DNA from: Candidatus Onthenecus intestinigallinarum
GTDB lineage: Bacteria; Bacillota; Clostridia; Christensenellales; Aristaeellaceae
Direction of reading: 5' to 3'
Assembly (NCBI GenBank): GCA_018713325.1
Contig: DVFJ01000017.1
Location: 9,355-73,354 of the forward strand
Length of the DNA stretch: 64,000 bases
Below, piece by piece: positions 1 to 64,000 of this stretch. The position numbers and the translations under genes are program-made. Below the pieces are notes generated by a model. That model was not told where the DNA came from. It searched no databases and saw nothing but the letters and a program-made list of their open reading frames with translations. Position 1 is the stretch's first letter. Each line of letters begins with the position of its first letter.

Positions 1-501
<501 letters not shown>

Positions 502-540
502 AAGGATTCCCTCTTTCTCTCGATCTGCGGGCCTGCGCGC

Positions 541-2148
541 TCAGGCGCGCGTGGCGGTCTCGGCCAGCTCCAGGCCCTCGTTGTTCTCCAGCGCCCAGCG
601 GATGGACCACTCGTTTTCAAAGAGCAGCACGTCGCGCCCGCGGGCGTCCTCCGCCGCGGAGGTGGTGGAGGTGAGCTTGAGCGCCTCCAGCGGCCGCGGC
701 GTGCGCACGACCCAGCGCACGAACCGGTAGGGCAGCGTCTCGCGGCGGATCTGCGCGTTGTACTCGGTGAGCAGCCGGTGCTCCAGCACCTCAAACTGCA
801 GCATGCCCACCACGCCCACGATGATCTCCTCAAACCCGATGCCGGGCCGGCGGAAGGTCTGGATCGCGCCCTCCTCCGACAGCTGCAGCACGCCCTTGAC
901 GAACTGCTTGCGCTTGAGGCTGTCCACGCTCGTGACGCGCGCGAAGAACTCCGGCGCGAACACCGGGATGCCCGGATAGCGGATGTGCGCGCCGGCGCTG
1001 AGCGTATCGCCCAGCGCGAACAGGCCCGGGTCGAACAGGCCGATGATGTCGCCGGGGTAGGCGCGCTCGACGATCTCGCGCTCGTCGGCCATGAACTGCT
1101 GGGGCTGCTTGAGCTGGATCTGCTTGTCCGTGCCCGAGTGCCACACGGTCATGCCGCGCTCGAACACGCCCGAGCACACGCGCATGAACGCCAGCCGGTC
1201 GCGGTGGGCGGGGTTCATGTTCGCCTGGATCTTGAACACGAAGCCCGTGAACGCCTCCTGGCACGGATCGATCGGGCCCTGGTCGCTCTCGCGCGCGGAG
1301 GGCGGGGGCGTGAAGCGCAAAAACCGCTCCAGGAACGGCTCCACGCCGAAATTCGTGATCGCCGAGCCGAAGAACATCGGCGTCAGCTCGCCCGCGCGCA
1401 CCTTCTGAAGGTCGAACGCGTCGCCGGCCACATCCAGCAGCTCGATCTCGTCGCGCAGGCGCTGCGCGTAGGACGCGCCGATCGCCTCGTCCAGGCCGGG
1501 ATCGTCCACGTCGATCTCCCGCTTGTCCACGCGCGTCTTGCCGTGGTCGCCCGCGGCGTACAGCTCCACCTGGCGCGTGTCGCGGTGGTACACGCCCTTG
1601 AAGTCGCCGTCCACGCCGATGGGCCAGTTGACCGGGCAGGCGCGGATGCCCAGCACCTGCTCCAGCTCCTCCATCAGGGCGAAGGGGTCCTTGGCGGCGC
1701 GGTCCATCTTGTTGACGAACGTGAAGATCGGGATGCCGCGCAGGCGGCAGACCTTGAACAGCTTGATCGTCTGCGCCTCCACGCCCTTGGCCGCGTCGAT
1801 GAGCATGACGGCGCTGTCGGCCGCCACCAGCACGCGGTAGGTATCCTCCGAGAAGTCCTGGTGGCCGGGCGTGTCCAGGATGTTGATGTGAAAGCCGTCG
1901 TACTCGAACTGCATCGCGGACGACGTGACCGAGATGCCGCGCTGCTTCTCGATCTCCATCCAGTCGCTGGTCGCATGGCGCTCGGCCTTGCGCGCCTTGA
2001 CCGAGCCCGCCTGGCGGATCGCGCCGCTGTAGAGCAGCAGCTTCTCCGTCAGGGTGGTCTTGCCCGCGTCCGGGTGCGAGATGATGGCGAACGTCCGCCT
2101 GCGGCGCACCTCTTGCTCCAGCGTCGAAAGAGCGGCGTTTTCCGGCAT
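541..2148 (-). CDS. prfC: Peptide chain release factor 3
   Basis: [55 protein letters not shown]; start set at MPENA after a GGAGG RBS. Confidence 0.97.
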
Positions 2149-2272
2149 GCTATTTCCTCCGATTTTTCGTGTGATCGCTTCGCATTCGCCCCCGCGCGAA
2201 ACGGGATGGCGCATAACGGTTTATTATACAACGCGCCGGGCCCGCGCGTCAATTCCCCCGCGCCCGCCGCGC

Positions 2273-2310
2273 AAAAAAAAGGGGGCCCGCCCTGCGGCGG
2301 GACGCCCCTC
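2273..2310 (-). terminator. Intrinsic terminator after the VanW-family gene
   Basis: GC-rich hairpin followed by an 8-T run on the minus strand. Confidence 0.7.
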
Positions 2311-4204
2311 AGTCGATGGAATTGATGACCGTGTAGTCGCCCTGATAGCAGATCTGCGTCGTGGGCTTGTACGTGTCCGTGTAGGCCAGCACGCGCTCCA
2401 CCGGCGTGCCGTTCTGGTAGGTCACCTTGTACACGTCCACCTTGTAGCCATCCGCGCCCTTGCGGTAGACGTAGGGCTCCTGGCCGTAGGTGACGTAGGT
2501 CCCCTCCTTGTCGATGCGGTACTCCGTCTCGTAGGGGATCGTCTCGGCCACCTGACTCTCCAGCTTGTAGCTGTAGCCGTTGGGGTCCGGCCGGCCGTAG
2601 ATGCGGAACACGCAGTTGCCGCCCTTGCCCTCGGAGTACGCCTCGATGTAGATGGGCGCGCCCGTGTTGTTGCGGAAGACGAAGTCCGGCCCGTTGTTGC
2701 CCACCGTCGCGTCCAGGCCCATGTCCAGATAGCCCACGACCAGGCCGTGGTTCGTGCGGCTGACGATCTCCAGCCCCGCGCCGATGACCGCGTTGTACAG
2801 CGTGCTGGACACCTGGCAGATGCCGCCGCCGTAGCCCTCGACGTACTCGCCGTAGGCGATCTCCAGCGCCGCGAACCAGCCCGTGGACTGCTCGCGCCTG
2901 CCCGTCACCGTGTTGAAGGACACCTTCTGCCCGTCCTCCACGACCATGCCGTTGAAGTACGAGCAGCCCTTGGCCACGTTGGCCAGGCGGCCCTCCGTGT
3001 TGCTGGAGGTGTTGCGCAGCGGCGTGCTGAACGAGGCGAGCAGCACGATCTCGTTTTGCAGCTGCGCCACCGTCACCGACGGCTGCAGCGTCTGCGGCGT
3101 GAGCGTCACCGTGCCCGACTCCAGCCGATCGATCATGCCCACGATTTCCTCGTGCGCCTGCGTCGTGTCCAGCGAATAGCCGACCTGCTCCTGCACGTAG
3201 CTGAATGGCGGCACCTTCGTCTCATCCGTCACGCGCTGGGCGTCCACGGCGGGCGTGTCCACCTGCGACTTGATCTCATAGAGCAGCGCGTCGATCGGAC
3301 TCAGGTCATAGGCCAGCGTCGTGTAGCGCCGCTCCGGCTCGCTCTGCAGCGCCTTCACCTGCCGGTAGCGCTCCTGCGACGTGCCCGTGCGCCCCACGTT
3401 CCACAGCTGGTTGATCTGATCGCCCACGTCGTAGCGCATGTTGATCGTGCTGGGCGTGATGCGCGTCACCTCCGACCCGTTGAGCACCACCGACACCGCC
3501 CACGTGCCCAGCGCCTGCGTCACCTGCGCGGAGACCGCGTCGTAGGCCTGCTGCTGCGTCATGCCGCCGATGTTGATGTCGTTGATGTACAGGTTCGGGT
3601 AGAACACGCCCTCGCCCAGCGCGAGCGTGTTGCGCACATCCAGCACGTACAGGCCGCCCGCGCCCACGCCCGTGAGCACTGCCACCAGCACGAGCAGTAT
3701 CAGCGCGCGCGCCCCTCGCCGCCCGCCGTTCCCCCGGCGCTTCTGCGGCGGCGCGCCATAGCGGACGCTCTGCGCATAGCCGGCGCGGGCGGGCTGGCGC
3801 TGCGCCGTACGCGGCTGGGCCGTGCGGGGCTGTGCCGCCTGAGGCTGAACGGTCCGCGGCTTAGCTGCCCGGGGCTGCGCCGCCCGGGGGGCGCCATAGG
3901 CCTGCGTGCGCTGGCGCGGCGGCTGCGACGTCTGCCGCGCCGCCGGACGGGGCTGGGCGGCGGGCTTTCGCTGCGTCGAGCGCTGCTGCGTAGGCTTCTT
4001 TTGCGCCTTGGGCTCCTCACGCACGGCCTCCAGAGCGCGCCGCTTCCACTCGGGTTGTTCCGGCTGTTTGGGCGCAGGGATGGGCGCGCGGCGCGACACA
4101 CCCATGCGCGGCGCGGACGCGTCAGGCCAAATGGCCTGCGCCGGCTCGATCGGAGCGGTCGGTTCCGGGGGGACGCGCCTGCGGCGCGGTCGTCCCGTTT
4201 CCAT
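2309..4204 (-). CDS. VanW-family membrane-anchored protein (YoaR-like; PG-binding, VanW and G5-like domains)
   Basis: GYGGGICQVSSTLYNA and DFVFRNNTGAPIYI VanW motifs; single TM after a Pro/Gln/Arg-rich N-terminus; C-terminal G.DGYKVDVYK...DTYKP. Confidence 0.85.
   Translation of the reverse strand: METGRPRRRRVPPEPTAPIEPAQAIWPDASAPRMGVSRRAPIPAPKQPEQPEWKRRALEAVREEPKAQKKPTQQRSTQRKPAAQPRPAARQTSQPPRQRTQAYGAPRAAQPRAAKPRTVQPQAAQPRTAQPRTAQRQPARAGYAQSVRYGAPPQKRRGNGGRRGARALILLVLVAVLTGVGAGGLYVLDVRNTLALGEGVFYPNLYINDINIGGMTQQQAYDAVSAQVTQALGTWAVSVVLNGSEVTRITPSTINMRYDVGDQINQLWNVGRTGTSQERYRQVKALQSEPERRYTTLAYDLSPIDALLYEIKSQVDTPAVDAQRVTDETKVPPFSYVQEQVGYSLDTTQAHEEIVGMIDRLESGTVTLTPQTLQPSVTVAQLQNEIVLLASFSTPLRNTSSNTEGRLANVAKGCSYFNGMVVEDGQKVSFNTVTGRREQSTGWFAALEIAYGEYVEGYGGGICQVSSTLYNAVIGAGLEIVSRTNHGLVVGYLDMGLDATVGNNGPDFVFRNNTGAPIYIEAYSEGKGGNCVFRIYGRPDPNGYSYKLESQVAETIPYETEYRIDKEGTYVTYGQEPYVYRKGADGYKVDVYKVTYQNGTPVERVLAYTDTYKPTTQICYQGDYTVINSID
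3801..3880. repeat. Degenerate 15-bp coding tandem repeat (QPRAA/QPRTA units)
   Basis: Protein reads AQPRAAKPRTVQPQAAQPRTAQPRTAQ. Confidence 0.5.
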
Positions 4205-4294
4205 GAGGCGGAAGCCTCCTTTCGCTGTAGGTCATGTCATACGCTCCGTTTGACTCCATTGAATCAGACGAAACAGACGGCGCTTTTCTTGCAC

Positions 4295-5092
4295 TCAGGC
4301 CACAGTCAGCAGGCTGCTCCGGCCATCGCGGCGGGCGACTTCCAGGCTCACGTCTTCTCCGACGCGGGCGCCCAGCGCGCTCAGCGCCCGATGCGCGGCC
4401 CCGTAGGCCAGCTCGGGCAGGTTGTTCTCGCCGCTCAGATGCCCCAGCATCACGCCGCGCAGGCCCGTGGGCAGCAGCTGCTCCAGCGCACGGGCGCAGT
4501 CCTCGTTGGCCAGGTGGCCGCTGCGCCCGCGGATACGCCGCTTGAGCGCCGCAGGGTATGGCCCGCGCGCGAGCATGTCCGGGTCGTGGTTGGACTCGAT
4601 GAGCAGCGCCTGCGCGCCGGAGACGGCCTGCATCCATCCGGCCTGCAGGCAGCCCAGATCCGTAGCCACGGCGACCTTGCGCCCGGCATAGTGCAGGCAA
4701 AAGCCGACGGGGTCGGCGGCGTCATGCGGGATGGAAAAGGGCTGCACGCCCAGACCGCCGATGAAGAAATCCTGCCCGGCGCAAAACGCGCGCCGGTTGC
4801 GCAGCGCCACGCCCTGCACTTTGTCCTCCATCGCCTGCCAGGTGCCCTCGCTGGCATACACCGGCAGGCCGAACCGGCGGCTGAGCGCGCCCACGCTGCG
4901 GATATGATCGCTGTGCTCGTGCGTGATCAGGATGCCCGACAGCGCGTCCGGCTTCACGCCCAGCGTCGCCAGCTCGCCCAAAATGGCGCGCACGGACACG
5001 CCCGCATCCACGAGCACGCGCGTATCATCCGCACAGGCGAGCAGGCAGTTGCCGCTCGAGCCGGAAAACAGGGGACAAAACGTAAATTCCAT
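4295..5092 (-). CDS. MBL-fold metallo-hydrolase (YycJ/WalJ-like)
   Basis: LFSGSSGN, THEHSDH, HDAADP, ESNHD, GHLSGENN motifs. Confidence 0.88.
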   Translation of the reverse strand: MEFTFCPLFSGSSGNCLLACADDTRVLVDAGVSVRAILGELATLGVKPDALSGILITHEHSDHIRSVGALSRRFGLPVYASEGTWQAMEDKVQGVALRNRRAFCAGQDFFIGGLGVQPFSIPHDAADPVGFCLHYAGRKVAVATDLGCLQAGWMQAVSGAQALLIESNHDPDMLARGPYPAALKRRIRGRSGHLANEDCARALEQLLPTGLRGVMLGHLSGENNLPELAYGAAHRALSALGARVGEDVSLEVARRDGRSSLLTVA

Positions 5093-5181
5093 CGCGTCAA
5101 GCTTCCTTTGCACAAAAGGGGTTTCGTTTTATTATACCCCGACGGACCCATAAGGGCAAGCCCCAACTGCGCCCAACACGC

Positions 5182-5682
5182 CTAGGGACATACGAAACCC
5201 GCCGCCAGGCATGCCGCCGCCCACGCCAGCAGCGCCGCAGGCACCGCATAGCGCGAACGGCGCGCGCCCGACGCGCCCATGTACAGCGCCAACACATACA
5301 GCAGCGTCTCGTTTGCGCCCGCAGCCACGCTCGCCACCCGCCCCGCGCGGCTGTCCGGCCCACAGACGGAAAACACCTGCTCGAGCATGCCCAGCGCGCC
5401 CGCGCCCGACAGCGGGCGCAGCAGCATCAGCGGCACGGCCTGCTCGGGCAGGCGCAGCGCCGAGAGCGCAGGCGAGAGCAGCGCACATAGCGCATCCGTC
5501 GCGCCCGAGGCCGTGAGCGCCGCCGCCGCCGGCAGCACCGCCAGCAGTGCCGGGGCGATGGACACGGCCGTGCGCAGCCCTGTGCGCGCCCCGCGCACAA
5601 ACGCATCGTACACCGGCACGCGCCGCCATACGCCCAGCAGCACCGCCAGCAGCGCCATTGCCGCCACCACGCGCCCGCCCAC
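5182..5682 (-). CDS. spmB: Spore maturation protein B
   Basis: VYDAFVRGA, LLRPLSGAGA, ETLLYVLALY, SRYAVPAAL; downstream of spmA. Confidence 0.85.
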   Translation of the reverse strand: MGGRVVAAMALLAVLLGVWRRVPVYDAFVRGARTGLRTAVSIAPALLAVLPAAAALTASGATDALCALLSPALSALRLPEQAVPLMLLRPLSGAGALGMLEQVFSVCGPDSRAGRVASVAAGANETLLYVLALYMGASGARRSRYAVPAALLAWAAACLAAGFVCP

Positions 5683-5685
5683 AGC

Positions 5686-6249
5686 TCAATCCCCCCACAG
5701 GCGTGAAAACACCCGGCATGCGCCCACGCCCACCGCCGCCGAAAAGGCCGTCGCCGCCAGCGTGGGCAGCACGATGTCCGCCGGGTCCGCGCTGCCCGCC
5801 GCCGCCCGCAGCGCCACAACGCTCGCCGGAAACAGCTGCACCCCCGCCGCGCCCAGCACCATGAACGTACACATCGCGTCCGTTGCCGCGCCGCCGCGGC
5901 ACTCGCGCCCCAGCAGTTCCATCGCGCGCAGGCCCATGGGCGTGGCCGCGTTGCCCAGGCCCAGCATGTTTGCCGCCAGGTTCGCGCTCATCGCGCGCGC
6001 CGCCTCGCCGTCCGGATCCACGCCCGGAAACAGCCGCGCCATCGGCCGGCGCAGCGCCCGCTGCAGCCCCGCAAGCGCGCCCGCTTCCTCCACAATCTGC
6101 ATCAACCCCGAGAAGAGCGCAAACCCGCCCGCCATGCGTATGCACAGCGTCACCGCCTCCGAAGCGGCCTGTGTCAGCGCCTCCCCGCCGCCTACAAACA
6201 GTGCCGCCGCACACCCGCAGGCCATCAGCACCGCCCAGATTGCGTTCAT
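5686..6249 (-). CDS. spmA: Spore maturation protein A
   Basis: ANMLGLGNAATPMGLRAMELL motif. Confidence 0.92.
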   Translation of the reverse strand: MNAIWAVLMACGCAAALFVGGGEALTQAASEAVTLCIRMAGGFALFSGLMQIVEEAGALAGLQRALRRPMARLFPGVDPDGEAARAMSANLAANMLGLGNAATPMGLRAMELLGRECRGGAATDAMCTFMVLGAAGVQLFPASVVALRAAAGSADPADIVLPTLAATAFSAAVGVGACRVFSRLWGD

Positions 6250-6313
6250 GTTTTCGCCCCCCATTGTTTACTAAAAAACCACGGAAAAAGTTAGAAAATC
6301 CCATGATTTGCGG

Positions 6314-6342
6314 TTGACATTTCGCCCTGCTTCCTTTACAAT
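6314..6342 (+). promoter_or_regulatory. sigmaA promoter of abrB
   Basis: TTGACA-17-TACAAT, with a second TATAAT at 6348-6353. Confidence 0.75.
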
Positions 6343-6403
6343 ATGGATATAATGTGTTGATTATTCCACATTGCCATCTTCAAAACCAAAGGAGGAAGTA
6401 CGC

Positions 6404-6652
6404 ATGAAATCTACCGGTGTCGTCCGCAAGGTGGATGAGCTGGGTCGCATCGTAGTGCCCATCGAGCTGCGCCGCACGCTCGATATCGCCGTCAAAGATA
6501 CGCTCGAAATCTTCGTCGAAGGCGATCAAATCGTCCTTAAAAAATACCATCCTGCCTGCATTTTCTGTGAGAACATCGACGACGTCGTCTCCTACAAGGG
6601 CAAGATGATCTGCAAGGATTGCCTGCGCGAGCTCAAAAACCAGTCGATCTGA
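6404..6652 (+). CDS. abrB: AbrB transition-state regulator
   Basis: MKSTGVVRKVDELGRIVVPIELRRTLDI and a C-terminal CIFC...ICKDC; AAAGGAGG RBS. Confidence 0.95.
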   Translation: MKSTGVVRKVDELGRIVVPIELRRTLDIAVKDTLEIFVEGDQIVLKKYHPACIFCENIDDVVSYKGKMICKDCLRELKNQSI

Positions 6653-6743
6653 CATGCCATCGCCGCCGCCGCGGCGATTTTTTTGTCCCCATGCATGCCT
6701 ATGCGCCCCGCCGGCGCGACATGCACGTCTTTTGTGCGGACAT

Positions 6744-6754
6744 GTTTACTAAAC
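6744..6754. promoter_or_regulatory. Candidate LacI-family operator (TTTACTAAA type)
   Basis: Near-palindrome GTTTACTAAAC upstream of a GalR/EbgR-like LacI gene. Confidence 0.5.
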
Positions 6755-6865
6755 TTTTCCTCATTCATTACCTTCCGTTGGTTGCTTTTTCCCTCCATTG
6801 TTGGTATACTTTTTTCCAGGACCCGGCCGCACTCGCGGCCCGGCGTGCAGGAGGGACTCGAGCGC

Positions 6866-7855
6866 ATGGCCACGATCAAACAGATTGCCCAGATAGCGGG
6901 CGTCTCCCCCGCAACGGTATCGCGCCTGCTCAATGGCGACCCCAAGCTGAGCGTTTCCCCACAGACACGTGAGCGCGTGCACCGCGCCGCCGACCGGCTC
7001 GGCTATCTGCCCCGCCACCCCGTGCGTGCCGCTGGTCCGGCACGTACGATCGGCGTGCTCAAGGGGTTCAGCACCCTCTCGGGCACAGACAGCGCCCCGC
7101 ATCTGTCGCTCTTGCGCGCGGTGGAAGGCGCCTTGCATGCTGCGGGCATGGCCAAGCTGACCGTCACAGGCGATGCGCCGGCGCAGCCCGTCGATGCGCT
7201 GATTGCCTACGGCACGTTTTCCCCAACGCGCATGGAGCGCCTGCGCCGCTGGACGGACAACATCCTCTTCCTGGGCGAAAATCCCGATCCGCTCTCCTTC
7301 GACGCCGTTGTGCCCGGTTTTGACTGGCTGTGCGGCCACCTGTGCGGTTATCTCACAGGGCTCGGCCATAGCCGTGTGGCATACGTCTCCGCAGGCGAAG
7401 AGTTGCCGGATTGTAGCCTGCCCGATCCCATGTCCCGCCACTTTGCCGCCTGGTTGCAAAACCGCAGCGATCTGCCCGCCGAATACCTGCGCCACGCTTC
7501 CTTTTCGCCCGAGAGCGCCTATGCCCATACGCGCGCCCTGCTCGAGCTACCCCGGGCGCCAACCGCCATTCTCTACGCCAGCGATGCCATGGCCGTGGGC
7601 GGATGTCGCGCCATCGCCGAGCGCGGCCTGCGTGTCGGTCTGGATGTGAGCGTCATCGGTCTGGGCGACATGGCCGCCGCCTCTTTTCTCTCGCCTGCGC
7701 TCACAACCGTCTATATCCCCTATGCGCTCATCGCACAGGTCGCCCTTCACATGCTACGCTCGCGCCTGGACGACGGACGTCGCGAGCCCTTGACCGTGTG
7801 CGCGCCCCTATCGCTCGTCGTGCGCGACAGCTGCGGTCCACTGCGTGAAGCCTGA
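6866..7855 (+). CDS. LacI-family transcriptional regulator (EbgR/GalR-like)
   Basis: MATIKQIAQIAGVSPATVSRLLNGDPKLSVS HTH and a periplasmic-binding-like C-terminal domain. Confidence 0.92.
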   Translation: MATIKQIAQIAGVSPATVSRLLNGDPKLSVSPQTRERVHRAADRLGYLPRHPVRAAGPARTIGVLKGFSTLSGTDSAPHLSLLRAVEGALHAAGMAKLTVTGDAPAQPVDALIAYGTFSPTRMERLRRWTDNILFLGENPDPLSFDAVVPGFDWLCGHLCGYLTGLGHSRVAYVSAGEELPDCSLPDPMSRHFAAWLQNRSDLPAEYLRHASFSPESAYAHTRALLELPRAPTAILYASDAMAVGGCRAIAERGLRVGLDVSVIGLGDMAAASFLSPALTTVYIPYALIAQVALHMLRSRLDDGRREPLTVCAPLSLVVRDSCGPLREA

Positions 7856-7861
7856 GCGGAC

Positions 7862-7900
7862 AAACCCCCGACGCGCCTGCGGGCACGCCGGGGGTTTTTG
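7862..7900 (+). terminator. Intrinsic terminator, probably bidirectional
   Basis: AAACCCCCG...CGGGGGTTTTT between convergent genes. Confidence 0.75.
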
Positions 7901-7963
7901 TCTGCACTCGGAGCACCTCAGCGCGACAGGGCATCGCCTGCTGCGCGCCAAGGCCCATTTGCT

Positions 7964-8764
7964 CTATCCGTTGTCATCGGTTGCTATGACCCGGCCCGAA
8001 GCCGGATCCACCTCCGCCACGGCGTGGCAGGCACCCTGCGCGTCCTCAAAGAAAACCATGGCGGTACGCACGCCGAACTGAGGATCCACCAGCCGGCTGA
8101 CCCGCGGGGTCAGCGCCTGCAACGCCTGCTCCGTCATCGGTTCACCGGTCAGCCGGTCAGGCTCGCCATTGCAGGCCAGCGCCTGCGCGGCCTCATACGC
8201 GATCTCCTCGTCGGAGCGCTCTCCAGCCATCGGCTCCGGATAGGCAAAGTAGCTCCCCTGCCTCTCCAACGCCACAGCGCCCTGTGCATCCCACTCCGGC
8301 GGCAGCTCGATCGCACCGTCGCGGCGTACGATCTCGCGCCCGTCCGCCGTGCGGCCCAGCGCCTCCACCAGCGTCCCCGCCTGCTGATAGACCGGATAGT
8401 CCACCGCGCAGTGGGCGCCGTTGTCGGTCCAGGTATAGCCTTCAGACGGGATGCAGCCGGTCAGGCCGTCTTCGCCCGCGCCCAGGCGCACAAGGATTGC
8501 GCCGCCCTCCAGCCGCCGCCAGCCCTCCAGAAATACGCCAGGCGCCAGCGTCGCGATGATCGGCGCATCCGCCGTCTCCCCCGCGCACACCTGTGCGCCC
8601 GCTTCGCCTGTGGCCCATATGGCGCGCATCCAGCCCTGCGTCTCCAGTTCCTGGCTGTCCAGCGCCTCCAGAACTGCAATTGCCTGCGAAGCATTTGAAT
8701 CCGCCTGCGCCGGGCATATCCCGATCAGCAACGCGCACAGCAATGCCAGCATTCCTCTGGGCAT
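7964..8764 (-). CDS. Secreted hypothetical protein
   Basis: Signal peptide (MLALLCALLIGICPAQA); acidic mature region; GGAGG RBS. Confidence 0.65.
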   Translation of the reverse strand: MPRGMLALLCALLIGICPAQADSNASQAIAVLEALDSQELETQGWMRAIWATGEAGAQVCAGETADAPIIATLAPGVFLEGWRRLEGGAILVRLGAGEDGLTGCIPSEGYTWTDNGAHCAVDYPVYQQAGTLVEALGRTADGREIVRRDGAIELPPEWDAQGAVALERQGSYFAYPEPMAGERSDEEIAYEAAQALACNGEPDRLTGEPMTEQALQALTPRVSRLVDPQFGVRTAMVFFEDAQGACHAVAEVDPASGRVIATDDNG

Positions 8765-8788
8765 GTTCTTCCTCCTTCCGGCCGGTCC

Positions 8789-9805
8789 TCACTCGTCTGC
8801 GGGCGGGGCGGTCGAGTCGCGAACGACCAGCACATGGGCGACCGACGCCTCGCGCGCCGGGCCGTCATAGCGCCCGTCGATGCGCTCAAAGAGCATGCGC
8901 ACGCCTTCGCGCGCGAACACGCCGCTGTCATTGGTGACGGTCGTCAGCCGCGGACTGGACAGCGCCGCGTAGGGGATATCGTCCATGCCGGTGACGCTTA
9001 CATCCTGCGGCACGCGCAGCCCGCGCTCCCGCAGCGCCTGTACCGCGCCCAGCGCGATCAGATCGTTGGCGCAGCAGATGGCCGTGGGCGGGCGGCGCAG
9101 CGCCGCGAAGAAGCAGCCCGCGCGGTAGCCGTCCTCCTGCCCAAAACCCGTCTCCAGCACGTCCTCCTGCAGCGGACGCAGCCCCGCCTCGCGCAGCGCG
9201 CGCTCATAGCCCTCCAGCCGGTTGCGTCCAATCACCGAGCCGGGCACGCCGCCCGCGAACGCGATGCGCCGGTGTCCCAGGAAGATCAGATGGCGCGCCG
9301 CCAAATATGTACCCCCCGGCTCGCCCACGTGTACTACATCAAACGGCGCGCGGGCATATGCGTTGAGCCCTACGACCGGGATACCGCTGCCCTGCAGCGC
9401 GCGCATGACGCGCTCCTGCGCGTCCACCGATGCGAAGAGGATGCCCCCCGCATACATCTGCCGCGCCAGGCGCACGGCCTCCTCCTCCTCCTGCGCGCGC
9501 TCGCCGGTGTTGAACAGCGCCATCGCGTACCCGCGCGCCCCTGCCAGGCGCTGCACCTCGCGCGCCATGGCCGAATAGAACGGGTTGCACACATCCGGCA
9601 CCACCAGTAGCACCATGTGCGCGCGCTGTGTCTTGAGGCTGGAGGCCGCCATGCTCGGCGCATAGCGCGTCTCCTCCACGGCGCGGGCGATGCGCAGGCC
9701 TGTCGCCTCATCCACCGGTCCGCTGCGGTTGAGATAGCGCGAGACGGTCGCGATGGACACGCCCGCGCGGCGCGCCACGTCGCGGATGGTTGCCTTGCCC
9801 TGCAC
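8789..9805 (-). CDS. LacI-family transcriptional regulator
   Basis: [25 protein letters not shown]; GTG start after GAGGAGG. Confidence 0.92.
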
Positions 9806-9834
9806 GCGCGCCGCCTCCTCTCCATGCCGGCCAA

Positions 9835-9968
9835 GTAAAAACGTTTTCATATCATGTGACAACATTATATCGCCGGGCCTGTTTTTTGTCAACCCCTTCC
9901 AGACATCCCACCCTTTTTTGGATGAATTTACGGCGATATGGCATCCGGTCATTCTGTAAACGTTTTTA
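9835..9968. promoter_or_regulatory. Two candidate LacI/cre-type operators
   Basis: GTAAAAACGTTTTCAT (9835-9850) and TGTAAACGTTTTTA (9955-9968); AAAC-GTTT palindromic core upstream of the LacI gene. Confidence 0.6.
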
Positions 9969-10032
9969 TAAACGATACAAAAAAACGGACGGAGGAAGAC
10001 GATTCCTCCGCCCGTACCATGGCAGGATCCGC

Positions 10033-11181
10033 TCAGTCCTCCACCCGGCGGCCGTCGATGAACACGGCGCGCACGCGCGTGGAGATCTCAAAGGGCGAGC
10101 CGTCGGTGACGACCAGGTCGGCGTCCTTGCCCGGCTCCAGGGAGCCGACGCGCTCCTCCACGCCGATGTGGCGCGCGGGGTTGATGGTGATGGCCTTGAG
10201 GGCCTCGAAGGGATCCATGCCCGCCTGCACGGCCAGGCCGGCGCACAGGGGCAGGTACTTCTGGGGGATGACGGGGCTGTCGGTGATGATGGACACCTGG
10301 CAGCCGGCGCGGCAGAGCACGTCCGGGGTGGTCCAGCTCTTGTTGCGCAGCTCGAACTTGGAGGCATGGCCGAGCGTGGGGCCCACGGCCATGGGCACGT
10401 GCTCGGCGGCCAGCTCCTGCGCGACGAGGTGTCCCTCGGTGCAGTGCTCGAGCGTGATCTTCACGCCGAACTCGCGCGCGATGCGCAGCGCGGTGAACAG
10501 GTCGTCCGCCTGGTGCGCGTGCGCCTTGAGCGGCATCTCGCCGCGCACGACGGGCAGCAGCGCGTGGAGCTTCATGTCGAACTTGGGCAGCTTGGACTCG
10601 TCATCTCCGGCGGCGCGCAGCTGGCGGTCGTACTCGCGCGCCTTGAAGAGCATCTCGCGCAGCTTGGCCGCGGTGGACATGCGGCAGGAGTTGCCCTTGT
10701 CGCGGTAGCAGCGCTTGGGGTTCTCGCCAAAGGCGCACTTCATAGCCACCTCGGCCTTGACGAGCATGTTCTCCACGCGCACGCCCCACGGCTTGATCGC
10801 CGCGAACGTGCCGCCCAGCACGTTGGCGCTGCCCGGGCCGATGCACATGCACGTCACGCCCGCCTCGCGCGCCTCGCGCAGCGCCTGGTCCATCGGCTGG
10901 ATGGCGTCGATGGCGCGCAGCTGCGGCGAGAGGATGTCGCCCATCTCGTTGTAGTCCTGGCCCTCGTAGCCGATGCCGTAGCCGTCCAGGCCGCTGTGGC
11001 CGTGCGCCTCGACAAAGCCGGGATACACCTGCAGGCCGTGCGCGTCGAACACCTGCGCGTCCTCACAGTGGATGTCCTTCTCGATGCGCTCGATCTTCCC
11101 GTCGCGCACGAGCACGTCCGCCTGGTACGGCTCGCGATGCACGGCGTCGTGCACCGTGCCGCCCTGAATGAGCAAAAGCAT
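10033..11181 (-). CDS. Metal-dependent amidohydrolase
   Basis: PGFVEAHGHSGL, KCAFGENPK, AHAH, EHCTEG, TINPA, GSLEPGKDADLVV. Confidence 0.9.
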   Translation of the reverse strand: MLLLIQGGTVHDAVHREPYQADVLVRDGKIERIEKDIHCEDAQVFDAHGLQVYPGFVEAHGHSGLDGYGIGYEGQDYNEMGDILSPQLRAIDAIQPMDQALREAREAGVTCMCIGPGSANVLGGTFAAIKPWGVRVENMLVKAEVAMKCAFGENPKRCYRDKGNSCRMSTAAKLREMLFKAREYDRQLRAAGDDESKLPKFDMKLHALLPVVRGEMPLKAHAHQADDLFTALRIAREFGVKITLEHCTEGHLVAQELAAEHVPMAVGPTLGHASKFELRNKSWTTPDVLCRAGCQVSIITDSPVIPQKYLPLCAGLAVQAGMDPFEALKAITINPARHIGVEERVGSLEPGKDADLVVTDGSPFEISTRVRAVFIDGRRVED

Positions 11182-11281
11182 GCCTGATCCTTCCCTTCCG
11201 TATGCATCCGCCCGCGCGGGGCGGTCTGCTCCCATTGTAGCACGACTGCGCCCGTTTTGCAAAAAAAGTTCGACCGGGGGC

Positions 11282-11310
11282 TTGACAATTTGTGTTTGCG
11301 ACGGTATGCT
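11282..11310 (+). promoter_or_regulatory. sigmaA promoter of the ABC exporter operon
   Basis: TTGACA-17-TATGCT. Confidence 0.75.
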
Positions 11311-11396
11311 ATTCCCTGTACGGCGCTGCGAACCGTCGCGGCGGCGCACCACGGCAATGGATTCACCCAATACACAGGCGAAAGGAGGCGGATGAA

Positions 11397-11477
11397 ATGT
11401 TCGGATTCATGGCGAATTTGTTCCTGCGCGGCATCGTGCCGCATGCGCGCGTTTCGTCCGCCCGGCGTCGGCCCTAG
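11397..11477 (+). CDS. Putative 26-aa leader peptide
   Basis: AAAGGAGG RBS then MFGFMANLFLRGIVPHARVSSARRRP*, within the 5' leader and before a terminator. Confidence 0.55.
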   Translation: MFGFMANLFLRGIVPHARVSSARRRP

Positions 11478-11506
11478 CCTTCGGGCCGCCTTGTCTGGGA
11501 GATTTT

Positions 11507-11541
11507 GGGCGTCGCTGCGCACGCAGGGGCGCCCTTTTTTT
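11507..11541 (+). terminator. Leader terminator (attenuator) upstream of the ABC genes
   Basis: GGGCGTCGCTGC...GCAGGGGCGCCC followed by a T run, about 35 nt before the ABC start codon. Confidence 0.65.
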
Positions 11542-11575
11542 GCGCCCCGACACTTCTACACAGGGGGGATTCCCG

Positions 11576-13396
11576 ATGCAAAACCATCCCAAGGCCGCGC
11601 TCGTGCTGCGCTTCCTGCGCGGACGCGCGCGCCTGCTCGTCCTCTCGCTCGCCTGCTCGATGCTGTGCATCGTCCTGGGCGCGATGACGCCGCAGGTCAT
11701 CAAGGCGGCGGTCGACTGCGTGCTGGGCGACGCGCCGCTGCCCGCGGGCTTCGGTTTCCTCGCGCCCGCGGTCGATGCCGGCGTGCTGCCCGCGCTACTG
11801 GCCGCCGCCGCCACGCTGGCGTTTCTGGCCCTGTGCAACGCCCTGAGCGACTACGTGGGCCGCATGGCCCTCGCCCGCGCCTCCGAGGGCTTCATCAAGG
11901 CCATGCGCGACGCGCTCTTTTCGCACATCCAGCGCCTGCCCTTTGCGTGGCATGTACGCCATCAGACGGGTGAGATCATCCAACGCTGCACGTCCGATGT
12001 GGAGGTCGTACGCTCCTTCGTCGTCAATCAGCTGACCGAGGTCGTGCGCACGGTGTTCATGGTCGCGTTCTACCTGGGGCTGATGCTCTCCATGAACGCC
12101 AAGCTCTCCCTCGTCGCGCTGGTCTTTCTGCCCATCGTGGCCGGCTATTCGATGGTCTTCTACACGCGCATCGCCCGCCGCTTCCGCACCGCCGACGAGG
12201 CCGAGGGCGAGCTGACCAGCGCCGTGCAGGAGAACCTGACCGGCGTGCGCGTCGTGCGCGCCTTCGGCCGCGAGCGCTTCGAAGTTGAGCGCTTCGACGA
12301 GCGCAACGAGCGCTTCTCCGCGCTGTGGATCCACCTGGGCCGCCTGCTGTCCTACTACTGGTGCATCGGCGACCTGATCACCAGCATCCAGATCATCACC
12401 GTCGTGTGCGCGGGCGCGTACATGGCCGTCGCCGGCGAGATCTCCCTGGGCATGTTCCTGGCCTTTGTCAGCTACAACCAGTCGCTGATCTGGCCCGTGC
12501 GCGGCCTGGGCCGCATTCTCTCGGAGATGAGCAAGGCCAGCGTGTCCATCGAGCGCGTGCGCTACATCCTGGACGCCCAGCCCGAGGTCGAGCCCGAGCG
12601 CGCGCTCACCCCGCCTCTTGACGGCGACATCCGCTTTGAGCATGTGACGTTCGGCTACGGCGGACAGGATGTGCTGCGCGATGTGAGCTTCACCATCCCC
12701 GCCGGTTCCACTGTCGGCATCCTGGGCGGCACGGGCAGCGGCAAGTCCACGCTCGTGCACCTGCTCGACCGCCTCTACGACCTGCCCGACGGCGGCGGGC
12801 GCATCACCATCGGCGGCGTGGACGTGCGCGACATCCGCCGCAGCCACCTGCGCCGCGGCGTCGGCCTGGTGCTGCAGGAGCCGTTCCTCTTCTCCCGCAC
12901 CGTGCGCGAGAACATCCTCGCGCCCGACCCGCAGGCCGGCGAGGACGCCCTGCACGAGGCCGCGCACACCGCCTGTGTGGACGAGGCCATCGAGGGCTTT
13001 GCCGACGGCTACGACACCGTCGTGGGCGAGCGCGGCGTCACGCTCTCCGGCGGGCAGTAGCAGCGCGTGGCCATCGCCCGCATGCTCATGCAGCGCGCGC
13101 CCATCATGCTCTTTGACGACTCGCTCTCCGCCGTCGACGCGCAGACCGACCAGCTCATCCGCACCCGCCTGCGCGAGCGGCTCTCGGGCGCGACGGTCGT
13201 GCTGATCTCCCACCGCGTGACCACGCTCATGCAGGCCGACCATATTCTCGTGCTCGACGGCGGGCGCATCGCACAGTCCGGCACGCACGAGGAGCTCATC
13301 GCGCAACCCGGCCTCTACCGACAGATCTACGACATCCAGATGAGCGCCGCCGACCGTGCGCTGCTGGAGCACAGCGGCGAAGCCGCAAAGGAGTGA
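11576..13396 (+). pseudogene. Multidrug-type ABC exporter subunit (TMD+NBD) interrupted by an in-frame TAG at 13058-13060
   Basis: Walker A GGTGSGKST; signature reads LSGGQ*QRVAIAR and continues in frame through Walker B (MLFDDSLSAVD) and the H-loop (ISHR) to TGA at 13396. Confidence 0.8.
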
Positions 13397-13403
13397 TCCC
13401 CCC

Positions 13404-15230
13404 TTGGCATTTGACGAAACCGAATACGCCGGCCGCTCCTTCGAGCCGGCCGTCTGGAAGCGCCTCTTTCCCTTCCTACGCCCCTTTGGCCCGCTGCTGC
13501 TCGTCGTACTCGCGCTCAACGTCGTGTGCGCGCTGGTCGACATCGTCCTGCCGCTGCTGCAGCGCTACGCCATCGACCGCTTCATCGTCGGCGGCACCAC
13601 CGACGGCATCGGCGGCTACTTCCTGTTCTGCGTGGGCGTCATCCTCGTGCAGACGCTCTCCGTGCTCGGCTTCACCCGCGGCTCCATGAGCATCGAGATG
13701 CGCCTGGGCCGCGACATGAAGCGCGCGTGCTTCACGCACCTGCAGCGCCTGTCCCTCTCCTACTACAACGTGACGCCCGTGGGCTACATCCTCTCGCGCG
13801 TCATGAACGACACCAACCGCATCGCCGGCCTCATCGCCTGGAACTTCTTTGACATCGTCTGGGCGCTGCTCTACGTGCTGGGCGTCCTTTGCGCCATGGC
13901 CCTGCTCAACCTGCGCCTCGCGCTCGTCGTGCTGCTCGTCGTGCCCGCCATCGCCGTGCTGACCGTGCTGTTCCAGAGCCGCATTCTCGCCTGGAACCGC
14001 CGCGTCCGCCACGCGCACTCGCGCATCACCGGCGCCTACAACGAGGGCATCATGGGCGCCAAGACCAGCAAGACGCTCGTCATCGAAGAGCAGAACTGTC
14101 GCGACTTTGACGCCCTGACCGCGCAGATGCAGCACAGCGCCGTGCGCGCCGCGCGCCTGTCCGCCGTGTACATTCCGCTCGTCGCGTGCCTGTCCAGCCT
14201 CGCGGCCGCCGCCGTGCTCGTGCAGGGCGGCCTCATCACCGCCCAGGGCGGCATGATGATCGGCACCCTCTCCGCCTTCCTCTCCTATGCCGTGGGCATC
14301 TTCGAGCCCATCCAGCGCCTGGCCCGCATGCTCGCCGACTTCATCAGCGTGCAGGCCAACATCGAGCGCGTCACCGGACTGCTCGACCAGCAGCCCCTCG
14401 TCGTCGATTCGCCGCAGGTCGTCGCCCGCTACGGCGACTGCTTCCATCCCATCCGCGAAAACTGGGAGCCCATCCGCGGCGACATCGAGTTTGAGGACGT
14501 CTCCTTCCGCTATCCCGACGGCAAGGAGGACGTGCTCTCCCACTTCAACCTGAAGATCCCCGCCGGCACCACCGTCGCCATCGTCGGCGAGACCGGCGCG
14601 GGCAAGTCCACGCTCGTCAATCTCGCCTGCCGCTTCTTTGAGCCCACGGCCGGCCGCATCCTCGTCGACGGGCGCGACTACCGCGAGCGCTCCCAGCTGT
14701 GGCTGCACTCCTCCATCGGCTATGTGCTGCAAAACCCGCACCTCTTCTCCGGCACGGTCATGGACAACATCCGCTACGGCCGCCTGGACGCCACCGACGA
14801 GGAGGTCCGCGCCGCCGCCGAGGCCGTCTCCGCCGACACCGTCGTAGACAAGCTCGACCGCGGCTACCTCTCCGACGTCGGCGAGGGCGGCGACCGCCTC
14901 TCCACCGGCGAAAAGCAGCTGATCTCCTTCGCCCGCGCCGTGCTGTGCGATCCGCGCATCTTCGTGCTGGACGAGGCCACCAGCTCCATCGACACCCGCA
15001 CCGAGCAGCTCATCCAGCACGCCATCGAGCGCCTGCTGCGCGGGCGCACCTCCTTCCTCATCGCGCACCGCCTGTCCACCATCCGCCATGCCGACCTGAT
15101 CCTCGTCGTGCACGAGGGCCGCATCGTCGAGCAGGGCACGCACGAGCAGCTCCTGCGCCAGGGCGGCCGCTACCACGACCTGTACGTCAAGCAGTTTGCC
15201 CAGGAGGCGCAGTCGCGCGTCATGGGCTGA
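13404..15230 (+). CDS. Multidrug-type ABC exporter subunit (TMD+NBD)
   Basis: GETGAGKST, LSTGEKQLISFARA, VLDEATSS, IAHRLST; TTG start after AAAGGAG. Confidence 0.93.
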   Translation: MAFDETEYAGRSFEPAVWKRLFPFLRPFGPLLLVVLALNVVCALVDIVLPLLQRYAIDRFIVGGTTDGIGGYFLFCVGVILVQTLSVLGFTRGSMSIEMRLGRDMKRACFTHLQRLSLSYYNVTPVGYILSRVMNDTNRIAGLIAWNFFDIVWALLYVLGVLCAMALLNLRLALVVLLVVPAIAVLTVLFQSRILAWNRRVRHAHSRITGAYNEGIMGAKTSKTLVIEEQNCRDFDALTAQMQHSAVRAARLSAVYIPLVACLSSLAAAAVLVQGGLITAQGGMMIGTLSAFLSYAVGIFEPIQRLARMLADFISVQANIERVTGLLDQQPLVVDSPQVVARYGDCFHPIRENWEPIRGDIEFEDVSFRYPDGKEDVLSHFNLKIPAGTTVAIVGETGAGKSTLVNLACRFFEPTAGRILVDGRDYRERSQLWLHSSIGYVLQNPHLFSGTVMDNIRYGRLDATDEEVRAAAEAVSADTVVDKLDRGYLSDVGEGGDRLSTGEKQLISFARAVLCDPRIFVLDEATSSIDTRTEQLIQHAIERLLRGRTSFLIAHRLSTIRHADLILVVHEGRIVEQGTHEQLLRQGGRYHDLYVKQFAQEAQSRVMG

Positions 15231-15298
15231 ACCCCGAAGGCTCGAGAGCGGCGAACTGGACGAAGCCGCCGAAATGAGCGGCAGGCGCGGCCTGGCCT

Positions 15299-15327
15299 TT
15301 GACGCCATTGCCGTGCGATGGTATAAT
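15299..15327 (+). promoter_or_regulatory. sigmaA promoter with extended -10
   Basis: TTGACG-17-TATAAT with upstream TG. Confidence 0.7.
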
Positions 15328-15357
15328 GTCGTCACTACCGAATCTGGAGGCGATACG

Positions 15358-16512
15358 ATGAAGTACAGGGCGCTGGGAAAGACGGGGCTGTCCGTCAGCG
15401 AAATCGGCCTGGGCGCGGAGTGGCTGGAGCGCTGCGGCGCGCAGGAGGTCTGCGCGGTCGTCGAGCGCTGCGAACAGGCCGGCATCAACATCCTCGACTG
15501 CTGGATGTCCGAGCCCAACGTGCGCTCCAACCTCGGCGCGGCCATCGCGGGCAAGCGCGATCGTTGGATCATTCAAGGGCATCTGGGCTCCACCTGGCAG
15601 GACGGGCAGTATGTGCGCACGCGCGAGCTCGGCGCGGTCCGTCGCGCGTTTGACGACCTGCTGGAGCGCCTGCGCACGGACTACATCGACCTGGGCATGA
15701 TCCACTTTGTGGACGAGGCGGCAGAGTACCGCCGCATCATGGACGGCGAGTTCCTCCGCCACGCGCTCGACCTCAAGCGTGCGGGAACGATCCGCCACAT
15801 CGGCATGAGCACGCACAACCCCGACGTGGCCAAACTGGCCGCGCACAGCGGCGTCGTCGAGGTGATCCTCTTCAGCGTCAATCCCGCCTTCGACCTGCTG
15901 CCGGCCAGCGAAAACCTGGACGACTGCTTCCGCGATGCCTACGACGCCTCTCTGCGCGGCATCAACCCGCAGCGCGAGTCGCTCTACGCGCTGTGCGAAC
16001 AGCGCGGCGTGGGCATCACCGTCATGAAGGGTTACGCGGGCGGTCGATTGTTCGACGCGAAGACCTCGCCCTTCGGCGTGGCGCTGACGCCGGTGCAGTG
16101 CATTCACTATGCGCTGACCCGTCCGGCCGTGGCCAGCGTGCTGGCCGGATACAGCACCGTCGCCCATGTCGACGCGGCGGTGGCCTACGAGACGGCCAGC
16201 GAGGCGGAGAAGGACTATGCCAGCGTCCTGGCCAGCGCCCCGGCGCACGCCTACTACGGCCAGTGCACCTACTGCGGCCACTGCGCCCCCTGTCCCGCCG
16301 GCATCGACATCGCCATGGTCAACAAGCTCTACGACCTCGCGCTGATGCAGCCGCAGCTGCCCGCCACGCTGCGCGCGCACTACGCCCAGCTCTCCGCCAA
16401 CGCGGCGGACTGCGTCGGCTGCAAGGGCTGCGAGGCGCGCTGTCCCTTCGGCGTGCCCGTAGCCAGCCGAATGGTCAAAGCGGCGGAGCTGTTCGCCCGC
16501 GCAGAGGGCTAA
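15358..16512 (+). CDS. Aldo/keto reductase with C-terminal 2x[4Fe-4S] domain
   Basis: MKYRALGKTGLSVSEIGLG, LRTDYIDLGMIH, CTYCGHCAPCP...CVGCKGCEARCP. Confidence 0.92.
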   Translation: MKYRALGKTGLSVSEIGLGAEWLERCGAQEVCAVVERCEQAGINILDCWMSEPNVRSNLGAAIAGKRDRWIIQGHLGSTWQDGQYVRTRELGAVRRAFDDLLERLRTDYIDLGMIHFVDEAAEYRRIMDGEFLRHALDLKRAGTIRHIGMSTHNPDVAKLAAHSGVVEVILFSVNPAFDLLPASENLDDCFRDAYDASLRGINPQRESLYALCEQRGVGITVMKGYAGGRLFDAKTSPFGVALTPVQCIHYALTRPAVASVLAGYSTVAHVDAAVAYETASEAEKDYASVLASAPAHAYYGQCTYCGHCAPCPAGIDIAMVNKLYDLALMQPQLPATLRAHYAQLSANAADCVGCKGCEARCPFGVPVASRMVKAAELFARAEG

Positions 16513-16668
16513 CGCCCCCGTGCCAAGAGGGAGCGGCAAAGCTTGTCTGTCTGTTATACGCCGAATCAGGGCCCGCGCCTTTGCGCGGGCCTTTGGCTTG
16601 CACAACGAAAAAATAGGGAGGCCGAAGCCTCCCCGGGTGAAATTTTTCGCAGGACACACCGCGCGCCT

Positions 16669-17325
16669 TTACAGGCCGAAGTGCGCATTGAGCAGCTCGA
16701 CGGTCTTCTTCGCGGACTCGCCCGTCACCGACGCGCAGCGCGCCAGGCGGACCGGATCGCTCATCTCGGCGATGCCGTTGGCGGACATGAACTTGCCCAC
16801 GGAGTCCACGCAGTTGACGGACTCGGCCACGGAGGTCGTGGGCGCGTTGCCGTCCGGATCATGCTCCGGGAAGGCATGGCCGCGGTACCAGTCGAACAGC
16901 TCCTTGGTGATCGCGCGGGCGTCCGTCGCCTCGCAGAACAGGCCGATCGCCGCGCAGCAGCCGCCCAGCGAGCCGCACAGCGAGTTGGCGCCGTAGCCGG
17001 CCGCGCCGTTGCAGAACATCTTGGCCGGGAACTGGTTGAACGGATAGCCGACCGTCTCGGCCAGCTGGCCGATGATCGCGTCAAACGCGCCGGCCGCACA
17101 GCCGCCCAGGTCGTAGAACGACTGGTAGCCGCGCTCGAGCGTCGCATCCGGATCCAGCTTCTGATACGTGAAGGGATACGCCGGCGCCTCCACGGCCTCC
17201 TCGGCCACGGCGTGATCATACGCGCCCAGCAGCGGGCTGACCGCGCTCAGCGCGGCCGCGCCGGCGAGCACCTTACCAGCCGAACGCAGAAATTCACGGC
17301 GATCCTGCAGCTTGTTCTCTTGCAT
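16669..17325 (-). CDS. Tat-exported C-GCAxxG-C-C family redox protein (split-Soret cytochrome c-like)
   Basis: DRREFLR twin-arginine signal; GGCAAGAF, LCGSLGG, NCVDSV, RCASVT cysteine pattern. Confidence 0.75.
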   Translation of the reverse strand: MQENKLQDRREFLRSAGKVLAGAAALSAVSPLLGAYDHAVAEEAVEAPAYPFTYQKLDPDATLERGYQSFYDLGGCAAGAFDAIIGQLAETVGYPFNQFPAKMFCNGAAGYGANSLCGSLGGCCAAIGLFCEATDARAITKELFDWYRGHAFPEHDPDGNAPTTSVAESVNCVDSVGKFMSANGIAEMSDPVRLARCASVTGESAKKTVELLNAHFGL

Positions 17326-17442
17326 GGGATAGTCCCTCCTTCGATTGTCGCCCAAAGGACTGGCCTTCGGGGCGTCTGCGCTCATTATAGCACGTTCCTT
17401 GCGGCGGAACAAGTTCACCCCGGTAAATTTTTGTTTTTTTCT

Positions 17443-18240
17443 TCACAAATATGCATTCATTGCACTCAGCCGCTCGAAGATCAGGTCCGGCCGCACACCC
17501 GTGCGCTCCACGTCCGAAAGCGTCGCCTCGCCCGTGAGCACCAGGATGCTCAGCATCCCGAAGCGCAGCCCCGTCTCCACGTCCGTATACAGCCGGTCGC
17601 CCACCATCGCCAGCTCCTCGCGCGCAAGCCCCGTCAGGCGCAGCGCCTCCTCCACGATGCCCGCGTTCGGCTTGCCGATGATCACATCCGGCCGCCGCCC
17701 GGCGCTCGCCTCCACCAGCGCCAGCATCGCGCCCAGATCCGGCGCAAAGCCCGTCTCCGTCGGGCAGTTCAGATCCGGATGCGTCGCCACGAACGGCAGC
17801 CCCGCCCGCACCAGGTCGCACAGCCGCGTCAGCTTTTCATAGGTCAGCGTCGTGTCGTACGTGGCCAGCACATAGTCCGGCCGTTCGTTGTCAATCAGCA
17901 GGCCCAGCTCTTCCAGCTCCGCGCGCACCGGCTCGCTGCACAGCACATACGCCCGCTGCCCCGCATGCTCCCGCAGGCAGTAGCGCGCCGCCGCCTGCGC
18001 GCTGGTCAGCACGTTCAAAAACGGCGCCCGCACCCCCATGCGCGAGAGCTTGTCCACATAGGCCTGCGCCGGCCGGCTGGAGTTGTTCGTCACAAACAGC
18101 GCCCTGCGGCCCGTCTCCTGCAGCCGCGAAAGAAAGGCCAGCGACCCCTCCAGCAGCCGGTTGCCCAGGTAAAACGTGCCGTCCATGTCCAGCAGAAAGC
18201 ACCGCACCTGCGAAAGCCGCGCGCGAATCTCCTGATCCAT
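17443..18240 (-). CDS. HAD-IIA family hydrolase (NagD-like)
   Basis: LLDMDGTFY, VTNNSS, IIGKP, MVGDRLYTD. Confidence 0.92.
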   Translation of the reverse strand: MDQEIRARLSQVRCFLLDMDGTFYLGNRLLEGSLAFLSRLQETGRRALFVTNNSSRPAQAYVDKLSRMGVRAPFLNVLTSAQAAARYCLREHAGQRAYVLCSEPVRAELEELGLLIDNERPDYVLATYDTTLTYEKLTRLCDLVRAGLPFVATHPDLNCPTETGFAPDLGAMLALVEASAGRRPDVIIGKPNAGIVEEALRLTGLAREELAMVGDRLYTDVETGLRFGMLSILVLTGEATLSDVERTGVRPDLIFERLSAMNAYL

Positions 18241-18396
18241 TCGCATTCTCCCCCTCCCGCGGGCCATGCCCGCGCTTTTCTCATGCAATTCTCATGCGTC
18301 CCTCAGCCGCCTCCAAAGCGCCGCGCCCCTGCGCGTGCTATGCTATTCCTGCCGGCCTGGACCGGCGTACACGCAGTGGACAAGGAGGCTGTTTTC

Positions 18397-18987
18397 ATGA
18401 ACGCATATCAAAACGACTTATTGGAAAGCGTGGAATACCTGCGCGCGCACGCACGCGTCTCCTACGCCCGCGCCCTGGAGCTACTCGAGGCCCACGGCGG
18501 CGACGTCGCCGCCTGCCTGATTGAGCTCGAGCGCGACGGGTGCGTCAATTCCCCTTCGGACGCCCCGGGCGCCGCGCCGCAGGCCGATGCGGAGGCCGCT
18601 GCGCAGGCCGATGCGGACGCCGCGCCGGACGTCCGATCCGCCGTTTCGGATGCCATGCGGCGGGCCAAGCATGCCGCATGCAGCGCATTGAGCACACTGC
18701 TGCGCCTGCGGGTGAACGTGTCGCAGGCGGGCGCACAGGTGACGGACCTGAGCGCGCTGTTCGTCCTGGCGCTGGCGATCCTGTGCCCGCCGCTGCTGCT
18801 GCTGGCGGCGCTGGTGCTGCTCCTGCTGGGCTATCGATTCGGCATGAGCGCCGTACAGGCGCAAGACGTGATGCAGCCGCTGGGCGAGCTGGTGCGCGGC
18901 ACGGGCCGTTCGCTGTGCACGCTGGGGCGCAGCGCGGTACAGACGGTGCGCGATCTCATGCGCGAGGCGCAGACGGCGCGCGGCTGA
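18397..18987 (+). CDS. DUF4342-like protein with UBA/TS-N-like N-terminus
   Basis: LESVEYLRAHARVSYARALELLEAHGGDVAACLIELE plus a C-terminal hydrophobic hairpin; AAGGAGG RBS. Confidence 0.6.
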   Translation: MNAYQNDLLESVEYLRAHARVSYARALELLEAHGGDVAACLIELERDGCVNSPSDAPGAAPQADAEAAAQADADAAPDVRSAVSDAMRRAKHAACSALSTLLRLRVNVSQAGAQVTDLSALFVLALAILCPPLLLLAALVLLLLGYRFGMSAVQAQDVMQPLGELVRGTGRSLCTLGRSAVQTVRDLMREAQTARG

Positions 18988-19091
18988 CGGACGCGCCCTC
19001 TACGGATCCCGATGCACACGCATTGCGTTTCCATTATAGCATTTTTCCGCGCGATGGTCTATAATGGAGGGAACCAAAGGAGGGATTTCCC

Positions 19092-20399
19092 GTGACCACG
19101 CCCCTGACACTCGCCCGGGCGGCGCGCGAGGCCGCGCCCGCGCTGGCCGCGCTGAGCGCCCAGGACCGCAACCGGGCGCTGCTGTGCGCCGCCGAGACGC
19201 TGCGCGCCCGGTGCGAGGATATCTTTGAAGCCAACCGCTCAGACCTGGCCCGTGCCCGCGAACAGCATCTGGCCGCGCCGCTGCTGAGCCGCCTGCGCTT
19301 TGACGAGGCCAAGCTGCGGAGCGTGCTGGACGGCCTGCAGGCGCTGGCGGCGCTGCCCGATCCGCTGGGCTGCACGCTGCTGGCCACGCAGCTGGCCCCA
19401 GGTCTGGACCTGTACCGCGTCTCCTGCCCGATCGGCGTGATCGGCGTGATCTTCGAATCGCGCCCGGACGCGCTGGTGCAGATCGCGTCCCTGTGCCTCA
19501 AGAGCGGCAACGCGGCGCTGCTCAAGGGCGGCAGCGAAGCCGATGCCACCAACCGCGCGCTCTTTGCCGCGATGCAGGAGGCGGCCGTGCGCTGCGGCGT
19601 GCCCGCGGGCGCGCTGGGCCTGCTGCACACACGTGAGGACGTGAGCGCGCTGCTCGCGCTGGACGAATACGTCGATCTGATCATCCCGCGCGGCTCGAAC
19701 GCGTTCGTTCGCAGCATCATGGACCGCTCGCGCATCCCGGTCATGGGCCACGCCGAGGGCGTGTGCCACGTGTACGTCGATGCCGCCGCCGACCTGGACA
19801 TGGCCGTCTCGATCGCGGTCGACTCCAAGGCGCAGAGCGTGGCCGTGTGCAACGCCTGCGAGACGCTGCTGGTGCACGCGGACATTGCGGACGCGTTTCT
19901 GCCGCGCGTGGCCCCGGCGATGGCGCAGGCCGGCGTGCGCCTGCGCGGCTGCGAGCGCACGCGCGCGCGCATCGACTGCGAGCCCGCCTGCGAGGACGAC
20001 TGGCGCGCGGAATATCTGGACTACGTGCTGGCCGTGCGCGTCGTCGACTCGCTGGATGCGGCCATCGCGCACATCAACCGCTACGGCTCGGGCCACACGG
20101 ACTGCATCGTGACCGGCGACGCACAGGCCGCGCGCCGGTTCCTGGCCGAGGTCGACTCCGCCGACGTGTTCCACAACTGCTCCACGCGCTTTGCCGACGG
20201 CTTCCGCTTCGGCCTTGGCGCGGAGGTGGGCATCGCCACGGGCAAGCTGCACGCGCGCGGGCCCGTGGGCCTGGACGGCCTGTGCACCTACAAGTACAAG
20301 CTGCTGGGCAGCGGCCAGACGGTCGCGCCCTTCGTCCGCGGCGAGGCGGCCTTCACCCACCGCCCGCTGCACGAGCCCTGCCCGATGGAGAGACGCTGA
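19092..20399 (+). CDS. proA: Gamma-glutamyl phosphate reductase
   Basis: PIGVIGVIFESRP, KSGNAALLKGG, VCNACETLLVH, STRFADGFRFGLGAEVGIATGKLHARGPVGL. Confidence 0.96.
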   Translation: MTTPLTLARAAREAAPALAALSAQDRNRALLCAAETLRARCEDIFEANRSDLARAREQHLAAPLLSRLRFDEAKLRSVLDGLQALAALPDPLGCTLLATQLAPGLDLYRVSCPIGVIGVIFESRPDALVQIASLCLKSGNAALLKGGSEADATNRALFAAMQEAAVRCGVPAGALGLLHTREDVSALLALDEYVDLIIPRGSNAFVRSIMDRSRIPVMGHAEGVCHVYVDAAADLDMAVSIAVDSKAQSVAVCNACETLLVHADIADAFLPRVAPAMAQAGVRLRGCERTRARIDCEPACEDDWRAEYLDYVLAVRVVDSLDAAIAHINRYGSGHTDCIVTGDAQAARRFLAEVDSADVFHNCSTRFADGFRFGLGAEVGIATGKLHARGPVGLDGLCTYKYKLLGSGQTVAPFVRGEAAFTHRPLHEPCPMERR

Positions 20400-20402
20400 C
20401 GC

Positions 20403-20442
20403 AAAGGGACGCGCATCCTGCGATGCGCGCCCCGTTTTTTTG
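20403..20442. terminator. Terminator between convergent proA and dehydrogenase genes
   Basis: GGGACGCGCATC...GATGCGCGCCCC followed by a T run. Confidence 0.65.
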
Positions 20443-20446
20443 TTGC

Positions 20447-21493
20447 TCATTCGTTGACGAGCATGATCTTGCCGTGCACGTCGCGCGGGTTGCGGTAGAG
20501 CGCGAACGCCTCCGCCGCCTGCGACATGGGGAACGTGCGGAAGATGAACGCCGGGTCGAACTTCAGGTCGCCGCGCGCGAAGTGGTGCGCCGTCAGCGTC
20601 CACTCGCGGCCCGGGAACGGCGCGGAGTAGCTCATCCAGCTGCCCGTGAGGTAGAACTCGCGCCGGTTCATCAGCTCAAACTCCTGCGGCGTGAACGTCA
20701 GCTCTGTGTGCGGCGTGCCGATGAAGCACAGCCGCGCCTTGTTGGCCGCCAGGTGGAACGCCATGCGCATCGTGACCGGATTGCCCGCCGTCTCAAAGAT
20801 GCAGTCAAACCCGCGCCCGTCGGTCAGCGCCATGGCCTGCTCCATGAACCCCTCCTGCGAGGTGTTCACCGCCGCGTCCGCGCCCATGCGCAGCGCCAGC
20901 TCCAGCCGGCCTGCGTCCAGATCGAACGCCACCAGCCGCCGCGCGCCCATGATGCGCGCCCACTGCGCCGTGAAGATGCCGATCGTCCCGCAGCCGAGCA
21001 CCGCCACATCCCCACCGCCGCGGTAGTCCGCCTGCAAAAGCCCGTGCAGCGCCACCGTCGAGGGCTCGAACATCGCCGCCTGCGCGTAGGGGATCGACGG
21101 GTCGTACTTGACCGCGTTGACCGCCGGCAGCACCACGTAGTCCGCAAAGCTGCCCTGCTGACGGCTGCCGATGAAGCTGTAGTGCCGGCACAGCGAGTAG
21201 TTCCCCCGCTGGCAGTCCGCGCAGCGCATGCACGGCGCCAGCGGCGCGCCCGTCACCGTGTCGCCCACCTGCAGCCCCTGCACGCCCTCGCCGACCTCCG
21301 CCACGTCGCCGCTGAACTCATGCCCCAGCACCACCGGGTAGAAGTGCGCCCCGTGGTGCAGCACCCGCGGCACGTCGCTGCCGCAGATGCCCGTGGCGCG
21401 CACCCGCACCTTGACCATGCCCGGCCCGCAGACCGGCGTCTCCCAATCCGCATAGCGGATGTCCTCATTGCCGTACAGTACCGCCGCTTTCAT
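20447..21493 (-). CDS. Zn-dependent polyol(-phosphate) dehydrogenase (galactitol-1-P 5-dehydrogenase-like)
   Basis: GICGSD, LGHEFSG, CMRCADC...C, GCGTIG, GSWMSYSAPFPGREW. Confidence 0.85.
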   Translation of the reverse strand: MKAAVLYGNEDIRYADWETPVCGPGMVKVRVRATGICGSDVPRVLHHGAHFYPVVLGHEFSGDVAEVGEGVQGLQVGDTVTGAPLAPCMRCADCQRGNYSLCRHYSFIGSRQQGSFADYVVLPAVNAVKYDPSIPYAQAAMFEPSTVALHGLLQADYRGGGDVAVLGCGTIGIFTAQWARIMGARRLVAFDLDAGRLELALRMGADAAVNTSQEGFMEQAMALTDGRGFDCIFETAGNPVTMRMAFHLAANKARLCFIGTPHTELTFTPQEFELMNRREFYLTGSWMSYSAPFPGREWTLTAHHFARGDLKFDPAFIFRTFPMSQAAEAFALYRNPRDVHGKIMLVNE

Positions 21494-21499
21494 TGTACT

Positions 21500-22981
21500 T
21501 CACTCCTTCGTCTCACGCATCATCGGCTGCAGCCGCTGCGACAGCTCCAGGTAGGCCGCGTAGCGCGCCTCATATGCCGCGCAGGCCGCCGCGTCCGGCC
21601 GGTGCGTACGCGTCACCCGAACCGTGCGCGCCGCCTCCGCCGCGTCCGCATAGACGCCCGCACCCATGCCCGCCAGCATCGCCGCGCCCAGCGCCGTGGC
21701 CGTGTCGCTGCCCGGCACCTCGATGGCCCGGCCCGTCACGTCCGCCTTGATCTGCGTCCACACGCGGCTGTTCGCCGCGCCGCCCATCGCCCGCAGCGTG
21801 CCCGCGCGCGCGCCCGCCGCCGCCGCCACGTCCAGGTTGTGCCGCAGCGAGAACGCCACGCCCTCCATCACCGCACGCACCAGATGCGCCCGACCCACGC
21901 CGTAGCGCAGGCCATAGAACGCGCCGCGCGCGTCCGGATTCCACAGCGGGCTGCGCTCGCCCTCCATGTAGGGCAGGAACAGCACCCCGCCGCTGCCCGC
22001 CGGCACGCCCGCCGCCAGCTCGCTCATCTGCTCAAAGCTCAGCTCCGGGCAGACCTGCTCGCGCAGCCACTTGAGCGCGCCGCCGCCGCCCGTCGTGCCG
22101 CCCTGCAGCAGCCAGCGCCCCGGCGCCACATGCTGGCTGAGGATCAGCCGCGGATCGGCCACCGGCGCATCCAGGCAGATGCTCATGCCGCCCGCCTGGC
22201 CGCCCTGCTCCTGCGTCTGCCCCGGCTCCGTCACACCCGCGCCCAGCGCGCCGCACGCCGCGTCCAGCCCGCCGGCGACCACCGGCGTGCCCGCCAGCAG
22301 GCCCGTGAGCGCCGCGGCCTGCGCCGTCACCCGGCCCACGACCTCGTGGCACGCGCGCACCGGCGCCAGCAGCTGCGCCGGCACCTGCAACGCCCTGGCC
22401 AGATCCAGATCCCAGCGGCCGCGGCGCACGTCAAAGCACGCCAGCCCGTAGCCCTGCGACGCATCCTGCGTGCACTCGCCCGTCAGCCGGCGCACGATAT
22501 AGCCGTTGGATTGCAGCACCGCTGCCGCGCGCGCCATTGCCTGCGGCGCGTGGCGCTGGTACCAGCGGATCTTGGGCAGCGTATAGCCCGGGCCCAGCGG
22601 ATTGCCGCTGCACGCAAACAGCGCCTCCGCCCCAGCCAGCCGCTCCATCTGCGCGCACTCCTCGCGCGCGCGCGTATCCGTCCAGATGGGCGTGGGCAGC
22701 AGCGCCTCGCCCTGCGCATCCACCGCGACCGCGGCCCAGCTCTGTCCGTCTACGCCCACGCAGGCCACCTCGCCCGGGCGCGCGCCCGCCGCATCCAGCG
22801 CCTCGCGCGTGGCCGCGCACGCCGCGCCCCACCAGTCCGCCGGGTCCTGCTCGGCCCAGCCCGGCTGCGGATGGCGCGTGGGATACCCGCGCGACGCCTG
22901 CGCGACGGTGCGCCCGTCCGGCGTAAACAGCGCCGCTTTGAGCGCCGAGGTGCCCACGTCGATGCCCAGCAGGTACGTCAT
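21500..22981 (-). CDS. FGGY-family carbohydrate kinase (xylulokinase-like)
   Basis: LLGIDVGTSALKA, WAEQDP, FLPYMEGERSP, AVMEGVAFSL, GGAANS. Confidence 0.9.
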   Translation of the reverse strand: MTYLLGIDVGTSALKAALFTPDGRTVAQASRGYPTRHPQPGWAEQDPADWWGAACAATREALDAAGARPGEVACVGVDGQSWAAVAVDAQGEALLPTPIWTDTRAREECAQMERLAGAEALFACSGNPLGPGYTLPKIRWYQRHAPQAMARAAAVLQSNGYIVRRLTGECTQDASQGYGLACFDVRRGRWDLDLARALQVPAQLLAPVRACHEVVGRVTAQAAALTGLLAGTPVVAGGLDAACGALGAGVTEPGQTQEQGGQAGGMSICLDAPVADPRLILSQHVAPGRWLLQGGTTGGGGALKWLREQVCPELSFEQMSELAAGVPAGSGGVLFLPYMEGERSPLWNPDARGAFYGLRYGVGRAHLVRAVMEGVAFSLRHNLDVAAAAGARAGTLRAMGGAANSRVWTQIKADVTGRAIEVPGSDTATALGAAMLAGMGAGVYADAAEAARTVRVTRTHRPDAAACAAYEARYAAYLELSQRLQPMMRETKE

Positions 22982-23820
22982 CAGGCCCTCCCCGCGCTGC
23001 CGCACACGCCGATCAGCTCGGCCACCCGCGCGCGCACCGCATCCCGTCCGGCTGAAAGATACCCCTTCGGGTCAAACGCCGCCCCGTGCGCCGCCAGGTA
23101 CGCCCGCACCGCCGCCGTAAACGCCGCGCGCAGGTCCGTCGCATAGTTCACCTTGCAGATGCCCCGCGCGATGCACGCGCGCACCGCATCCTCCGGCACG
23201 CCGCTCGTGCCGTGCAGCGCCAGCGGCACATCCACCGCCGCGCGGATCGCCTCCAGCCGCGCAAGGTCCAGCTTCGGCTCGGCCTTGTACACGCCGTGCG
23301 CCGTACCGATCGCCGGCGCAAAGCTGCTCACGCCCGTCAGGCGCACGAACCGCTCCGCCTCCTCCGGCTCCGTGTACGCCGCGTTCGCCTCCACGTCGTC
23401 CTCCTTGCCGCCGACCTTGCCCAGCTCCGCCTCGACCGGCATGCCCTGCGCCAAGTCGACCACCTGCCGCGTGAGCGCCACGTTTCCGTCAAAGGGCAGC
23501 GCCGAGCCGTCGATCATCACCGACGTGTAGCCCGCGCGCAGGCACCGCTCGGCCAGCTGCGCGCTGTCGCCATGGTCCAGGTGCAGCGCGACGGGCACAT
23601 CCGCCGCCTCCGCCAGCGCCCGCACGATCCCCGCAAACGCCTCCGGCGGCGCGTAGCGCAGCGTGCTGGACGTCGTCTGTACGATCACCGGCGCGCGCAG
23701 CGCCTGCGCCGCCTCCACCACCGCCTGGGCCATCTCCAGATTCTCCACGTTGAACGCGCCTACCGCATAGCCGTCCGCCTGCGCTGCGCGCAGCATCTCC
23801 CGGGTCGTCAAAAGTGGCAT
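22981..23820 (-). CDS. Class II ketose-bisphosphate aldolase (fructose/tagatose)
   Basis: YAVGAFN, LHLDHG, SVMIDGS, EAELG, IGTAHG, LHGTSG. Confidence 0.92.
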   Translation of the reverse strand: MPLLTTREMLRAAQADGYAVGAFNVENLEMAQAVVEAAQALRAPVIVQTTSSTLRYAPPEAFAGIVRALAEAADVPVALHLDHGDSAQLAERCLRAGYTSVMIDGSALPFDGNVALTRQVVDLAQGMPVEAELGKVGGKEDDVEANAAYTEPEEAERFVRLTGVSSFAPAIGTAHGVYKAEPKLDLARLEAIRAAVDVPLALHGTSGVPEDAVRACIARGICKVNYATDLRAAFTAAVRAYLAAHGAAFDPKGYLSAGRDAVRARVAELIGVCGSAGRA

Positions 23821-23954
23821 GGTATCCGCTCCTTTCCGCCGCCGCGTCACGGCGGCCTGCCGCTCGTTCCATTATCGCACATGCGCGCCCGCCGCGCAAT
23901 GGGTCATTTCCCGTTTTCCCGCGGCGCACAAAAAAAGCGGGGGCTTCCCCCCGC

Positions 23955-24338
23955 TCACAGCACATTGCCCAGCGCCGGCGCGTTGCGCTCCGGCAGCGAG
24001 CGCAGCGCCTCCTCCAGCAGCGCCGCCTGCATCAGCCCCTGCGCCCGCGAGCGCGCCTGCACGCTCGCCTCCACCCCCGCCAGCGCCCGGCTCACCTCGT
24101 CCAGCTGCGCATGGTCGATCCACAATTGCAGCCGCGCATGCGCCTCGTCCCAACCCGCGCGCAGCTGCTGCGCCTGCGTCTGCGCGGTCACCCAGTCATC
24201 CGCATCCATCGCGGCGCGCGCCGCCTGCGCCTGCCCAAGCAGCGCCTGCGACGCCCCGCGCGCCTCCCGCGCGCTGATGAAATGGCCCGCGCACAGCAGC
24301 AGCGGCAGCACAATCAGCAACGTCACCCGAAACTTCAC
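23955..24338 (-). CDS. DUF4363-like protein
   Basis: N-terminal TM, WDEAHARLQLWIDHAQLDEV, C-terminal LGNVL; coupled to DUF421 by a GTGA overlap. Confidence 0.65.
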   Translation of the reverse strand: MKFRVTLLIVLPLLLCAGHFISAREARGASQALLGQAQAARAAMDADDWVTAQTQAQQLRAGWDEAHARLQLWIDHAQLDEVSRALAGVEASVQARSRAQGLMQAALLEEALRSLPERNAPALGNVL

Positions 24339-25054
24339 CAGCGCACCTCCTGCGGCTCCATCGCCCGCAGCCGCCGCGGCTCGCCCCCGCGCGCCTGCGC
24401 GAACAGCTCGCCCTGCGTGTCCAGCGAGCACAGCAGCAGCTCCCCCGCGCCCGCAAAGCCCATCTCCCGCAGTTGCGACAGCAGCCACGCCTCGTCCCGC
24501 CCGCATGCCCCCAGCGCCGGCGCCTGCACCTGCCCGTCCAGCACCAGCAGCAGCGGCATGCCCTCATAGGGCGTGCGCACGCCCATCTCCTGCGCCGTCG
24601 GCGGCCGCCGCTGCGAGCGCGCAAACGCGTTGAGCGCGCCGTTGGTCTCCAGCACCGCCGTCTCCACATCCGCCACGTTGAGCAGTCCCTGCGCGCGCAT
24701 GCCCTCCAGCAGGTCATCCAGATCGAAGCACAGCCGCCGCAGCTCCGACAGCTGCACCTGCCCCCGGCGCACCAGCACGCTCGGCCGCCCGCAGATCAGC
24801 GCGCGCAGGCGGCGGCTTCGAAACGATGCGACCGTGATCAGGCTGTGCAGGAACAGCAGCGTCAGGATCGACACCACGCCGCTGTACAGCGACAGCCCCA
24901 CGTCGCCCATCGGCACGGCGGCCAACTCCGCGATCATCAGGGTGATGACCACCTCGAACGGCTGCAGCTGCGCCAACTGCCGCTTTCCCATCGCACGCAC
25001 CGCCACCACTGTGATCGCAAAGAGCAGCACCGTGCGCGCACACACCGTCAGCAT
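24335..25054 (-). CDS. DUF421 / YetF-family membrane protein
   Basis: MGKRQLAQLQPFEVVITLMIAELAAVPM, AVLETNG. Confidence 0.88.
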   Translation of the reverse strand: MLTVCARTVLLFAITVVAVRAMGKRQLAQLQPFEVVITLMIAELAAVPMGDVGLSLYSGVVSILTLLFLHSLITVASFRSRRLRALICGRPSVLVRRGQVQLSELRRLCFDLDDLLEGMRAQGLLNVADVETAVLETNGALNAFARSQRRPPTAQEMGVRTPYEGMPLLLVLDGQVQAPALGACGRDEAWLLSQLREMGFAGAGELLLCSLDTQGELFAQARGGEPRRLRAMEPQEVRW

Positions 25055-25078
25055 ACAAAAAAGCCCCCTTACAGGGGC

Positions 25079-25108
25079 TAGCTTTCCCGGTGCATGGACG
25101 CACTATGC
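25079..25108 (-). promoter_or_regulatory. Candidate forespore sigmaF-type promoter for DUF421
   Basis: GCATA-15-GGGAAAGCTA resembles the sigmaF consensus. Confidence 0.45.
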
Positions 25109-26212
25109 CTCGCGATAGGCGCGCAGCACATAGCACCCCTTGCCCTGAGCCTTTGCCTCATAGAGCGCCTTGTCCGCCTGACGAAGCAGCTCCTCCAGTC
25201 CGGCGGTCTGCTGCTGCATCCATATCCCGCCGATGCTCACCGCCAGCGGCTCGCCGATCATCTCTTGCGAAGCCCGCGACAGCTCCTCCCGCAGTATACG
25301 GCAGCGTTCCTGCAGCAGCGCGCCATCCCCCGCGTACTTGATCAGCACGCAGAATTCATCGCCCCCGAAGCGGCACACCACGTCCGTCGCGCGAAACACC
25401 CGCGTCAGCACCACGCCTGCTCCGCGCAGCAACTCGTCCCCCTTGAGATGACCCAGCCGGTCGTTTACCTGTTTGAAGTCGTCCAAGTCGATCATCAGCA
25501 GCATGCACGTGATCCGCTCGCCCGCGCTCTCCAGATAGCGGCGCATCTCCGCCTCACCCGTCGCCTTGTTGAGCACGCCCACCAGCCCGTCGTGCATGCT
25601 CAGCTGCTGATAGCGCACGCGCATCTCATGATCCTGCATGCGCAGGTTCTGCACCATGACGCCCACGCACAGCGAACACAGCAGCCCCACCAGCGCGCCG
25701 AACGCGTCGTACTGCGCCACGGAGGGCAGCTTGAGCCGGTAGCTCATCGCCACGTACAGCGCCTCTGCCGCCAGAATCGGCAGGTAGCTCAGACGCAGCG
25801 GCAGCACAAACAGCACCGGCAGCGCAATGACGATGACCGGCATGAACGTGCCGCGCACCGCCTGCCCCTCCAGCGCATCGATCAGCGCGCAGAAGAACAG
25901 GATCGTCGACTCGCACAGCAGCGTTACCGCCGTGCTCAGCGTCGGCCTGGGCCGGCGCATCCGCCGCACCAGGCGCACCAGCGCATACACGACCACCATG
26001 GAGGGGAAGAACAACAGATGTTGGGGCGTCGGATGCCAGCCACGAATGATCTGCGGCGTGACCGCGTAGAAGAACAGCAGCAGGCTGCACGTCAGCAGGC
26101 AGGCCGCCTCTGACAGGCGCAGGTTGCGCGCCGCGATCTCGTTGCGCGCCTCGCGCCGATAGCGCGCATGGCGCGAAAACACCCGCACAGCCTGGCGCAA
26201 GCGACGCTCCAT
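25103..26212 (-). CDS. Membrane-bound diguanylate cyclase (GGDEF)
   Basis: Multiple TMs; IDLDDFKQVNDRLGH, RFGGDEF, ADKALYEAK. Confidence 0.92.
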   Translation of the reverse strand: MERRLRQAVRVFSRHARYRREARNEIAARNLRLSEAACLLTCSLLLFFYAVTPQIIRGWHPTPQHLLFFPSMVVVYALVRLVRRMRRPRPTLSTAVTLLCESTILFFCALIDALEGQAVRGTFMPVIVIALPVLFVLPLRLSYLPILAAEALYVAMSYRLKLPSVAQYDAFGALVGLLCSLCVGVMVQNLRMQDHEMRVRYQQLSMHDGLVGVLNKATGEAEMRRYLESAGERITCMLLMIDLDDFKQVNDRLGHLKGDELLRGAGVVLTRVFRATDVVCRFGGDEFCVLIKYAGDGALLQERCRILREELSRASQEMIGEPLAVSIGGIWMQQQTAGLEELLRQADKALYEAKAQGKGCYVLRAYREA

Positions 26213-26294
26213 TTCCCGGTTCCCTCCTTCCTGCCAAACAGCATTGCTTTATCATAGCAGATTTTTCGCCCAAAATCCACCATAGAGTCGTTTT

Positions 26295-26654
26295 TTATGC
26301 CGGGCCCTTCCGCTCCCCACACAGCGCGATCTTGTGATCCAGCCGGCGCAGCGCCTGCTGCATGTCCTCCACCCGCGCCTGCAGCAGCGCCCGCTGCGAC
26401 AGCAGGATCTCCCGCCGCGCCGCAGCCGTATCGCCCGGCTCCCGGCACAGGCGCACATATTCGATCAGCGCCTCGATCTGCACGCCCGCCGCGCGCATGC
26501 ACTTCATCAGCTCGATCCATCCGCACGCGGTCTCATCGTAGTCCCGCCGCCCGCTCGGCGTGCGCGGCACGCGCGGAATGAGTCCAATGCGTTCATAGTA
26601 GCGCAGCGTGTCCGGCGTCAATCCATAGCGCCGGCTTGCCTCCGTGATGGTCAT
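26295..26654 (-). CDS. MerR-family regulator (AdhR/NmlR-like)
   Basis: MTITEASRRYGLTPDTLRYYERIGLIP; WIELMKCMRAAG with the conserved Cys. Confidence 0.9.
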   Translation of the reverse strand: MTITEASRRYGLTPDTLRYYERIGLIPRVPRTPSGRRDYDETACGWIELMKCMRAAGVQIEALIEYVRLCREPGDTAAARREILLSQRALLQARVEDMQQALRRLDHKIALCGERKGPA

Positions 26655-26700
26655 GGCATTCGCCTCCGTCCCCTGTGCGGCGCGAGAGCCGCCTCCTTCC

Positions 26701-26731
26701 AGGATACACCCTGGAGCCAACTCCATGCAAG
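26701..26731 (-). promoter_or_regulatory. MerR-type promoter/operator
   Basis: Palindrome TGGAG-N4-CTCCA (26712-26725) in the long spacer between TTGCA and TATCCT. Confidence 0.6.
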
Positions 26732-26775
26732 CGCAAAAAACCGGACGCCCCCTGCGGGACGCCCGGGGCACGCCG

Positions 26776-27603
26776 TCAGTCCTGCGCCTGCTTGAGCGCC
26801 TCGTAGTACGGATCGCCCTCGAAGTCGCGTTCTGGCAGCGGATCGCCGCCCAGTTCCTCCCCGGCGTTGCGGATCTCGACGTAATCCAAATAGTTGACGC
26901 CGGGCGCCGCCGCAGCCTCGCGCAGCGCGGGAATGGCCCGCGCATCGCCCAGCTTGCCCAACATGGAGGCAAAAAGCGCGCATGGCCGCTCCGAGAACTT
27001 GCGCATTGCCAGCTGATAGATACGCTCGTCTCCAGGATAGTTGCACAGGATGTCCAGAAACACCTCTTGCGCGACGGGCGTGGCGCGGTCCAATGCCTGC
27101 AAAATCGGCCCGACGGCCTTCTCGCCCATCGCCTGCAGCGACTCGGCGCACATATCGGCCTGCTCGTGCGGCACAGGGCATCCGGCAATCAGGTCGACGT
27201 AGCGCTGCATGGGTTGCTCCGAACCCAGCTCGCGCAACAGTGTGATGGCCGTCAGCACGGCGTCATAGGGCGCCTGGGCATCGTCCAGCAGCTGCAGCAG
27301 CCGCGCCTCCGACGGCGCGCCCAGATCCACAATGCGCTCCAGCAGCTGGTCGGGCACGGGCACCTTTTTCTGAAAGTACTCCACCATCCAGCGCACGAGC
27401 AGGTCCGCGTCGTCATAGGCGGTGAAATACAGGGCCGGCGTCTGTCCATCCAGCCACGGGGCCGGCTCATTGAGGAAGCGCAGGTACACCTCGGGCATCT
27501 CCGCCTCCATGCGCTCGGCGTTGCCGCCCAGACGCGCACTGTTTTTCTGCATCCATTCGCGCACATAGCGCTCGAACGCCTCGTCAAAGTTGACGCAATT
27601 CAT
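26776..27603 (-). CDS. Conserved hypothetical alpha-helical (HEAT-like) protein
   Basis: Long ORF with host-like codon usage; LGKLGDARAIPALREA; GGAGG RBS. Confidence 0.7.
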   Translation of the reverse strand: MNCVNFDEAFERYVREWMQKNSARLGGNAERMEAEMPEVYLRFLNEPAPWLDGQTPALYFTAYDDADLLVRWMVEYFQKKVPVPDQLLERIVDLGAPSEARLLQLLDDAQAPYDAVLTAITLLRELGSEQPMQRYVDLIAGCPVPHEQADMCAESLQAMGEKAVGPILQALDRATPVAQEVFLDILCNYPGDERIYQLAMRKFSERPCALFASMLGKLGDARAIPALREAAAAPGVNYLDYVEIRNAGEELGGDPLPERDFEGDPYYEALKQAQD

Positions 27604-29308
27604 TTGATCCCTCCGTTCCGGTTTCCCGTCCGTCCGCATGTCCGGCGCGACGCCAGGCGTTGAGCAGGTCTTTTGTACGCGCGCGCAGCAGCCGCGGCGG
27701 CAGCCTGTGGGCGCGCGCCGTCTCGTTCACCTCGGCCGGCCGCCCCAGTGTGACGCGCACCGCGCACTCCAGCGCAGCCTGCCAGGCCGGCAGGCCACGC
27801 GCCGCGCCGCGCGGCCTGCCGCACAGCCACACGCGCTCCACCTGCGCGCCGACGTCGCCCAGCGCGTCCAGCAGGCGGTCCGTCGCTCCGCGCACGATGC
27901 GCGCCTGCGCCGGGCTCAGATATGCCGAAGGATCTGCCACGCGCACGAGCCGCCCGTCGAGCAGCGCCAGCGGCGCGCAGGTCTCGCCCATACGCCGCAG
28001 ACATTGCGCGACCTCCAGGCGCTCGGACTCCCCAGGGCCCGGCTCGGTCAGCAGACGTGTGAGCATCGCCCGCGCGCCGCATCCACCGGCCTGCTCCAGC
28101 GCGCGCAGGGCATCGTCAAAGGCAGGCGTCCCCGACAGGCGCATGCGCAGCACCCATAGCGCCTCTTCGCAAAACATTGCATTTGAGACCAGCTGTCCGG
28201 CAAGCGCGTCGCCGCCCTGCCGCATCTGTTCGTGCAATTCTTCCGTCCAGCGGGCGGCCATGGCCTGCGGCGGTCCGGGCAGATACGGAAAGCGCTCGTC
28301 GTCCCGCGGCGGTCGTTCGTCGCCCACGTCCCTGCGCGCCCGCGCATACCGGTAGCACGCCGCATAGACCGGATTGCGCGGGAACAGCCGCGTCAGCCGG
28401 CCGAGCAGCCGCGTCGCCTCTGCCGCGCGTCCCGTGTTCATCGCGGCGGCGGCCATCATCCACAGCCGGTCCTCCCCCAGCGGCTCGCGCGCCTTCAGCT
28501 GCGAGAGCTCCCAGTATGCAATCCCGTCCTGGCCGATCTCGCACGCCGTGCAGGCCACCAGATACTTCTCCTGCTCCGACAGGCGTTCCTCCCGCGCGCG
28601 CTCGAGCGTCGCGCACGCCTGTTCCCGGTCGCCCGCCTGCGCCTGCGCCAGCGTCAGCGTGCACAGCGCCTGCACGCTGTACGCATTCAGCGCCACCGCA
28701 CGCTGCGCCGCCGCCAGACCCGCCGCCGCGTCGCCCGCCTGCATGTGGCAGTGCGCCAGCAGCACCGCCGCGTCTGCGCCGCCGCGGGACGCCGCACGCT
28801 CCAGCAGCGCCTGCGCGCGCGCGAAACTGCCATGGCTCATCGCATCCAGCCCGCGGCGCATGAGCAGCGCGACATGCGCTTGCCCTGAGCCCCGTTTTGC
28901 GCCCGTCATGCGCGCCCTTCCGGCGGACCACAGCGCATTCGCGCACGCCTCCAGCACCGCGTCCGCCATGCGCGCACAGTGCTCCTCGTCCGCATGCAGA
29001 CAAAGCGCCGCCGCATCGCGCGCGCATCCCGGCTCCTGGCAGCGCATGAAGTTGACCGCCGCCAGGCACGCCGCCACGGGATCCGGCTGCTCGCCCTGGA
29101 GCATCGGCAGGAGCAGTTCGTTGGCCTGCGCCGGATAGCCCATCTGCGCCAGCACGCCGGCAATCTGCCGCTCCACCTCATCATCCGCGCCCGGCCGTCC
29201 GCGCGCGACGTACAGCAGCGTCAGCGCCTCTGCCAGGCGTCCCTCTTCGCGCCGCCTCTGCGCCTTGCGCAGCAGATAGAGGGCCGGCCTGTCAAACTGT
29301 ACGATCAT
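27584..29308 (-). CDS. TPR-repeat protein
   Basis: Repeated Ala/Leu helical pairs; operonic with hslO. Confidence 0.65.
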   Translation of the reverse strand: MIVQFDRPALYLLRKAQRRREEGRLAEALTLLYVARGRPGADDEVERQIAGVLAQMGYPAQANELLLPMLQGEQPDPVAACLAAVNFMRCQEPGCARDAAALCLHADEEHCARMADAVLEACANALWSAGRARMTGAKRGSGQAHVALLMRRGLDAMSHGSFARAQALLERAASRGGADAAVLLAHCHMQAGDAAAGLAAAQRAVALNAYSVQALCTLTLAQAQAGDREQACATLERAREERLSEQEKYLVACTACEIGQDGIAYWELSQLKAREPLGEDRLWMMAAAAMNTGRAAEATRLLGRLTRLFPRNPVYAACYRYARARRDVGDERPPRDDERFPYLPGPPQAMAARWTEELHEQMRQGGDALAGQLVSNAMFCEEALWVLRMRLSGTPAFDDALRALEQAGGCGARAMLTRLLTEPGPGESERLEVAQCLRRMGETCAPLALLDGRLVRVADPSAYLSPAQARIVRGATDRLLDALGDVGAQVERVWLCGRPRGAARGLPAWQAALECAVRVTLGRPAEVNETARAHRLPPRLLRARTKDLLNAWRRAGHADGRETGTEGSNELRQL

Positions 29309-29345
29309 GCGCGTCCCTCCTTCCTGGATGCGTTGGCGTTTCCGT

Positions 29346-30233
29346 TCAGGCGCTCACTGCGCGCTCCAGCAGCGTGCGCAATTCCTCTGCCGTAAACGCA
29401 TAGCGGCGCCGGCAGAAGTGACAACACACCTCCGCGCCGCCGTCCTGCTCGATCATCTCGCCAAGCTGCTGCGCACCCAGGCTGATCAGCACGCGCTCGA
29501 TGCGCGCCCGGTCGCAGTCGCACGAAAGGCGCAGGGGCGATTCGCCCACCACCTGCGGCTCCAGCCCGCGGAAATACGCCTCGACCAGCGCGTGCACGTC
29601 CATGTCACACAGCGCGGAGCTGATCGCTCCGTACAGCTCGGCACGCGCTTCCAGATGCCCCAACAGTTCCTCCGTGCAGCCCGGCATCGCCTGCACGAGC
29701 AGCCCGCCGCTGGCGCGCACCTCCTGCCCCACCAGCACGCCCAGCGCGCACAGCGACGGCGTCTGCTCCGAGGCCGTATAGTACATGGCAAAGTCCTCTG
29801 CAACCTCGCCGCTGACCAGGTTCACCTGGCCCACGTATGGTGCGACCCCCGGCAGCGCGCGCATCACGCTCAGCCGACCGTCCCGACCCAGCGCGCCGCC
29901 CACGTCCAGCTTGCCGTCCGCCCGCAGCGGCAGCTCCACCCGCGGCTCTTCCAGCGCAACCTTCACCGCGCCGTCCGCGCCCGCCACCGCCGTCAGCGTG
30001 CCCGCCGGGCCGCCGCCGCGAATCGTCGCCGTCACGCGCTCGTCCTCGCCCTTGAGCTGCGCGCCCAGCATCGCCGCAGCGCTGATCATCCGCCCCAGCG
30101 CTGCCGTACACACGTTGCTCGCGCCGTGGATCTCCCGCGCCGCCTGCGCCATGCCCGTCGTGTCGCACAGGAATGCCCGTGCCTGTCCGCCCATCAGCGT
30201 CAGCCGCAGCAGCGTGCCCCGCGCCTCGCTCAT
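29346..30233 (-). CDS. hslO: Hsp33 redox-regulated chaperone
   Basis: SGEVAEDFAMYYTASEQTPS, GGLLVQAMPG, CDC...CHFC zinc switch. Confidence 0.94.
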   Translation of the reverse strand: MSEARGTLLRLTLMGGQARAFLCDTTGMAQAAREIHGASNVCTAALGRMISAAAMLGAQLKGEDERVTATIRGGGPAGTLTAVAGADGAVKVALEEPRVELPLRADGKLDVGGALGRDGRLSVMRALPGVAPYVGQVNLVSGEVAEDFAMYYTASEQTPSLCALGVLVGQEVRASGGLLVQAMPGCTEELLGHLEARAELYGAISSALCDMDVHALVEAYFRGLEPQVVGESPLRLSCDCDRARIERVLISLGAQQLGEMIEQDGGAEVCCHFCRRRYAFTAEELRTLLERAVSA

Positions 30234-30994
30234 ACGCTCTCCTCCTCTGTCTCCGGCGGCCGAAACGCCGCAAGGTGAATCCGCTCGTCCTGCGCGCACG
30301 GCGCCTGCAGCGTCTGCCCGCCGTACATCCGCACGCCGCAAAACCCCGCAGCCCGCAGCGCCGCCTCCAGCTCGTCCGTCTCGTACGCCCGCTGGCGGTG
30401 CAGCTCCCGAAACCGCCGGTAGCGCCCGTCCGCCTCGCGCACGAAGAACGTCACGTCCATCTCCGCCACCCGCGCCGCCGCGTCGTAGCGGCTCTGCCAC
30501 AGGTAGCACACATCGTCCCGCTCCTCGCCGAAGAACGCATTGCCCAGCACGTCGCGCAGCTTGTGCGCCGTCGACACGTCGAAGAACAGTCCGCCTCCCG
30601 GCCGCAGCGCCGCATAGGCCGCCCGGAAAAACGCGGCCGCGTCGCCCTCGCCCGTCAGGTAGTTCACCCCGTCGCACGTGCACAGCACCGCGTCCACGCG
30701 CCGCCCCAGCGTCAGGCCGCGCATGTCCTGGCGCGCCAGCGTCACGCGCACGCCCGCGTGGCGCGCCTTTTCCGCCGCCCGCTCCAGCATCGCCTGCGAC
30801 AGGTCCAGCCCCGTCATCTCATAGCCCATGCGCGCCAGGCGCACCGTCAGGCTGCCCGTGCCGCATGCGCACTCCGCCACGCGCCTGACCGGCCGCGCGC
30901 ACAGGCCCATCAGATGCGCATAGTGCGCCGCCCAGGCGTCGTAGTCCACGTCGTCCATGAGCCGGTCGTACACCTGCGCAAACTCCCCGTACAA
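30230..30994 (-). CDS. Class I SAM-dependent methyltransferase (YqeM-like)
   Basis: FAQVYDRLMDDVDY, ECACGTG, GLDLSQAML, LRPGG. Confidence 0.9.
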   Translation of the reverse strand: MYGEFAQVYDRLMDDVDYDAWAAHYAHLMGLCARPVRRVAECACGTGSLTVRLARMGYEMTGLDLSQAMLERAAEKARHAGVRVTLARQDMRGLTLGRRVDAVLCTCDGVNYLTGEGDAAAFFRAAYAALRPGGGLFFDVSTAHKLRDVLGNAFFGEERDDVCYLWQSRYDAAARVAEMDVTFFVREADGRYRRFRELHRQRAYETDELEAALRAAGFCGVRMYGGQTLQAPCAQDERIHLAAFRPPETEEESV

Positions 30995-30998
30995 TGCG

Positions 30999-31166
30999 CT
31001 ACCGCTCCTTCCCGCGCGCGCGCCGCCGTGCGGACATGCGTCCGCCGATCCGGCCCGCCTGCGCCGCCGTCAGTCCGCCCCAGCCGACCTCCAGCAGGCG
31101 CTCCAGCAGCCCTTCCTCCCGCGCCGCCGCGTACTTCTCCCGCAGCCGCTGCGTCTTTGCGTCCAT
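30999..31166 (-). CDS. Small acid-soluble spore protein, alpha/beta-type family (55 aa)
   Basis: Manual translation MDAKTQRLREKYAAAREEGLLERLLEVGWGGLTAAQAGRIGGRMSARRRARGKER; GGGAGG RBS; sigmaG-like GCATA...CAACCCTA upstream. Below the ORF-track cutoff. Confidence 0.8.
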   Translation of the reverse strand: MDAKTQRLREKYAAAREEGLLERLLEVGWGGLTAAQAGRIGGRMSARRRARGKER

Positions 31167-31208
31167 GCGCATCCCTCCCGCGGGTAGGGTTGCGCGCGTC
31201 CCGGCGCG

Positions 31209-32156
31209 TTATGCGTCCGGCGATTCCTCGTCCGCCGGTTCGTCCTCGCCGTCCTCGTCGTCGTCGTCGTGCCGCAATCCGCGGCCCACCTGCGCGCCCT
31301 CGATGTGCGGGTTGATGTAGCGGTCGAAGAATCCGTTGGCCACCGACGCGTAGATCAGCCGCGCCATCGCGTGGCCGAAGAAGATATAGTATGCCACCGC
31401 GACCAACGCCACGATCGCATTCATCCAAAGGCCCACGCACAGCACGATCAGCGGGATCGCCGTCAGCAGGCGCACAGCCACCATCTGCGGCAGGCGCGCC
31501 ATGGCCAGCAACAGACCGTTGCGCAGCAGGTCGCGCAGCCTCAGCTTGTAGCCGACCATGAGCGGATAGAGCAACGGCAGCGTAAGCGTCCACAGGATGC
31601 ACATGAGCGTGAGCAGCACCTGCGGCACATAGAACAGCGCGCTCTGCTGCGCCATCTGGCCGTAGAATACGAAGCCCACAAACGCCACCAGCGGCAGCGC
31701 GCCCGTGATCGCGGAGACGACCAGCGCCTGCTTCCAGTTGTCTCGCATCGCGTCCTTGAAGTCGCTCCACACGAACGAGTGCTGGTCGCGCGCCCAGTTG
31801 CGCGTGACGTACGCTGCGCCTGCGGACGACGGGCCCGTAATCGCCACCAGCGGGAACAGGATGAACAGGTACGTCTGCACCAGGCTCAGCAGCTGATCCC
31901 GTAGCCCCAGCAGCGCCTCCTCGCCTGCCTCTACCATCTGCACGTCAATCCCCTGCAGCGCCAACACGTTGATGTACGTCCACACGATGACCGGCAGCCA
32001 GAAGACCACCTGCATCAGGTTCACGCGGCACAGCGACCAGAAGCGCACCCGCAGCACCTCGAAGAACAATTGAAACCGGTTCGACGGCAGGTCATCCGGC
32101 GTATAGTCCGCCTTGCCCGCCTTGCCATAGTACAGCCGGTTAAAAAATCCACCCAT
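31209..32156 (-). CDS. DUF624/YesL-like membrane protein
   Basis: RFWSLCRVNL, YVTRNWARDQHSFVWSDFKDAMRDNWKQ, multiple TMs. Confidence 0.75.
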   Translation of the reverse strand: MGGFFNRLYYGKAGKADYTPDDLPSNRFQLFFEVLRVRFWSLCRVNLMQVVFWLPVIVWTYINVLALQGIDVQMVEAGEEALLGLRDQLLSLVQTYLFILFPLVAITGPSSAGAAYVTRNWARDQHSFVWSDFKDAMRDNWKQALVVSAITGALPLVAFVGFVFYGQMAQQSALFYVPQVLLTLMCILWTLTLPLLYPLMVGYKLRLRDLLRNGLLLAMARLPQMVAVRLLTAIPLIVLCVGLWMNAIVALVAVAYYIFFGHAMARLIYASVANGFFDRYINPHIEGAQVGRGLRHDDDDEDGEDEPADEESPDA

Positions 32157-32173
32157 GTCGTTTGCCTCCTTTG

Positions 32174-33343
32174 TCAGTGCTCGCCGCCGGGGGCGATCAC
32201 GCCCGCCAGGCGCGCGAACAGCTCCACGCCGTACAGCAGCGCCCGCTCGTCAAACCCGAAGCCGCTGGCGTGCAGCGGAGCCGTGTGCGCCGCGTCGCCG
32301 CAGCCGCACATGACGAACACGCCCGGCCGCTCGCGCTGGTAGAAGGAAAAGTCCTCCGCGGTCATGCGGGGGCGCTGGGGCACATACGCGTCGCCCAGCA
32401 GTGCGCGCACCCGCGCCGTCTCGGCCGGGTCGTTGACCACGCACGGGTAGAACGTGCGCTCCTCCAGCGCACACGTGACGCCAAACGCCGCCTCCGTGGC
32501 GCGCATGCAGTCCTCCAGCAGCGCCCGCACCCGCGCATACGCGTCGTCGGATAGCGTGCGCACCACGCCCTCCAGCACCGCCTGCGCCGCCAGCACATTG
32601 CGCTGCGTGCCCGCGCACATGCGCCCGAACGTCACCAGCGCCGGTACCGTCGGGTCCGTGCGCCGCGACAGTCCCGCCTGCACCAGGCATGCAAAGTGCC
32701 CCGCCGCGCACAGCGCGTCCGCGCCCAGGTGCGGCATGGCGCCGTGCGAGGCGCGGCCCTCGACAATCACGTCGATCTCGCTCGTCTGCGCCATCAGCGG
32801 CCCCTCGCCCGTGCCCACGCGCCCCAGCGGCACGTCCGGCATCAGGTGCATGCCGTACACCGCCTCCACGTGCGGGTCCTCCAGCGCGCCATCGGCGATC
32901 ATGAGCCTGGCGCCGCCGTCGGTCTCCTCCGCCGGCTGGAACAGCAGCGTCACGTCGCCCGGCAGCGATGCCCGCCGCGATGCGATCAACTCCGCCAGCG
33001 TCAGCAGGCACGCCATGTGCCCGTCGTGCCCGCAGGCGTGCATCATGCCCGGGCGCTCGCTTTCAAACCCGCAGCCCGCGGGCTCCTGCACCGGCAGCGC
33101 GTCCATATCCGCCCGGAACGCCACCGCGCGCCCGCCCTGCCCCCTGAACACCGCCCGCACGCCCGTGCCCGCGCACGGCGAGAGCGCGTCCGGCGACAGC
33201 GCCGACAGCGCCGCCATCACATACGCCTGCGTGCGGACCTCCTCGTGCCCCGGCTCCGGGATGCGGTGCAGCGCGCGCCGGTGCGCCGTCGCCCGCCCCA
33301 GCAGCGCAGCCACCGCCGGGGAAATCTCAAAGTGCGCGTCCAT
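32174..33343 (-). CDS. M20 family amidohydrolase (N-acetyldiaminopimelate deacetylase-like)
   Basis: LHRIPE, RADMDALP, MHACGHDGH, FQPAEE, AEDFSFY; divergent from asd. Confidence 0.88.
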   Translation of the reverse strand: MDAHFEISPAVAALLGRATAHRRALHRIPEPGHEEVRTQAYVMAALSALSPDALSPCAGTGVRAVFRGQGGRAVAFRADMDALPVQEPAGCGFESERPGMMHACGHDGHMACLLTLAELIASRRASLPGDVTLLFQPAEETDGGARLMIADGALEDPHVEAVYGMHLMPDVPLGRVGTGEGPLMAQTSEIDVIVEGRASHGAMPHLGADALCAAGHFACLVQAGLSRRTDPTVPALVTFGRMCAGTQRNVLAAQAVLEGVVRTLSDDAYARVRALLEDCMRATEAAFGVTCALEERTFYPCVVNDPAETARVRALLGDAYVPQRPRMTAEDFSFYQRERPGVFVMCGCGDAAHTAPLHASGFGFDERALLYGVELFARLAGVIAPGGEH

Positions 33344-33475
33344 GCCGCGCCACACTCCCTTCCAACGCACCGCGCATCGCGCGTGCGGATACGTCATATC
33401 ATACCACAGCCGGCGGCAAATTTGAAGGTTTTTTCGTTATCCCGCCGCTGACCCGACCTTTTTTTCAAAGAGGGT

Positions 33476-33504
33476 TTGACACCGCGCTCCGGGAATGCTA
33501 AGAT
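33476..33504 (+). promoter_or_regulatory. sigmaA promoter of asd
   Basis: TTGACA-17-TAAGAT with extended TG. Confidence 0.65.
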
Positions 33505-33555
33505 AAAGCATCGCCGCGACGCGGCAAAATTGCATTCAGGGAGGTCTCCTTCGCC

Positions 33556-34659
33556 ATGCAACAGCTTGATCTTTCGTCCATGAAGCGCCGCGTCGCCGTC
33601 ATTGGCGCCACGGGCATGGTCGGACAGCGCTTCGTCACGCTGCTGGCCCGCCACCCCTGGTTTGAGCTGTGCGCCGTCGCCGCCTCTGCGCGCAGCGCCG
33701 GCAAGACCTACCAGGAGGCCGTCCAGGGCCGCTGGGCCATGCAGGAGCCCATCCCCCAGGCCGCCCGCAACCTCGTCGTGATCGACGCGGCCGACACCGC
33801 CGCCGTCTGCGAGGGCGTCGACTTCTGCTTCTGCGCCGTCGACATGCCCAAGGCCGCCGTACGCGAGCTCGAGGATGCCTGCGCCCGCCTGGAGACGCCC
33901 GTCGTCTCCAACAACTCCGCGCACCGGGGCACGCCCGACGTGCCCATGATCATCCCCGAGCTCAACCCCGAGCATGCCGGCGTCATCGAGCACCAGCGCC
34001 GCCGCCTGGGCACTCGCGTGGGGTTCGTCACCGTCAAGCCCAACTGCTCCATCCAGTCCTACGTGCCCGCGCTGCACGCGCTCATGCCGCTGCGCCCCCA
34101 GCGCGCGGTCGTTAGCACCTATCAGGCCATCTCCGGCGCGGGCAAGACGTTCGAGCGCTGGCCCGAGATGCTCGACAACGTCATTCCCTACATCTCCGGC
34201 GAGGAGGAGAAGAGCGAGCAGGAGCCGCTCAAGATCTGGGGCCGCATGCAGGATGGCGTCATCGTCCCCGCGACGCAGCCCGTCATCAGCGCCCAGTGCG
34301 TGCGCGTGGCCGCCTCCGACGGCCATCTGGCCACCGTCTGGCTCACCCTGGGCGAGAAAGCGACGCCTGAGGATCTCATCGCCCGCTGGCGCGCCTATCG
34401 CGGCCTGCCCCAGCAGCTGGGGCTTCCCTCCGCGCCCGATCCTTTCATCTCCTACTTTGACGAGCCCGACCGTCCTCAGACCCGCCTGGATCGCGACGCC
34501 GGTCACGGCATGGGCATCACCCTGGGTCGTCTGCGCGCCGACTCGTTGTTCGACTTCCGCTTTGTGGGCCTGTCCCACAACACCCTGCGCGGCGCGGCCG
34601 GCGGCGGCGTGCTCATCGCCGAGCTGCTCGTGGCCCAGGGCTACATTCCCCGCAAGTGA
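33556..34659 (+). CDS. asd: Aspartate-semialdehyde dehydrogenase
   Basis: IGATGMVGQRF, KPNCSIQSY, YQAISGAG, SHNTLRGAAGG. Confidence 0.96.
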   Translation: MQQLDLSSMKRRVAVIGATGMVGQRFVTLLARHPWFELCAVAASARSAGKTYQEAVQGRWAMQEPIPQAARNLVVIDAADTAAVCEGVDFCFCAVDMPKAAVRELEDACARLETPVVSNNSAHRGTPDVPMIIPELNPEHAGVIEHQRRRLGTRVGFVTVKPNCSIQSYVPALHALMPLRPQRAVVSTYQAISGAGKTFERWPEMLDNVIPYISGEEEKSEQEPLKIWGRMQDGVIVPATQPVISAQCVRVAASDGHLATVWLTLGEKATPEDLIARWRAYRGLPQQLGLPSAPDPFISYFDEPDRPQTRLDRDAGHGMGITLGRLRADSLFDFRFVGLSHNTLRGAAGGGVLIAELLVAQGYIPRK

Positions 34660-34705
34660 TGACGAACCCTGCGCCAGGGAATTCCCGGAAGCCCGGGCTT
34701 TTCAC

Positions 34706-34737
34706 CATCCTTCTCCTTCGATGGAGAAGGATTTTTT
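34706..34737 (+). terminator. Intrinsic terminator after asd
   Basis: ATCCTTCTCC-TTCGAT-GGAGAAGGAT followed by a T run. Confidence 0.75.
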
Positions 34738-34826
34738 CGTGCGCGCAGCGAAATGAATACTCTTATCGGCTTTTGCGCGGCCCGATGCCGCGTTTTGGAT
34801 TTTGCTGGATGTCGAGGTGATCCTTC

Positions 34827-36764
34827 GTGCTCTGTCCCTTCTGCGGCAAACGTACCGATTCCCATAAGCCGTCCTGTCAGCACTGCGGCAAGAGCCTGCG
34901 CGCCCCCCGCCGTACCGCACAGGAGCCGGACGCACCGGAGACGCCGCTGCGCGTCTACAACGACGAGACATATGTCCGCCCGCCGCGCCGCCGCCGTCCG
35001 GACGCCCCGGCGGATGATATGAACGCCCCGGCGGGCAGCGCGAAACTCCGGACGAGCGTCGAAAATGCCTCCGCAGGCGTCCCTCGCCCCGATCCCCGCA
35101 GCCGCGCGGGCCGGGTGCGGGTGCGGCACTCGCCGCGGCGGCAGGATACGCGCCGCGCAGATGAGGAACGGTTGGAGAAGCTGTTGCGGCGCGGACCGGT
35201 GCGCCGGCGGCGCGTGCACTGGGGCCGGATGGTGGGCGGCGTGTCGCTGCTGGCGGCGTTCATTCTGGTGGGCGTGACGCTGCTGCTTACGCGCACCGCA
35301 GCAGGCCAGCGGCAGCTGGCGGCTTGGGGATACGACGTGCCGGCCAGTGCGTATATCAGTCTGGGTGACGGGCTGCTGGACGGCGGCGACATCACCGGCG
35401 CGATTGCGGCCTATGAGCGCGCGCGGGAACTGGAGCCCGACAGCGTTGAAGCCGCGTTGGACCTGGGCTCGGTCTACGAGACCGACGGCAGGCAGGAGGA
35501 GGCCATGGCGATCTATCAGGAGCTGATGGACACGCTGGCCCCGCAGCATACCGAGGCCTACACGCGCATGATCCGCATCTACCGCGACGCGGGCAACGCG
35601 CAGGCCGCGGTGGATCTGATGCAGCTGGCCTATGAGACGACCGGGCAGTCCTCGTTTGAGACGATGCGCCGCGAGTACATGCCCACCGTGCCCACGGCCA
35701 GCTATACGGCGGCCGACGAGGCGGACCAGAACGTCTTTGAGCTGAAGAACAACCGCTCCAACTACGAGTTCGACGTGACGCTCAGCGCGCAGGAAGGCGC
35801 GAGCATCTACTACACGTTGGACGGCGAGACGCCGGGGCCGGACAAGTCGCTGTATGAGGCGGGGCAGAAGATCCGCTGCGCCGAGGGCTCCACGCGCATA
35901 CGCGCGGTGGCGGTGTCGGCGCAGGGCGTGCTCAGCGAGGAGTTTGACGAGACGTATACCGTCGTCATCCCCACGCCCAACTCGCCCAAGGCCAACTATG
36001 CCTCCGGTCCCTATTCGCGCGTCATCAGCGTATCGCTGCGTGCGGACGAGGGCACCGCGGCGATCTACTACACGCTGGACGGCACCTCGCCCACGACGCA
36101 GTCGCTGCTCTACGAGGGGCCGATCACGCTGCCGGTGGGCGATTCGACGCTCAAGGCCATCGCGGTGATGGAGGACGGGCGGCAGAGCTATGAGATGACC
36201 TGCACCTATGCGATCAACGTGACGCAAAAGCGCGTCTTCCGCACGGAGGACACGTTCGACGGCCTGACGCTGATGAAGACGACGTATGCCTCGTTCGTCA
36301 AGAAATACGGAGAGCCGCTCTCTTACGAGCGGCTCGAGGGAGAAAACGCCTATGCGCGTGGCGAGAGCTATGAGGGCGTGTGGGCGCAGACGACGGCGCG
36401 CTTTGTGAGCCTGGATGGCGACGACGCAGTGCTCTACTGCCTTTTCACGCAGGATACGTCGTTCAAGGGGCCGCGCAGCACGCGCGTGGGCAGCGAAGAG
36501 ACCGACGTGACCTCCGCATTCCGCGACAAGGGCGGCATGCCCGTCAACGACCGCGGCGACCGGCTGCTGTACAACATCGACAGCCTGGGCCAAGAGATCG
36601 GCACCTACCGGGTGCTGGATGACGGCGGCGCGCTGATCGAATACTACTGCCCGTCGGAGGACGAGAACTGCTATGTGCAGCTGACGTATACCGTGTCGGA
36701 GGGCGTGGTCGACTCCATCCTGTGGCAGCAGTATGTGAGCGCCACCGCGCAGGAGAGCGAGTGA
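34827..36764 (+). CDS. Membrane-anchored protein with zinc ribbon, TPR and two chitobiase/beta-hexosaminidase C-terminal-like domains
   Basis: CPFC...CQHCG, one TM, TPR helices, two IYYTLDG.TP motifs. Confidence 0.8.
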   Translation: MLCPFCGKRTDSHKPSCQHCGKSLRAPRRTAQEPDAPETPLRVYNDETYVRPPRRRRPDAPADDMNAPAGSAKLRTSVENASAGVPRPDPRSRAGRVRVRHSPRRQDTRRADEERLEKLLRRGPVRRRRVHWGRMVGGVSLLAAFILVGVTLLLTRTAAGQRQLAAWGYDVPASAYISLGDGLLDGGDITGAIAAYERARELEPDSVEAALDLGSVYETDGRQEEAMAIYQELMDTLAPQHTEAYTRMIRIYRDAGNAQAAVDLMQLAYETTGQSSFETMRREYMPTVPTASYTAADEADQNVFELKNNRSNYEFDVTLSAQEGASIYYTLDGETPGPDKSLYEAGQKIRCAEGSTRIRAVAVSAQGVLSEEFDETYTVVIPTPNSPKANYASGPYSRVISVSLRADEGTAAIYYTLDGTSPTTQSLLYEGPITLPVGDSTLKAIAVMEDGRQSYEMTCTYAINVTQKRVFRTEDTFDGLTLMKTTYASFVKKYGEPLSYERLEGENAYARGESYEGVWAQTTARFVSLDGDDAVLYCLFTQDTSFKGPRSTRVGSEETDVTSAFRDKGGMPVNDRGDRLLYNIDSLGQEIGTYRVLDDGGALIEYYCPSEDENCYVQLTYTVSEGVVDSILWQQYVSATAQESE

Positions 36765-36765
36765 C

Positions 36766-37863
36766 TCACAGCCCGTCGGTCAGGCGCACCAGCGTCATAG
36801 ACGGCGGGTTGAACAGGCGCATGGGCGGCTGCACGTTCGGGCGCACGCCCAATCCGCTGCTGACGTGCTGGCGCAGCGTGCCGGAGGTAATCAGCCCTTC
36901 GACTGCGCCCGTGCCGGGAAACAGTCCGTATCCTGATACGTAGATGGGCCCCAGCAGCGGCAGCCGCGCCTGTCCGCCGTTGTAGTGGCCGGAGAGCACC
37001 AGATCAATCGTCGCCAGGAAGGATGAGACTCTCTGTGTGCGCGTGGTCGTCATGGCGCGCACAAAACTGTCGCTCAGCGGTCGATGCGAGAGCACGATGC
37101 ACGCGTCCTCGTCCTGCATGAGCGCGCGTGCCTCCTCAATGCGGTCCATGCGCTCCAGTTGATACGTCGCCACAAATCGCGTGGCCTCATTCTGCGCGCT
37201 CTCCAGCTGCTGCGTGTACGTCGCGCGTGCGGCGTCCAGGTTGAGGCTGAGCGCGTCCTCGGGCGTGAACCACAGCCGCGCGCCGCCGGTCTCCACTAGG
37301 TAGGGCGCGTCCAGGTAGACCGCGCCGCGCTCCTGCGCGCCCTGCACGTACAGCGCCATGGACGCGCCATCGAGCGGGGCCGGGTCGTTTTCTCCCGTGA
37401 CAAAGAGCACGGGCGTCTGCCGTCCGACGGCCTCGATCAACTCATAGAAGGGCGTGGGGTCGCCGTCCGGGCCCAGCATGTCGCCGGTGATGCACACGAT
37501 GTTGTAGCGGGCGTCCGCAACCGCATCGGCAATGGTCTGCTGCTGCTGTCCAAAGCGCGCGCCGTACAAGTCGGACGCGTGCAGGATCGTATAGCCCGCC
37601 AGCGCTTTGTTCAGGCCGGGCAGCGGCACGTCCACTGTTTCCACGCGCACGATGCGGTTGAGCACGGCGTTGACCCCCAGCGCGCCGGCAATCAGCAGCA
37701 AAACTGCCAGCACCACGGCCAGCGGCGCGCGCCAGTTGCGCCGCGGTTTGGTGAACATGACATAGCCCTCCTCGTCGAAGGGCTTGTGGCGCACGGCGTA
37801 GCGCGCGGGAATATGGCCGTAGGGGTTGCGGTTGCGGTCAGTTCGCCGGTTCATCGCGCTCAC
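36766..37863 (-). CDS. Metallophosphoesterase (YkuE-like, degenerate metal ligands)
   Basis: HASDLYG, ITGDM, VTGENDP, LSHRP, LSGHYNGGQ. Confidence 0.8.
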   Translation of the reverse strand: MSAMNRRTDRNRNPYGHIPARYAVRHKPFDEEGYVMFTKPRRNWRAPLAVVLAVLLLIAGALGVNAVLNRIVRVETVDVPLPGLNKALAGYTILHASDLYGARFGQQQQTIADAVADARYNIVCITGDMLGPDGDPTPFYELIEAVGRQTPVLFVTGENDPAPLDGASMALYVQGAQERGAVYLDAPYLVETGGARLWFTPEDALSLNLDAARATYTQQLESAQNEATRFVATYQLERMDRIEEARALMQDEDACIVLSHRPLSDSFVRAMTTTRTQRVSSFLATIDLVLSGHYNGGQARLPLLGPIYVSGYGLFPGTGAVEGLITSGTLRQHVSSGLGVRPNVQPPMRLFNPPSMTLVRLTDGL

Positions 37864-38088
37864 TCCGTTCAGGGCTGCGGGCCCTTTTGCGTCAATTCGT
37901 CACGGTTCTATTATAAGCGCCGCAGACAGCGTGCGCAACGCAAAAAAGCGCACGAAACGGAAGGAATTTTGTTCCTGCGCGTCATACGGTCGGCGCCTTC
38001 GCCGACGCGCTTCGAGCGCCTTTGTCATGGCGCGGCGGCGGCGCGTGTGGTATAATGGACGCGCACACAAGAAACGGAGGGATTGCGC

Positions 38089-39444
38089 ATGGCGCGCACG
38101 CGTACGGTCTACCGCTGCGGCGAATGCGGCTATGAGACGGGACGATGGCTGGGCCGGTGTCCTTCCTGCGGCGCCTGGAATGCGCTCAGCGAAGCGCAGA
38201 CGGCCCCCATGCGCACGCAGTCCGGCTCCGGCCCCGCACCACAGGCGCCGTTGCTGGGCGAGTTGCCGCAGACGCAGGATGCGCGCACGCGCACGGGCAT
38301 TGAGGAGCTGGACCGCGTATTGGGCGGCGGGGTGGTCGCAGGCTCACTGCTGCTGGTAGGCGGCGATCCGGGCGTGGGCAAGTCGACGTTGCTGTTGCAG
38401 GCAGCGGCGAACCTTGCGCGGGGCGGCGCGCGCGTGCTGTATGTGTCGGGCGAAGAATCCGCGGCGCAGCTGCGCATGCGCGCGCAGCGGCTGAGCGTGG
38501 AGGATGCGCCGGTGCATGTCCTCTCGGAGACGGATCTGGAGCGCGCGCAGGCGTGTTGGGAGTCGCTTTCGCCGCAATACATGGTGGTGGACTCGGTGCA
38601 GACGGTGTACCGGCCGGATGCCGGCGGCGCGCCCGGCAGCGTGACGCAGGTGCGCGAGGCAGCGGCGGTATTGATGCGCATGGCCAAGACCACGGGCTGC
38701 GCGGTGTTTCTGATCGGCCATGTGACCAAGGACGGCTCGATCGCAGGCCCGCGGATGCTGGAGCACATGGTGGATGCGGTGCTCTACTTTGAGGGCGACC
38801 GGCGGCACGGGTTTCGGATGCTGCGCGCGGCGAAGAACCGCTTCGGCTCGGTCAACGAGCTGGGGGTGTTTCGCATGACGGGGGCGGGCATGGAGTGCGT
38901 GGACAACCCGTCGCAGACGCTGCTGTCGGAGCGGTCGGCGGACATGCCGGGCTCGTGCGTGCTGTGCGCGCTGGAGGGCACGCGGCCGATGCTGGTGGAT
39001 GTGCAGGCGCTGACGGCGCGCACGGCGTTTTCCAGTCCGCGGCGCACGGCGGCGGGGCTGGACGCGGGGCGGCTGTCGCTGCTGCTGGCGGTACTGGAGA
39101 AGCGCGCCGGGCTTGCGGCGTTCGATCAGGATGTGTACGTAAACGTCGCGGGCGGGCTGGAGTTGACGGAACCCGCGGCAGACCTGGCGGTGCTGGCGGC
39201 GGTGGCCTCGAGCCTGCGCGGGCAGGGCGTGCCGCCGGGGCTGGCGGCGATGGGCGAGGTGGGCCTGGCGGGCGAAGTGCGCGCGGTTTCGCAGCTGGAG
39301 CGGCGGCTGAACGAGTGCCGGCGGCTGGGTTTTGAGGGCTGTGTGGTGCCGCGCGCGGGCCTGGAAGGCGTAAAGGCGCCGCCGGGCCTGCGGGTCTACG
39401 GCGCGCGCACCCTGCGGGAGGCGCTGGAGCTGCTGCTGGGCTGA
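38089..39444 (+). CDS. radA: DNA repair protein RadA/Sms
   Basis: CGECG...CPSC, GGDPGVGKSTLLLQ, KNRFG. Confidence 0.97.
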   Translation: MARTRTVYRCGECGYETGRWLGRCPSCGAWNALSEAQTAPMRTQSGSGPAPQAPLLGELPQTQDARTRTGIEELDRVLGGGVVAGSLLLVGGDPGVGKSTLLLQAAANLARGGARVLYVSGEESAAQLRMRAQRLSVEDAPVHVLSETDLERAQACWESLSPQYMVVDSVQTVYRPDAGGAPGSVTQVREAAAVLMRMAKTTGCAVFLIGHVTKDGSIAGPRMLEHMVDAVLYFEGDRRHGFRMLRAAKNRFGSVNELGVFRMTGAGMECVDNPSQTLLSERSADMPGSCVLCALEGTRPMLVDVQALTARTAFSSPRRTAAGLDAGRLSLLLAVLEKRAGLAAFDQDVYVNVAGGLELTEPAADLAVLAAVASSLRGQGVPPGLAAMGEVGLAGEVRAVSQLERRLNECRRLGFEGCVVPRAGLEGVKAPPGLRVYGARTLREALELLLG

Positions 39445-39465
39445 CGGACGGAGCAAAAAAGGAGG

Positions 39466-40596
39466 GTGCCGGTGAAGGGACAGAGCGTAAGGCGGCTGTT
39501 GGTCGCGCTGTGCGCGGCGATGGGCGCGCTGATTGGCGCGGGCGTGGCGGCGACGGTGGCGGCGGCGTGGGAGGCGCTGGCGGCGGACGGTGCGGCCAGC
39601 TCACCCGCACACAGCGCGATCCTGGCGCTGTATGCGTTGTTGGGCGGCGCGGGCGCGCTTACGTGCGCGCTGCTGTCGGGACCGATCCTGCGCGTGGCGC
39701 AGCGCTATGTGCGCCGGGCGGAACGGGCGCTGTGCAGTGCGCCTGTGCAGCAAGTCGTGTGTGCGGTGGCGGGGCTGATTGCCGGTCTGATCGTAGCGCT
39801 GCTGACCACGCAGCTGCTGCGCGCGGGACAGCCGCGGGAGCTGTTCACCGCGCTGACAGCGCTGGTATACGTGGTGATGGGCTATCTGGGCGCATCGTTT
39901 GGCGCACGGCGGTACAAGGAATGGCCGCTGCTGAGCGCGCTAGTGGCGCGCATGCAGGAACGCACGGCGCCGCGGGAGGCGGCGACAGGCGCACGTCCAA
40001 AGCTGCTGGACACGAGCGCCATCATCGATGGGCGCATCTGCGACATCTGTGGCACGGGCTTTGTGGAGGGCACGCTGGTGGTTCCGCAATTTGTGCTCTC
40101 AGAGCTGCGGCATATTGCCGATTCGGGCGACGCGCTGCGCCGGGCGCGGGGCCGGCGTGGGCTGGACGTGCTTTCGCAGCTGCAGAAACTGCCCGGCGTG
40201 CGCGTGGAGATCACCGACGCGGACGTGCCGGATGCGCAGGAGGTGGACGTCAAGTTGCTGCGCCTGGCCCAGCGGATGGGCGGCGTGGTCGTGACCACGG
40301 ACTACAACCTCAACAAGGTCGCCTCGCTTTCGGGCATGCGCGTGCTCAATGTCAACGAGCTGGCGGGCGCGCTGCGCCCGGCGGTGCTGCCCGGCGAAGA
40401 GCTGACCGTGCACGTCGTGCGCGAGGGCAAGGAACCCGGGCAGGGCGTGGGCTACATGGACGATGGCACGATGATCGTCGTGGAGAACGGCCGGCGGCAT
40501 GTAGGCGAGACACAGGCCGTCACGGTGACGACGGTGCTGCAGACCTCTGCGGGCCGCATGATCTTCGCGCGGCGCAAAGGGGAGCGGGCAGGCTGA
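39466..40596 (+). CDS. yacL: PIN/TRAM domain membrane protein (YacL-like)
   Basis: LLDTSAIIDGRI, RGRRGLDVL, TTDYNLNKVA, LQTSAGRMIFA; downstream of radA. Confidence 0.9.
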   Translation: MPVKGQSVRRLLVALCAAMGALIGAGVAATVAAAWEALAADGAASSPAHSAILALYALLGGAGALTCALLSGPILRVAQRYVRRAERALCSAPVQQVVCAVAGLIAGLIVALLTTQLLRAGQPRELFTALTALVYVVMGYLGASFGARRYKEWPLLSALVARMQERTAPREAATGARPKLLDTSAIIDGRICDICGTGFVEGTLVVPQFVLSELRHIADSGDALRRARGRRGLDVLSQLQKLPGVRVEITDADVPDAQEVDVKLLRLAQRMGGVVVTTDYNLNKVASLSGMRVLNVNELAGALRPAVLPGEELTVHVVREGKEPGQGVGYMDDGTMIVVENGRRHVGETQAVTVTTVLQTSAGRMIFARRKGERAG

Positions 40597-40601
40597 AACG
40601 C

Positions 40602-40636
40602 GGGCGTCCGGGGAAAATCCGGACGCCTGTTTTTTT
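40602..40636 (+). terminator. Terminator at the yacL/holin junction
   Basis: GGGCGTCCGG...CCGGACGCCT followed by a T run that overlaps the holin stop codon. Confidence 0.75.
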
Positions 40637-41048
40637 ATTCGCTTTCGCCCCGTTCTCCGAGCACGTCCAGCGCGTCGCGCAACCGCTTGGGCCACGGCAC
40701 GCCCAGCAGCGCGGTGTTTTCCAGGATCGAGATGCCCTCGTTGGCGATGTAAAAGCATACCGCCGCATTGTGCAGCGCGTTCGCGTTCATTGCCCGGTCC
40801 AGCTGCCAGGCGATCAGCACCACCAGCGCCATCATTCCCTTGCGCAGTAGCCCGTCAAATCCTGCCTTGCTCGACAGTGTTCCACCCTCGCTCTTGTGCG
40901 ACACCCCGCGCCATGCGCAGACCAGCCCCGTCGCGTAATCCGCCGCCATGAACGCCGCCAGCGTCTGTACTCCAGCCGGCAGAGCGCACCACAGTCCCAT
41001 TACCGCTCCTATGCACGCTGCCATTCCCTTCGTCATTCTGTCCCACAT
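40635..41048 (-). CDS. Phage holin (toxin secretion/phage lysis holin family)
   Basis: DYATGL, LSSKAGFDGLLRKG, FYIANEGISILEN...LGVPWP. Confidence 0.92.
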   Translation of the reverse strand: MWDRMTKGMAACIGAVMGLWCALPAGVQTLAAFMAADYATGLVCAWRGVSHKSEGGTLSSKAGFDGLLRKGMMALVVLIAWQLDRAMNANALHNAAVCFYIANEGISILENTALLGVPWPKRLRDALDVLGERGESE

Positions 41049-41779
41049 ACCGTTTCCTCCTTTTCCGTTCCGTCGGTCGTCTCGATCACTCGCCACGCTC
41101 CCTGAAGCGTCAGCCGCTGGCCTTTTTCATCTTCGAGCGTCGTATGCGCCGCCCGATCCGCTTCTACCTCGCCGTCCATCTGCCTCAGATATGCTCCGCT
41201 CGCGTATCCCTCCAGACCCCCGTGCCGGATGCGCGGCCACCCGTCGCCGGTATCCTCCAGCACCTCGACCATCGCGCCCTTGGGGATGCTGCCCAGCACC
41301 TCGCCCGTCTCCGGCCAGGTCCTCACGCGCAGCGGATCGCGCTGCGTCTCCACCACCGCCCAGCCGGTCGGGCAGCTGTTCTCCTCCGCCGCGACCTCGA
41401 TATACCGGTGCGCGGCCAGCAGATCCCACGTCCCGTCCAGCGCCGTCTCCACCGTCTCGCCCGCTGCGCTGGATGCGTGCACCACCGTGCCCGCCTCCGT
41501 CACCAGCCCCACGTGGTGCACGTCCGTCCCGCTGCGCTTGAACGCCAGCATCCCCGCCCGCGCGCCCGCCGTCCCCTCCTGCCGCCACACCAGGTCGCGG
41601 TATTTGGCCGACGCGCCGTAGCTGTCCCACAGCGCGTTCGTCCCCGCCGTGGTGTAGTCCGCCTCGCCGCCCGGACAGTCCCGGATGACCTTCTTGATCA
41701 GGTTGATGCAGTCCAGCTGCGCGTAGGGCGTGCCCAGCAGCGCCCGCGCCCTGGCGATGGCATCCCTCGTTTGGATCAT
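41033..41779 (-). CDS. Endolysin: NlpC/P60-like catalytic domain plus SH3b-like domain
   Basis: LLGTPY..LDC, HHVGL, VHASS (Cys-His-His); LRVRTWP...IPKG..VEVL...GYASGAYL; adjacent to the holin. Confidence 0.8.
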   Translation of the reverse strand: MIQTRDAIARARALLGTPYAQLDCINLIKKVIRDCPGGEADYTTAGTNALWDSYGASAKYRDLVWRQEGTAGARAGMLAFKRSGTDVHHVGLVTEAGTVVHASSAAGETVETALDGTWDLLAAHRYIEVAAEENSCPTGWAVVETQRDPLRVRTWPETGEVLGSIPKGAMVEVLEDTGDGWPRIRHGGLEGYASGAYLRQMDGEVEADRAAHTTLEDEKGQRLTLQGAWRVIETTDGTEKEETVCGTE

Positions 41780-41797
41780 GCGCCCGCCTCCCTTCCG

Positions 41798-42613
41798 TCA
41801 GATGGCCTCCACGTACAGCCCGACCAACTCGCTAAGCGCCTGGAATACCGGGTTGCCCGTATCCCGCGTGCACCGGTACACCACGCCGTCCTGACTGTAG
41901 TACCTGCCGCTCTCCAGCGCCATGTTCCCCTCGTAGGGGATGGGATCGTCCGCCGTGCCCGCGTGCGCCGCGTCGATGTGCGTCCACAGCGAGGCCGTCT
42001 CCGTGCCCGGTGTCCATTCCGCCTGCGACGTGTGCGACGTGCGGCAGAGGTAGAGCGCGTCGCCCTCGCCGTAGCGCACGATGTCGCGATCCGCCTCGTA
42101 CGCCCTGTCGGGCTGCCACGCGTTAAACAGCGGCTTCACCGCCTCGATCTCCTCCGTGCGCAGCGCGTCCGCGTTCGCCGCCACCGTCATGCGCGCGGCG
42201 ACCTTCGCGGCATCCACCTGCACGAGCATCGACGCGCCGCCGGCGTCCGCCCCGTCGGGGGCCTGCGGCCACTCGACCCGATCCGGGAATCCTTCCTGCT
42301 GCGGCACATCGCGCAGCGCCTGCCGGTACGCCGCCCATGCCGCGCGAGATTCCTCGCTGCACGGATAGTCCGGCATCATCCGGTAGTCGCAGGCCTGTAG
42401 CATCCCGTCCCGGATCGCGCGCGCGAAGAGCGTGTCCGCCCGCTGTCCGCCCCGATAGAACACGCCGTCCGCATACGTGTCGCCGATGTTCACCGGCACG
42501 TTCTCCGGCGCGTCCGCCAGCGTCACGCCTTCCAGTTGCTCGTATTCCGACCGGCTCATGCCGCCCAGTTCAATGATGTTCTGCACCACGCCGTCCTTGA
42601 TGACGTAAACCAT
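41798..42613 (-). CDS. Tail-fibre assembly chaperone-like protein with C-terminal carbohydrate-binding-like repeats
   Basis: IRDGMLQACDY...WAAYRQALRDVPQQEGFP..VEWP; then LYLCRTSHTSQAEWTP...LW and YYSQDGVVYRCTRD. Confidence 0.75.
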   Translation of the reverse strand: MVYVIKDGVVQNIIELGGMSRSEYEQLEGVTLADAPENVPVNIGDTYADGVFYRGGQRADTLFARAIRDGMLQACDYRMMPDYPCSEESRAAWAAYRQALRDVPQQEGFPDRVEWPQAPDGADAGGASMLVQVDAAKVAARMTVAANADALRTEEIEAVKPLFNAWQPDRAYEADRDIVRYGEGDALYLCRTSHTSQAEWTPGTETASLWTHIDAAHAGTADDPIPYEGNMALESGRYYSQDGVVYRCTRDTGNPVFQALSELVGLYVEAI

Positions 42614-42628
42614 GCGTTCCCTCCTTCG

Positions 42629-44110
42629 TTACAGATACCGCCACGCGCGTACCGCCACCAGACCGGCGCCGCCCGCTGCGGAGTTGTCCGCCTGGTCGTC
42701 CGAGCCGCGCCCGCCGTGCCCGTAGCCCGAACCCGCCAGCGCCGCACCGCGCGCGTCTCTTCCCACGTTCCCGCCGCGTCCGCCCGCGCCCGGCGTTGCG
42801 CCATAGATGCCGGCGCCGCCGTCTCCGCCCTGCGCGTACAGGTAACGGGCGCTTGACGCGCTCTGAAAGCAGTAGTACTCGTCCGTATTGGCGCCCGTTC
42901 CGCCGTTCGTCGGCGTCGTTCCCCAGTTGCCGCCTGATCCGCTTCCGCCGCTCGTCCCCTTGTATCCGCCGCCGCCTCCGCCGCTGACGCCATAGGTGCC
43001 AGTACCCGTGCCGCCGCCAGGCGTGTTCATCCCATCTCCTCCCGCCATCGACGTCTGTGCGGTCGTGTGGGCCGCCCGCCCGCCGCCACCACCGCCCGCG
43101 CCTCCGTTGCCGCCGCGATGGCTTCCGGGGACGATCCAAGCCGGGGTATGCACGATGCCGCGCTGTCCTCCGCCCGCAGCCACCAGCGAGCCGAAGCCCG
43201 ACGCGCCGCCATCCACGCCTGAACGGCTTTGATCCCCAGCCGGCGCGGATTCAAGCCCCCTCGCGCCACCCGCACCGACGGTCACGGCCACCGCCGTACC
43301 AGGAGTGACCGCAACGCCCACCCCATGGGAGATGTGCCCGCTCGCGCCGCCGCATCCTCCTCCTCCATCTCCGAAGCGCGCGCTGCCGCCGCCGCCCCCT
43401 CCGATGCACGTCACGTCCACGCGCTCGGCCCATGCGGGCACCGTGTACGTCCCGCTCGCGGTGAAGTAGCTGTCCACATGCTGCGGCGCGTGGGCAGTCA
43501 GCGTCACGGCGCTGGACGCCGCCGAATCGAACCCTGCGACCGTGCCCAGCGCCTTGACGGTGAACGCGTAGCTCGCGCCGTCCGTGGCCGGGGCCGTCAC
43601 GACCAGCGTGGTCACGCCCGCCGCGACGGTTGTGAAGGCCGCTCCGCCCCGGTAGATGGCGTAGCCCGCAACCGGATTGTTCGTACCGCCCGCAGCGGCG
43701 CTCCACGAGAACGTCGCCTGTCCGGAGAGCTTCACGTCTTGTGCCGACAGCCATACGCTCGCGGGCGCGGCCGGAGCCGTCACGAGGCTCGTCAGCACCG
43801 CCGACGCCACCGATACCGGCGAATCGAAACCCGGAATCGTGCCCTTTGTCCGCACCGTAAAGGTGTAGCTTCCGTTCTGTGCGGGCGACTGTACGTCCAG
43901 GCTCGCCTGTGTCACGGTTCCCAGCGACATGCCGTCCCGGTAGACCTCGTAGCCCGCGATCGGGTTGCCCGCGCCGCCCTGCGCGCCGGTCCAGGAGAGC
44001 GTCACCGTCTGCCAGAATCCCACATTGTTTGCGCTGAGCGTCAGCTGTGTCGGGGCCGTGCAGGCCGTGACCAGCGCGCCTCCGTTCAGCACGCGGCAGA
44101 ACGTCGCCAT
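42629..44110 (-). CDS. Tail fibre / receptor-binding protein, copy A (two Fn3-like domains plus Gly-rich tip)
   Basis: LSWTGA...GYEVYRDG, FSWSAA...GYAIYRG; FTASGTYTVP...CIGGGGGG Gly-rich domain. Confidence 0.75.
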   Translation of the reverse strand: MATFCRVLNGGALVTACTAPTQLTLSANNVGFWQTVTLSWTGAQGGAGNPIAGYEVYRDGMSLGTVTQASLDVQSPAQNGSYTFTVRTKGTIPGFDSPVSVASAVLTSLVTAPAAPASVWLSAQDVKLSGQATFSWSAAAGGTNNPVAGYAIYRGGAAFTTVAAGVTTLVVTAPATDGASYAFTVKALGTVAGFDSAASSAVTLTAHAPQHVDSYFTASGTYTVPAWAERVDVTCIGGGGGGSARFGDGGGGCGGASGHISHGVGVAVTPGTAVAVTVGAGGARGLESAPAGDQSRSGVDGGASGFGSLVAAGGGQRGIVHTPAWIVPGSHRGGNGGAGGGGGGRAAHTTAQTSMAGGDGMNTPGGGTGTGTYGVSGGGGGGYKGTSGGSGSGGNWGTTPTNGGTGANTDEYYCFQSASSARYLYAQGGDGGAGIYGATPGAGGRGGNVGRDARGAALAGSGYGHGGRGSDDQADNSAAGGAGLVAVRAWRYL

Positions 44111-44836
44111 TTACACCACCTCCGAGAGTAGCACGAGCAGCGTGAACGCCTCCGACGGCTTCGCAAGGCATACCATCGTCAGCGTGTCGTCCGCGTCCAC
44201 GCGCAGGCCCGCCAGCAGCACGTTTCCGATCTGCGCGCCCTGCACCGCCGCGTCTACTCTCTGCGTCTGGCTGTCCGCGACCGTGCCCGCGCACGCGACC
44301 GTCTTCTCGTACCAGCCCTGCGCGTTCTGCGTCCAGCCGTCCGCCGCCACGCTCAGCTCCACGCGGCCCGTCTGCACGAGCGCCCCGCTGCCGGAGGCCG
44401 CCAGCGCGCCGACCTCCTGCGCCGTCGGCATCCACGTGTCCGGCCGCGCCCCTACGTCCGCGGCGGTCAGCGCATCCAGCTCCTCCTGCACCTTCTGCCC
44501 GCTCCATGGGTTGTCCGCGCTCGCCTGCGTGTCGTCGATCTGCGGAGCGTCCAGGCCGTCCTGGCCCGGCGTTCCATCCTGGCCATCCCTGCCTGTCGGC
44601 ACGCCGATCGTCAGCATGAGTCCGTCCGCTCCGGCTGCCACCTGTGCCGTCGCCTGCGCGCCCGGCTCCAGCGTCACCGCCCGTGCCTTCATGCCTGACA
44701 CTTGCGCAGCCGCCTCGCGCGCCAACCGTGCCGAAGCGAGCACCCACTGCTCCGTATGCGTATCCACTTCAGATACCGCCTGCGGCCGCGCCGTCACCTG
44801 TGCGTCAATCTGCCGGGCCGCTCCCGTCACGTCCAT
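44111..44836 (-). CDS. Tail fibre-associated protein with short collagen-like segment
   Basis: GRDGQDGTPGQDG, LTAADVGARPDTWMPTAQEVGA; C-terminus paralogous to 46569-47369. Confidence 0.7.
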   Translation of the reverse strand: MDVTGAARQIDAQVTARPQAVSEVDTHTEQWVLASARLAREAAAQVSGMKARAVTLEPGAQATAQVAAGADGLMLTIGVPTGRDGQDGTPGQDGLDAPQIDDTQASADNPWSGQKVQEELDALTAADVGARPDTWMPTAQEVGALAASGSGALVQTGRVELSVAADGWTQNAQGWYEKTVACAGTVADSQTQRVDAAVQGAQIGNVLLAGLRVDADDTLTMVCLAKPSEAFTLLVLLSEVV

Positions 44837-44849
44837 ATGCACCTCTCCT

Positions 44850-45212
44850 TTACACGTCGCCCACGGCTTCCAGCACCTCAAACGGCTGCGGCGCAAACGG
44901 CGTGACGACGGCAGTGCCATCCGTCACGTCACCCGCCTCATCCAGCTTCGCACCCAGCACAAAGCGTACATCCCACCAATACGTGCCCGGTTCCAACGAA
45001 CCGGTATCCGCACTTTGCAGCGCAAATACACAGCGCCCATCCGCATCCGGAACGACCGGCAGGCGCACCAATACCTCCCGGTTGCGCGCTTCTCGCTTGA
45101 GCGTGAAGACCGCGCGGTCCTCCGCGGTGAATGCTGCACCCGTGGCCGCGACGATCAGCTCCGCCGTATCTCCGCGCGTGAGCCGGATGCGCCGTCCTTT
45201 GATCTCAAACAT
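44850..45212 (-). CDS. Phage structural protein (BppU N-terminal-like)
   Basis: IRLTRGDTA, DRAVFTLK, DTGSLEPGTYWWDVR; GAGGAG RBS. Confidence 0.65.
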   Translation of the reverse strand: MFEIKGRRIRLTRGDTAELIVAATGAAFTAEDRAVFTLKREARNREVLVRLPVVPDADGRCVFALQSADTGSLEPGTYWWDVRFVLGAKLDEAGDVTDGTAVVTPFAPQPFEVLEAVGDV

Positions 45213-45224
45213 GGATTCTCCTCC

Positions 45225-46550
45225 TCACAGGTATCGCCCGGTTCTCACGGCGATCAGGCCGGCCGTTCCGTTTCCGTCGTTGTTGGATCCGCCGCCCGAT
45301 CCGTATCGCGTGCCGGGCAGCGCTGCGTTGCCGGTCTGTGCGTTGCCGGTGTTCACGCCCGTGCCGCCCGCGCCGCCCGTGCCCAGCCTGCGGCCGGTCG
45401 ACGGGTCGGAAAACGGATAGTAGGCCGCGTCGCTTGCAGGCGGGCTCCAGCTCTCGCCGTTGGCGCCCTGGCTGCCGATGTTTCCGCTGTTGGGGCCGTA
45501 CCGGCTCCAGCCGCCGCCCGCGCCGCCGATGCCGCCCGCGCCGCCCGCGCCGCCGTTGGGCGCGGAGGTGCTGGACGAGGCGTCGCCCGGGCTGCCGCCC
45601 AATCCTCCGCGCGCCGTCAGCAGCGATCCGAACGAGGTCGCCCCGCCCGCACGTCCGGCCTCAAACGCGTTGGGCGCGGCAATGCCCCCGCCGCCCACCG
45701 TGACCTGTATGGACGCGCCCGGCGTGAACTGTCCGGCGCCCAGCGCAAGCTCCGCCTTTTCGCCCGTGCCGCCGCCGCCAAAGCCGCCGCCCGGATACGT
45801 CGTGCCGTAGTTGTAGCCCGGCGCGCCGCGTCCGCCGCCGCCGCCGATGCAGCACACGCGCAGGGACTCGGCCCCCCACGGCACCGTGTACGTCCCGCTC
45901 TGCGTGAGGAACACATCCGCGTACTGCGGCGCGTGCGCCGTGAGCGTCACGGCGGTGGATACCGCCGAGTCGAACCCGGCGACCGCGCCCTTTGCCCTGA
46001 CGGTGAACGCGTAGCCCGCGCCGTCCGCGGCCGGGGCCGTCACGATCAGCGAGGTCACGCCCGCGGCGACGGTCGTAAACGCCCCGCCGTCCCGCAGGAT
46101 CTCGTATCCCGCGACCGGGTTGTTCGCGCCGCCCGCCGCCGCATTCCAGCTCAGCGTCGCCTGTCCGGACAGCTTCACGTCGTATGCGGACAGGCGCACG
46201 TTTGTGGGCGCGGCACAGGCTGTCACGCGGCTCGTCAGCGTCGCTGAGGCCGCCGATACGGGCGAATCGAAGCCCGGAATCGTGCCCTTTGTCCGCACCG
46301 TGAAGGTGTAGCTCCCGTTCTGCGCGGGCGACTGTACCGCCATGCTCGCCTGCGTCACGGTTCCCAGCAGCGCCCCGTCCCGGTAGACCTCGTAGCCCGC
46401 GATCGGATTTCCCGCGCCGGGCATCGCTCCGGTCCAGGAGAGCGTCACCGTCTGCCCGAATCCCACATGGTTTGCGCTGAGCGTCAGCTGTGTCGGGGCC
46501 GTGCAGGCCGTGACCAGCGCGCCGCCGCCGGTCGAGTAGCACATCGTCAT
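45225..46550 (-). CDS. Tail fibre / receptor-binding protein, copy B
   Basis: About the first 210 aa nearly identical to 42629-44110; different Gly-rich C-terminus. Confidence 0.75.
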   Translation of the reverse strand: MTMCYSTGGGALVTACTAPTQLTLSANHVGFGQTVTLSWTGAMPGAGNPIAGYEVYRDGALLGTVTQASMAVQSPAQNGSYTFTVRTKGTIPGFDSPVSAASATLTSRVTACAAPTNVRLSAYDVKLSGQATLSWNAAAGGANNPVAGYEILRDGGAFTTVAAGVTSLIVTAPAADGAGYAFTVRAKGAVAGFDSAVSTAVTLTAHAPQYADVFLTQSGTYTVPWGAESLRVCCIGGGGGRGAPGYNYGTTYPGGGFGGGGTGEKAELALGAGQFTPGASIQVTVGGGGIAAPNAFEAGRAGGATSFGSLLTARGGLGGSPGDASSSTSAPNGGAGGAGGIGGAGGGWSRYGPNSGNIGSQGANGESWSPPASDAAYYPFSDPSTGRRLGTGGAGGTGVNTGNAQTGNAALPGTRYGSGGGSNNDGNGTAGLIAVRTGRYL

Positions 46551-46568
46551 CCTGTCTCCCCTCCGCTC

Positions 46569-47369
46569 TTACATGTCTACCAGCACAACCTCTTCGACGC
46601 TCACGTCCAGCTCAAAGGCCGCCTGCGGCTGCGTCAGGCAGATCATCGTCAGCGTGCCGTCCTCGTCCACGCGGCAACCGGCCAGCATCACCTTGCCGAT
46701 CTGGCTGCCCGCCACGCCGTATCGCACGCGCTGCGTCTGGCTGTCCGCCTCCGTCCCTTCCGCCGTCATCTTCTTCTCCCACATGCCCGCCTCGCCCTGC
46801 GTCCATCCCTCCGCCGGCACGCTCAGCGTCATGCGCGCGATCTCCTGTACCATGTTGCCCGGCACGCGCGCCTCGACGGCCTGCAGCCTTGTCTCCCAGG
46901 CATCCGCGCTCTCCTGAATCGCAGCAGCTGCAGCCGTAGCGCGCGATGCGGCGGCGTCCGCGCCCGCAATGGCGGCGTTCACCTGTATGATCAGCTCAGC
47001 CCATGCGTCGTTCTGCGCGGGCGTCACCTCTGTGGACGGCGCCGGACGTGCAATGGGCGTAAAGGATGCCCGGTAGAGCGTGCACGCCTGGGACTGAGAG
47101 CGAATGGCATAGACATGCGCGCGGACGGTGCAGGCGCGGCGCAGATAGATGTCGGGCACATCCGCAAGCCAAAGCGCGGTCCGGCGGTCGTAGTGCGCGG
47201 TGCGGGTCTCAGCCTGTTCGTCGCCGTCAAAGCCGTAGTGGACCTCCACGGCGGCAGCCTCCATGTCGCCGGGCAGTCCGGAGAGGGCGAGGGTCTGTCC
47301 GGTATCGTATTGAAAGACGTCGGTGGCGACGGCCTCACGCGCGCCGCCGTCAAAGGAAGCATGGATCAT
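46569..47369 (-). CDS. Tail/baseplate-upper-like fibre anchor protein
   Basis: VFQYDTGQTLALSGLP...EVHY...DVPDIYL...PIARPAP N-terminus, coiled-coil, and C-terminal domain shared with 44111-44836. Confidence 0.65.
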   Translation of the reverse strand: MIHASFDGGAREAVATDVFQYDTGQTLALSGLPGDMEAAAVEVHYGFDGDEQAETRTAHYDRRTALWLADVPDIYLRRACTVRAHVYAIRSQSQACTLYRASFTPIARPAPSTEVTPAQNDAWAELIIQVNAAIAGADAAASRATAAAAAIQESADAWETRLQAVEARVPGNMVQEIARMTLSVPAEGWTQGEAGMWEKKMTAEGTEADSQTQRVRYGVAGSQIGKVMLAGCRVDEDGTLTMICLTQPQAAFELDVSVEEVVLVDM

Positions 47370-47419
47370 GGCGCTCGTCCTCCTGATGATGTGAAATGAA
47401 ACGGGAAATCATGGCGCGT

Positions 47420-47449
47420 GGGGGCGGAGCAGACGTCCGCCCCCCTTTT
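47420..47449. terminator. Intergenic hairpin between the head/nozzle and fibre modules
   Basis: GGGGGCGGA-N7-TCCGCCCCC; the T run is on the + (antisense) strand only. Confidence 0.45.
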
Positions 47450-47516
47450 CCTGCGTCGCGAGGGGGATGCCGCCGCATCGTCCCGGATGGTTCATCCGCG
47501 CTGCGCGCTTGTGCCG

Positions 47517-48359
47517 TCACCTGTACTTCTGCGTGCTCTTCCAGGCCTTGTCGAAGGGTTCGTCATCCCTTGCGGCGGTCTTGGACGAGGTCTTCGAGCC
47601 GCCCGAGGAGCCGGAAGCGCTCTTGACCGTGGCGGTCGAGCTCGCGCTGTTGGACCATCCGGAGGTCTGTTCGGTGCGCTGGGAGCCGCCCTGGGTGCGG
47701 GTGCCGGAGGCCAGCTCGACCGCGGTGAGGAAGTCCGCATTGCGAGCGGCCCGATCCGCCTGGGCGCGGTCGTACTCGCGGTCATACAGCTCCTGCAGGT
47801 AGTTGGAGACGTTTGTGGCGCGGTCCTGCTGTAGGCGGCCGAGCGTCTGTGCCAGCTGGTCGGACAGCTGTGTGCGCTGCTGGCCGATGTCTGCAGCCTG
47901 GCGGTTGGCGTCCTCGTCCACCTGGCGCAGCGCCTCAGCACGGGCGGCGTCGTTGCCCGCCAGGGTGGAGAGCGTGTAGCTGGACCGGCCCATGCCGCGC
48001 TCCAGCGCGTCCAGCTCAATGCGTGCGCGGGCCTGGTCAAAGGCAGCGTTCTGCCCTGCACGTTCGCGGTCAAGGCCGGCGAGGATGCCGGCGAGCTGTT
48101 GGGAAAGGGCGAGGTCCTGCTGTTGTTGTTGCTGCTTGGCGGCCTCGACGGCGGCGGCATACTCGGGCGCATAGCGCTGTTCAGCGAGCTGTTGCAGCTC
48201 TTCGTCCGTCTTGGGCGTGTATGCCGGGGATGCCAGTCCCTGAAGGAGACGCCGCAGGAGTTCCTCGTCCAGGAAGCGGGAGGAGAGCTGCCAATCGGAC
48301 GTCTGCGCAGAGGAAGTCGAGGCAGAGTTGGAAGAGGTGTTGGACGTGGTGGTGGACAT
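47517..48359 (-). CDS. Coiled-coil protein, candidate DNA ejection/pilot protein
   Basis: Gln/Ala-rich helical core with RGMGRSSY and Ser/Thr-rich ends; lies after the nozzle gene. Confidence 0.55.
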   Translation of the reverse strand: MSTTTSNTSSNSASTSSAQTSDWQLSSRFLDEELLRRLLQGLASPAYTPKTDEELQQLAEQRYAPEYAAAVEAAKQQQQQQDLALSQQLAGILAGLDRERAGQNAAFDQARARIELDALERGMGRSSYTLSTLAGNDAARAEALRQVDEDANRQAADIGQQRTQLSDQLAQTLGRLQQDRATNVSNYLQELYDREYDRAQADRAARNADFLTAVELASGTRTQGGSQRTEQTSGWSNSASSTATVKSASGSSGGSKTSSKTAARDDEPFDKAWKSTQKYR

Positions 48360-48610
48360 CAGGATCGCCTCCAGGCGTAGAATGCGCCGACCTGCCCGGC
48401 AGGTTCAAATCCGGCGGCGGGCGGGGCGTCGTCGAAGGTGAGCAGGATGCAGCCGCGGCGGGGGCGCAGTTCGCCCAGGGCGCGGTAGATGTCCTCAAGC
48501 GCGGCGCGCAGCGCCCGCGCGAGGGCGGGGACATAGCGGGCGAGCGCGGAGGCGGATGCCAGCTCGCGCTCAGAGGCAGCGGGTACGGCAGGGGGTTGCA
48601 GTTTGGTCAT
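48359..48610 (-). CDS. Small phage hypothetical protein
   Basis: GGAGG RBS; MTKLQPPAVP...LEDIYRALGEL; stop overlaps the next start. Confidence 0.6.
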   Translation of the reverse strand: MTKLQPPAVPAASERELASASALARYVPALARALRAALEDIYRALGELRPRRGCILLTFDDAPPAAGFEPAGQVGAFYAWRRS

Positions 48611-48636
48611 GTGCACCTCCGGTATGTAGGGTGATG

Positions 48637-50049
48637 TCAGCCGAGGTTCTCGTCGTCGGTGTGCACCTCCAGCCCGCCGGGGATGCGCCAGGGACGATTG
48701 TCCTCGCCGTACAGGCACAGGCGAAAGCGCACGCCGCGCAGCGGAAAGCGAAGGCGATAGGTGCGGCCCTCAGGGCGCAGGGTGACGGCGCGCTCGAGGC
48801 GGCCGCGTTCGGTCTGCACGGCCAGGCGCAGGCATAGGCCGTCGGCGCCCTCGGCAAAGAACCGGACGACGAAGCCGTCCTTGCGCTTGCGCTGGGAGTC
48901 GCCGCCGAGCCATCCGGTGGTCCAGGCGAAGGAGGCGGGCAGGCCGTCGCGGCCATAGCCTGCGCCGTAGCGGTAGACGCGGCAGGGATCGAGGCTGGAG
49001 GTGAAGTAGACGCCGTCCGCGCCCTCGAGGAATGCGCGCACGCAGACGCCGCGGCGCAGCATGAACGTCTCGCGCAGGATGTCGTATTCGATCACGGCGT
49101 CGTTGTAGGAGGATCCGTCCAGGGCGAGGGCGAGGTAGTAGACGTGGCCGTGCTGCACGGCGCAGGCATTGTGGAAGGACGCGCCGCGCAGGGTCTCGCA
49201 GAGGGCGTCCTTGGCTAGGAGGCGGGCGCACACGCCGTCATAGACGGCGATCTCGCCGCCGGAGAGATAGAACATGGCCGCGCCGTCGACGGCGACGGTG
49301 TCGGGCGCATCGGGGGCGTCGGCGCCATATTCGGGGGTGATGACAAAAGAGGAAGGATCCGCGCCGCGCAGCTGATAGATGCTGCGGGTCTTGAGGGCGA
49401 GCAGGTATGCGCCCAGGGGCTGCAGCGCGACAAACCGGTCGCCATCCCAGGAAGGCTGACGGATGACGCCGCCGCCCATTTCGGGGTTCTGCTCGTCGGC
49501 GGACCAGTCAAAGGGATCGTAGGGGCGGGAGTAATAGAGGCTGTCGGGTTCGCCGTCGACGCCCGCGCCGAAGATGCGCTCGGCGTGGCGGCCCAGGACG
49601 GCAAAGCGCGCGGGGGTCTGCTTGCGCTCCACGCGCAGGTCGTCGCCGTAGAGGGCGATCATGCCGTCCTGGGCGTTGGTGAGGATGAGCACGTCGACGC
49701 CGCCGGTCTCATAGGCGACGCAGTCCCATCGGTCGCAGAAGAGGGGGCCGGACAGGCGGCAGATCCAGCCGCCGTCCGGTCCGTCGCAGGTAAAGACGCC
49801 GTCAAGGGTGCAGGCGACGAAGATCTCGTCGCCCTTCTCCCGGCGGAAGAGGCGGGCCAGCGTGCCGATGGGACGGTAAGCGCCGTCGTCGCCGCGGATG
49901 GGCGGCAGGAAGGCCTCAAATCCCGGCGCGGCGGCGAGCGCGCCCAGGCGGGTGGAGACGTCGTGGGCGTCAAATGCGCAGCCTTCGGGCACGTCGCTGT
50001 CGCCGCGGGCCTGCCATAGGCCGCGAAAACCGTCCAGTCGCAGGATCAT
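48637..50049 (-). CDS. Podovirus-type tail nozzle / stabilization protein (beta-propeller-like)
   Basis: LDGFRGL, LILTNAQDGM, HAERIFGAG, DSLYYSRPYDPFDW; beta-rich; expected position after the capsid gene. Confidence 0.65.
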   Translation of the reverse strand: MILRLDGFRGLWQARGDSDVPEGCAFDAHDVSTRLGALAAAPGFEAFLPPIRGDDGAYRPIGTLARLFRREKGDEIFVACTLDGVFTCDGPDGGWICRLSGPLFCDRWDCVAYETGGVDVLILTNAQDGMIALYGDDLRVERKQTPARFAVLGRHAERIFGAGVDGEPDSLYYSRPYDPFDWSADEQNPEMGGGVIRQPSWDGDRFVALQPLGAYLLALKTRSIYQLRGADPSSFVITPEYGADAPDAPDTVAVDGAAMFYLSGGEIAVYDGVCARLLAKDALCETLRGASFHNACAVQHGHVYYLALALDGSSYNDAVIEYDILRETFMLRRGVCVRAFLEGADGVYFTSSLDPCRVYRYGAGYGRDGLPASFAWTTGWLGGDSQRKRKDGFVVRFFAEGADGLCLRLAVQTERGRLERAVTLRPEGRTYRLRFPLRGVRFRLCLYGEDNRPWRIPGGLEVHTDDENLG

Positions 50050-50064
50050 GGGCGCTCCCTCCGA

Positions 50065-50292
50065 TCAGAGCGCGCCGCAGTCGCGGAACATGCGCAGCAC
50101 GACGGTGGGCATGTCGACGCGCTGGCCGCGGGCGTAGCGGACGGGGATGCCGTTCCAGCAGCCGTAGAGTTCCCGTTCGCCGTCAGGGGCGGGCGGAATG
50201 AGGACGGCCTCGCGCGTGGATTGTGCAAGCGCCTGCGCGGCGGAGCGTTCCTGGTCGCGGGCGCGGCGTTCAAGGCGTTCGTTTTCGGTCAT
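50065..50292 (-). CDS. Small phage protein downstream of the capsid gene
   Basis: WNGIPVRYARGQRVDMPTVV; AAAGGAG RBS. Confidence 0.65.
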   Translation of the reverse strand: MTENERLERRARDQERSAAQALAQSTREAVLIPPAPDGERELYGCWNGIPVRYARGQRVDMPTVVLRMFRDCGAL

Positions 50293-50313
50293 ACGAAAGC
50301 TCCTTTCCGGCTT

Positions 50314-51270
50314 TTAGAGGCTGAATCCGCTCTCGATGCGCTGGATGAAGGCGGGCTGGAGGATCTTGCAGGCGTAGGCCATGACCTTCCAGCCGACGGT
50401 GCTGGTCTGGTCGAGGGGGTCCTGGCTGCCGGCGCTGCCGGCGGGCTTGATCTTGGCCTGCACGTTGCCGCCGCCGTCGATGTCGATGGCGCCGTAGGCG
50501 TTCTGGCCAAAGACCAGCGTGGAGGCGACGTCCGCGCCCTCCGCGCCCGCGCCCTGGAAGACCTTGGCCTCGCTCGTGCAGATGACCTTGCAGCCGTAGA
50601 GCATGCCGATCTCGCCAAAGTAGACGTTCTCCTTGTCCTGGTAGCGGCTCACATCCAGCCAGGTGGGGTCGTCCATGAGGTCAAACTCGGTGTCCGGGCC
50701 GATCAGGGCGACGTAGTAGCCGCGCTTGGCGCCCCGGTGGAACATCGGCGCGTTGACCTTTTTCAGTGCGCGCACGGCCTTGCGCAGTTCCAGGCTGGTC
50801 AGCTTGTCGGCCGCGGTGAGCTCTGCGCGGCCGGTCTTGCCCCCGGCGTAGATCACGCTGGCGGCGGTGTGCAGCTCTTCACGGGCGAGGGTGTCCAGGG
50901 TGAGCGCACCCTGGCGGGCCATCATGTCGACGGCGTCGTTCTTGACGTTGTCGATGGCCGTCAGGTCGAGCAGGTCGCTGATGGTCACAAACCCGCCGTA
51001 CTGGCGCACGGTGACGGTCAGGCTGGACATGTCCAGCGTCTGGCCTTCGGGCGGTTCGCCCTCGGAGAGGGGCTCGGTCAGGGGGCCGAAGGGGGTCCAG
51101 CGGCGGAATTCCACGGTCTTGCCGTTGTGCGCGGGCATGGGCCGCTTCTGGGCGAACTGGTTGTGCACGAGCAGCGGCTTCATGTTCTCCAGCAGGCGCC
51201 GGTCGTAGAACTGCTTGGCCGCGGTGGCGGCGATGCCGCCGCTGGTGGTGAGGTTGGCGTTGTAGGTCAT
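50314..51270 (-). CDS. Major capsid protein, N4-gp56 family
   Basis: FYDRRLLE, QKRPMPAHNGKTVEFRRW, LSEGEPP, QYGGFVTISDLL, GEIGMLYG, DPLDQTSTVGWK. Confidence 0.93.
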   Translation of the reverse strand: MTYNANLTTSGGIAATAAKQFYDRRLLENMKPLLVHNQFAQKRPMPAHNGKTVEFRRWTPFGPLTEPLSEGEPPEGQTLDMSSLTVTVRQYGGFVTISDLLDLTAIDNVKNDAVDMMARQGALTLDTLAREELHTAASVIYAGGKTGRAELTAADKLTSLELRKAVRALKKVNAPMFHRGAKRGYYVALIGPDTEFDLMDDPTWLDVSRYQDKENVYFGEIGMLYGCKVICTSEAKVFQGAGAEGADVASTLVFGQNAYGAIDIDGGGNVQAKIKPAGSAGSQDPLDQTSTVGWKVMAYACKILQPAFIQRIESGFSL

Positions 51271-51294
51271 GCGTTCCTCCTTTGGGTCGGCGGG

Positions 51295-51822
51295 TTACAG
51301 GGGGACGCGTTCGACGCCCGCAAGGGCGCGGTCGACGCGTTCGCAGAAGGCGGCGAAGTCTTCGCTGCTCATGCGACGGAAGTTGGGCGCGGGGGCGGCG
51401 GCGACGCCGCGGGCGCTGAGCACGGGCGCTTCGGCCTCGCGGCCGCGCCAGTAGGCGTAGGCGGTGGCCACATCCCACTCGCCCGTATCGATGCGCGCGG
51501 CGGCGACGGGATCGTCAAACATGCCGCGCAGGTCTGCGCCGGCGCCCACGAGCGCGCGCAGCTGGCCTTCAAGCGCGGCCAGCCGCGTCGCGCCGGGATG
51601 CGTCGCGTCCGGATGCGTCGCGCCGGACGATGTTTCCTCGCGGGCCGTTTCCTCGCGCGTCTCCCTCTCCCCCGCCTCCGCTTCATGGGCGTTCTGCGGG
51701 GGCTGGCGGGTTTCGGGCGATGCTTCGGGCTGCGCTTCAGCCGGCGCTTCGGGCGGTGTTCCCGGCAGCGCCTCAGGCAATGCCTGCTGTTGCGGCGAGG
51801 GGTTGAGCTGTTCTGTTGCCAT
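51295..51822 (-). CDS. Putative capsid scaffolding protein
   Basis: Acidic Pro/Glu-rich N-terminus, C-terminal FRRMSSEDFAAF; lies between portal and capsid. Confidence 0.65.
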   Translation of the reverse strand: MATEQLNPSPQQQALPEALPGTPPEAPAEAQPEASPETRQPPQNAHEAEAGERETREETAREETSSGATHPDATHPGATRLAALEGQLRALVGAGADLRGMFDDPVAAARIDTGEWDVATAYAYWRGREAEAPVLSARGVAAAPAPNFRRMSSEDFAAFCERVDRALAGVERVPL

Positions 51823-53395
51823 CGTTCAAACCTCCTTGTTGGTTTGCGCCGTCGAGCGCGTCGAGGATCTGTTCGCGGTTGTCCACGCCCTGCATGAGGG
51901 AGACGATGGCCCGCGGGGACAGGGGCGTGCCGCTCTTGAGGCACAGGTCCGCCAGTTGCAGGATGAATTCGTTGTGGGCCTGCACGCGCAGGGGGTTGCG
52001 TCGCTGCACATGTACGCGCACCTCGTAGGGCGGCCGGTTCTGTCCGGCGCGGGCGGGCAGCAGGAGCACGGAGCGCGTGCGCAGCGTGCCGCCGGGGGTA
52101 GCGCGGGCGACCATGAGGGCGCGGCGGGCGCGGATGCGTTCGGAGAGGATGCGCAGCATCTGCTCCACCGTCTGGCGGAAGCTCTCGGTGTAGGCGGCGG
52201 CATGCAGGCGGGTGATCTTGCCTCCTGCCTCCTGCAGGGCCTGAATGGCGCTGGCGGCGGTGACGCCCAGACCGGCCTCGCCGCGGGAGAACTGGTTCTG
52301 TCCGCTGTCCTGCTTCATCACGTCGGTCAGGTAGGTCATGAAGTTCATGACCTGTGGGTTGAGGGGTGCGGCCTGGAAGGAGCGCAGCGCGTCCTCACCG
52401 ATGGCGCCGCGTGCGCCGACGAAGTCGCGGGTCCAGTCGGCGAGGGCCTCGCCGTCCAGGCCTGCGTCCTCACGGTAGATGAATCGCTGGCGGCTGGAGG
52501 CGCGGGCGTTTTCGTCGATGTATCCGGCATAGCGGCAGGTGGCGCGCCACTGGTCGACGCAGTCCTCGACCAGGCCGTAACCAAAGGGGGAATCCTCGCG
52601 GCGGCGGTAGCGGAAGAGGATGAAGGGATAGCAGCCATGGGCGAAAACGGAGGCGCGGGAGCAGTAGAGCAGCGCGCCGCCGGCGATCTGGGCCATGTGG
52701 ATTTCGCAGCGGCCGGTGCGCGGATCGCGGGTGCGAAACCAGTATTCGATCAGCAGCACGGGCGGTTCTCCCGCCGGGGAGTAGCCGTCGCGGGGCTCCC
52801 AGTAGGGATCGGAGCCGATGAATCGTTCAGCGTCGGGATAGCGTTGACGGTACCACTCGCGGGGATAGAAGGCGGTCTTGAATACGGCGCGGCCCTGCTG
52901 TACGTCGTCAAAGAGCGGGTCGGGAAAGAATCCCTCCATGGGCCAGCGTTCGACGCGGACCATGCCGCGGCCGTCGTCCATGCCGGGGTCCCAGTAGACC
53001 TGCAGGATGCCGGTTCCGGCGACGGCGCAGTCCTCCATGAGGCGTGCGTACTGCTCGTCGAAGGCGCTGTGATAGAGGGCGTAGCCGATGACGTCGGTGA
53101 GCAGATCGGCGCTGCGCTGCAATTCAGGCCGTTCGGGGAGCATGAGGGGTTCGGGCATGGCGTCGAGCTGATCGGCGACGACGTTGTCGACGGTGGAGTT
53201 GAGGGTGGCCAGGCGCAGCGCGGCCTGCGGGAGGACATCGTCGCGCAGGGTGCGCAGGCGGCGGCAGGCGCGGGCCCGGTCGTGGACTTCGCGATGCGCC
53301 TGGCGGAATTCCTCAAAGAGGGCAAGGCCCTCGTCGCGCACGCGTTGCTGGCGTTCGGAGAGGGGCTGGACAGGCGGCGTCAGGTCGTGGGTCAA
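51773..53395 (-). CDS. Phage portal protein (P22-like podoviral type)
   Basis: LNSTVDNVVADQLD..PEP, AGTGILQVYWDP, FFPDP, SPFGYGLV, GVTAASAIQALQEAG. Confidence 0.85.
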   Translation of the reverse strand: MTHDLTPPVQPLSERQQRVRDEGLALFEEFRQAHREVHDRARACRRLRTLRDDVLPQAALRLATLNSTVDNVVADQLDAMPEPLMLPERPELQRSADLLTDVIGYALYHSAFDEQYARLMEDCAVAGTGILQVYWDPGMDDGRGMVRVERWPMEGFFPDPLFDDVQQGRAVFKTAFYPREWYRQRYPDAERFIGSDPYWEPRDGYSPAGEPPVLLIEYWFRTRDPRTGRCEIHMAQIAGGALLYCSRASVFAHGCYPFILFRYRRREDSPFGYGLVEDCVDQWRATCRYAGYIDENARASSRQRFIYREDAGLDGEALADWTRDFVGARGAIGEDALRSFQAAPLNPQVMNFMTYLTDVMKQDSGQNQFSRGEAGLGVTAASAIQALQEAGGKITRLHAAAYTESFRQTVEQMLRILSERIRARRALMVARATPGGTLRTRSVLLLPARAGQNRPPYEVRVHVQRRNPLRVQAHNEFILQLADLCLKSGTPLSPRAIVSLMQGVDNREQILDALDGANQQGGLNDGNRTAQPLAATAGIA

Positions 53396-53413
53396 TGGGG
53401 GATCCTCCTTTTG

Positions 53414-53974
53414 TCAGGTGCAGGCGCGCAGGCCGTGGCGGTTGGGGATGGCGGGGCCGAGCGGACCGCGGGAGGAGAGGCGCGCAGAGGCCTCCAGGAA
53501 GCGGGCGTGGAAGAAATCCGCTCGCTTGGCGCGATCGCCGGCAGAGGCGGCGCACAGGCGAAAGGCGGCGAAGTCGCATAGCGCGGGATGCGACCAGGCG
53601 GGCAGTCGCGGGATGTCCGCGTCGAGTTCCAGGTCGTCCTCGTCGCGTACAAAGTCGATGCTCAGGGGCTCTTCGCCGCGGGCCAGCGGATAGAGGCGCA
53701 GGTTGTCCACCAGGAAGGGCACCGGCCGGCCGTTCAGGCGCACGCGCAGCACCTGCACCAGGCGCGGCAGGGCGCGCAGATCGGCAAAGCGTCCGTTTTC
53801 GCCGTCGTCCTGCAGTTCGAGCAGCGCGCAGGCCCGGGGGCGCAGCGCACGCTGAAGCAGGTCGTGATAGCCTTCATTGACGTACGCGCCGACGAGGTCG
53901 TCAAAGAGTGGGATGTCCTCGGGGTTTTCTCCAATCAGTTCCAGGGCGCGGGCCTTGATCTGTCCGAAAGTCAT
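53414..53974 (-). CDS. Head-tail adaptor (tail tubular protein A-like)
   Basis: MTFGQIKARALELIGE...YVNEGY...DADIPRLPAWSHPALCDFAAFRL. Confidence 0.6.
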   Translation of the reverse strand: MTFGQIKARALELIGENPEDIPLFDDLVGAYVNEGYHDLLQRALRPRACALLELQDDGENGRFADLRALPRLVQVLRVRLNGRPVPFLVDNLRLYPLARGEEPLSIDFVRDEDDLELDADIPRLPAWSHPALCDFAAFRLCAASAGDRAKRADFFHARFLEASARLSSRGPLGPAIPNRHGLRACT

Positions 53975-54056
53975 GGAATCCCCCTTTCGAAAGGTCGGAC
54001 AGGGAAGGGAAAGCGGCGGGGATGCGCCGCGGGGACCGAGGGCCTTGGCTCCCGCG

Positions 54057-55448
54057 TCATCCCAGCGGGTCAAACCGCTTCGTCCGCCGCTGCGGCGGCG
54101 TTCGCGGGGGCAGCGGTCGCGACATCAGAAAGTAGCGCGTCTCATCGTAGGCATGGTCTTCCGCCCGCGTGTCGATGTCCTCCACGGCGGCGGGGTCGTA
54201 GGCCAGAGCGGGCACCGTGCGAATGAAGTCCCGGCACGTCGTGCAGACCTGCAGCATCGGCCTCCCCTCGGCGTCGAATCGGAGCCGCTCATGTAGCTGC
54301 GCCTTGCCCGGCAGGCGCGCGTTGTTGCCCGGCGAGAGGAAGAGCGCCGGGACCGCCTCACGCATCTGGTCATAGACGCTGGCGCCGCGGCTTCCGTCCC
54401 AGATGCTCGGGTCCGCCACGCCGAATACTGCAATCCCGGCCCGGCGTTCCGGCTCCAGCGCGCGCTCGATGCGCCGCGCGATGTCGCCAGGGGCCAGGCG
54501 CACGCCCTCGTTGGGCGCGCCGTCGCAGCCATAGACCTCCTTGTAGCGGTAGACCTCGCCCCGTTCGCCCACGGCCCAGACGCCGCAGGAAAACGGCCTG
54601 CTGTAGCCGTAGTCGAAGGAGATCCAGCGCGGCCAGTGCGCGGGCGGATCAAACGGCGCGATCACATGGGTGTACCGGCCGTCGGCGTAGTGCGCGGGGT
54701 CGTCGGTCCATTCGGGGAAGGCCTGGCCCTCGAAGGCGTCCCAGCGGCCCAGCAGCAGCGCGTCGCGCAGAGCGCGGGGCTTGCTCTCCAGCTCAAAGAC
54801 GTAGTCATCGTCGATGTAGGGGTTGTCGCGCACCGTCGCCTGGATGAACTGCCGCGTGCGCACCTGAGTTCGGCCCAGGATTGCCGAGGCCACCGGTTCG
54901 CGGATGATCGTTCCGGGCGGCGCAGGGTCGACGAAGCGCTCGCGGACCCAGGCATGGCCCGGTCCGCCGGGATTGGCCGTACAGCGCACGAGCGGCCGGA
55001 TACCCAGGCGTCGGTCGGCGCGCACGCGCGTGCGCAGGTACTCGTAGGTGTCGCGGCGGAAGTGCGTCAGTTCGTCGATGTAGAGCCAGTGGATCTCCGC
55101 GCCCTGATAGCGCAGCTTGTCGGCGTCCTCGTTGTTGCAGTGGCAAAAGCGCATCGTCGAACCGTTGACCAGTCGAAAGGCGTAGTGCGACGCGCTGTAC
55201 GTGCCCAGTTGCGGCGGAATGACGCGCTGGGCGATGGCGACCAGGTTCTTTTCCAGCTCCTGATACGTCCTGCGAAATAGAAAGGCTTCGGTGCCGGGGT
55301 GTCGCAGGCAGCGCAGCAGCGCGTCCCATACGCAGGCATAGCTCTTGCCGCCTCCGGCCGCGCCGCCATAGAGCACTTCGAATGCCTTCGAGGCGTGGAA
55401 CGCCCGTTGCCGCGCGGTCGGCTCATAGTGTAGCATCACTTGCCCCAT
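54057..55448 (-). CDS. Terminase large subunit
   Basis: Walker A YGGAAGGGKS, Walker B LYIDELT, TANPGGPGH, nuclease ISFDYGYSRP and EDHAYDETRY. Confidence 0.95.
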   Translation of the reverse strand: MGQVMLHYEPTARQRAFHASKAFEVLYGGAAGGGKSYACVWDALLRCLRHPGTEAFLFRRTYQELEKNLVAIAQRVIPPQLGTYSASHYAFRLVNGSTMRFCHCNNEDADKLRYQGAEIHWLYIDELTHFRRDTYEYLRTRVRADRRLGIRPLVRCTANPGGPGHAWVRERFVDPAPPGTIIREPVASAILGRTQVRTRQFIQATVRDNPYIDDDYVFELESKPRALRDALLLGRWDAFEGQAFPEWTDDPAHYADGRYTHVIAPFDPPAHWPRWISFDYGYSRPFSCGVWAVGERGEVYRYKEVYGCDGAPNEGVRLAPGDIARRIERALEPERRAGIAVFGVADPSIWDGSRGASVYDQMREAVPALFLSPGNNARLPGKAQLHERLRFDAEGRPMLQVCTTCRDFIRTVPALAYDPAAVEDIDTRAEDHAYDETRYFLMSRPLPPRTPPQRRTKRFDPLG

Positions 55449-55972
55449 GTTCCGGCCTCCCCGTCGGCGTCGCCTCCTGCGCGCGCACTGGGATGGTCTG
55501 CGCTTCCCCCGGCCTTGTCTTCGTCCGTCTTCATGGCTTCCGCTCCTCCCTTCACGTCCGTTTCATCTCCGGCCTCTTCGGCTTCGGCGAGGAATCCCTC
55601 GGAGCAGCCGATGAGCACCACGCGCACGCCCTCAGGGTCGGCGCCGCGCACGCCCGCACGGTCGAGCAGGTCGCGACAGGCGGCGAGCGCAGCGGATGGG
55701 TTGGCGCCGCGCAGGATGTCCAGCTCCGTGCGCACGGCCTCGAGCGTTCCGGCCCGGATGAGCCGGGAGGCGTCGTCGGCGGCGCGCTCGGTGATGCGGG
55801 TCATGTAGGCGCGGCAGGCGGGCTCGCGCAGCCAGCGGGCGAGAGTGGCGCGGGTGACGCCCGCCTCGCGGGCGACGTCGTCGGGTCGGATGCCTGCGCA
55901 GTAGCGCTCGACGGCGATGCGCCGCCGGGCGGGCAACGCGGGTGCATCCAGGCAAAAGGGCTCGTCATTCAA
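55436..55972 (-). CDS. HTH protein, putative terminase small subunit
   Basis: VAREAGVTRATLARWLREP HTH, AACRDLLDRAG; immediately upstream of and overlapping terL; TTG start after GGAGGAG. Confidence 0.65.
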   Translation of the reverse strand: MNDEPFCLDAPALPARRRIAVERYCAGIRPDDVAREAGVTRATLARWLREPACRAYMTRITERAADDASRLIRAGTLEAVRTELDILRGANPSAALAACRDLLDRAGVRGADPEGVRVVLIGCSEGFLAEAEEAGDETDVKGGAEAMKTDEDKAGGSADHPSARAGGDADGEAGTWGK

Positions 55973-56036
55973 TGCGCTCCTCCGTTCCATCCCGGTCAAG
56001 TGTCACGATCTCTCCGCACGTTCCGAGCTCAGAAAT

Positions 56037-56050
56037 CGAACGTTTGTTCT
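56037..56050. promoter_or_regulatory. SOS (LexA/DinR, Cheo) box
   Basis: CGAAC-GTTT-GTTCT matches GAAC-N4-GTTC, just downstream of the -10 of the structural-operon promoter. Confidence 0.75.
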
Positions 56051-56061
56051 CGTGCACTGGG

Positions 56062-56090
56062 GTTATACCAACATACGGGGCATTTTTCAA
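56062..56090 (-). promoter_or_regulatory. sigmaA-type promoter of the terminase-to-holin operon
   Basis: TTGAAA-17-TATAAC with extended TG and an upstream A-tract. Confidence 0.75.
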
Positions 56091-56740
56091 GTTTTTTTTG
56101 CAGAATGCCGCGAAAAATTTTCATAGCCGCGCAGCCGCCTGCGCAGGATGGACAGGGCTTCGCGCTCGATGAGGCGGATGTTTTCCGCGGAACAGCCCAG
56201 CCGCATCGCGATGTCGCAAAGTCTGCGGCGGCGCAGGATGCGCTCTCTCACGACGAAGCGCTGCCTTGGGGAGAGCGCGCGCAGCGCGCGCATGAGGTCG
56301 GCGCGCAGCTCGGCGCGGTCAAATCCCGGATCCGCTGCCGCCAGGTCGTCGGAGATGGCGGGCGTGGTGGCGGCGCGAAGGGCGGCCAGCTCCGCGCCGG
56401 GAAGCGGGAGCGCTTCGCCGCGCAAGAAGCGGGCGTAGTCGGCACGGCGGCGGTGCGGGATGTGGATGCTGGCAAACATGAGGCGCACGCCATGGGCGGC
56501 CTCGTTGCGGATGTAGGGATAGGCGACCGTCGGAAAATGGATGCCGCGCGCAGGGTCGAAGTCGCGGGCAGCCTTGCACAGGCCGATCATGCCGTATGCG
56601 ACGAGTTCCCGGCGCAGGCTGGGCGGCATGTCGGGATAGGCGCGCGCGATGACGGCGCGTACCAGCGACCGATGGCCGAGCACGAGTTGCTCGCGGTCGG
56701 CCTTCTCCTTCCCGGACCGTTCCTCCGGCCCGGGATGCAT
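56087..56740 (-). CDS. Sigma-70 family sigma factor (SigF/SigG/SigB-like, group 3)
   Basis: Region 2: LVAYGMIGLCKAARDFDPARGIHFPTVAYPYIRNE; region 4: LSPRQRFVVRER...IAMRLGCSAENIRLIEREAL. Start set at ATG after GGAGGGG; the frame stays open to 57403. Confidence 0.85.
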   Translation of the reverse strand: MHPGPEERSGKEKADREQLVLGHRSLVRAVIARAYPDMPPSLRRELVAYGMIGLCKAARDFDPARGIHFPTVAYPYIRNEAAHGVRLMFASIHIPHRRRADYARFLRGEALPLPGAELAALRAATTPAISDDLAAADPGFDRAELRADLMRALRALSPRQRFVVRERILRRRRLCDIAMRLGCSAENIRLIEREALSILRRRLRGYENFSRHSAKKT

Positions 56741-57425
56741 GGCGTCCCCTCCATGGGTCGCATCAGTCCGTCTCTCCGGCGTCCGATCCCCGCACACTCC
56801 AGCCGTCTCCTGAGGCGCGCGTTCGCATGCGCCCTCGCCACGCCGTCTCCGGCGTCTCGCCGCATATGCAGCCCCGTTCACCTCCATGTCCGGGTCCCCG
56901 GCCCGCGCCCGCTCCATGCCCTGCTCCGCCTCGTCCATGACAGGCCCCGCACGCCGCCTGCGCCGAGCGCCGCCCGCAGCCTCCACGTGGCATGGCGCGC
57001 TCCGCTCGTCCAGAGCCGCCATGCCGCATGCCGCCCCCGGCGTCTCCTGTCCGTCCCCTTCGCCCTGCGCCCGACGGCGTCTCCTGCCCGTTCCCGGCGT
57101 CCCATCCCGCCGCGGCGCGCCGTCCACGCATTCCGCCGCGTTCGCGCCGTCCCGTCTGCGCCGGCACCTTCCGATCCCCTTCGCCCGTTCAGTGCCCATT
57201 TCACTCGCCGCGCCGTCCGTCCAGTCCGCGGCCACATCGCACAGCTTCGCTTCCCCGTTCTTCTCGCTGCTCGTATCCAAAGCATTCCTTTCCCCTTTCT
57301 GCGGCGTCAAAACGCCCTCTGTCTCTCCAGGTAAAGCCGTCCCTTCTCCCTGTAACGGCCCGGTCGCGCTTCCCATGCGGTCCTCCTCTGCTGTCCATGC
57401 CATGCTTCAGCCCTCCTCCTCTCCT

Positions 57426-57857
57426 TCAGATCCGGTTCTGTCCCCCGTCTTCGCCGCCTCCCGGGTCCGCGCCGCGGCGCGTCTGCATCCGCTCCCAGCC
57501 CATCAGCTCGCAGCGGACGCAACCCGGCCCCGCCTGAAATACCAGGCGGATGGCCACGGCGTCGCCGGGGCGGAGGCGGCCTGCCAAATGCGGCGCGGCG
57601 CGCGCGCACAGTCTGAGTCCGTTTCGCATGCGCGCAAAGGGCAGGCGGGTCTGTTCGTTGAAGCGTCCCTCACGCCGCCCCCGCCAAAGGCATGCCGCGG
57701 CGCACGCGTCGTCGATGCGCCAGCCGTCCGCCCTTCGCGCGATCCACAGGCTCACACGGCGTGCGCGCGGCATCACGCCCAGCACGATCGCTTCACCGAT
57801 GCGTACGCCCACGCCGCCCCTGTCGCGCGCACATTCCGCGCCATATTCGCATATCAT
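57426..57857 (-). CDS. Hypothetical protein, first gene of the leftward regulatory operon
   Basis: TAAGGAGG RBS then MICEYGAEC; downstream of the leftward promoter; no family recognised. Confidence 0.55.
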   Translation of the reverse strand: MICEYGAECARDRGGVGVRIGEAIVLGVMPRARRVSLWIARRADGWRIDDACAAACLWRGRREGRFNEQTRLPFARMRNGLRLCARAAPHLAGRLRPGDAVAIRLVFQAGPGCVRCELMGWERMQTRRGADPGGGEDGGQNRI

Positions 57858-57992
57858 GCAAATATCCCTCCTTATTTCGCATTTAATGCGACATATGGTA
57901 ACACACGGAATCGCCCGCGTCAAGCACTTTTTCGCGTTTCATGCGAATTTTTTTGCCGACGTGTTGCAAATGCGCGAAAAAGCTGATATACT
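57846..57992. promoter_or_regulatory. Divergent promoters with three repressor operators
   Basis: 17-bp palindromes TTCGCATATCATGCAAA (57846), TTCGCATTTAATGCGAC (57876), TTCGCGTTTCATGCGAA (57931). Leftward TTGACG-17-TACCAT (57923-57895); rightward TTGCAA-17-TATACT (57964-57992). Confidence 0.8.
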
Positions 57993-58020
57993 CAAGAAGA
58001 GAAACCGGGAGGTGAGCGGG

Positions 58021-58662
58021 ATGTCGATGGGCGAACGGATTCGGCGGCGGAGGCAGGAATTGGGATTGACCGTCGAGGAGGTTTCCCGGGCGTTGGGGAA
58101 AAACCGCGCGACGGTGTATCGATACGAGCGCGGGGACATCGAGGATTTGCCCACGACGGCGTTGGAGCCGCTGTCGCGGGTGCTGCAAACGACGCCGTCC
58201 TATCTGGCGGGCTGGACAGAGGATGTGGACGGAATCGAGGGGCTGCTGGCAGTGCGCAGCCGCCGGGTGCCCCTGGTGGGCGCGATCGCATGCGGCGAGC
58301 CGATCTGCGCGCCGGAGATCGAGGTGCTGGAGGTCGAAGCGGACCTTCAATGCGACTGCGCGATGGTCTGCCGCGGAGACAGCATGACGGGCGCGCGCAT
58401 CTATGATGGCGACATCGTGTACCTGCGCCGCCAGGAGGATGTAGAAGACGGCCAGATTGCGGCGGTGAGCATCGACGGGGAGCTGACGCTCAAGCGCGTG
58501 TTCAAGGTGCGGGATCTGGATGATGAAGGCCGCGTGATCTACCGCACGGAGCTGCGCGCGGAAAATCCGCGGTATGCGCCCATCCGGCTGGGAGGCCCGG
58601 GCGAGACGCGGCGGGCGGATATTCTGGGCCTGGCGGTGGCGTTCCGCTCGCGCCTGACGTGA
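58021..58662 (+). CDS. CI/LexA-like repressor (XRE HTH plus S24 autopeptidase)
   Basis: MGERIRRRRQELGLTVEEVSRALGKNRATVYRYERG; IACGEP cleavage loop, GDSM (Ser), TLKRV (Lys). Confidence 0.92.
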   Translation: MSMGERIRRRRQELGLTVEEVSRALGKNRATVYRYERGDIEDLPTTALEPLSRVLQTTPSYLAGWTEDVDGIEGLLAVRSRRVPLVGAIACGEPICAPEIEVLEVEADLQCDCAMVCRGDSMTGARIYDGDIVYLRRQEDVEDGQIAAVSIDGELTLKRVFKVRDLDDEGRVIYRTELRAENPRYAPIRLGGPGETRRADILGLAVAFRSRLT

Positions 58663-58763
58663 ACCGGCAAAGGGCGCGCCCCGCGGCCCGCCCTCGAGTG
58701 CCGTTCACATCCCTGCGCTCCGGGGCCGTCGCCCCTGCCCGTCCATGCGCGTGGAAGCGCAAC

Positions 58764-58807
58764 AAAAAAAAGCCGGCGCGCCATTTCTTTCGAAATGGCG
58801 CGCCGGC
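58764..58807 (-). terminator. Intrinsic terminator of purL
   Basis: Perfect 16-bp stem GCCGGCGCGCCATTTC/GAAATGGCGCGCCGGC plus an 8-T run on the minus strand. Confidence 0.85.
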
Positions 58808-58849
58808 CTCAAAACGGGGTTGGTGCGCTCCGGCAATCGGCGTTCGCGC

Positions 58850-61800
58850 TCAGCGGACGAAGTAGCCCACGCCCGCGGCAAAGATCTTGTCGTCGTGGTC
58901 GCCGGGGATGTTCTTGGCCACGCCGTGACCGATGCGCTCGCTGTGGCCCATCTTGCCCAGGACGCGGCCGTCGGGCGAGCAGATGGCCTCAATGGCCCAC
59001 TCGGAGCCGTTGGGGTTGGCGGGCATGTCGAGGCGGATCTCGCCGTCCGGGGTGCAGTACTGGGCGACGATCTGTCCTCTGCCCTGCATCTCCATGATGT
59101 CCAGCCGCTTGGCGATGAATCGTCCCTCGCCGTGGCTGATGGCGACGGGGTGCACCTCGCCGAGGTAGGACAGGTTCATCCACGGAGACATGACGGAAGT
59201 GACCTTGGTATAGGCGTGGGTGGCGACATGGCGTCCAATGGTGTTGAAGGTGAGCGTCGGATCGCCGGGCTGGATGTCGCGGATCTCCCCGTGCGGGAGC
59301 AGGCCGAGCTTGATGAGGGCCTGGAAGCCGTTGCAGATGCCGAGCATCAGGCCGTCATGCTGGGTGAGCAGGGCGTTGATGGCATCGGCGACCATGGGAT
59401 GGCGCAGGGCGGTGGCGATGAACTTGCCGGAGCCATCAGGCTCATCGCCGGCGGAGAATCCGCCAGGGAGCATGACGATCTGTGCTCTGCGGATGCCGGA
59501 GGCGAGGGCGCGGGCGCAGTCCTCGATGTCCTGGGGGCAGAGGTTGCGCATGACGAAGACCTCGGTGCGGGCGCCTGCGCGCAGGAAGGCGCGTTCGCTG
59601 TCCGCCTCGCAGTTGGTGCCGGGGAAGCAGGGGATGAAGACGAGGGGCTTGGCGACGCGGAACTCGGGCTTGGCGTAGGGCCTGCGCTTGGTGGACGGGC
59701 TGACGAACTCGCGCGGCCCGCGGAAGCGGTAGGTGAGGTCCACGAGCGGGACGGAGGGCAGCATGGCGCTGCGGGTCGGGAACACGCTTTCGAGGGTGGA
59801 CGTCCAGGCGTTGCGCGCGTTTTTGAGCGACACGTCAAACTCGGGGAAGACGATCTGCGCGGTGTCGCGGGTGGTGCCAATGAACTGGCTCCAGCCGGGC
59901 GCGGCGACGCCGGGGGCGCATTCGAAGACGATGTTGCCGTAGCAGGAGCAGAAGAGGTTGTTGAGCGTAAGGTTCGCGTCGGCGGAGATCTGCACGCCGA
60001 TCATGTTGCCCAGGCCCATGAGGGTGAGCGCGGAGGCGAGGCCGCCAAAGCCCACGGCGCGCGCGGAGAGGACGAGGCCCTTGCGGATGCCGTCGCGCAA
60101 GCGGCCGGCGTATTCGATGAACGCCTCCGGCACCGGGAGCATGGTTTCAGGGTCGAGGGGCGCGCGCAGCACGCATACGGCGTGGCCGGCGCCCTGGAAC
60201 TCCTGGGAGACGATGTGGTCGACGTCGTCGGTGGTCACGGCAAATGCGACGAGCGTGGGCGGCACGTCGATGTCCTCAAAGGAGCCGGACATGGAGTCCT
60301 TGCCGCCGATGGCGGGCACGCCGAAGGCCATCTGCGCCCAGAAGGCGCCCAGCAGGGCGGCGGCGGGCTTGCCCCAGCGGGTGGGGTCGTCGCCGAGGCG
60401 CTCGAAGTATTCCTGGAGCGTCAGCCTGCACGTGCGCACGTCGCCGCCCACGGCCGCCACCTTGGCCAGGGCATGCAGCACGGCATAGACGGCGCCCATA
60501 AACGGGGACCACTCGGACAGGTAGGGATCAAATCCGTGGGCCATGATGGAGACGGTCCGGGTCTCGCCCTTGACGGGCAGCAGGGAGACCATGGCGTCGC
60601 AGGGCGAGAGGCGCTCTTTGCCGCCGAAGGGCGCCAGGACGTTGGATGCGCCGATGGTGGCGTCAAAGCGTTCGGCGAGCCCCTTTTGCGAGCAGACGTT
60701 GAGGTCGCGGAGCATGTCCATCCAGATTTCGGGGATGGGCCTGCGCCGGTCGACGAATGCAGGCAGGTCGACCAGACGGTGCCGGTGCAGGTCTGGGGGC
60801 GTGATGAGCGCGTCGGCGTACTGCACCGCGCCGTTGGTGTCCAGGAAGGCGCGCGTGATGTCGACGATGGTCTGTCCATCCCAGCGCATGACGAGCCGGG
60901 GTTCAGGGGTGACGCGCGCAATGGGCGTGGCTTCGAGGTTTTCCTCGGCGGCCATGCGGATGAAGTCCTGCACGTCTTCGGGATCGATCACGCAGGCCAT
61001 GCGCTCCTGGCTCTCGCTGATGGCCAGCTCGATGCCGTCCAGGCCGTCGTACTTCTTGGGCACGGCGTTCAGGTCGATGTCCAGGCCGTCGGCCAGCTCG
61101 CCCACGGCGACGCTCACGCCGCCCGCGCCAAAGTCGTTGCAGCGCTTGATCAGCCGCGCGAAGGAGGGCTTGCGGAAGAGGCGCTGCATGCTGCGCTCGG
61201 TGGGGGGATTGCCCTTTTGCACCTCCGCGCCGCAGGTGGTCAGGGAGGAGGCGTCGTGCGCCTTGCTGGAGCCGGTGGCGCCGCCGCAGCCGTCGCGGCC
61301 GGTGCGCCCGCCCAGCAGCATGACGACGTCGCCGGGCGCGGGCGTCTCGCGGCGGACGTGGCTGCGCGGGGTCGCGCCCAGCACCGCGCCCAGCTCCAGG
61401 CGCTTGGCGACATAGCCGGGGTGGTAGACCTCCTGCACCTTGCCGGTGGCCAGGCCGATCTGGTTGCCGTAGCTGGAGAAGCCCGCGGCCGCGGTGGTCG
61501 TGATTCGCCGCTGGGGCAGCTTGCCGGGCAACGTCTCCTCCAGCGGGGTGCGGGGATCGCCGCTGCCGGAGATGCGCATGGCCTGGTAGACGTAGCTGCG
61601 TCCGGAGAGGGGATCGCGGATGGCGCCGCCCAGGCAGGTGGCCGCGCCGCCGAATCCCTCGATTTCGGTGGGATGGTTGTGGGTTTCGTTTTTGAACATG
61701 AGCAGCCAGGGCTCTTCCCGTCCGTCCACGTCGACGGTGACGCGGATGGAGCAGGCGTTGATCTCGTCGGACTCGTCCAGGTCGTCCAGCTTGCCCTGGC

Positions 61801-62671
61801 GGCGCAGTTCGCGCATGCCCATGAGGGCCATATCCATCAGGCAGAAGGGCTTGTCGGCAGCCTCAGGGCCGTCGTTGTCCAGGCGGGCCTGGCGGAACAT
61901 CTCCAGCGCGCGGCGCATGGCCTCTCCGACGACGCCGGCGCCCTCGCCGATCCTGAGGCTGCGCAGGCGGGTGCGGAAGGTGGTGTGGCGGCAGTGGTCG
62001 GACCAATAGGTGTCGATGACGCGCAGTTCCGCCAGGGTGGGGTCGCGGTGCTCCACATCGCGGAAGTAGTCGCGGCAGCAGATGAGGTCGGCGGCGCTCA
62101 TGGCCATGCCCAGTTCGCGGACCGTGGCGGCCAGGCGCTCGTCGCTCCAGCAGGTGAAGCCGAGCACGACGGGCACGCGTTCGGGCTTGGGGGCGTGCAT
62201 GCGCAGGGAGTCGGGCTTGTCCGGGGCGGCCTCGCGGGCCTCGACGGGGTTGACCAGCTGGGCTGCGACGCGGCTGCGCAGATCGCCGTCCACCTCGCCA
62301 AAGAGCGCGTAGACCACGGCGCAGGCCACGCGCGGGCGGCCCTCGCCGGTGAGCAGCTGCAGGCACTGCGCGGCGGAATCGGCGCGCTGGTCGAACTGTC
62401 CGGGCAGGTATTCCACGGCGATGACGCACGCGCCGGGCATGTCGGGCAGTTGCTCGTCGTAGATGAGGTCCTGGTTGGGCTCAGAGAAGATGACGTCTCT
62501 TGCGCGCCGCATCGCCTCGTCGGGGCAGTCCTCGACGTCGTAGCGCTGGAAAATGCGCAGCTTGCGGATGCGGTCGGTGCGCAGCAGCTCGCGCAGCTCC
62601 TGCAGTTTGCGCTGTGCGGCCACGTCAAAGCCCTCGCGCTTTTCGACGTAGATGCGTCTTACACCGTTCAT
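58850..62671 (-). CDS. purL: Phosphoribosylformylglycinamidine synthase (large, fused type)
   Basis: DTYWSDHCRH, KNETHNHPTEIE, GGKDSMSG, FPGTNCE, LGICNGFQAL, MGHSER. Confidence 0.97.
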   Translation of the reverse strand: MNGVRRIYVEKREGFDVAAQRKLQELRELLRTDRIRKLRIFQRYDVEDCPDEAMRRARDVIFSEPNQDLIYDEQLPDMPGACVIAVEYLPGQFDQRADSAAQCLQLLTGEGRPRVACAVVYALFGEVDGDLRSRVAAQLVNPVEAREAAPDKPDSLRMHAPKPERVPVVLGFTCWSDERLAATVRELGMAMSAADLICCRDYFRDVEHRDPTLAELRVIDTYWSDHCRHTTFRTRLRSLRIGEGAGVVGEAMRRALEMFRQARLDNDGPEAADKPFCLMDMALMGMRELRRQGKLDDLDESDEINACSIRVTVDVDGREEPWLLMFKNETHNHPTEIEGFGGAATCLGGAIRDPLSGRSYVYQAMRISGSGDPRTPLEETLPGKLPQRRITTTAAAGFSSYGNQIGLATGKVQEVYHPGYVAKRLELGAVLGATPRSHVRRETPAPGDVVMLLGGRTGRDGCGGATGSSKAHDASSLTTCGAEVQKGNPPTERSMQRLFRKPSFARLIKRCNDFGAGGVSVAVGELADGLDIDLNAVPKKYDGLDGIELAISESQERMACVIDPEDVQDFIRMAAEENLEATPIARVTPEPRLVMRWDGQTIVDITRAFLDTNGAVQYADALITPPDLHRHRLVDLPAFVDRRRPIPEIWMDMLRDLNVCSQKGLAERFDATIGASNVLAPFGGKERLSPCDAMVSLLPVKGETRTVSIMAHGFDPYLSEWSPFMGAVYAVLHALAKVAAVGGDVRTCRLTLQEYFERLGDDPTRWGKPAAALLGAFWAQMAFGVPAIGGKDSMSGSFEDIDVPPTLVAFAVTTDDVDHIVSQEFQGAGHAVCVLRAPLDPETMLPVPEAFIEYAGRLRDGIRKGLVLSARAVGFGGLASALTLMGLGNMIGVQISADANLTLNNLFCSCYGNIVFECAPGVAAPGWSQFIGTTRDTAQIVFPEFDVSLKNARNAWTSTLESVFPTRSAMLPSVPLVDLTYRFRGPREFVSPSTKRRPYAKPEFRVAKPLVFIPCFPGTNCEADSERAFLRAGARTEVFVMRNLCPQDIEDCARALASGIRRAQIVMLPGGFSAGDEPDGSGKFIATALRHPMVADAINALLTQHDGLMLGICNGFQALIKLGLLPHGEIRDIQPGDPTLTFNTIGRHVATHAYTKVTSVMSPWMNLSYLGEVHPVAISHGEGRFIAKRLDIMEMQGRGQIVAQYCTPDGEIRLDMPANPNGSEWAIEAICSPDGRVLGKMGHSERIGHGVAKNIPGDHDDKIFAAGVGYFVR

Positions 62672-62768
62672 GCAAAGTCCTCCTTGGCAGGTGCTCCTGT
62701 AGCGTCGGCGCGGCCGCGCCATGGCAGCCGCCCGCGGGTTCCGGACAGAAAAGGCAAACATCTTGGAC

Positions 62769-62840
62769 ATTATACCATCAAAAGTTCGACTTTTCAACCT
62801 AGAATCTGCGGGCGGCTGATGAAGAAGAATGTTCGGTTTT
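62769..62840 (-). promoter_or_regulatory. purL sigmaA promoter with two PurBox-like sites
   Basis: TTGAAA-17-TATAAT (62797-62769); AAAACCGAACATT (62840-62828) and AAAGTCGAACTTT (62793-62781) versus the AWWWCCGAACWWT consensus. Confidence 0.7.
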
Positions 62841-64000
62841 TAGGGCTGAGTCGCGGTCGTCTCGCCGTCAGGGGCGGGCGTGCCGTTCAGGCTGTGGATC
62901 TCTGCCCTGTACACGCGGCGCAGGAAGCAGGCACACAGCACGACGGAAGCGATCTCCGCAATGGGGAATGCCCACCACACGGCGTTCAGGCCGCCAATGC
63001 GCGCAAGGACGAACGCAATGGGCAGCAGCACGACGAGCTGCCGGGCGACAGAGACGATAAGACTGAGCACGCCGTGGCCCAGCGCCTGAAAGACGGCGGA
63101 GGCGACGACGGAAAATCCGGCGAACACAAAGTGAATGCAGATGATGCGCAGTGCAAATACGCCAATGCCGTACATGTTTTCAGAGGCGTTGAACAGCGCC
63201 AGCAGGCGATCCGGCCAGATTTCAAACATGGCCAGGCCCACGCACATGATGATCACAGCATAGCGAATGCTCAAACGGATGGCCTGGTCGATGCGGTCCG
63301 GATTCCTGGCCCCAAAATTGAAGGCGACAATGGGTACCATGCCGTTGGTGAGGCCGAACACGGGCATAAACACGAAACTCTGCAGCTTGAAGTAGACGCC
63401 GAATACGGCGGCCGCGGTGGAAGAGAAGGCGATGAGGATGCGGTTCATGCCAAAGGTCATCACCGAGCCGATGGAGCTCATGATGATGGAGGGCACGCCC
63501 ACGGCGTAGATGCGCCCGATGAGAAAAGGATCCGGCCGGAAATCACGCCAGTGCATCTTGAGCTCAACGTTTTTCCGTTCATTGAAGATCACGCCCAGCA
63601 GCGCCGCGAGGCACTGACCGGCAACAGTGGCAACCGCGGCGCCGGTAACGCCCATGGCGGGCGCGCCGCACAGGCCGAAGATGAGAATGGGGTCAAGCAC
63701 AATGTTGGTCAACGCGCCAATGGCCTGAATGAGCATGCCGTAAAACGTGCGCCCGGTGGACTGAAACAGTTTTTCGTAGGTCATCTGCCCAAATAGGCCA
63801 AAGGACCCGATCATGCACACGCGCAGGTAGTCCTCGCCCATGTCGACGATCTCCACGATGTCGGTCTGGGTCTGAAAGAACGCACGGGAAAAGAGCGCAC
63901 CCAACAGCGCGAAGACGGCGTAGCTGCACGCGGCGAGAAACACGGCGTTCATCGCGGTGCCCGTGGCGCGCTTGTGGTTGCCCTCACCCAGGCTCTTGGA
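62840..64000 (-). CDS. MATE family efflux transporter (3' part; start lies beyond the window)
   Basis: NIVLDPILIFG...MGVTGAAVATV, PIVAFNFGARN, RQLVVLLP, VWWAFPIAE. Confidence 0.93.
   Translation of the reverse strand, partial: SKSLGEGNHKRATGTAMNAVFLAACSYAVFALLGALFSRAFFQTQTDIVEIVDMGEDYLRVCMIGSFGLFGQMTYEKLFQSTGRTFYGMLIQAIGALTNIVLDPILIFGLCGAPAMGVTGAAVATVAGQCLAALLGVIFNERKNVELKMHWRDFRPDPFLIGRIYAVGVPSIIMSSIGSVMTFGMNRILIAFSSTAAAVFGVYFKLQSFVFMPVFGLTNGMVPIVAFNFGARNPDRIDQAIRLSIRYAVIIMCVGLAMFEIWPDRLLALFNASENMYGIGVFALRIICIHFVFAGFSVVASAVFQALGHGVLSLIVSVARQLVVLLPIAFVLARIGGLNAVWWAFPIAEIASVVLCACFLRRVYRAEIHSLNGTPAPDGETTATQP

Follow-up and report, generated by a model that had tools for sequence, protein, structure and literature searches.

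The block of phage-derived genes between yacL and purL (positions 40,635-58,662 of the window, i.e. the whole 64,000-nucleotide stretch of DNA analysed) is best explained as the chromosomally fixed, or "locked-in", descendant of a temperate short-tailed phage that would now serve its host as a damage-triggered transducing particle, a reading to which we give a probability of about 0.6. The element is a single contiguous block of about 18 kb with 21 intact genes, most of which lie on the minus strand (Table 1), bordered by radA and yacL (PIN-TRAM) on one side and by large purL and MatE on the other. The genome that carries it (G000) is an uncultured chicken-gut MAG with 66% GC and 87.5% completeness, affiliated to the Oscillospirales/"Eubacteriales"; the first-pass annotation had called the host Clostridium-like, which holds at the class level and not beyond it, since this is not a typical Clostridium. 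All the genes listed in that annotation were recovered with Pfam, PHROG and NCBIfam profiles, open and where it had placed them, and the terminators that it described against the housekeeping genes at both ends correspond to hairpins. Its description of the GC content as host-like also agrees with the GC3 values (0.84 in the element, 0.87 +/- 0.05 in the host). The gene map gained two small genes over this first reading, encoding the 120-aa and 83-aa proteins.

Table 1 Features of the element and its boundaries (positions in the window; amino acid identities and dN/dS are relative to the sister species G100 unless otherwise indicated)
Feature	Position	Strand	Basis or remark
Terminator hairpin, left boundary	40600..40630	+	Between the yacL stop and the holin stop
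Holin (Phage_holin_4_1)	40635..41096	-	E 5e-30
Endolysin-like, weak NlpC/P60-type N-terminus + SH3_3	41033..41779	-	Profile matches; dN/dS 0.57
Tail-fibre assembly chaperone domain + CBM5_12	41798..42613	-	Profile matches
Tail fibre A (Gly_rich_2)	42629..44110	-	Profiles; paralogue of fibre B by tblastn
269-aa fibre-cassette protein, start uncertain	44111..44920	-	C-terminal ~90 aa common with the 266-aa protein
120-aa conserved small tail-module protein	44850..45212	-	50% identity to a 117-aa protein of the G040 c2 prophage, E 9e-33
Tail fibre B (Gly_rich_2)	45225..46550	-	Profile; 89% aa identity
266-aa fibre-cassette or baseplate-like protein	46569..47369	-	N-terminus conserved across genera
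147-bp spacer with hairpin	47370..47516	.	Related phages have a giant 2600-3100-aa polyvalent (LPD38) gene at the equivalent position
DUF7934 tail protein	47517..48359	-	Profile; conserved in all relatives
83-aa small ORF	48359..48610	-	65% identity to a 32-aa ORF at the equivalent position in a relative
Tail hub/nozzle (P22 gp10 / SU10 nozzle fold), 470 aa	48637..50049	-	AlphaFold pTM 0.80; Foldseek
75-aa head/neck small protein	50065..50292	-	phrog_13966; conserved in relatives
Major capsid protein (MCP), N4-gp56 family	50314..51270	-	TIGR04387, 273 bits (cut-off 60); phrog_1357
Scaffold-like protein	51295..51822	-	C-terminal ~95 aa conserved
Portal (P22/SU10 type)	51773..53395	-	Profile matches; dN/dS 0.17
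Head-to-tail adaptor (SU10_adaptor)	53414..54073	-	Profile match
Terminase large subunit TerL	54057..55448	-	Profiles; 94% aa identity, dN/dS 0.06
Terminase small subunit TerS, N-terminal HTH	55436..55999	-	HTH_23 (weak), phrog_2538; dN/dS 0.27
Late promoter TTGAAA-17-TGgTATAAC, then LexA-type box AGAACAAACGTTCG	56038..56091	-	Sequence; ahead of terS
Sigma-70 family factor, regions 2 and 4, about 217 aa	56087..56740	-	Profiles; 68% aa identity, dN/dS 0.29
Low-complexity spacer, in-frame open with the sigma gene	56741..57425	.	G100 has the D5 primase-helicase at this place
143-aa protein, first gene of the leftward operon	57426..57857	-	50% aa identity
Divergent promoters	57858..58017	.	TTGACG-17-TACCAT leftward; TTGCAA-17-TATACT rightward
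CI/LexA-type self-cleaving repressor (HTH_3 + Peptidase_S24), 214 aa	58018..58662	+	Profiles, residues
Terminator hairpin, right boundary	58769..58810	-	After purL

The structural genes indicate a parent lineage with an N4-gp56 capsid and a portal, adaptor and nozzle of P22/SU10 type, distantly related to the Bacillus Pagevirus group. The 470-aa protein was confirmed as the podovirus tail hub/nozzle by its predicted fold, as the best PDB matches to the model in Foldseek are the Pa223, VP1, P22 gp10 and SU10 tail complexes (E down to 5e-16, TM about 0.6). Two congeners, G040 (c2) and G144 (C56), carry prophages of about 42 kb made up of a tyrosine integrase, DUF2800, PolA, D5, SNF2, a sigma factor, the genes from terS through holin and a giant ORF; an S24 repressor was seen in the G144 prophage, and the repressor end of the G040 one lies outside the region read. 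The structural modules of these prophages are homologous to that of the element and mostly collinear with it (identity to the G040 prophage of 81% for MCP, 73% for TerL, 65% for the portal and 62% for the nozzle). The same applies, at a greater distance, to the Bacillus Pageviruses Pony and Page (about 40 kb), with 36% MCP identity to Pony. The sigma factor is common to the element, the congener prophages and the Pagevirus relatives, whereas the integrase, PolA, D5, SNF2 and DUF2800 of these relatives (DnaD/DnaC in Pony) and their giant ORF are all missing from the element. In every full relative the giant polyvalent protein follows DUF7934; no remnant of its gene was found in the 147-bp spacer.

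The claim that the locus has no integrase, replication gene or att site withstood every search. No tyrosine or serine recombinase is encoded on the whole 87-kb contig, the D5, SNF2 and PolA of the relatives have no tblastn match within the element, there is no tRNA at its junctions and the longest end-to-end direct repeat measures 10 nt (shuffle mean 9.3, maximum 14). As mobility genes, replication genes and att repeats are all absent, the locus by itself can neither excise nor replicate, in line with what had been proposed. One possibility is that it is still an autonomous temperate phage, excised by a recombinase from elsewhere and replicated via host functions or the 143-aa protein. Tyrosine and serine recombinases do occur on other contigs of the genome, and the 143-aa protein matched no known family in profile searches. 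Nevertheless, this scenario appears highly improbable: besides the att repeats, about 20 kb of replication and lysogeny genes needed by every full relative are missing, four runs contained neither an 18-kb skip (empty site) nor circular joints, the depth of the element in metagenomes equals that of the yacL flank, and no near-identical free form is present in IMG/VR or the phage collection. Three independent metagenomes (2019-2025) from chicken and bird contain contigs of 99% identity that have the primase-less form and bridge both host junctions. The element is thus fixed in its reduced form across natural populations, studies and years.

The yacL-element-purL synteny, which the first-pass annotation had put forward as a check, was found in the sister species G100, at the same radA-yacL/purL-MatE site, and fails in the congeners G144 and G180, where this site is empty. 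A related purL-linked element in G040 (the c1 locus) has been scrambled by insertions. In G100 a repeat insert interrupts the D5 primase-helicase gene, which is further padded with repeats, and in G000 the gene is entirely gone; together with the full prophages of the congeners, this indicates that the replication and establishment genes decayed and the particle genes were kept. Since G100 retains the split gene at this site, the element of G000 derives by deletion from a larger one that occupied it, an outcome close to one that the first-pass annotation had named as speaking against its reading. Phylogenies of TerL, portal, MCP and nozzle place G000 and G100 together as a separate pair on long branches, away from the prophages that carry an integrase. 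Between the two species, the dS of most element genes (0.18-0.60) is similar to that of the host flanks (0.20-0.59), with the exceptions of the sigma factor (0.84) and the 143-aa gene (0.98). The dN/dS values range from 0.03 to 0.57 and no ORF contains a stop, in line with purifying selection; the MCP is 98.7% identical (dN/dS 0.03) and the holin 86% identical (dN/dS 0.16), and 12 of the 13 listed differences in the holin within the species fall on third codon positions. Part of this selection could predate the loss of the active-phage state.

These results bear on a second scenario, in which the element is an ordinary decaying defective prophage of no benefit to the host, whose intactness would reflect recent immobilisation or hitch-hiking. 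The primase deletion is specific to G000 and the G100 gene is in pieces, suggesting recent and ongoing decay; the scrambled G040 c1 locus and the patchy distribution of the element, with MCP homologues in 52 of the 201 genomes of the family, point the same way. Yet none of 19 ORFs is broken at about 13% nucleotide divergence, whereas neutral simulations with substitutions alone broke a mean of 17 of the 19 at this divergence and left all of them open in 0 of 500 replicates. In addition, the element and the flanking housekeeping genes have equally low dN/dS, the decay of the element has been selective (replication and establishment genes are gone, every particle gene is kept), its late promoter has gained a host-type SOS box and studies from different years show it fixed in one and the same form. 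Neutral decay consequently seems quite improbable.

The control by a cleavable repressor and a dedicated sigma factor, also noted in the first reading, is well founded. The cleavage and catalytic residues of the S24 repressor are all intact (the Cys-Gly site, the Ser in RGDSM and the Lys in LKR), and regions 2 and 4 of sigma-70 were both matched. A 438-aa version of the sigma factor was rejected, as the rest of that ORF is a low-complexity spacer. The divergent promoter region contains the palindromes TTCGC-N7-GCGAA and TCGCAT-N3-ATGCGA. The late promoter and its box are kept in G100, where the box is perfect (AGAACAAATGTTCT) and the remaining spacer has diverged; the box is absent from the G040 and G144 relatives, and GAAC-N4-GTTC sites number only 15 in the 2.43-Mb genome. 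Its consensus and conservation make it a candidate LexA site. A host LexA gene was found in the genome; a search for recA gave no match in the MAG, which is 87.5% complete.

PBSX of Bacillus subtilis, which has an xre repressor and an xpf sigma-like late factor, is SOS-inducible, packages 13-kb host DNA and kills sensitive cells. The element resembles it in being non-replicating, chromosomally fixed and probably SOS-inducible, and in combining a repressor, its own sigma-type late factor, a terminase and lysis genes. The two differ in that the tail of PBSX is contractile and of myovirus type and its heads are small, whereas the element has a short P22/SU10-type tail and an MCP close to that of 42-kb phages. 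A third scenario is accordingly a PBSX-like killer or altruistic lysis system, in which particles or SOS lysis kill competitors or release public goods, the DNA being incidental and undelivered. Apart from the shared regulatory logic, particles that lack the giant polyvalent virion protein might be unable to deliver DNA or to establish it, and the fibre cassettes are duplicated and the most variable part of the element in natural populations, as expected if target recognition matters. Nevertheless, TerS, TerL and the portal are among the most constrained proteins (dN/dS in Table 1), a constraint that killing alone would not call for, and particles with short tails lack both a contractile device and any known means of depolarising membranes. 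We thus regard this explanation as unlikely, though it deserves serious consideration.

A comparison that bears on the mode of packaging is that with FpGTA of Faecalibacterium prausnitzii, which has an N4-gp56 capsid and was described as a podovirus-like GTA-like element (Borodovich et al., Nat Commun 2026; PMC12946183). Its publication overturns the view that such a system is of a type not described for this lineage, Faecalibacterium belonging to the Oscillospirales. FpGTA consists of two operons separated by 125 kb, occurs almost throughout its genus, has a TerS without an obvious DNA-binding domain and a Prp-like protease between portal and MCP, and forms heads of ~40 nm with 8.4-8.9 kb of DNA (PMC12946183). 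The main text of the same paper makes no mention of a repressor or of LexA, and no phage sigma factor is reported there. Compared by description, both elements have podovirus-type phage-derived particle genes, an Oscillospirales gut host and no replication or integration genes. The present element, by contrast, forms one 18-kb block; it encodes a CI-type repressor, a sigma factor and a TerS with an HTH, contains a LexA-type box and occurs in two species only, with full prophage relatives in the same genus.

A strict GTA of the FpGTA/RcGTA kind would have small heads filled with random short host fragments and no preference for its own locus. The shared capsid family, podovirus type and host order would agree with this, as would the absence of replication and integration genes; also, the N-terminal half of the scaffold is short and Pro/Ala/Glu-rich, having been replaced relative to the version of the full prophages, a change that could alter head size. 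However, TerS retains its HTH (the proteins at the TerS position of the relatives match a Sigma70_r4-type HTH), the MCP is still very close to that of a 42-kb prophage, no Prp-like protease lies between portal and MCP, and the genes form a single block with a phage repressor. Moreover, with only two species known to carry the reduced form, its conservation is shallow in comparison with RcGTA or FpGTA. A strict GTA is therefore rather unlikely, and the random packaging of chromosomal DNA envisaged in the first-pass annotation is not the most likely mode. The TerS HTH and the MCP identity rather suggest pac-directed headful packaging, and on these sequence grounds random packaging is less likely than a mode that starts at a pac site of the element itself and proceeds into adjacent host DNA.

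For the favored locked-in transducing particle, we infer the following course of induction, particle formation, DNA packaging and possible transfer. DNA damage would activate RecA, which would cause the S24 repressor and the LexA of the host to cleave themselves. Cleavage would open the leftward operon, with its genes for the 143-aa protein and the sigma factor, as well as the late promoter that precedes terS and carries the LexA-type box, and particles would then be assembled. The HTH-bearing TerS and TerL would begin packaging on the unexcised chromosome at the pac site of the element, and heads would fill leftward from there, across the late genes and on into yacL, radA and more distant host DNA, before holin and endolysin free the particles. 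It is from these proposed steps of SOS switching, pac packaging and lysis that the element can be understood as a host-owned transducing particle. In the absence of replication there would be one template per chromosome, and the particle yield may thus be low; the loss of the giant protein and the altered scaffold N-terminus could also result in particles that do not deliver DNA or are smaller than assumed.

The integrase, att sites, PolA, D5 primase-helicase, SNF2 and giant polyvalent virion protein of the parent phage have been lost, and selection has kept the SOS-sensitive switch and the sigma factor together with the complete gene set for packaging, head, tail and lysis. The element therefore probably still makes particles that carry host DNA, as does its counterpart in Faecalibacterium. 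Its proposed pac-initiated, unidirectional headful packaging of adjacent host DNA from an unexcised prophage, with a P22-type portal, TerS and TerL, recalls locked-in P22 (Mud-P22) and lateral transduction (Chen et al., Science 2018, as cited in PMC12946183). Such prophages replicate in situ and are engineered or fully functional phages, whereas the element is natural and has no replication genes. It would thus be GTA-like in its absence of replication and excision, but in its packaging it would come nearer to the lateral transduction of a locked-in P22.

The phage-derived cluster at 40635-58662, hereafter the element, comprises 21 open genes, all on the minus strand save the repressor. Since GC is ~68% in the window and 66% in the genome, genes were called by third-position GC. 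On one side the element is flanked by radA and yacL and on the other by large purL and MatE, and hairpin terminators close both of its ends. The first-pass annotation had described this gene set with its open reading frames, host flanks and terminators, and without mobility or replication genes; that observation stands, because the parts list is present and recombinase, replication genes, tRNA and end repeats are absent. The host it called Clostridium-like comes from chicken gut and is represented by an uncultured Oscillospirales/'Eubacteriales' MAG; corrected sizes of the sigma factor and the repressor are given in the table.

Genes of the element in order from the holin end (window coordinates)
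Feature	Position	Strand	Family or remark
Holin	gene 1	minus	Phage_holin_4_1
Endolysin	after holin	minus	SH3_3/NlpC-like
Fibre-chaperone/CBM5_12 protein	after endolysin	minus	
Two paralogous fibre cassettes	42629-47369	minus	each a 266- or 269-aa protein plus a Gly_rich_2 fibre
120-aa gene	between the two fibre cassettes	minus	
DUF7934 protein, then 83-aa ORF	beyond fibre cassettes	minus	
470-aa predicted tail hub/nozzle protein, then 75-aa protein	before MCP	minus	
Major capsid protein (MCP)	50314-51270	minus	N4-gp56, TIGR04387, 273 bits
Scaffold-like protein	beyond MCP	minus	
Portal, then adaptor		minus	P22/SU10-type; SU10-type
TerL, then TerS		minus	TerS with HTH
Sigma factor, ~217 aa	beyond TerS	minus	sigma-70 family
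143-aa protein	beyond sigma factor	minus	matches no known family
Repressor, 214 aa	divergent	plus	HTH_3 + Peptidase_S24

Several of these assignments required closer analysis. PDB sequence searches with the 470-aa, DUF7934 and 266-aa proteins gave no matches, and the first of them needed a fold search. A model (pTM 0.80) based on ten aligned relatives has as its top PDB fold matches the podophage tail hubs or nozzles of Pa223, VP1, P22 (gp10) and SU10, with E-values down to 5e-16. Since these are the best matches, the protein is, by its modelled fold, a podophage tail hub or nozzle, and the first reading was right to call it so. The tail is made up of adaptor and nozzle, and no sheath or tube families were found in the element. 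In TerS, residues 24-58 match HTH_23 with an E-value of 1e-4 that does not reach the curated cut-off, and the proteins at the same position in relatives also have an HTH. In the repressor, a Cys-Gly site aligns with the Ala-Gly of LexA, and both catalytic residues, Ser and Lys, are intact, which agrees with the earlier proposal of a cleavable repressor. Within the element, GC3 peaks in the MCP gene (0.95) and dN/dS is at its minimum there (0.03); both values lie beyond those of the flanking housekeeping genes, as would be expected if the gene were tuned to strong expression in the host. A stretch of ~660 bp (56741-57403) ahead of the sigma gene is open in frame with it, with a strong RBS and an ATG at 57403; it encodes an Arg/Ala/Gly-rich low-complexity sequence that is unconserved in the sister species (G100), and a long form of the sigma factor is possible. 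The scaffold-like gene varies in length within the species: in contigs of two of four runs, its variable N-terminal part contains an in-frame insertion of 15 nt (ATGCGTCGTATCCGA, at 51597).

The features of an intact temperate phage, that is an integrase with att sites and a replication module, are absent from the element, which is immobile. No tyrosine or serine recombinase was found across the whole 87-kb contig, and neither junction bears a tRNA or an integrase remnant. The longest repeat common to both ends measures 10 nt against a shuffle mean of 9.3, i.e. within chance. The D5, SNF2, PolA and DUF2800 proteins of its relatives have zero matches in the element. The host-like GC of the first reading is confirmed by a GC3 of 0.84, compared with a host mean of 0.87 +/- 0.05.

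Complete relatives are found within the genus, which consists of five species. The second of two copies in the congener G040 (c2) and contig C56 of the congener G144 are ~42-kb prophages whose structural module is homologous to and collinear with the element, with 81% MCP identity. They also encode a sigma factor, an SNF2 helicase, a D5 primase-helicase, a family A DNA polymerase, a DUF2800 nuclease and a tyrosine integrase; an S24 repressor was seen in C56. Since these full-length relatives hold the homologous structural module together with additional phage genes, the element is, by its gene content, a reduced descendant of a temperate podophage. Directly after DUF7934, both prophages carry an ORF of 2754-2907 aa. 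Their layout recurs in remoter relatives (67-73% MCP identity), in which the giant ORF bears LPD38, a 'large polyvalent protein' domain. Across the full phages, these giant ORFs (2600-3100 aa; L015:8901-17165 in G040 c2, L068:11164-17572, L065:6968-12997 and L070:13986-20960) have only their first ~70-80 aa in common, and LPD38 occurs in some copies; the G040 c2 copy drew a blank in PHROGs and Pfam and has no significant similarity to Pony gp20. No remnant of the giant ORF is left in the window's own genome (G000) or in G100. The closest cultured phages are the ~40-kb Pagevirus podophages of Bacillus megaterium, which encode a sigma factor too (36% MCP identity).

At a wider scale, MCP homologues occur in 52 of the 201 sampled genomes of the family and in 26 of its 72 genera. 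This distribution, the varied contexts and the occasional presence of two homologues in one genome indicate that the lineage as a whole behaves like a phage. In the genus g10 all five genomes have an MCP homologue, and these loci share with the element a 37% identical MCP and nothing else. A search of a big database retrieved 2278 MCP relatives, the best 120 of which do not extend down to the identity level of FpGTA, the podovirus-like GTA-like element of Faecalibacterium prausnitzii; an IMG/VR scan, which finds close relatives only, returned nothing nearer than 50% MCP identity. The start of another contig of G000 (C22:295-1923, L060) holds an N-terminal fragment of a D5 primase (45% to that of G040 c2) along with part of an SNF2 gene (63%), and is a further remnant of this phage lineage; a second terL, portal or MCP was not found in G000.

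In G100 (~87% nucleotide identity) the element occupies the same radA-yacL | purL-MatE site, over three contigs. There a D5_N/DUF5906 primase-helicase, of which the G000 element has no trace, persists between the homologue of the 143-aa protein and the sigma factor. The gene is padded with tandem repeats. Between its two domains, where the contig also breaks, it is interrupted by a stop and by an insert that bears repeats and measures at least 0.5 kb. The junction spacers of G100 are swollen by simple repeats, cannot be aligned with those of G000 and contain no tRNA or integrase remnant. More generally, the G100 element and its surroundings (L028:10300-12382 and L029:1-3300; contigs C98 and C99) are rich in repetitive non-coding DNA: direct repeats resembling GTTCGNCTCTGTTCG number more than 15, tandem units of 235 nt lie ahead of the primase, and its ORF contains tandem repeats of 21 and 30 nt. 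Such repeats, of which G000 has almost none, could be iterons, promoter arrays or a MITE-like family.

A third integrase-less form, the first copy in G040 (c1; G040:C3:700962-775712; L037, L038, L013, L014), contains a repressor, an intact D5, a sigma factor and terS through holin, and adjoins the same host block with the same linkage and orientation to purL. It is disrupted by insertions and rearrangements: sigma and terS are separated by the gene of a Na+/H+ exchanger and by four unrelated genes on the minus strand, the portal is duplicated in tandem with an in-frame 82-aa insert in each copy, and ~34 kb separate portal and scaffold. Its structural genes group with the integrase-bearing prophages in trees. 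The purL linkage agrees with orthology to the element and the tree grouping does not, so c1 is a possible orthologue. In G144 and in a further congener, G180, nothing adjoins yacL or purL. The yacL-element-purL synteny put forward as a check by the first reading thus extends to G100, while the site is vacant in these two species.

The comparison of G000 with G100 indicates that the remaining genes have been maintained. Most element genes have a dS of 0.18-0.60 (sigma, 0.84; the 143-aa gene, 0.98), compared with 0.20-0.59 in the host flanks, and dN/dS ranges from 0.03 (MCP) to 0.57 (endolysin), mostly 0.15-0.30, compared with 0.09-0.27 in the flanks. No gene in this comparison has an internal stop, and the tblastn HSPs are single-frame and full-length, so that there are no net frameshifts. 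When 13% random substitutions were applied to 19 ORFs in a neutral simulation, a mean of 17 were broken and none of 500 trials left all of them open. Codon-blind blastn gap placement produced many compensating 1-2-nt gaps, and a test for indels in multiples of three was dropped as uninformative. In phylogenies of TerL, portal, MCP and nozzle, G000 pairs with G100 with good support, and a long branch leads to the two. Vertical inheritance under purifying selection, for which phylogeny and dN/dS of terL, portal and MCP had been suggested as checks, is found for this two-species clade only, the site being vacant in G144 and G180. Because the ORFs stay open, constrained and host-like in dS while other modules went, the sequences point to selective decay: integration, replication and the giant protein are gone, and all particle, packaging and lysis genes are kept.

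The element is also fixed in natural populations. Near-identical copies were found in runs from 13 studies, mostly of chicken gut, dated 2017-2025, and metagenome contigs of 8.7 kb and 10.4 kb (~99% identity) extend from DUF7934 or the nozzle to the spacer or repressor with the primase absent. In three independent DNA runs mapped onto the locus, both host junctions are bridged by contigs, no joint skips the element, and its depth equals that of the yacL flank. The holin gene shows 13 listed differences, 12 of them at the third position of a codon (manual count). Chicken-gut metatranscriptome contigs cover much of the element; as DNA carry-over is possible and they give no expression level, they are not counted as transcription. 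The fibre region is fragmented, variable and uneven in depth in metagenomes. The tandem cassettes share their stalks and differ in their tips, and may represent a spare-tip or cassette-exchange system. Two metagenome joints link the two paralogues (42984->45824 and 43844->46293); like these, the other joints inside the element have sides of 20-58 nt, and those others were treated as repeats or other organisms. The G100 copy nearest to fibre A of G000 (86-92% aa) lies outside the element, on the 81-kb contig C9 (L030:11503-13690), ~3.6 kb from a 208-aa tyrosine-recombinase ORF (C9:7486-7923).

The control region combines phage and putative host-type features. The switch region has back-to-back promoters with TTCGC-N7-GCGAA and TCGCAT-N3-ATGCGA palindromes, and upstream of terS the late promoter TTGAAA-17-TGgTATAAC is followed by a LexA-type box, AGAACAAACGTTCG. 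There are only 15 GAAC-N4-GTTC sites in the genome. Late promoter and box are kept in G100, with a perfect box (AGAACAAATGTTCT) in an otherwise diverged spacer; the relatives in G040 and G144 lack the box. Elsewhere in G000, two perfect AGAAC-N4-GTTCT boxes occur (C10:42659, L057; C2:52970, L058). One follows the same extended -10 motif as the late promoter of the element (ATGTTGGTATAAC), between an RNase_T exonuclease gene and a Zn-ribbon/PG_binding_1 gene that may encode a YneA-like SOS division inhibitor; the second box lies ahead of an Amidase_3 gene. A host LexA is present; no recA on which the SOS regulon could be anchored turned up in the 87.5%-complete MAG. Since the box is conserved in G100 and absent in the relatives, perfect boxes occur elsewhere and LexA is present, direct LexA control of the late operon is plausible. 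The box, which looks like a host-side acquisition, stands alongside the retained CI-type repressor and sigma factor.

Taken together, these results lead us to favor, with a probability of about 0.6, a host-fixed, selection-maintained and SOS-inducible system that packages chromosomal DNA in situ into particles, a mode of working that we infer from its genes. DNA damage would lead RecA to stimulate cleavage of both the S24 repressor and LexA, allowing expression of the leftward operon, including the sigma factor, and of the late operon. Heads and short tails would then assemble, and TerS and TerL would begin packaging on the unexcised chromosome. Since TerS keeps its HTH and the MCP shares 81% identity with that of the 42-kb prophages, pac-directed headful packaging would be expected rather than random short fragments; it would set out in the terS region, traverse the late genes and continue past yacL and radA, comparable to locked-in P22 or lateral transduction. 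The scaffold N-terminus is altered in the element and the giant protein is lost, which leaves room for smaller heads or for PBSX-like particles without DNA delivery.

How the proposed chromosome-packaging system relates to described ones depends on the definition adopted. Under strict criteria (Kogay et al. 2022, PMC9662315), a GTA is a viriform whose phage-derived structural cluster lacks replication and integration functions of its own, as is the case here, and which packages random host DNA into a head too small for its own locus, whereas the TerS HTH and the MCP identity of the element would point the other way. The strict definition further asks for vertical inheritance, which holds here for the two-species clade, and for control by regulators of the host in place of a phage switch; in the element, a LexA-type box conserved in G100 on the late promoter coexists with a CI-type repressor and a sigma factor of phage type. 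The GTA-type interpretation of the first reading is thus favored by the lack of such functions, the shared site and purifying selection, and random packaging seems the less likely mode. The closest described system is FpGTA (PMC12946183), which resembles the element in host order, podovirus type, closely parallel gene content and capsid family, RCH50849.1 bearing the same family name (compared by name) as the MCP of the element. Nevertheless, FpGTA has a head/packaging operon and a separate tail/lysis operon, whereas the element is a single contiguous block, and the TerS of FpGTA has no obvious DNA-binding domain, unlike that of the element (PMC12946183). FpGTA also has a Prp-like protease, 40-nm heads with 8.4-8.9 kb of DNA and genus-wide conservation; in the main text of its description neither a repressor nor LexA is mentioned, and no sigma factor of phage origin is reported (PMC12946183). 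PBSX likewise combines a repressor and its own sigma-type late regulator in a non-replicating cluster, yet its tail is contractile, with sheath, tube and baseplate. The element is therefore best filed as a young, still switch-controlled, contiguous and host-fixed podophage remnant whose evolutionary intermediates are preserved in the same genus.

It is possible, albeit doubtful, that these forms represent a natural series from a temperate podophage to a host-owned particle system. Its stages would be the full 42-kb prophage with integrase, PolA, D5, SNF2 and giant polyvalent protein (G040 c2, G144), the integrase-less element with a primase split by repeats (G100), and the 18-kb element of G000, which has lost the primase and bears a host SOS box at the late promoter. 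The end product would be a hard-wired, damage-triggered lateral transducer, packaging the radA-yacL side from a fixed chromosomal pac site into full-size heads; such a mode, between lateral transduction and classical GTAs, would be undescribed as a domesticated system. The origins of GTAs and phage-like bacteriocins from prophages have mostly been inferred from end products, and this genus offers full phage, intermediate and reduced form side by side. The integrase, replication genes and giant establishment protein were lost first, and the particle, packaging and lysis genes and the SOS box were kept or gained. If no particles form, the locus is still a clean case of selective retention in a defective prophage. 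If particles form with chromosomal DNA, they would provide damage-triggered gene flow in chicken-gut Oscillospirales, distinct from FpGTA, which would bear on gene spread in poultry microbiomes exposed to SOS-inducing antibiotics.
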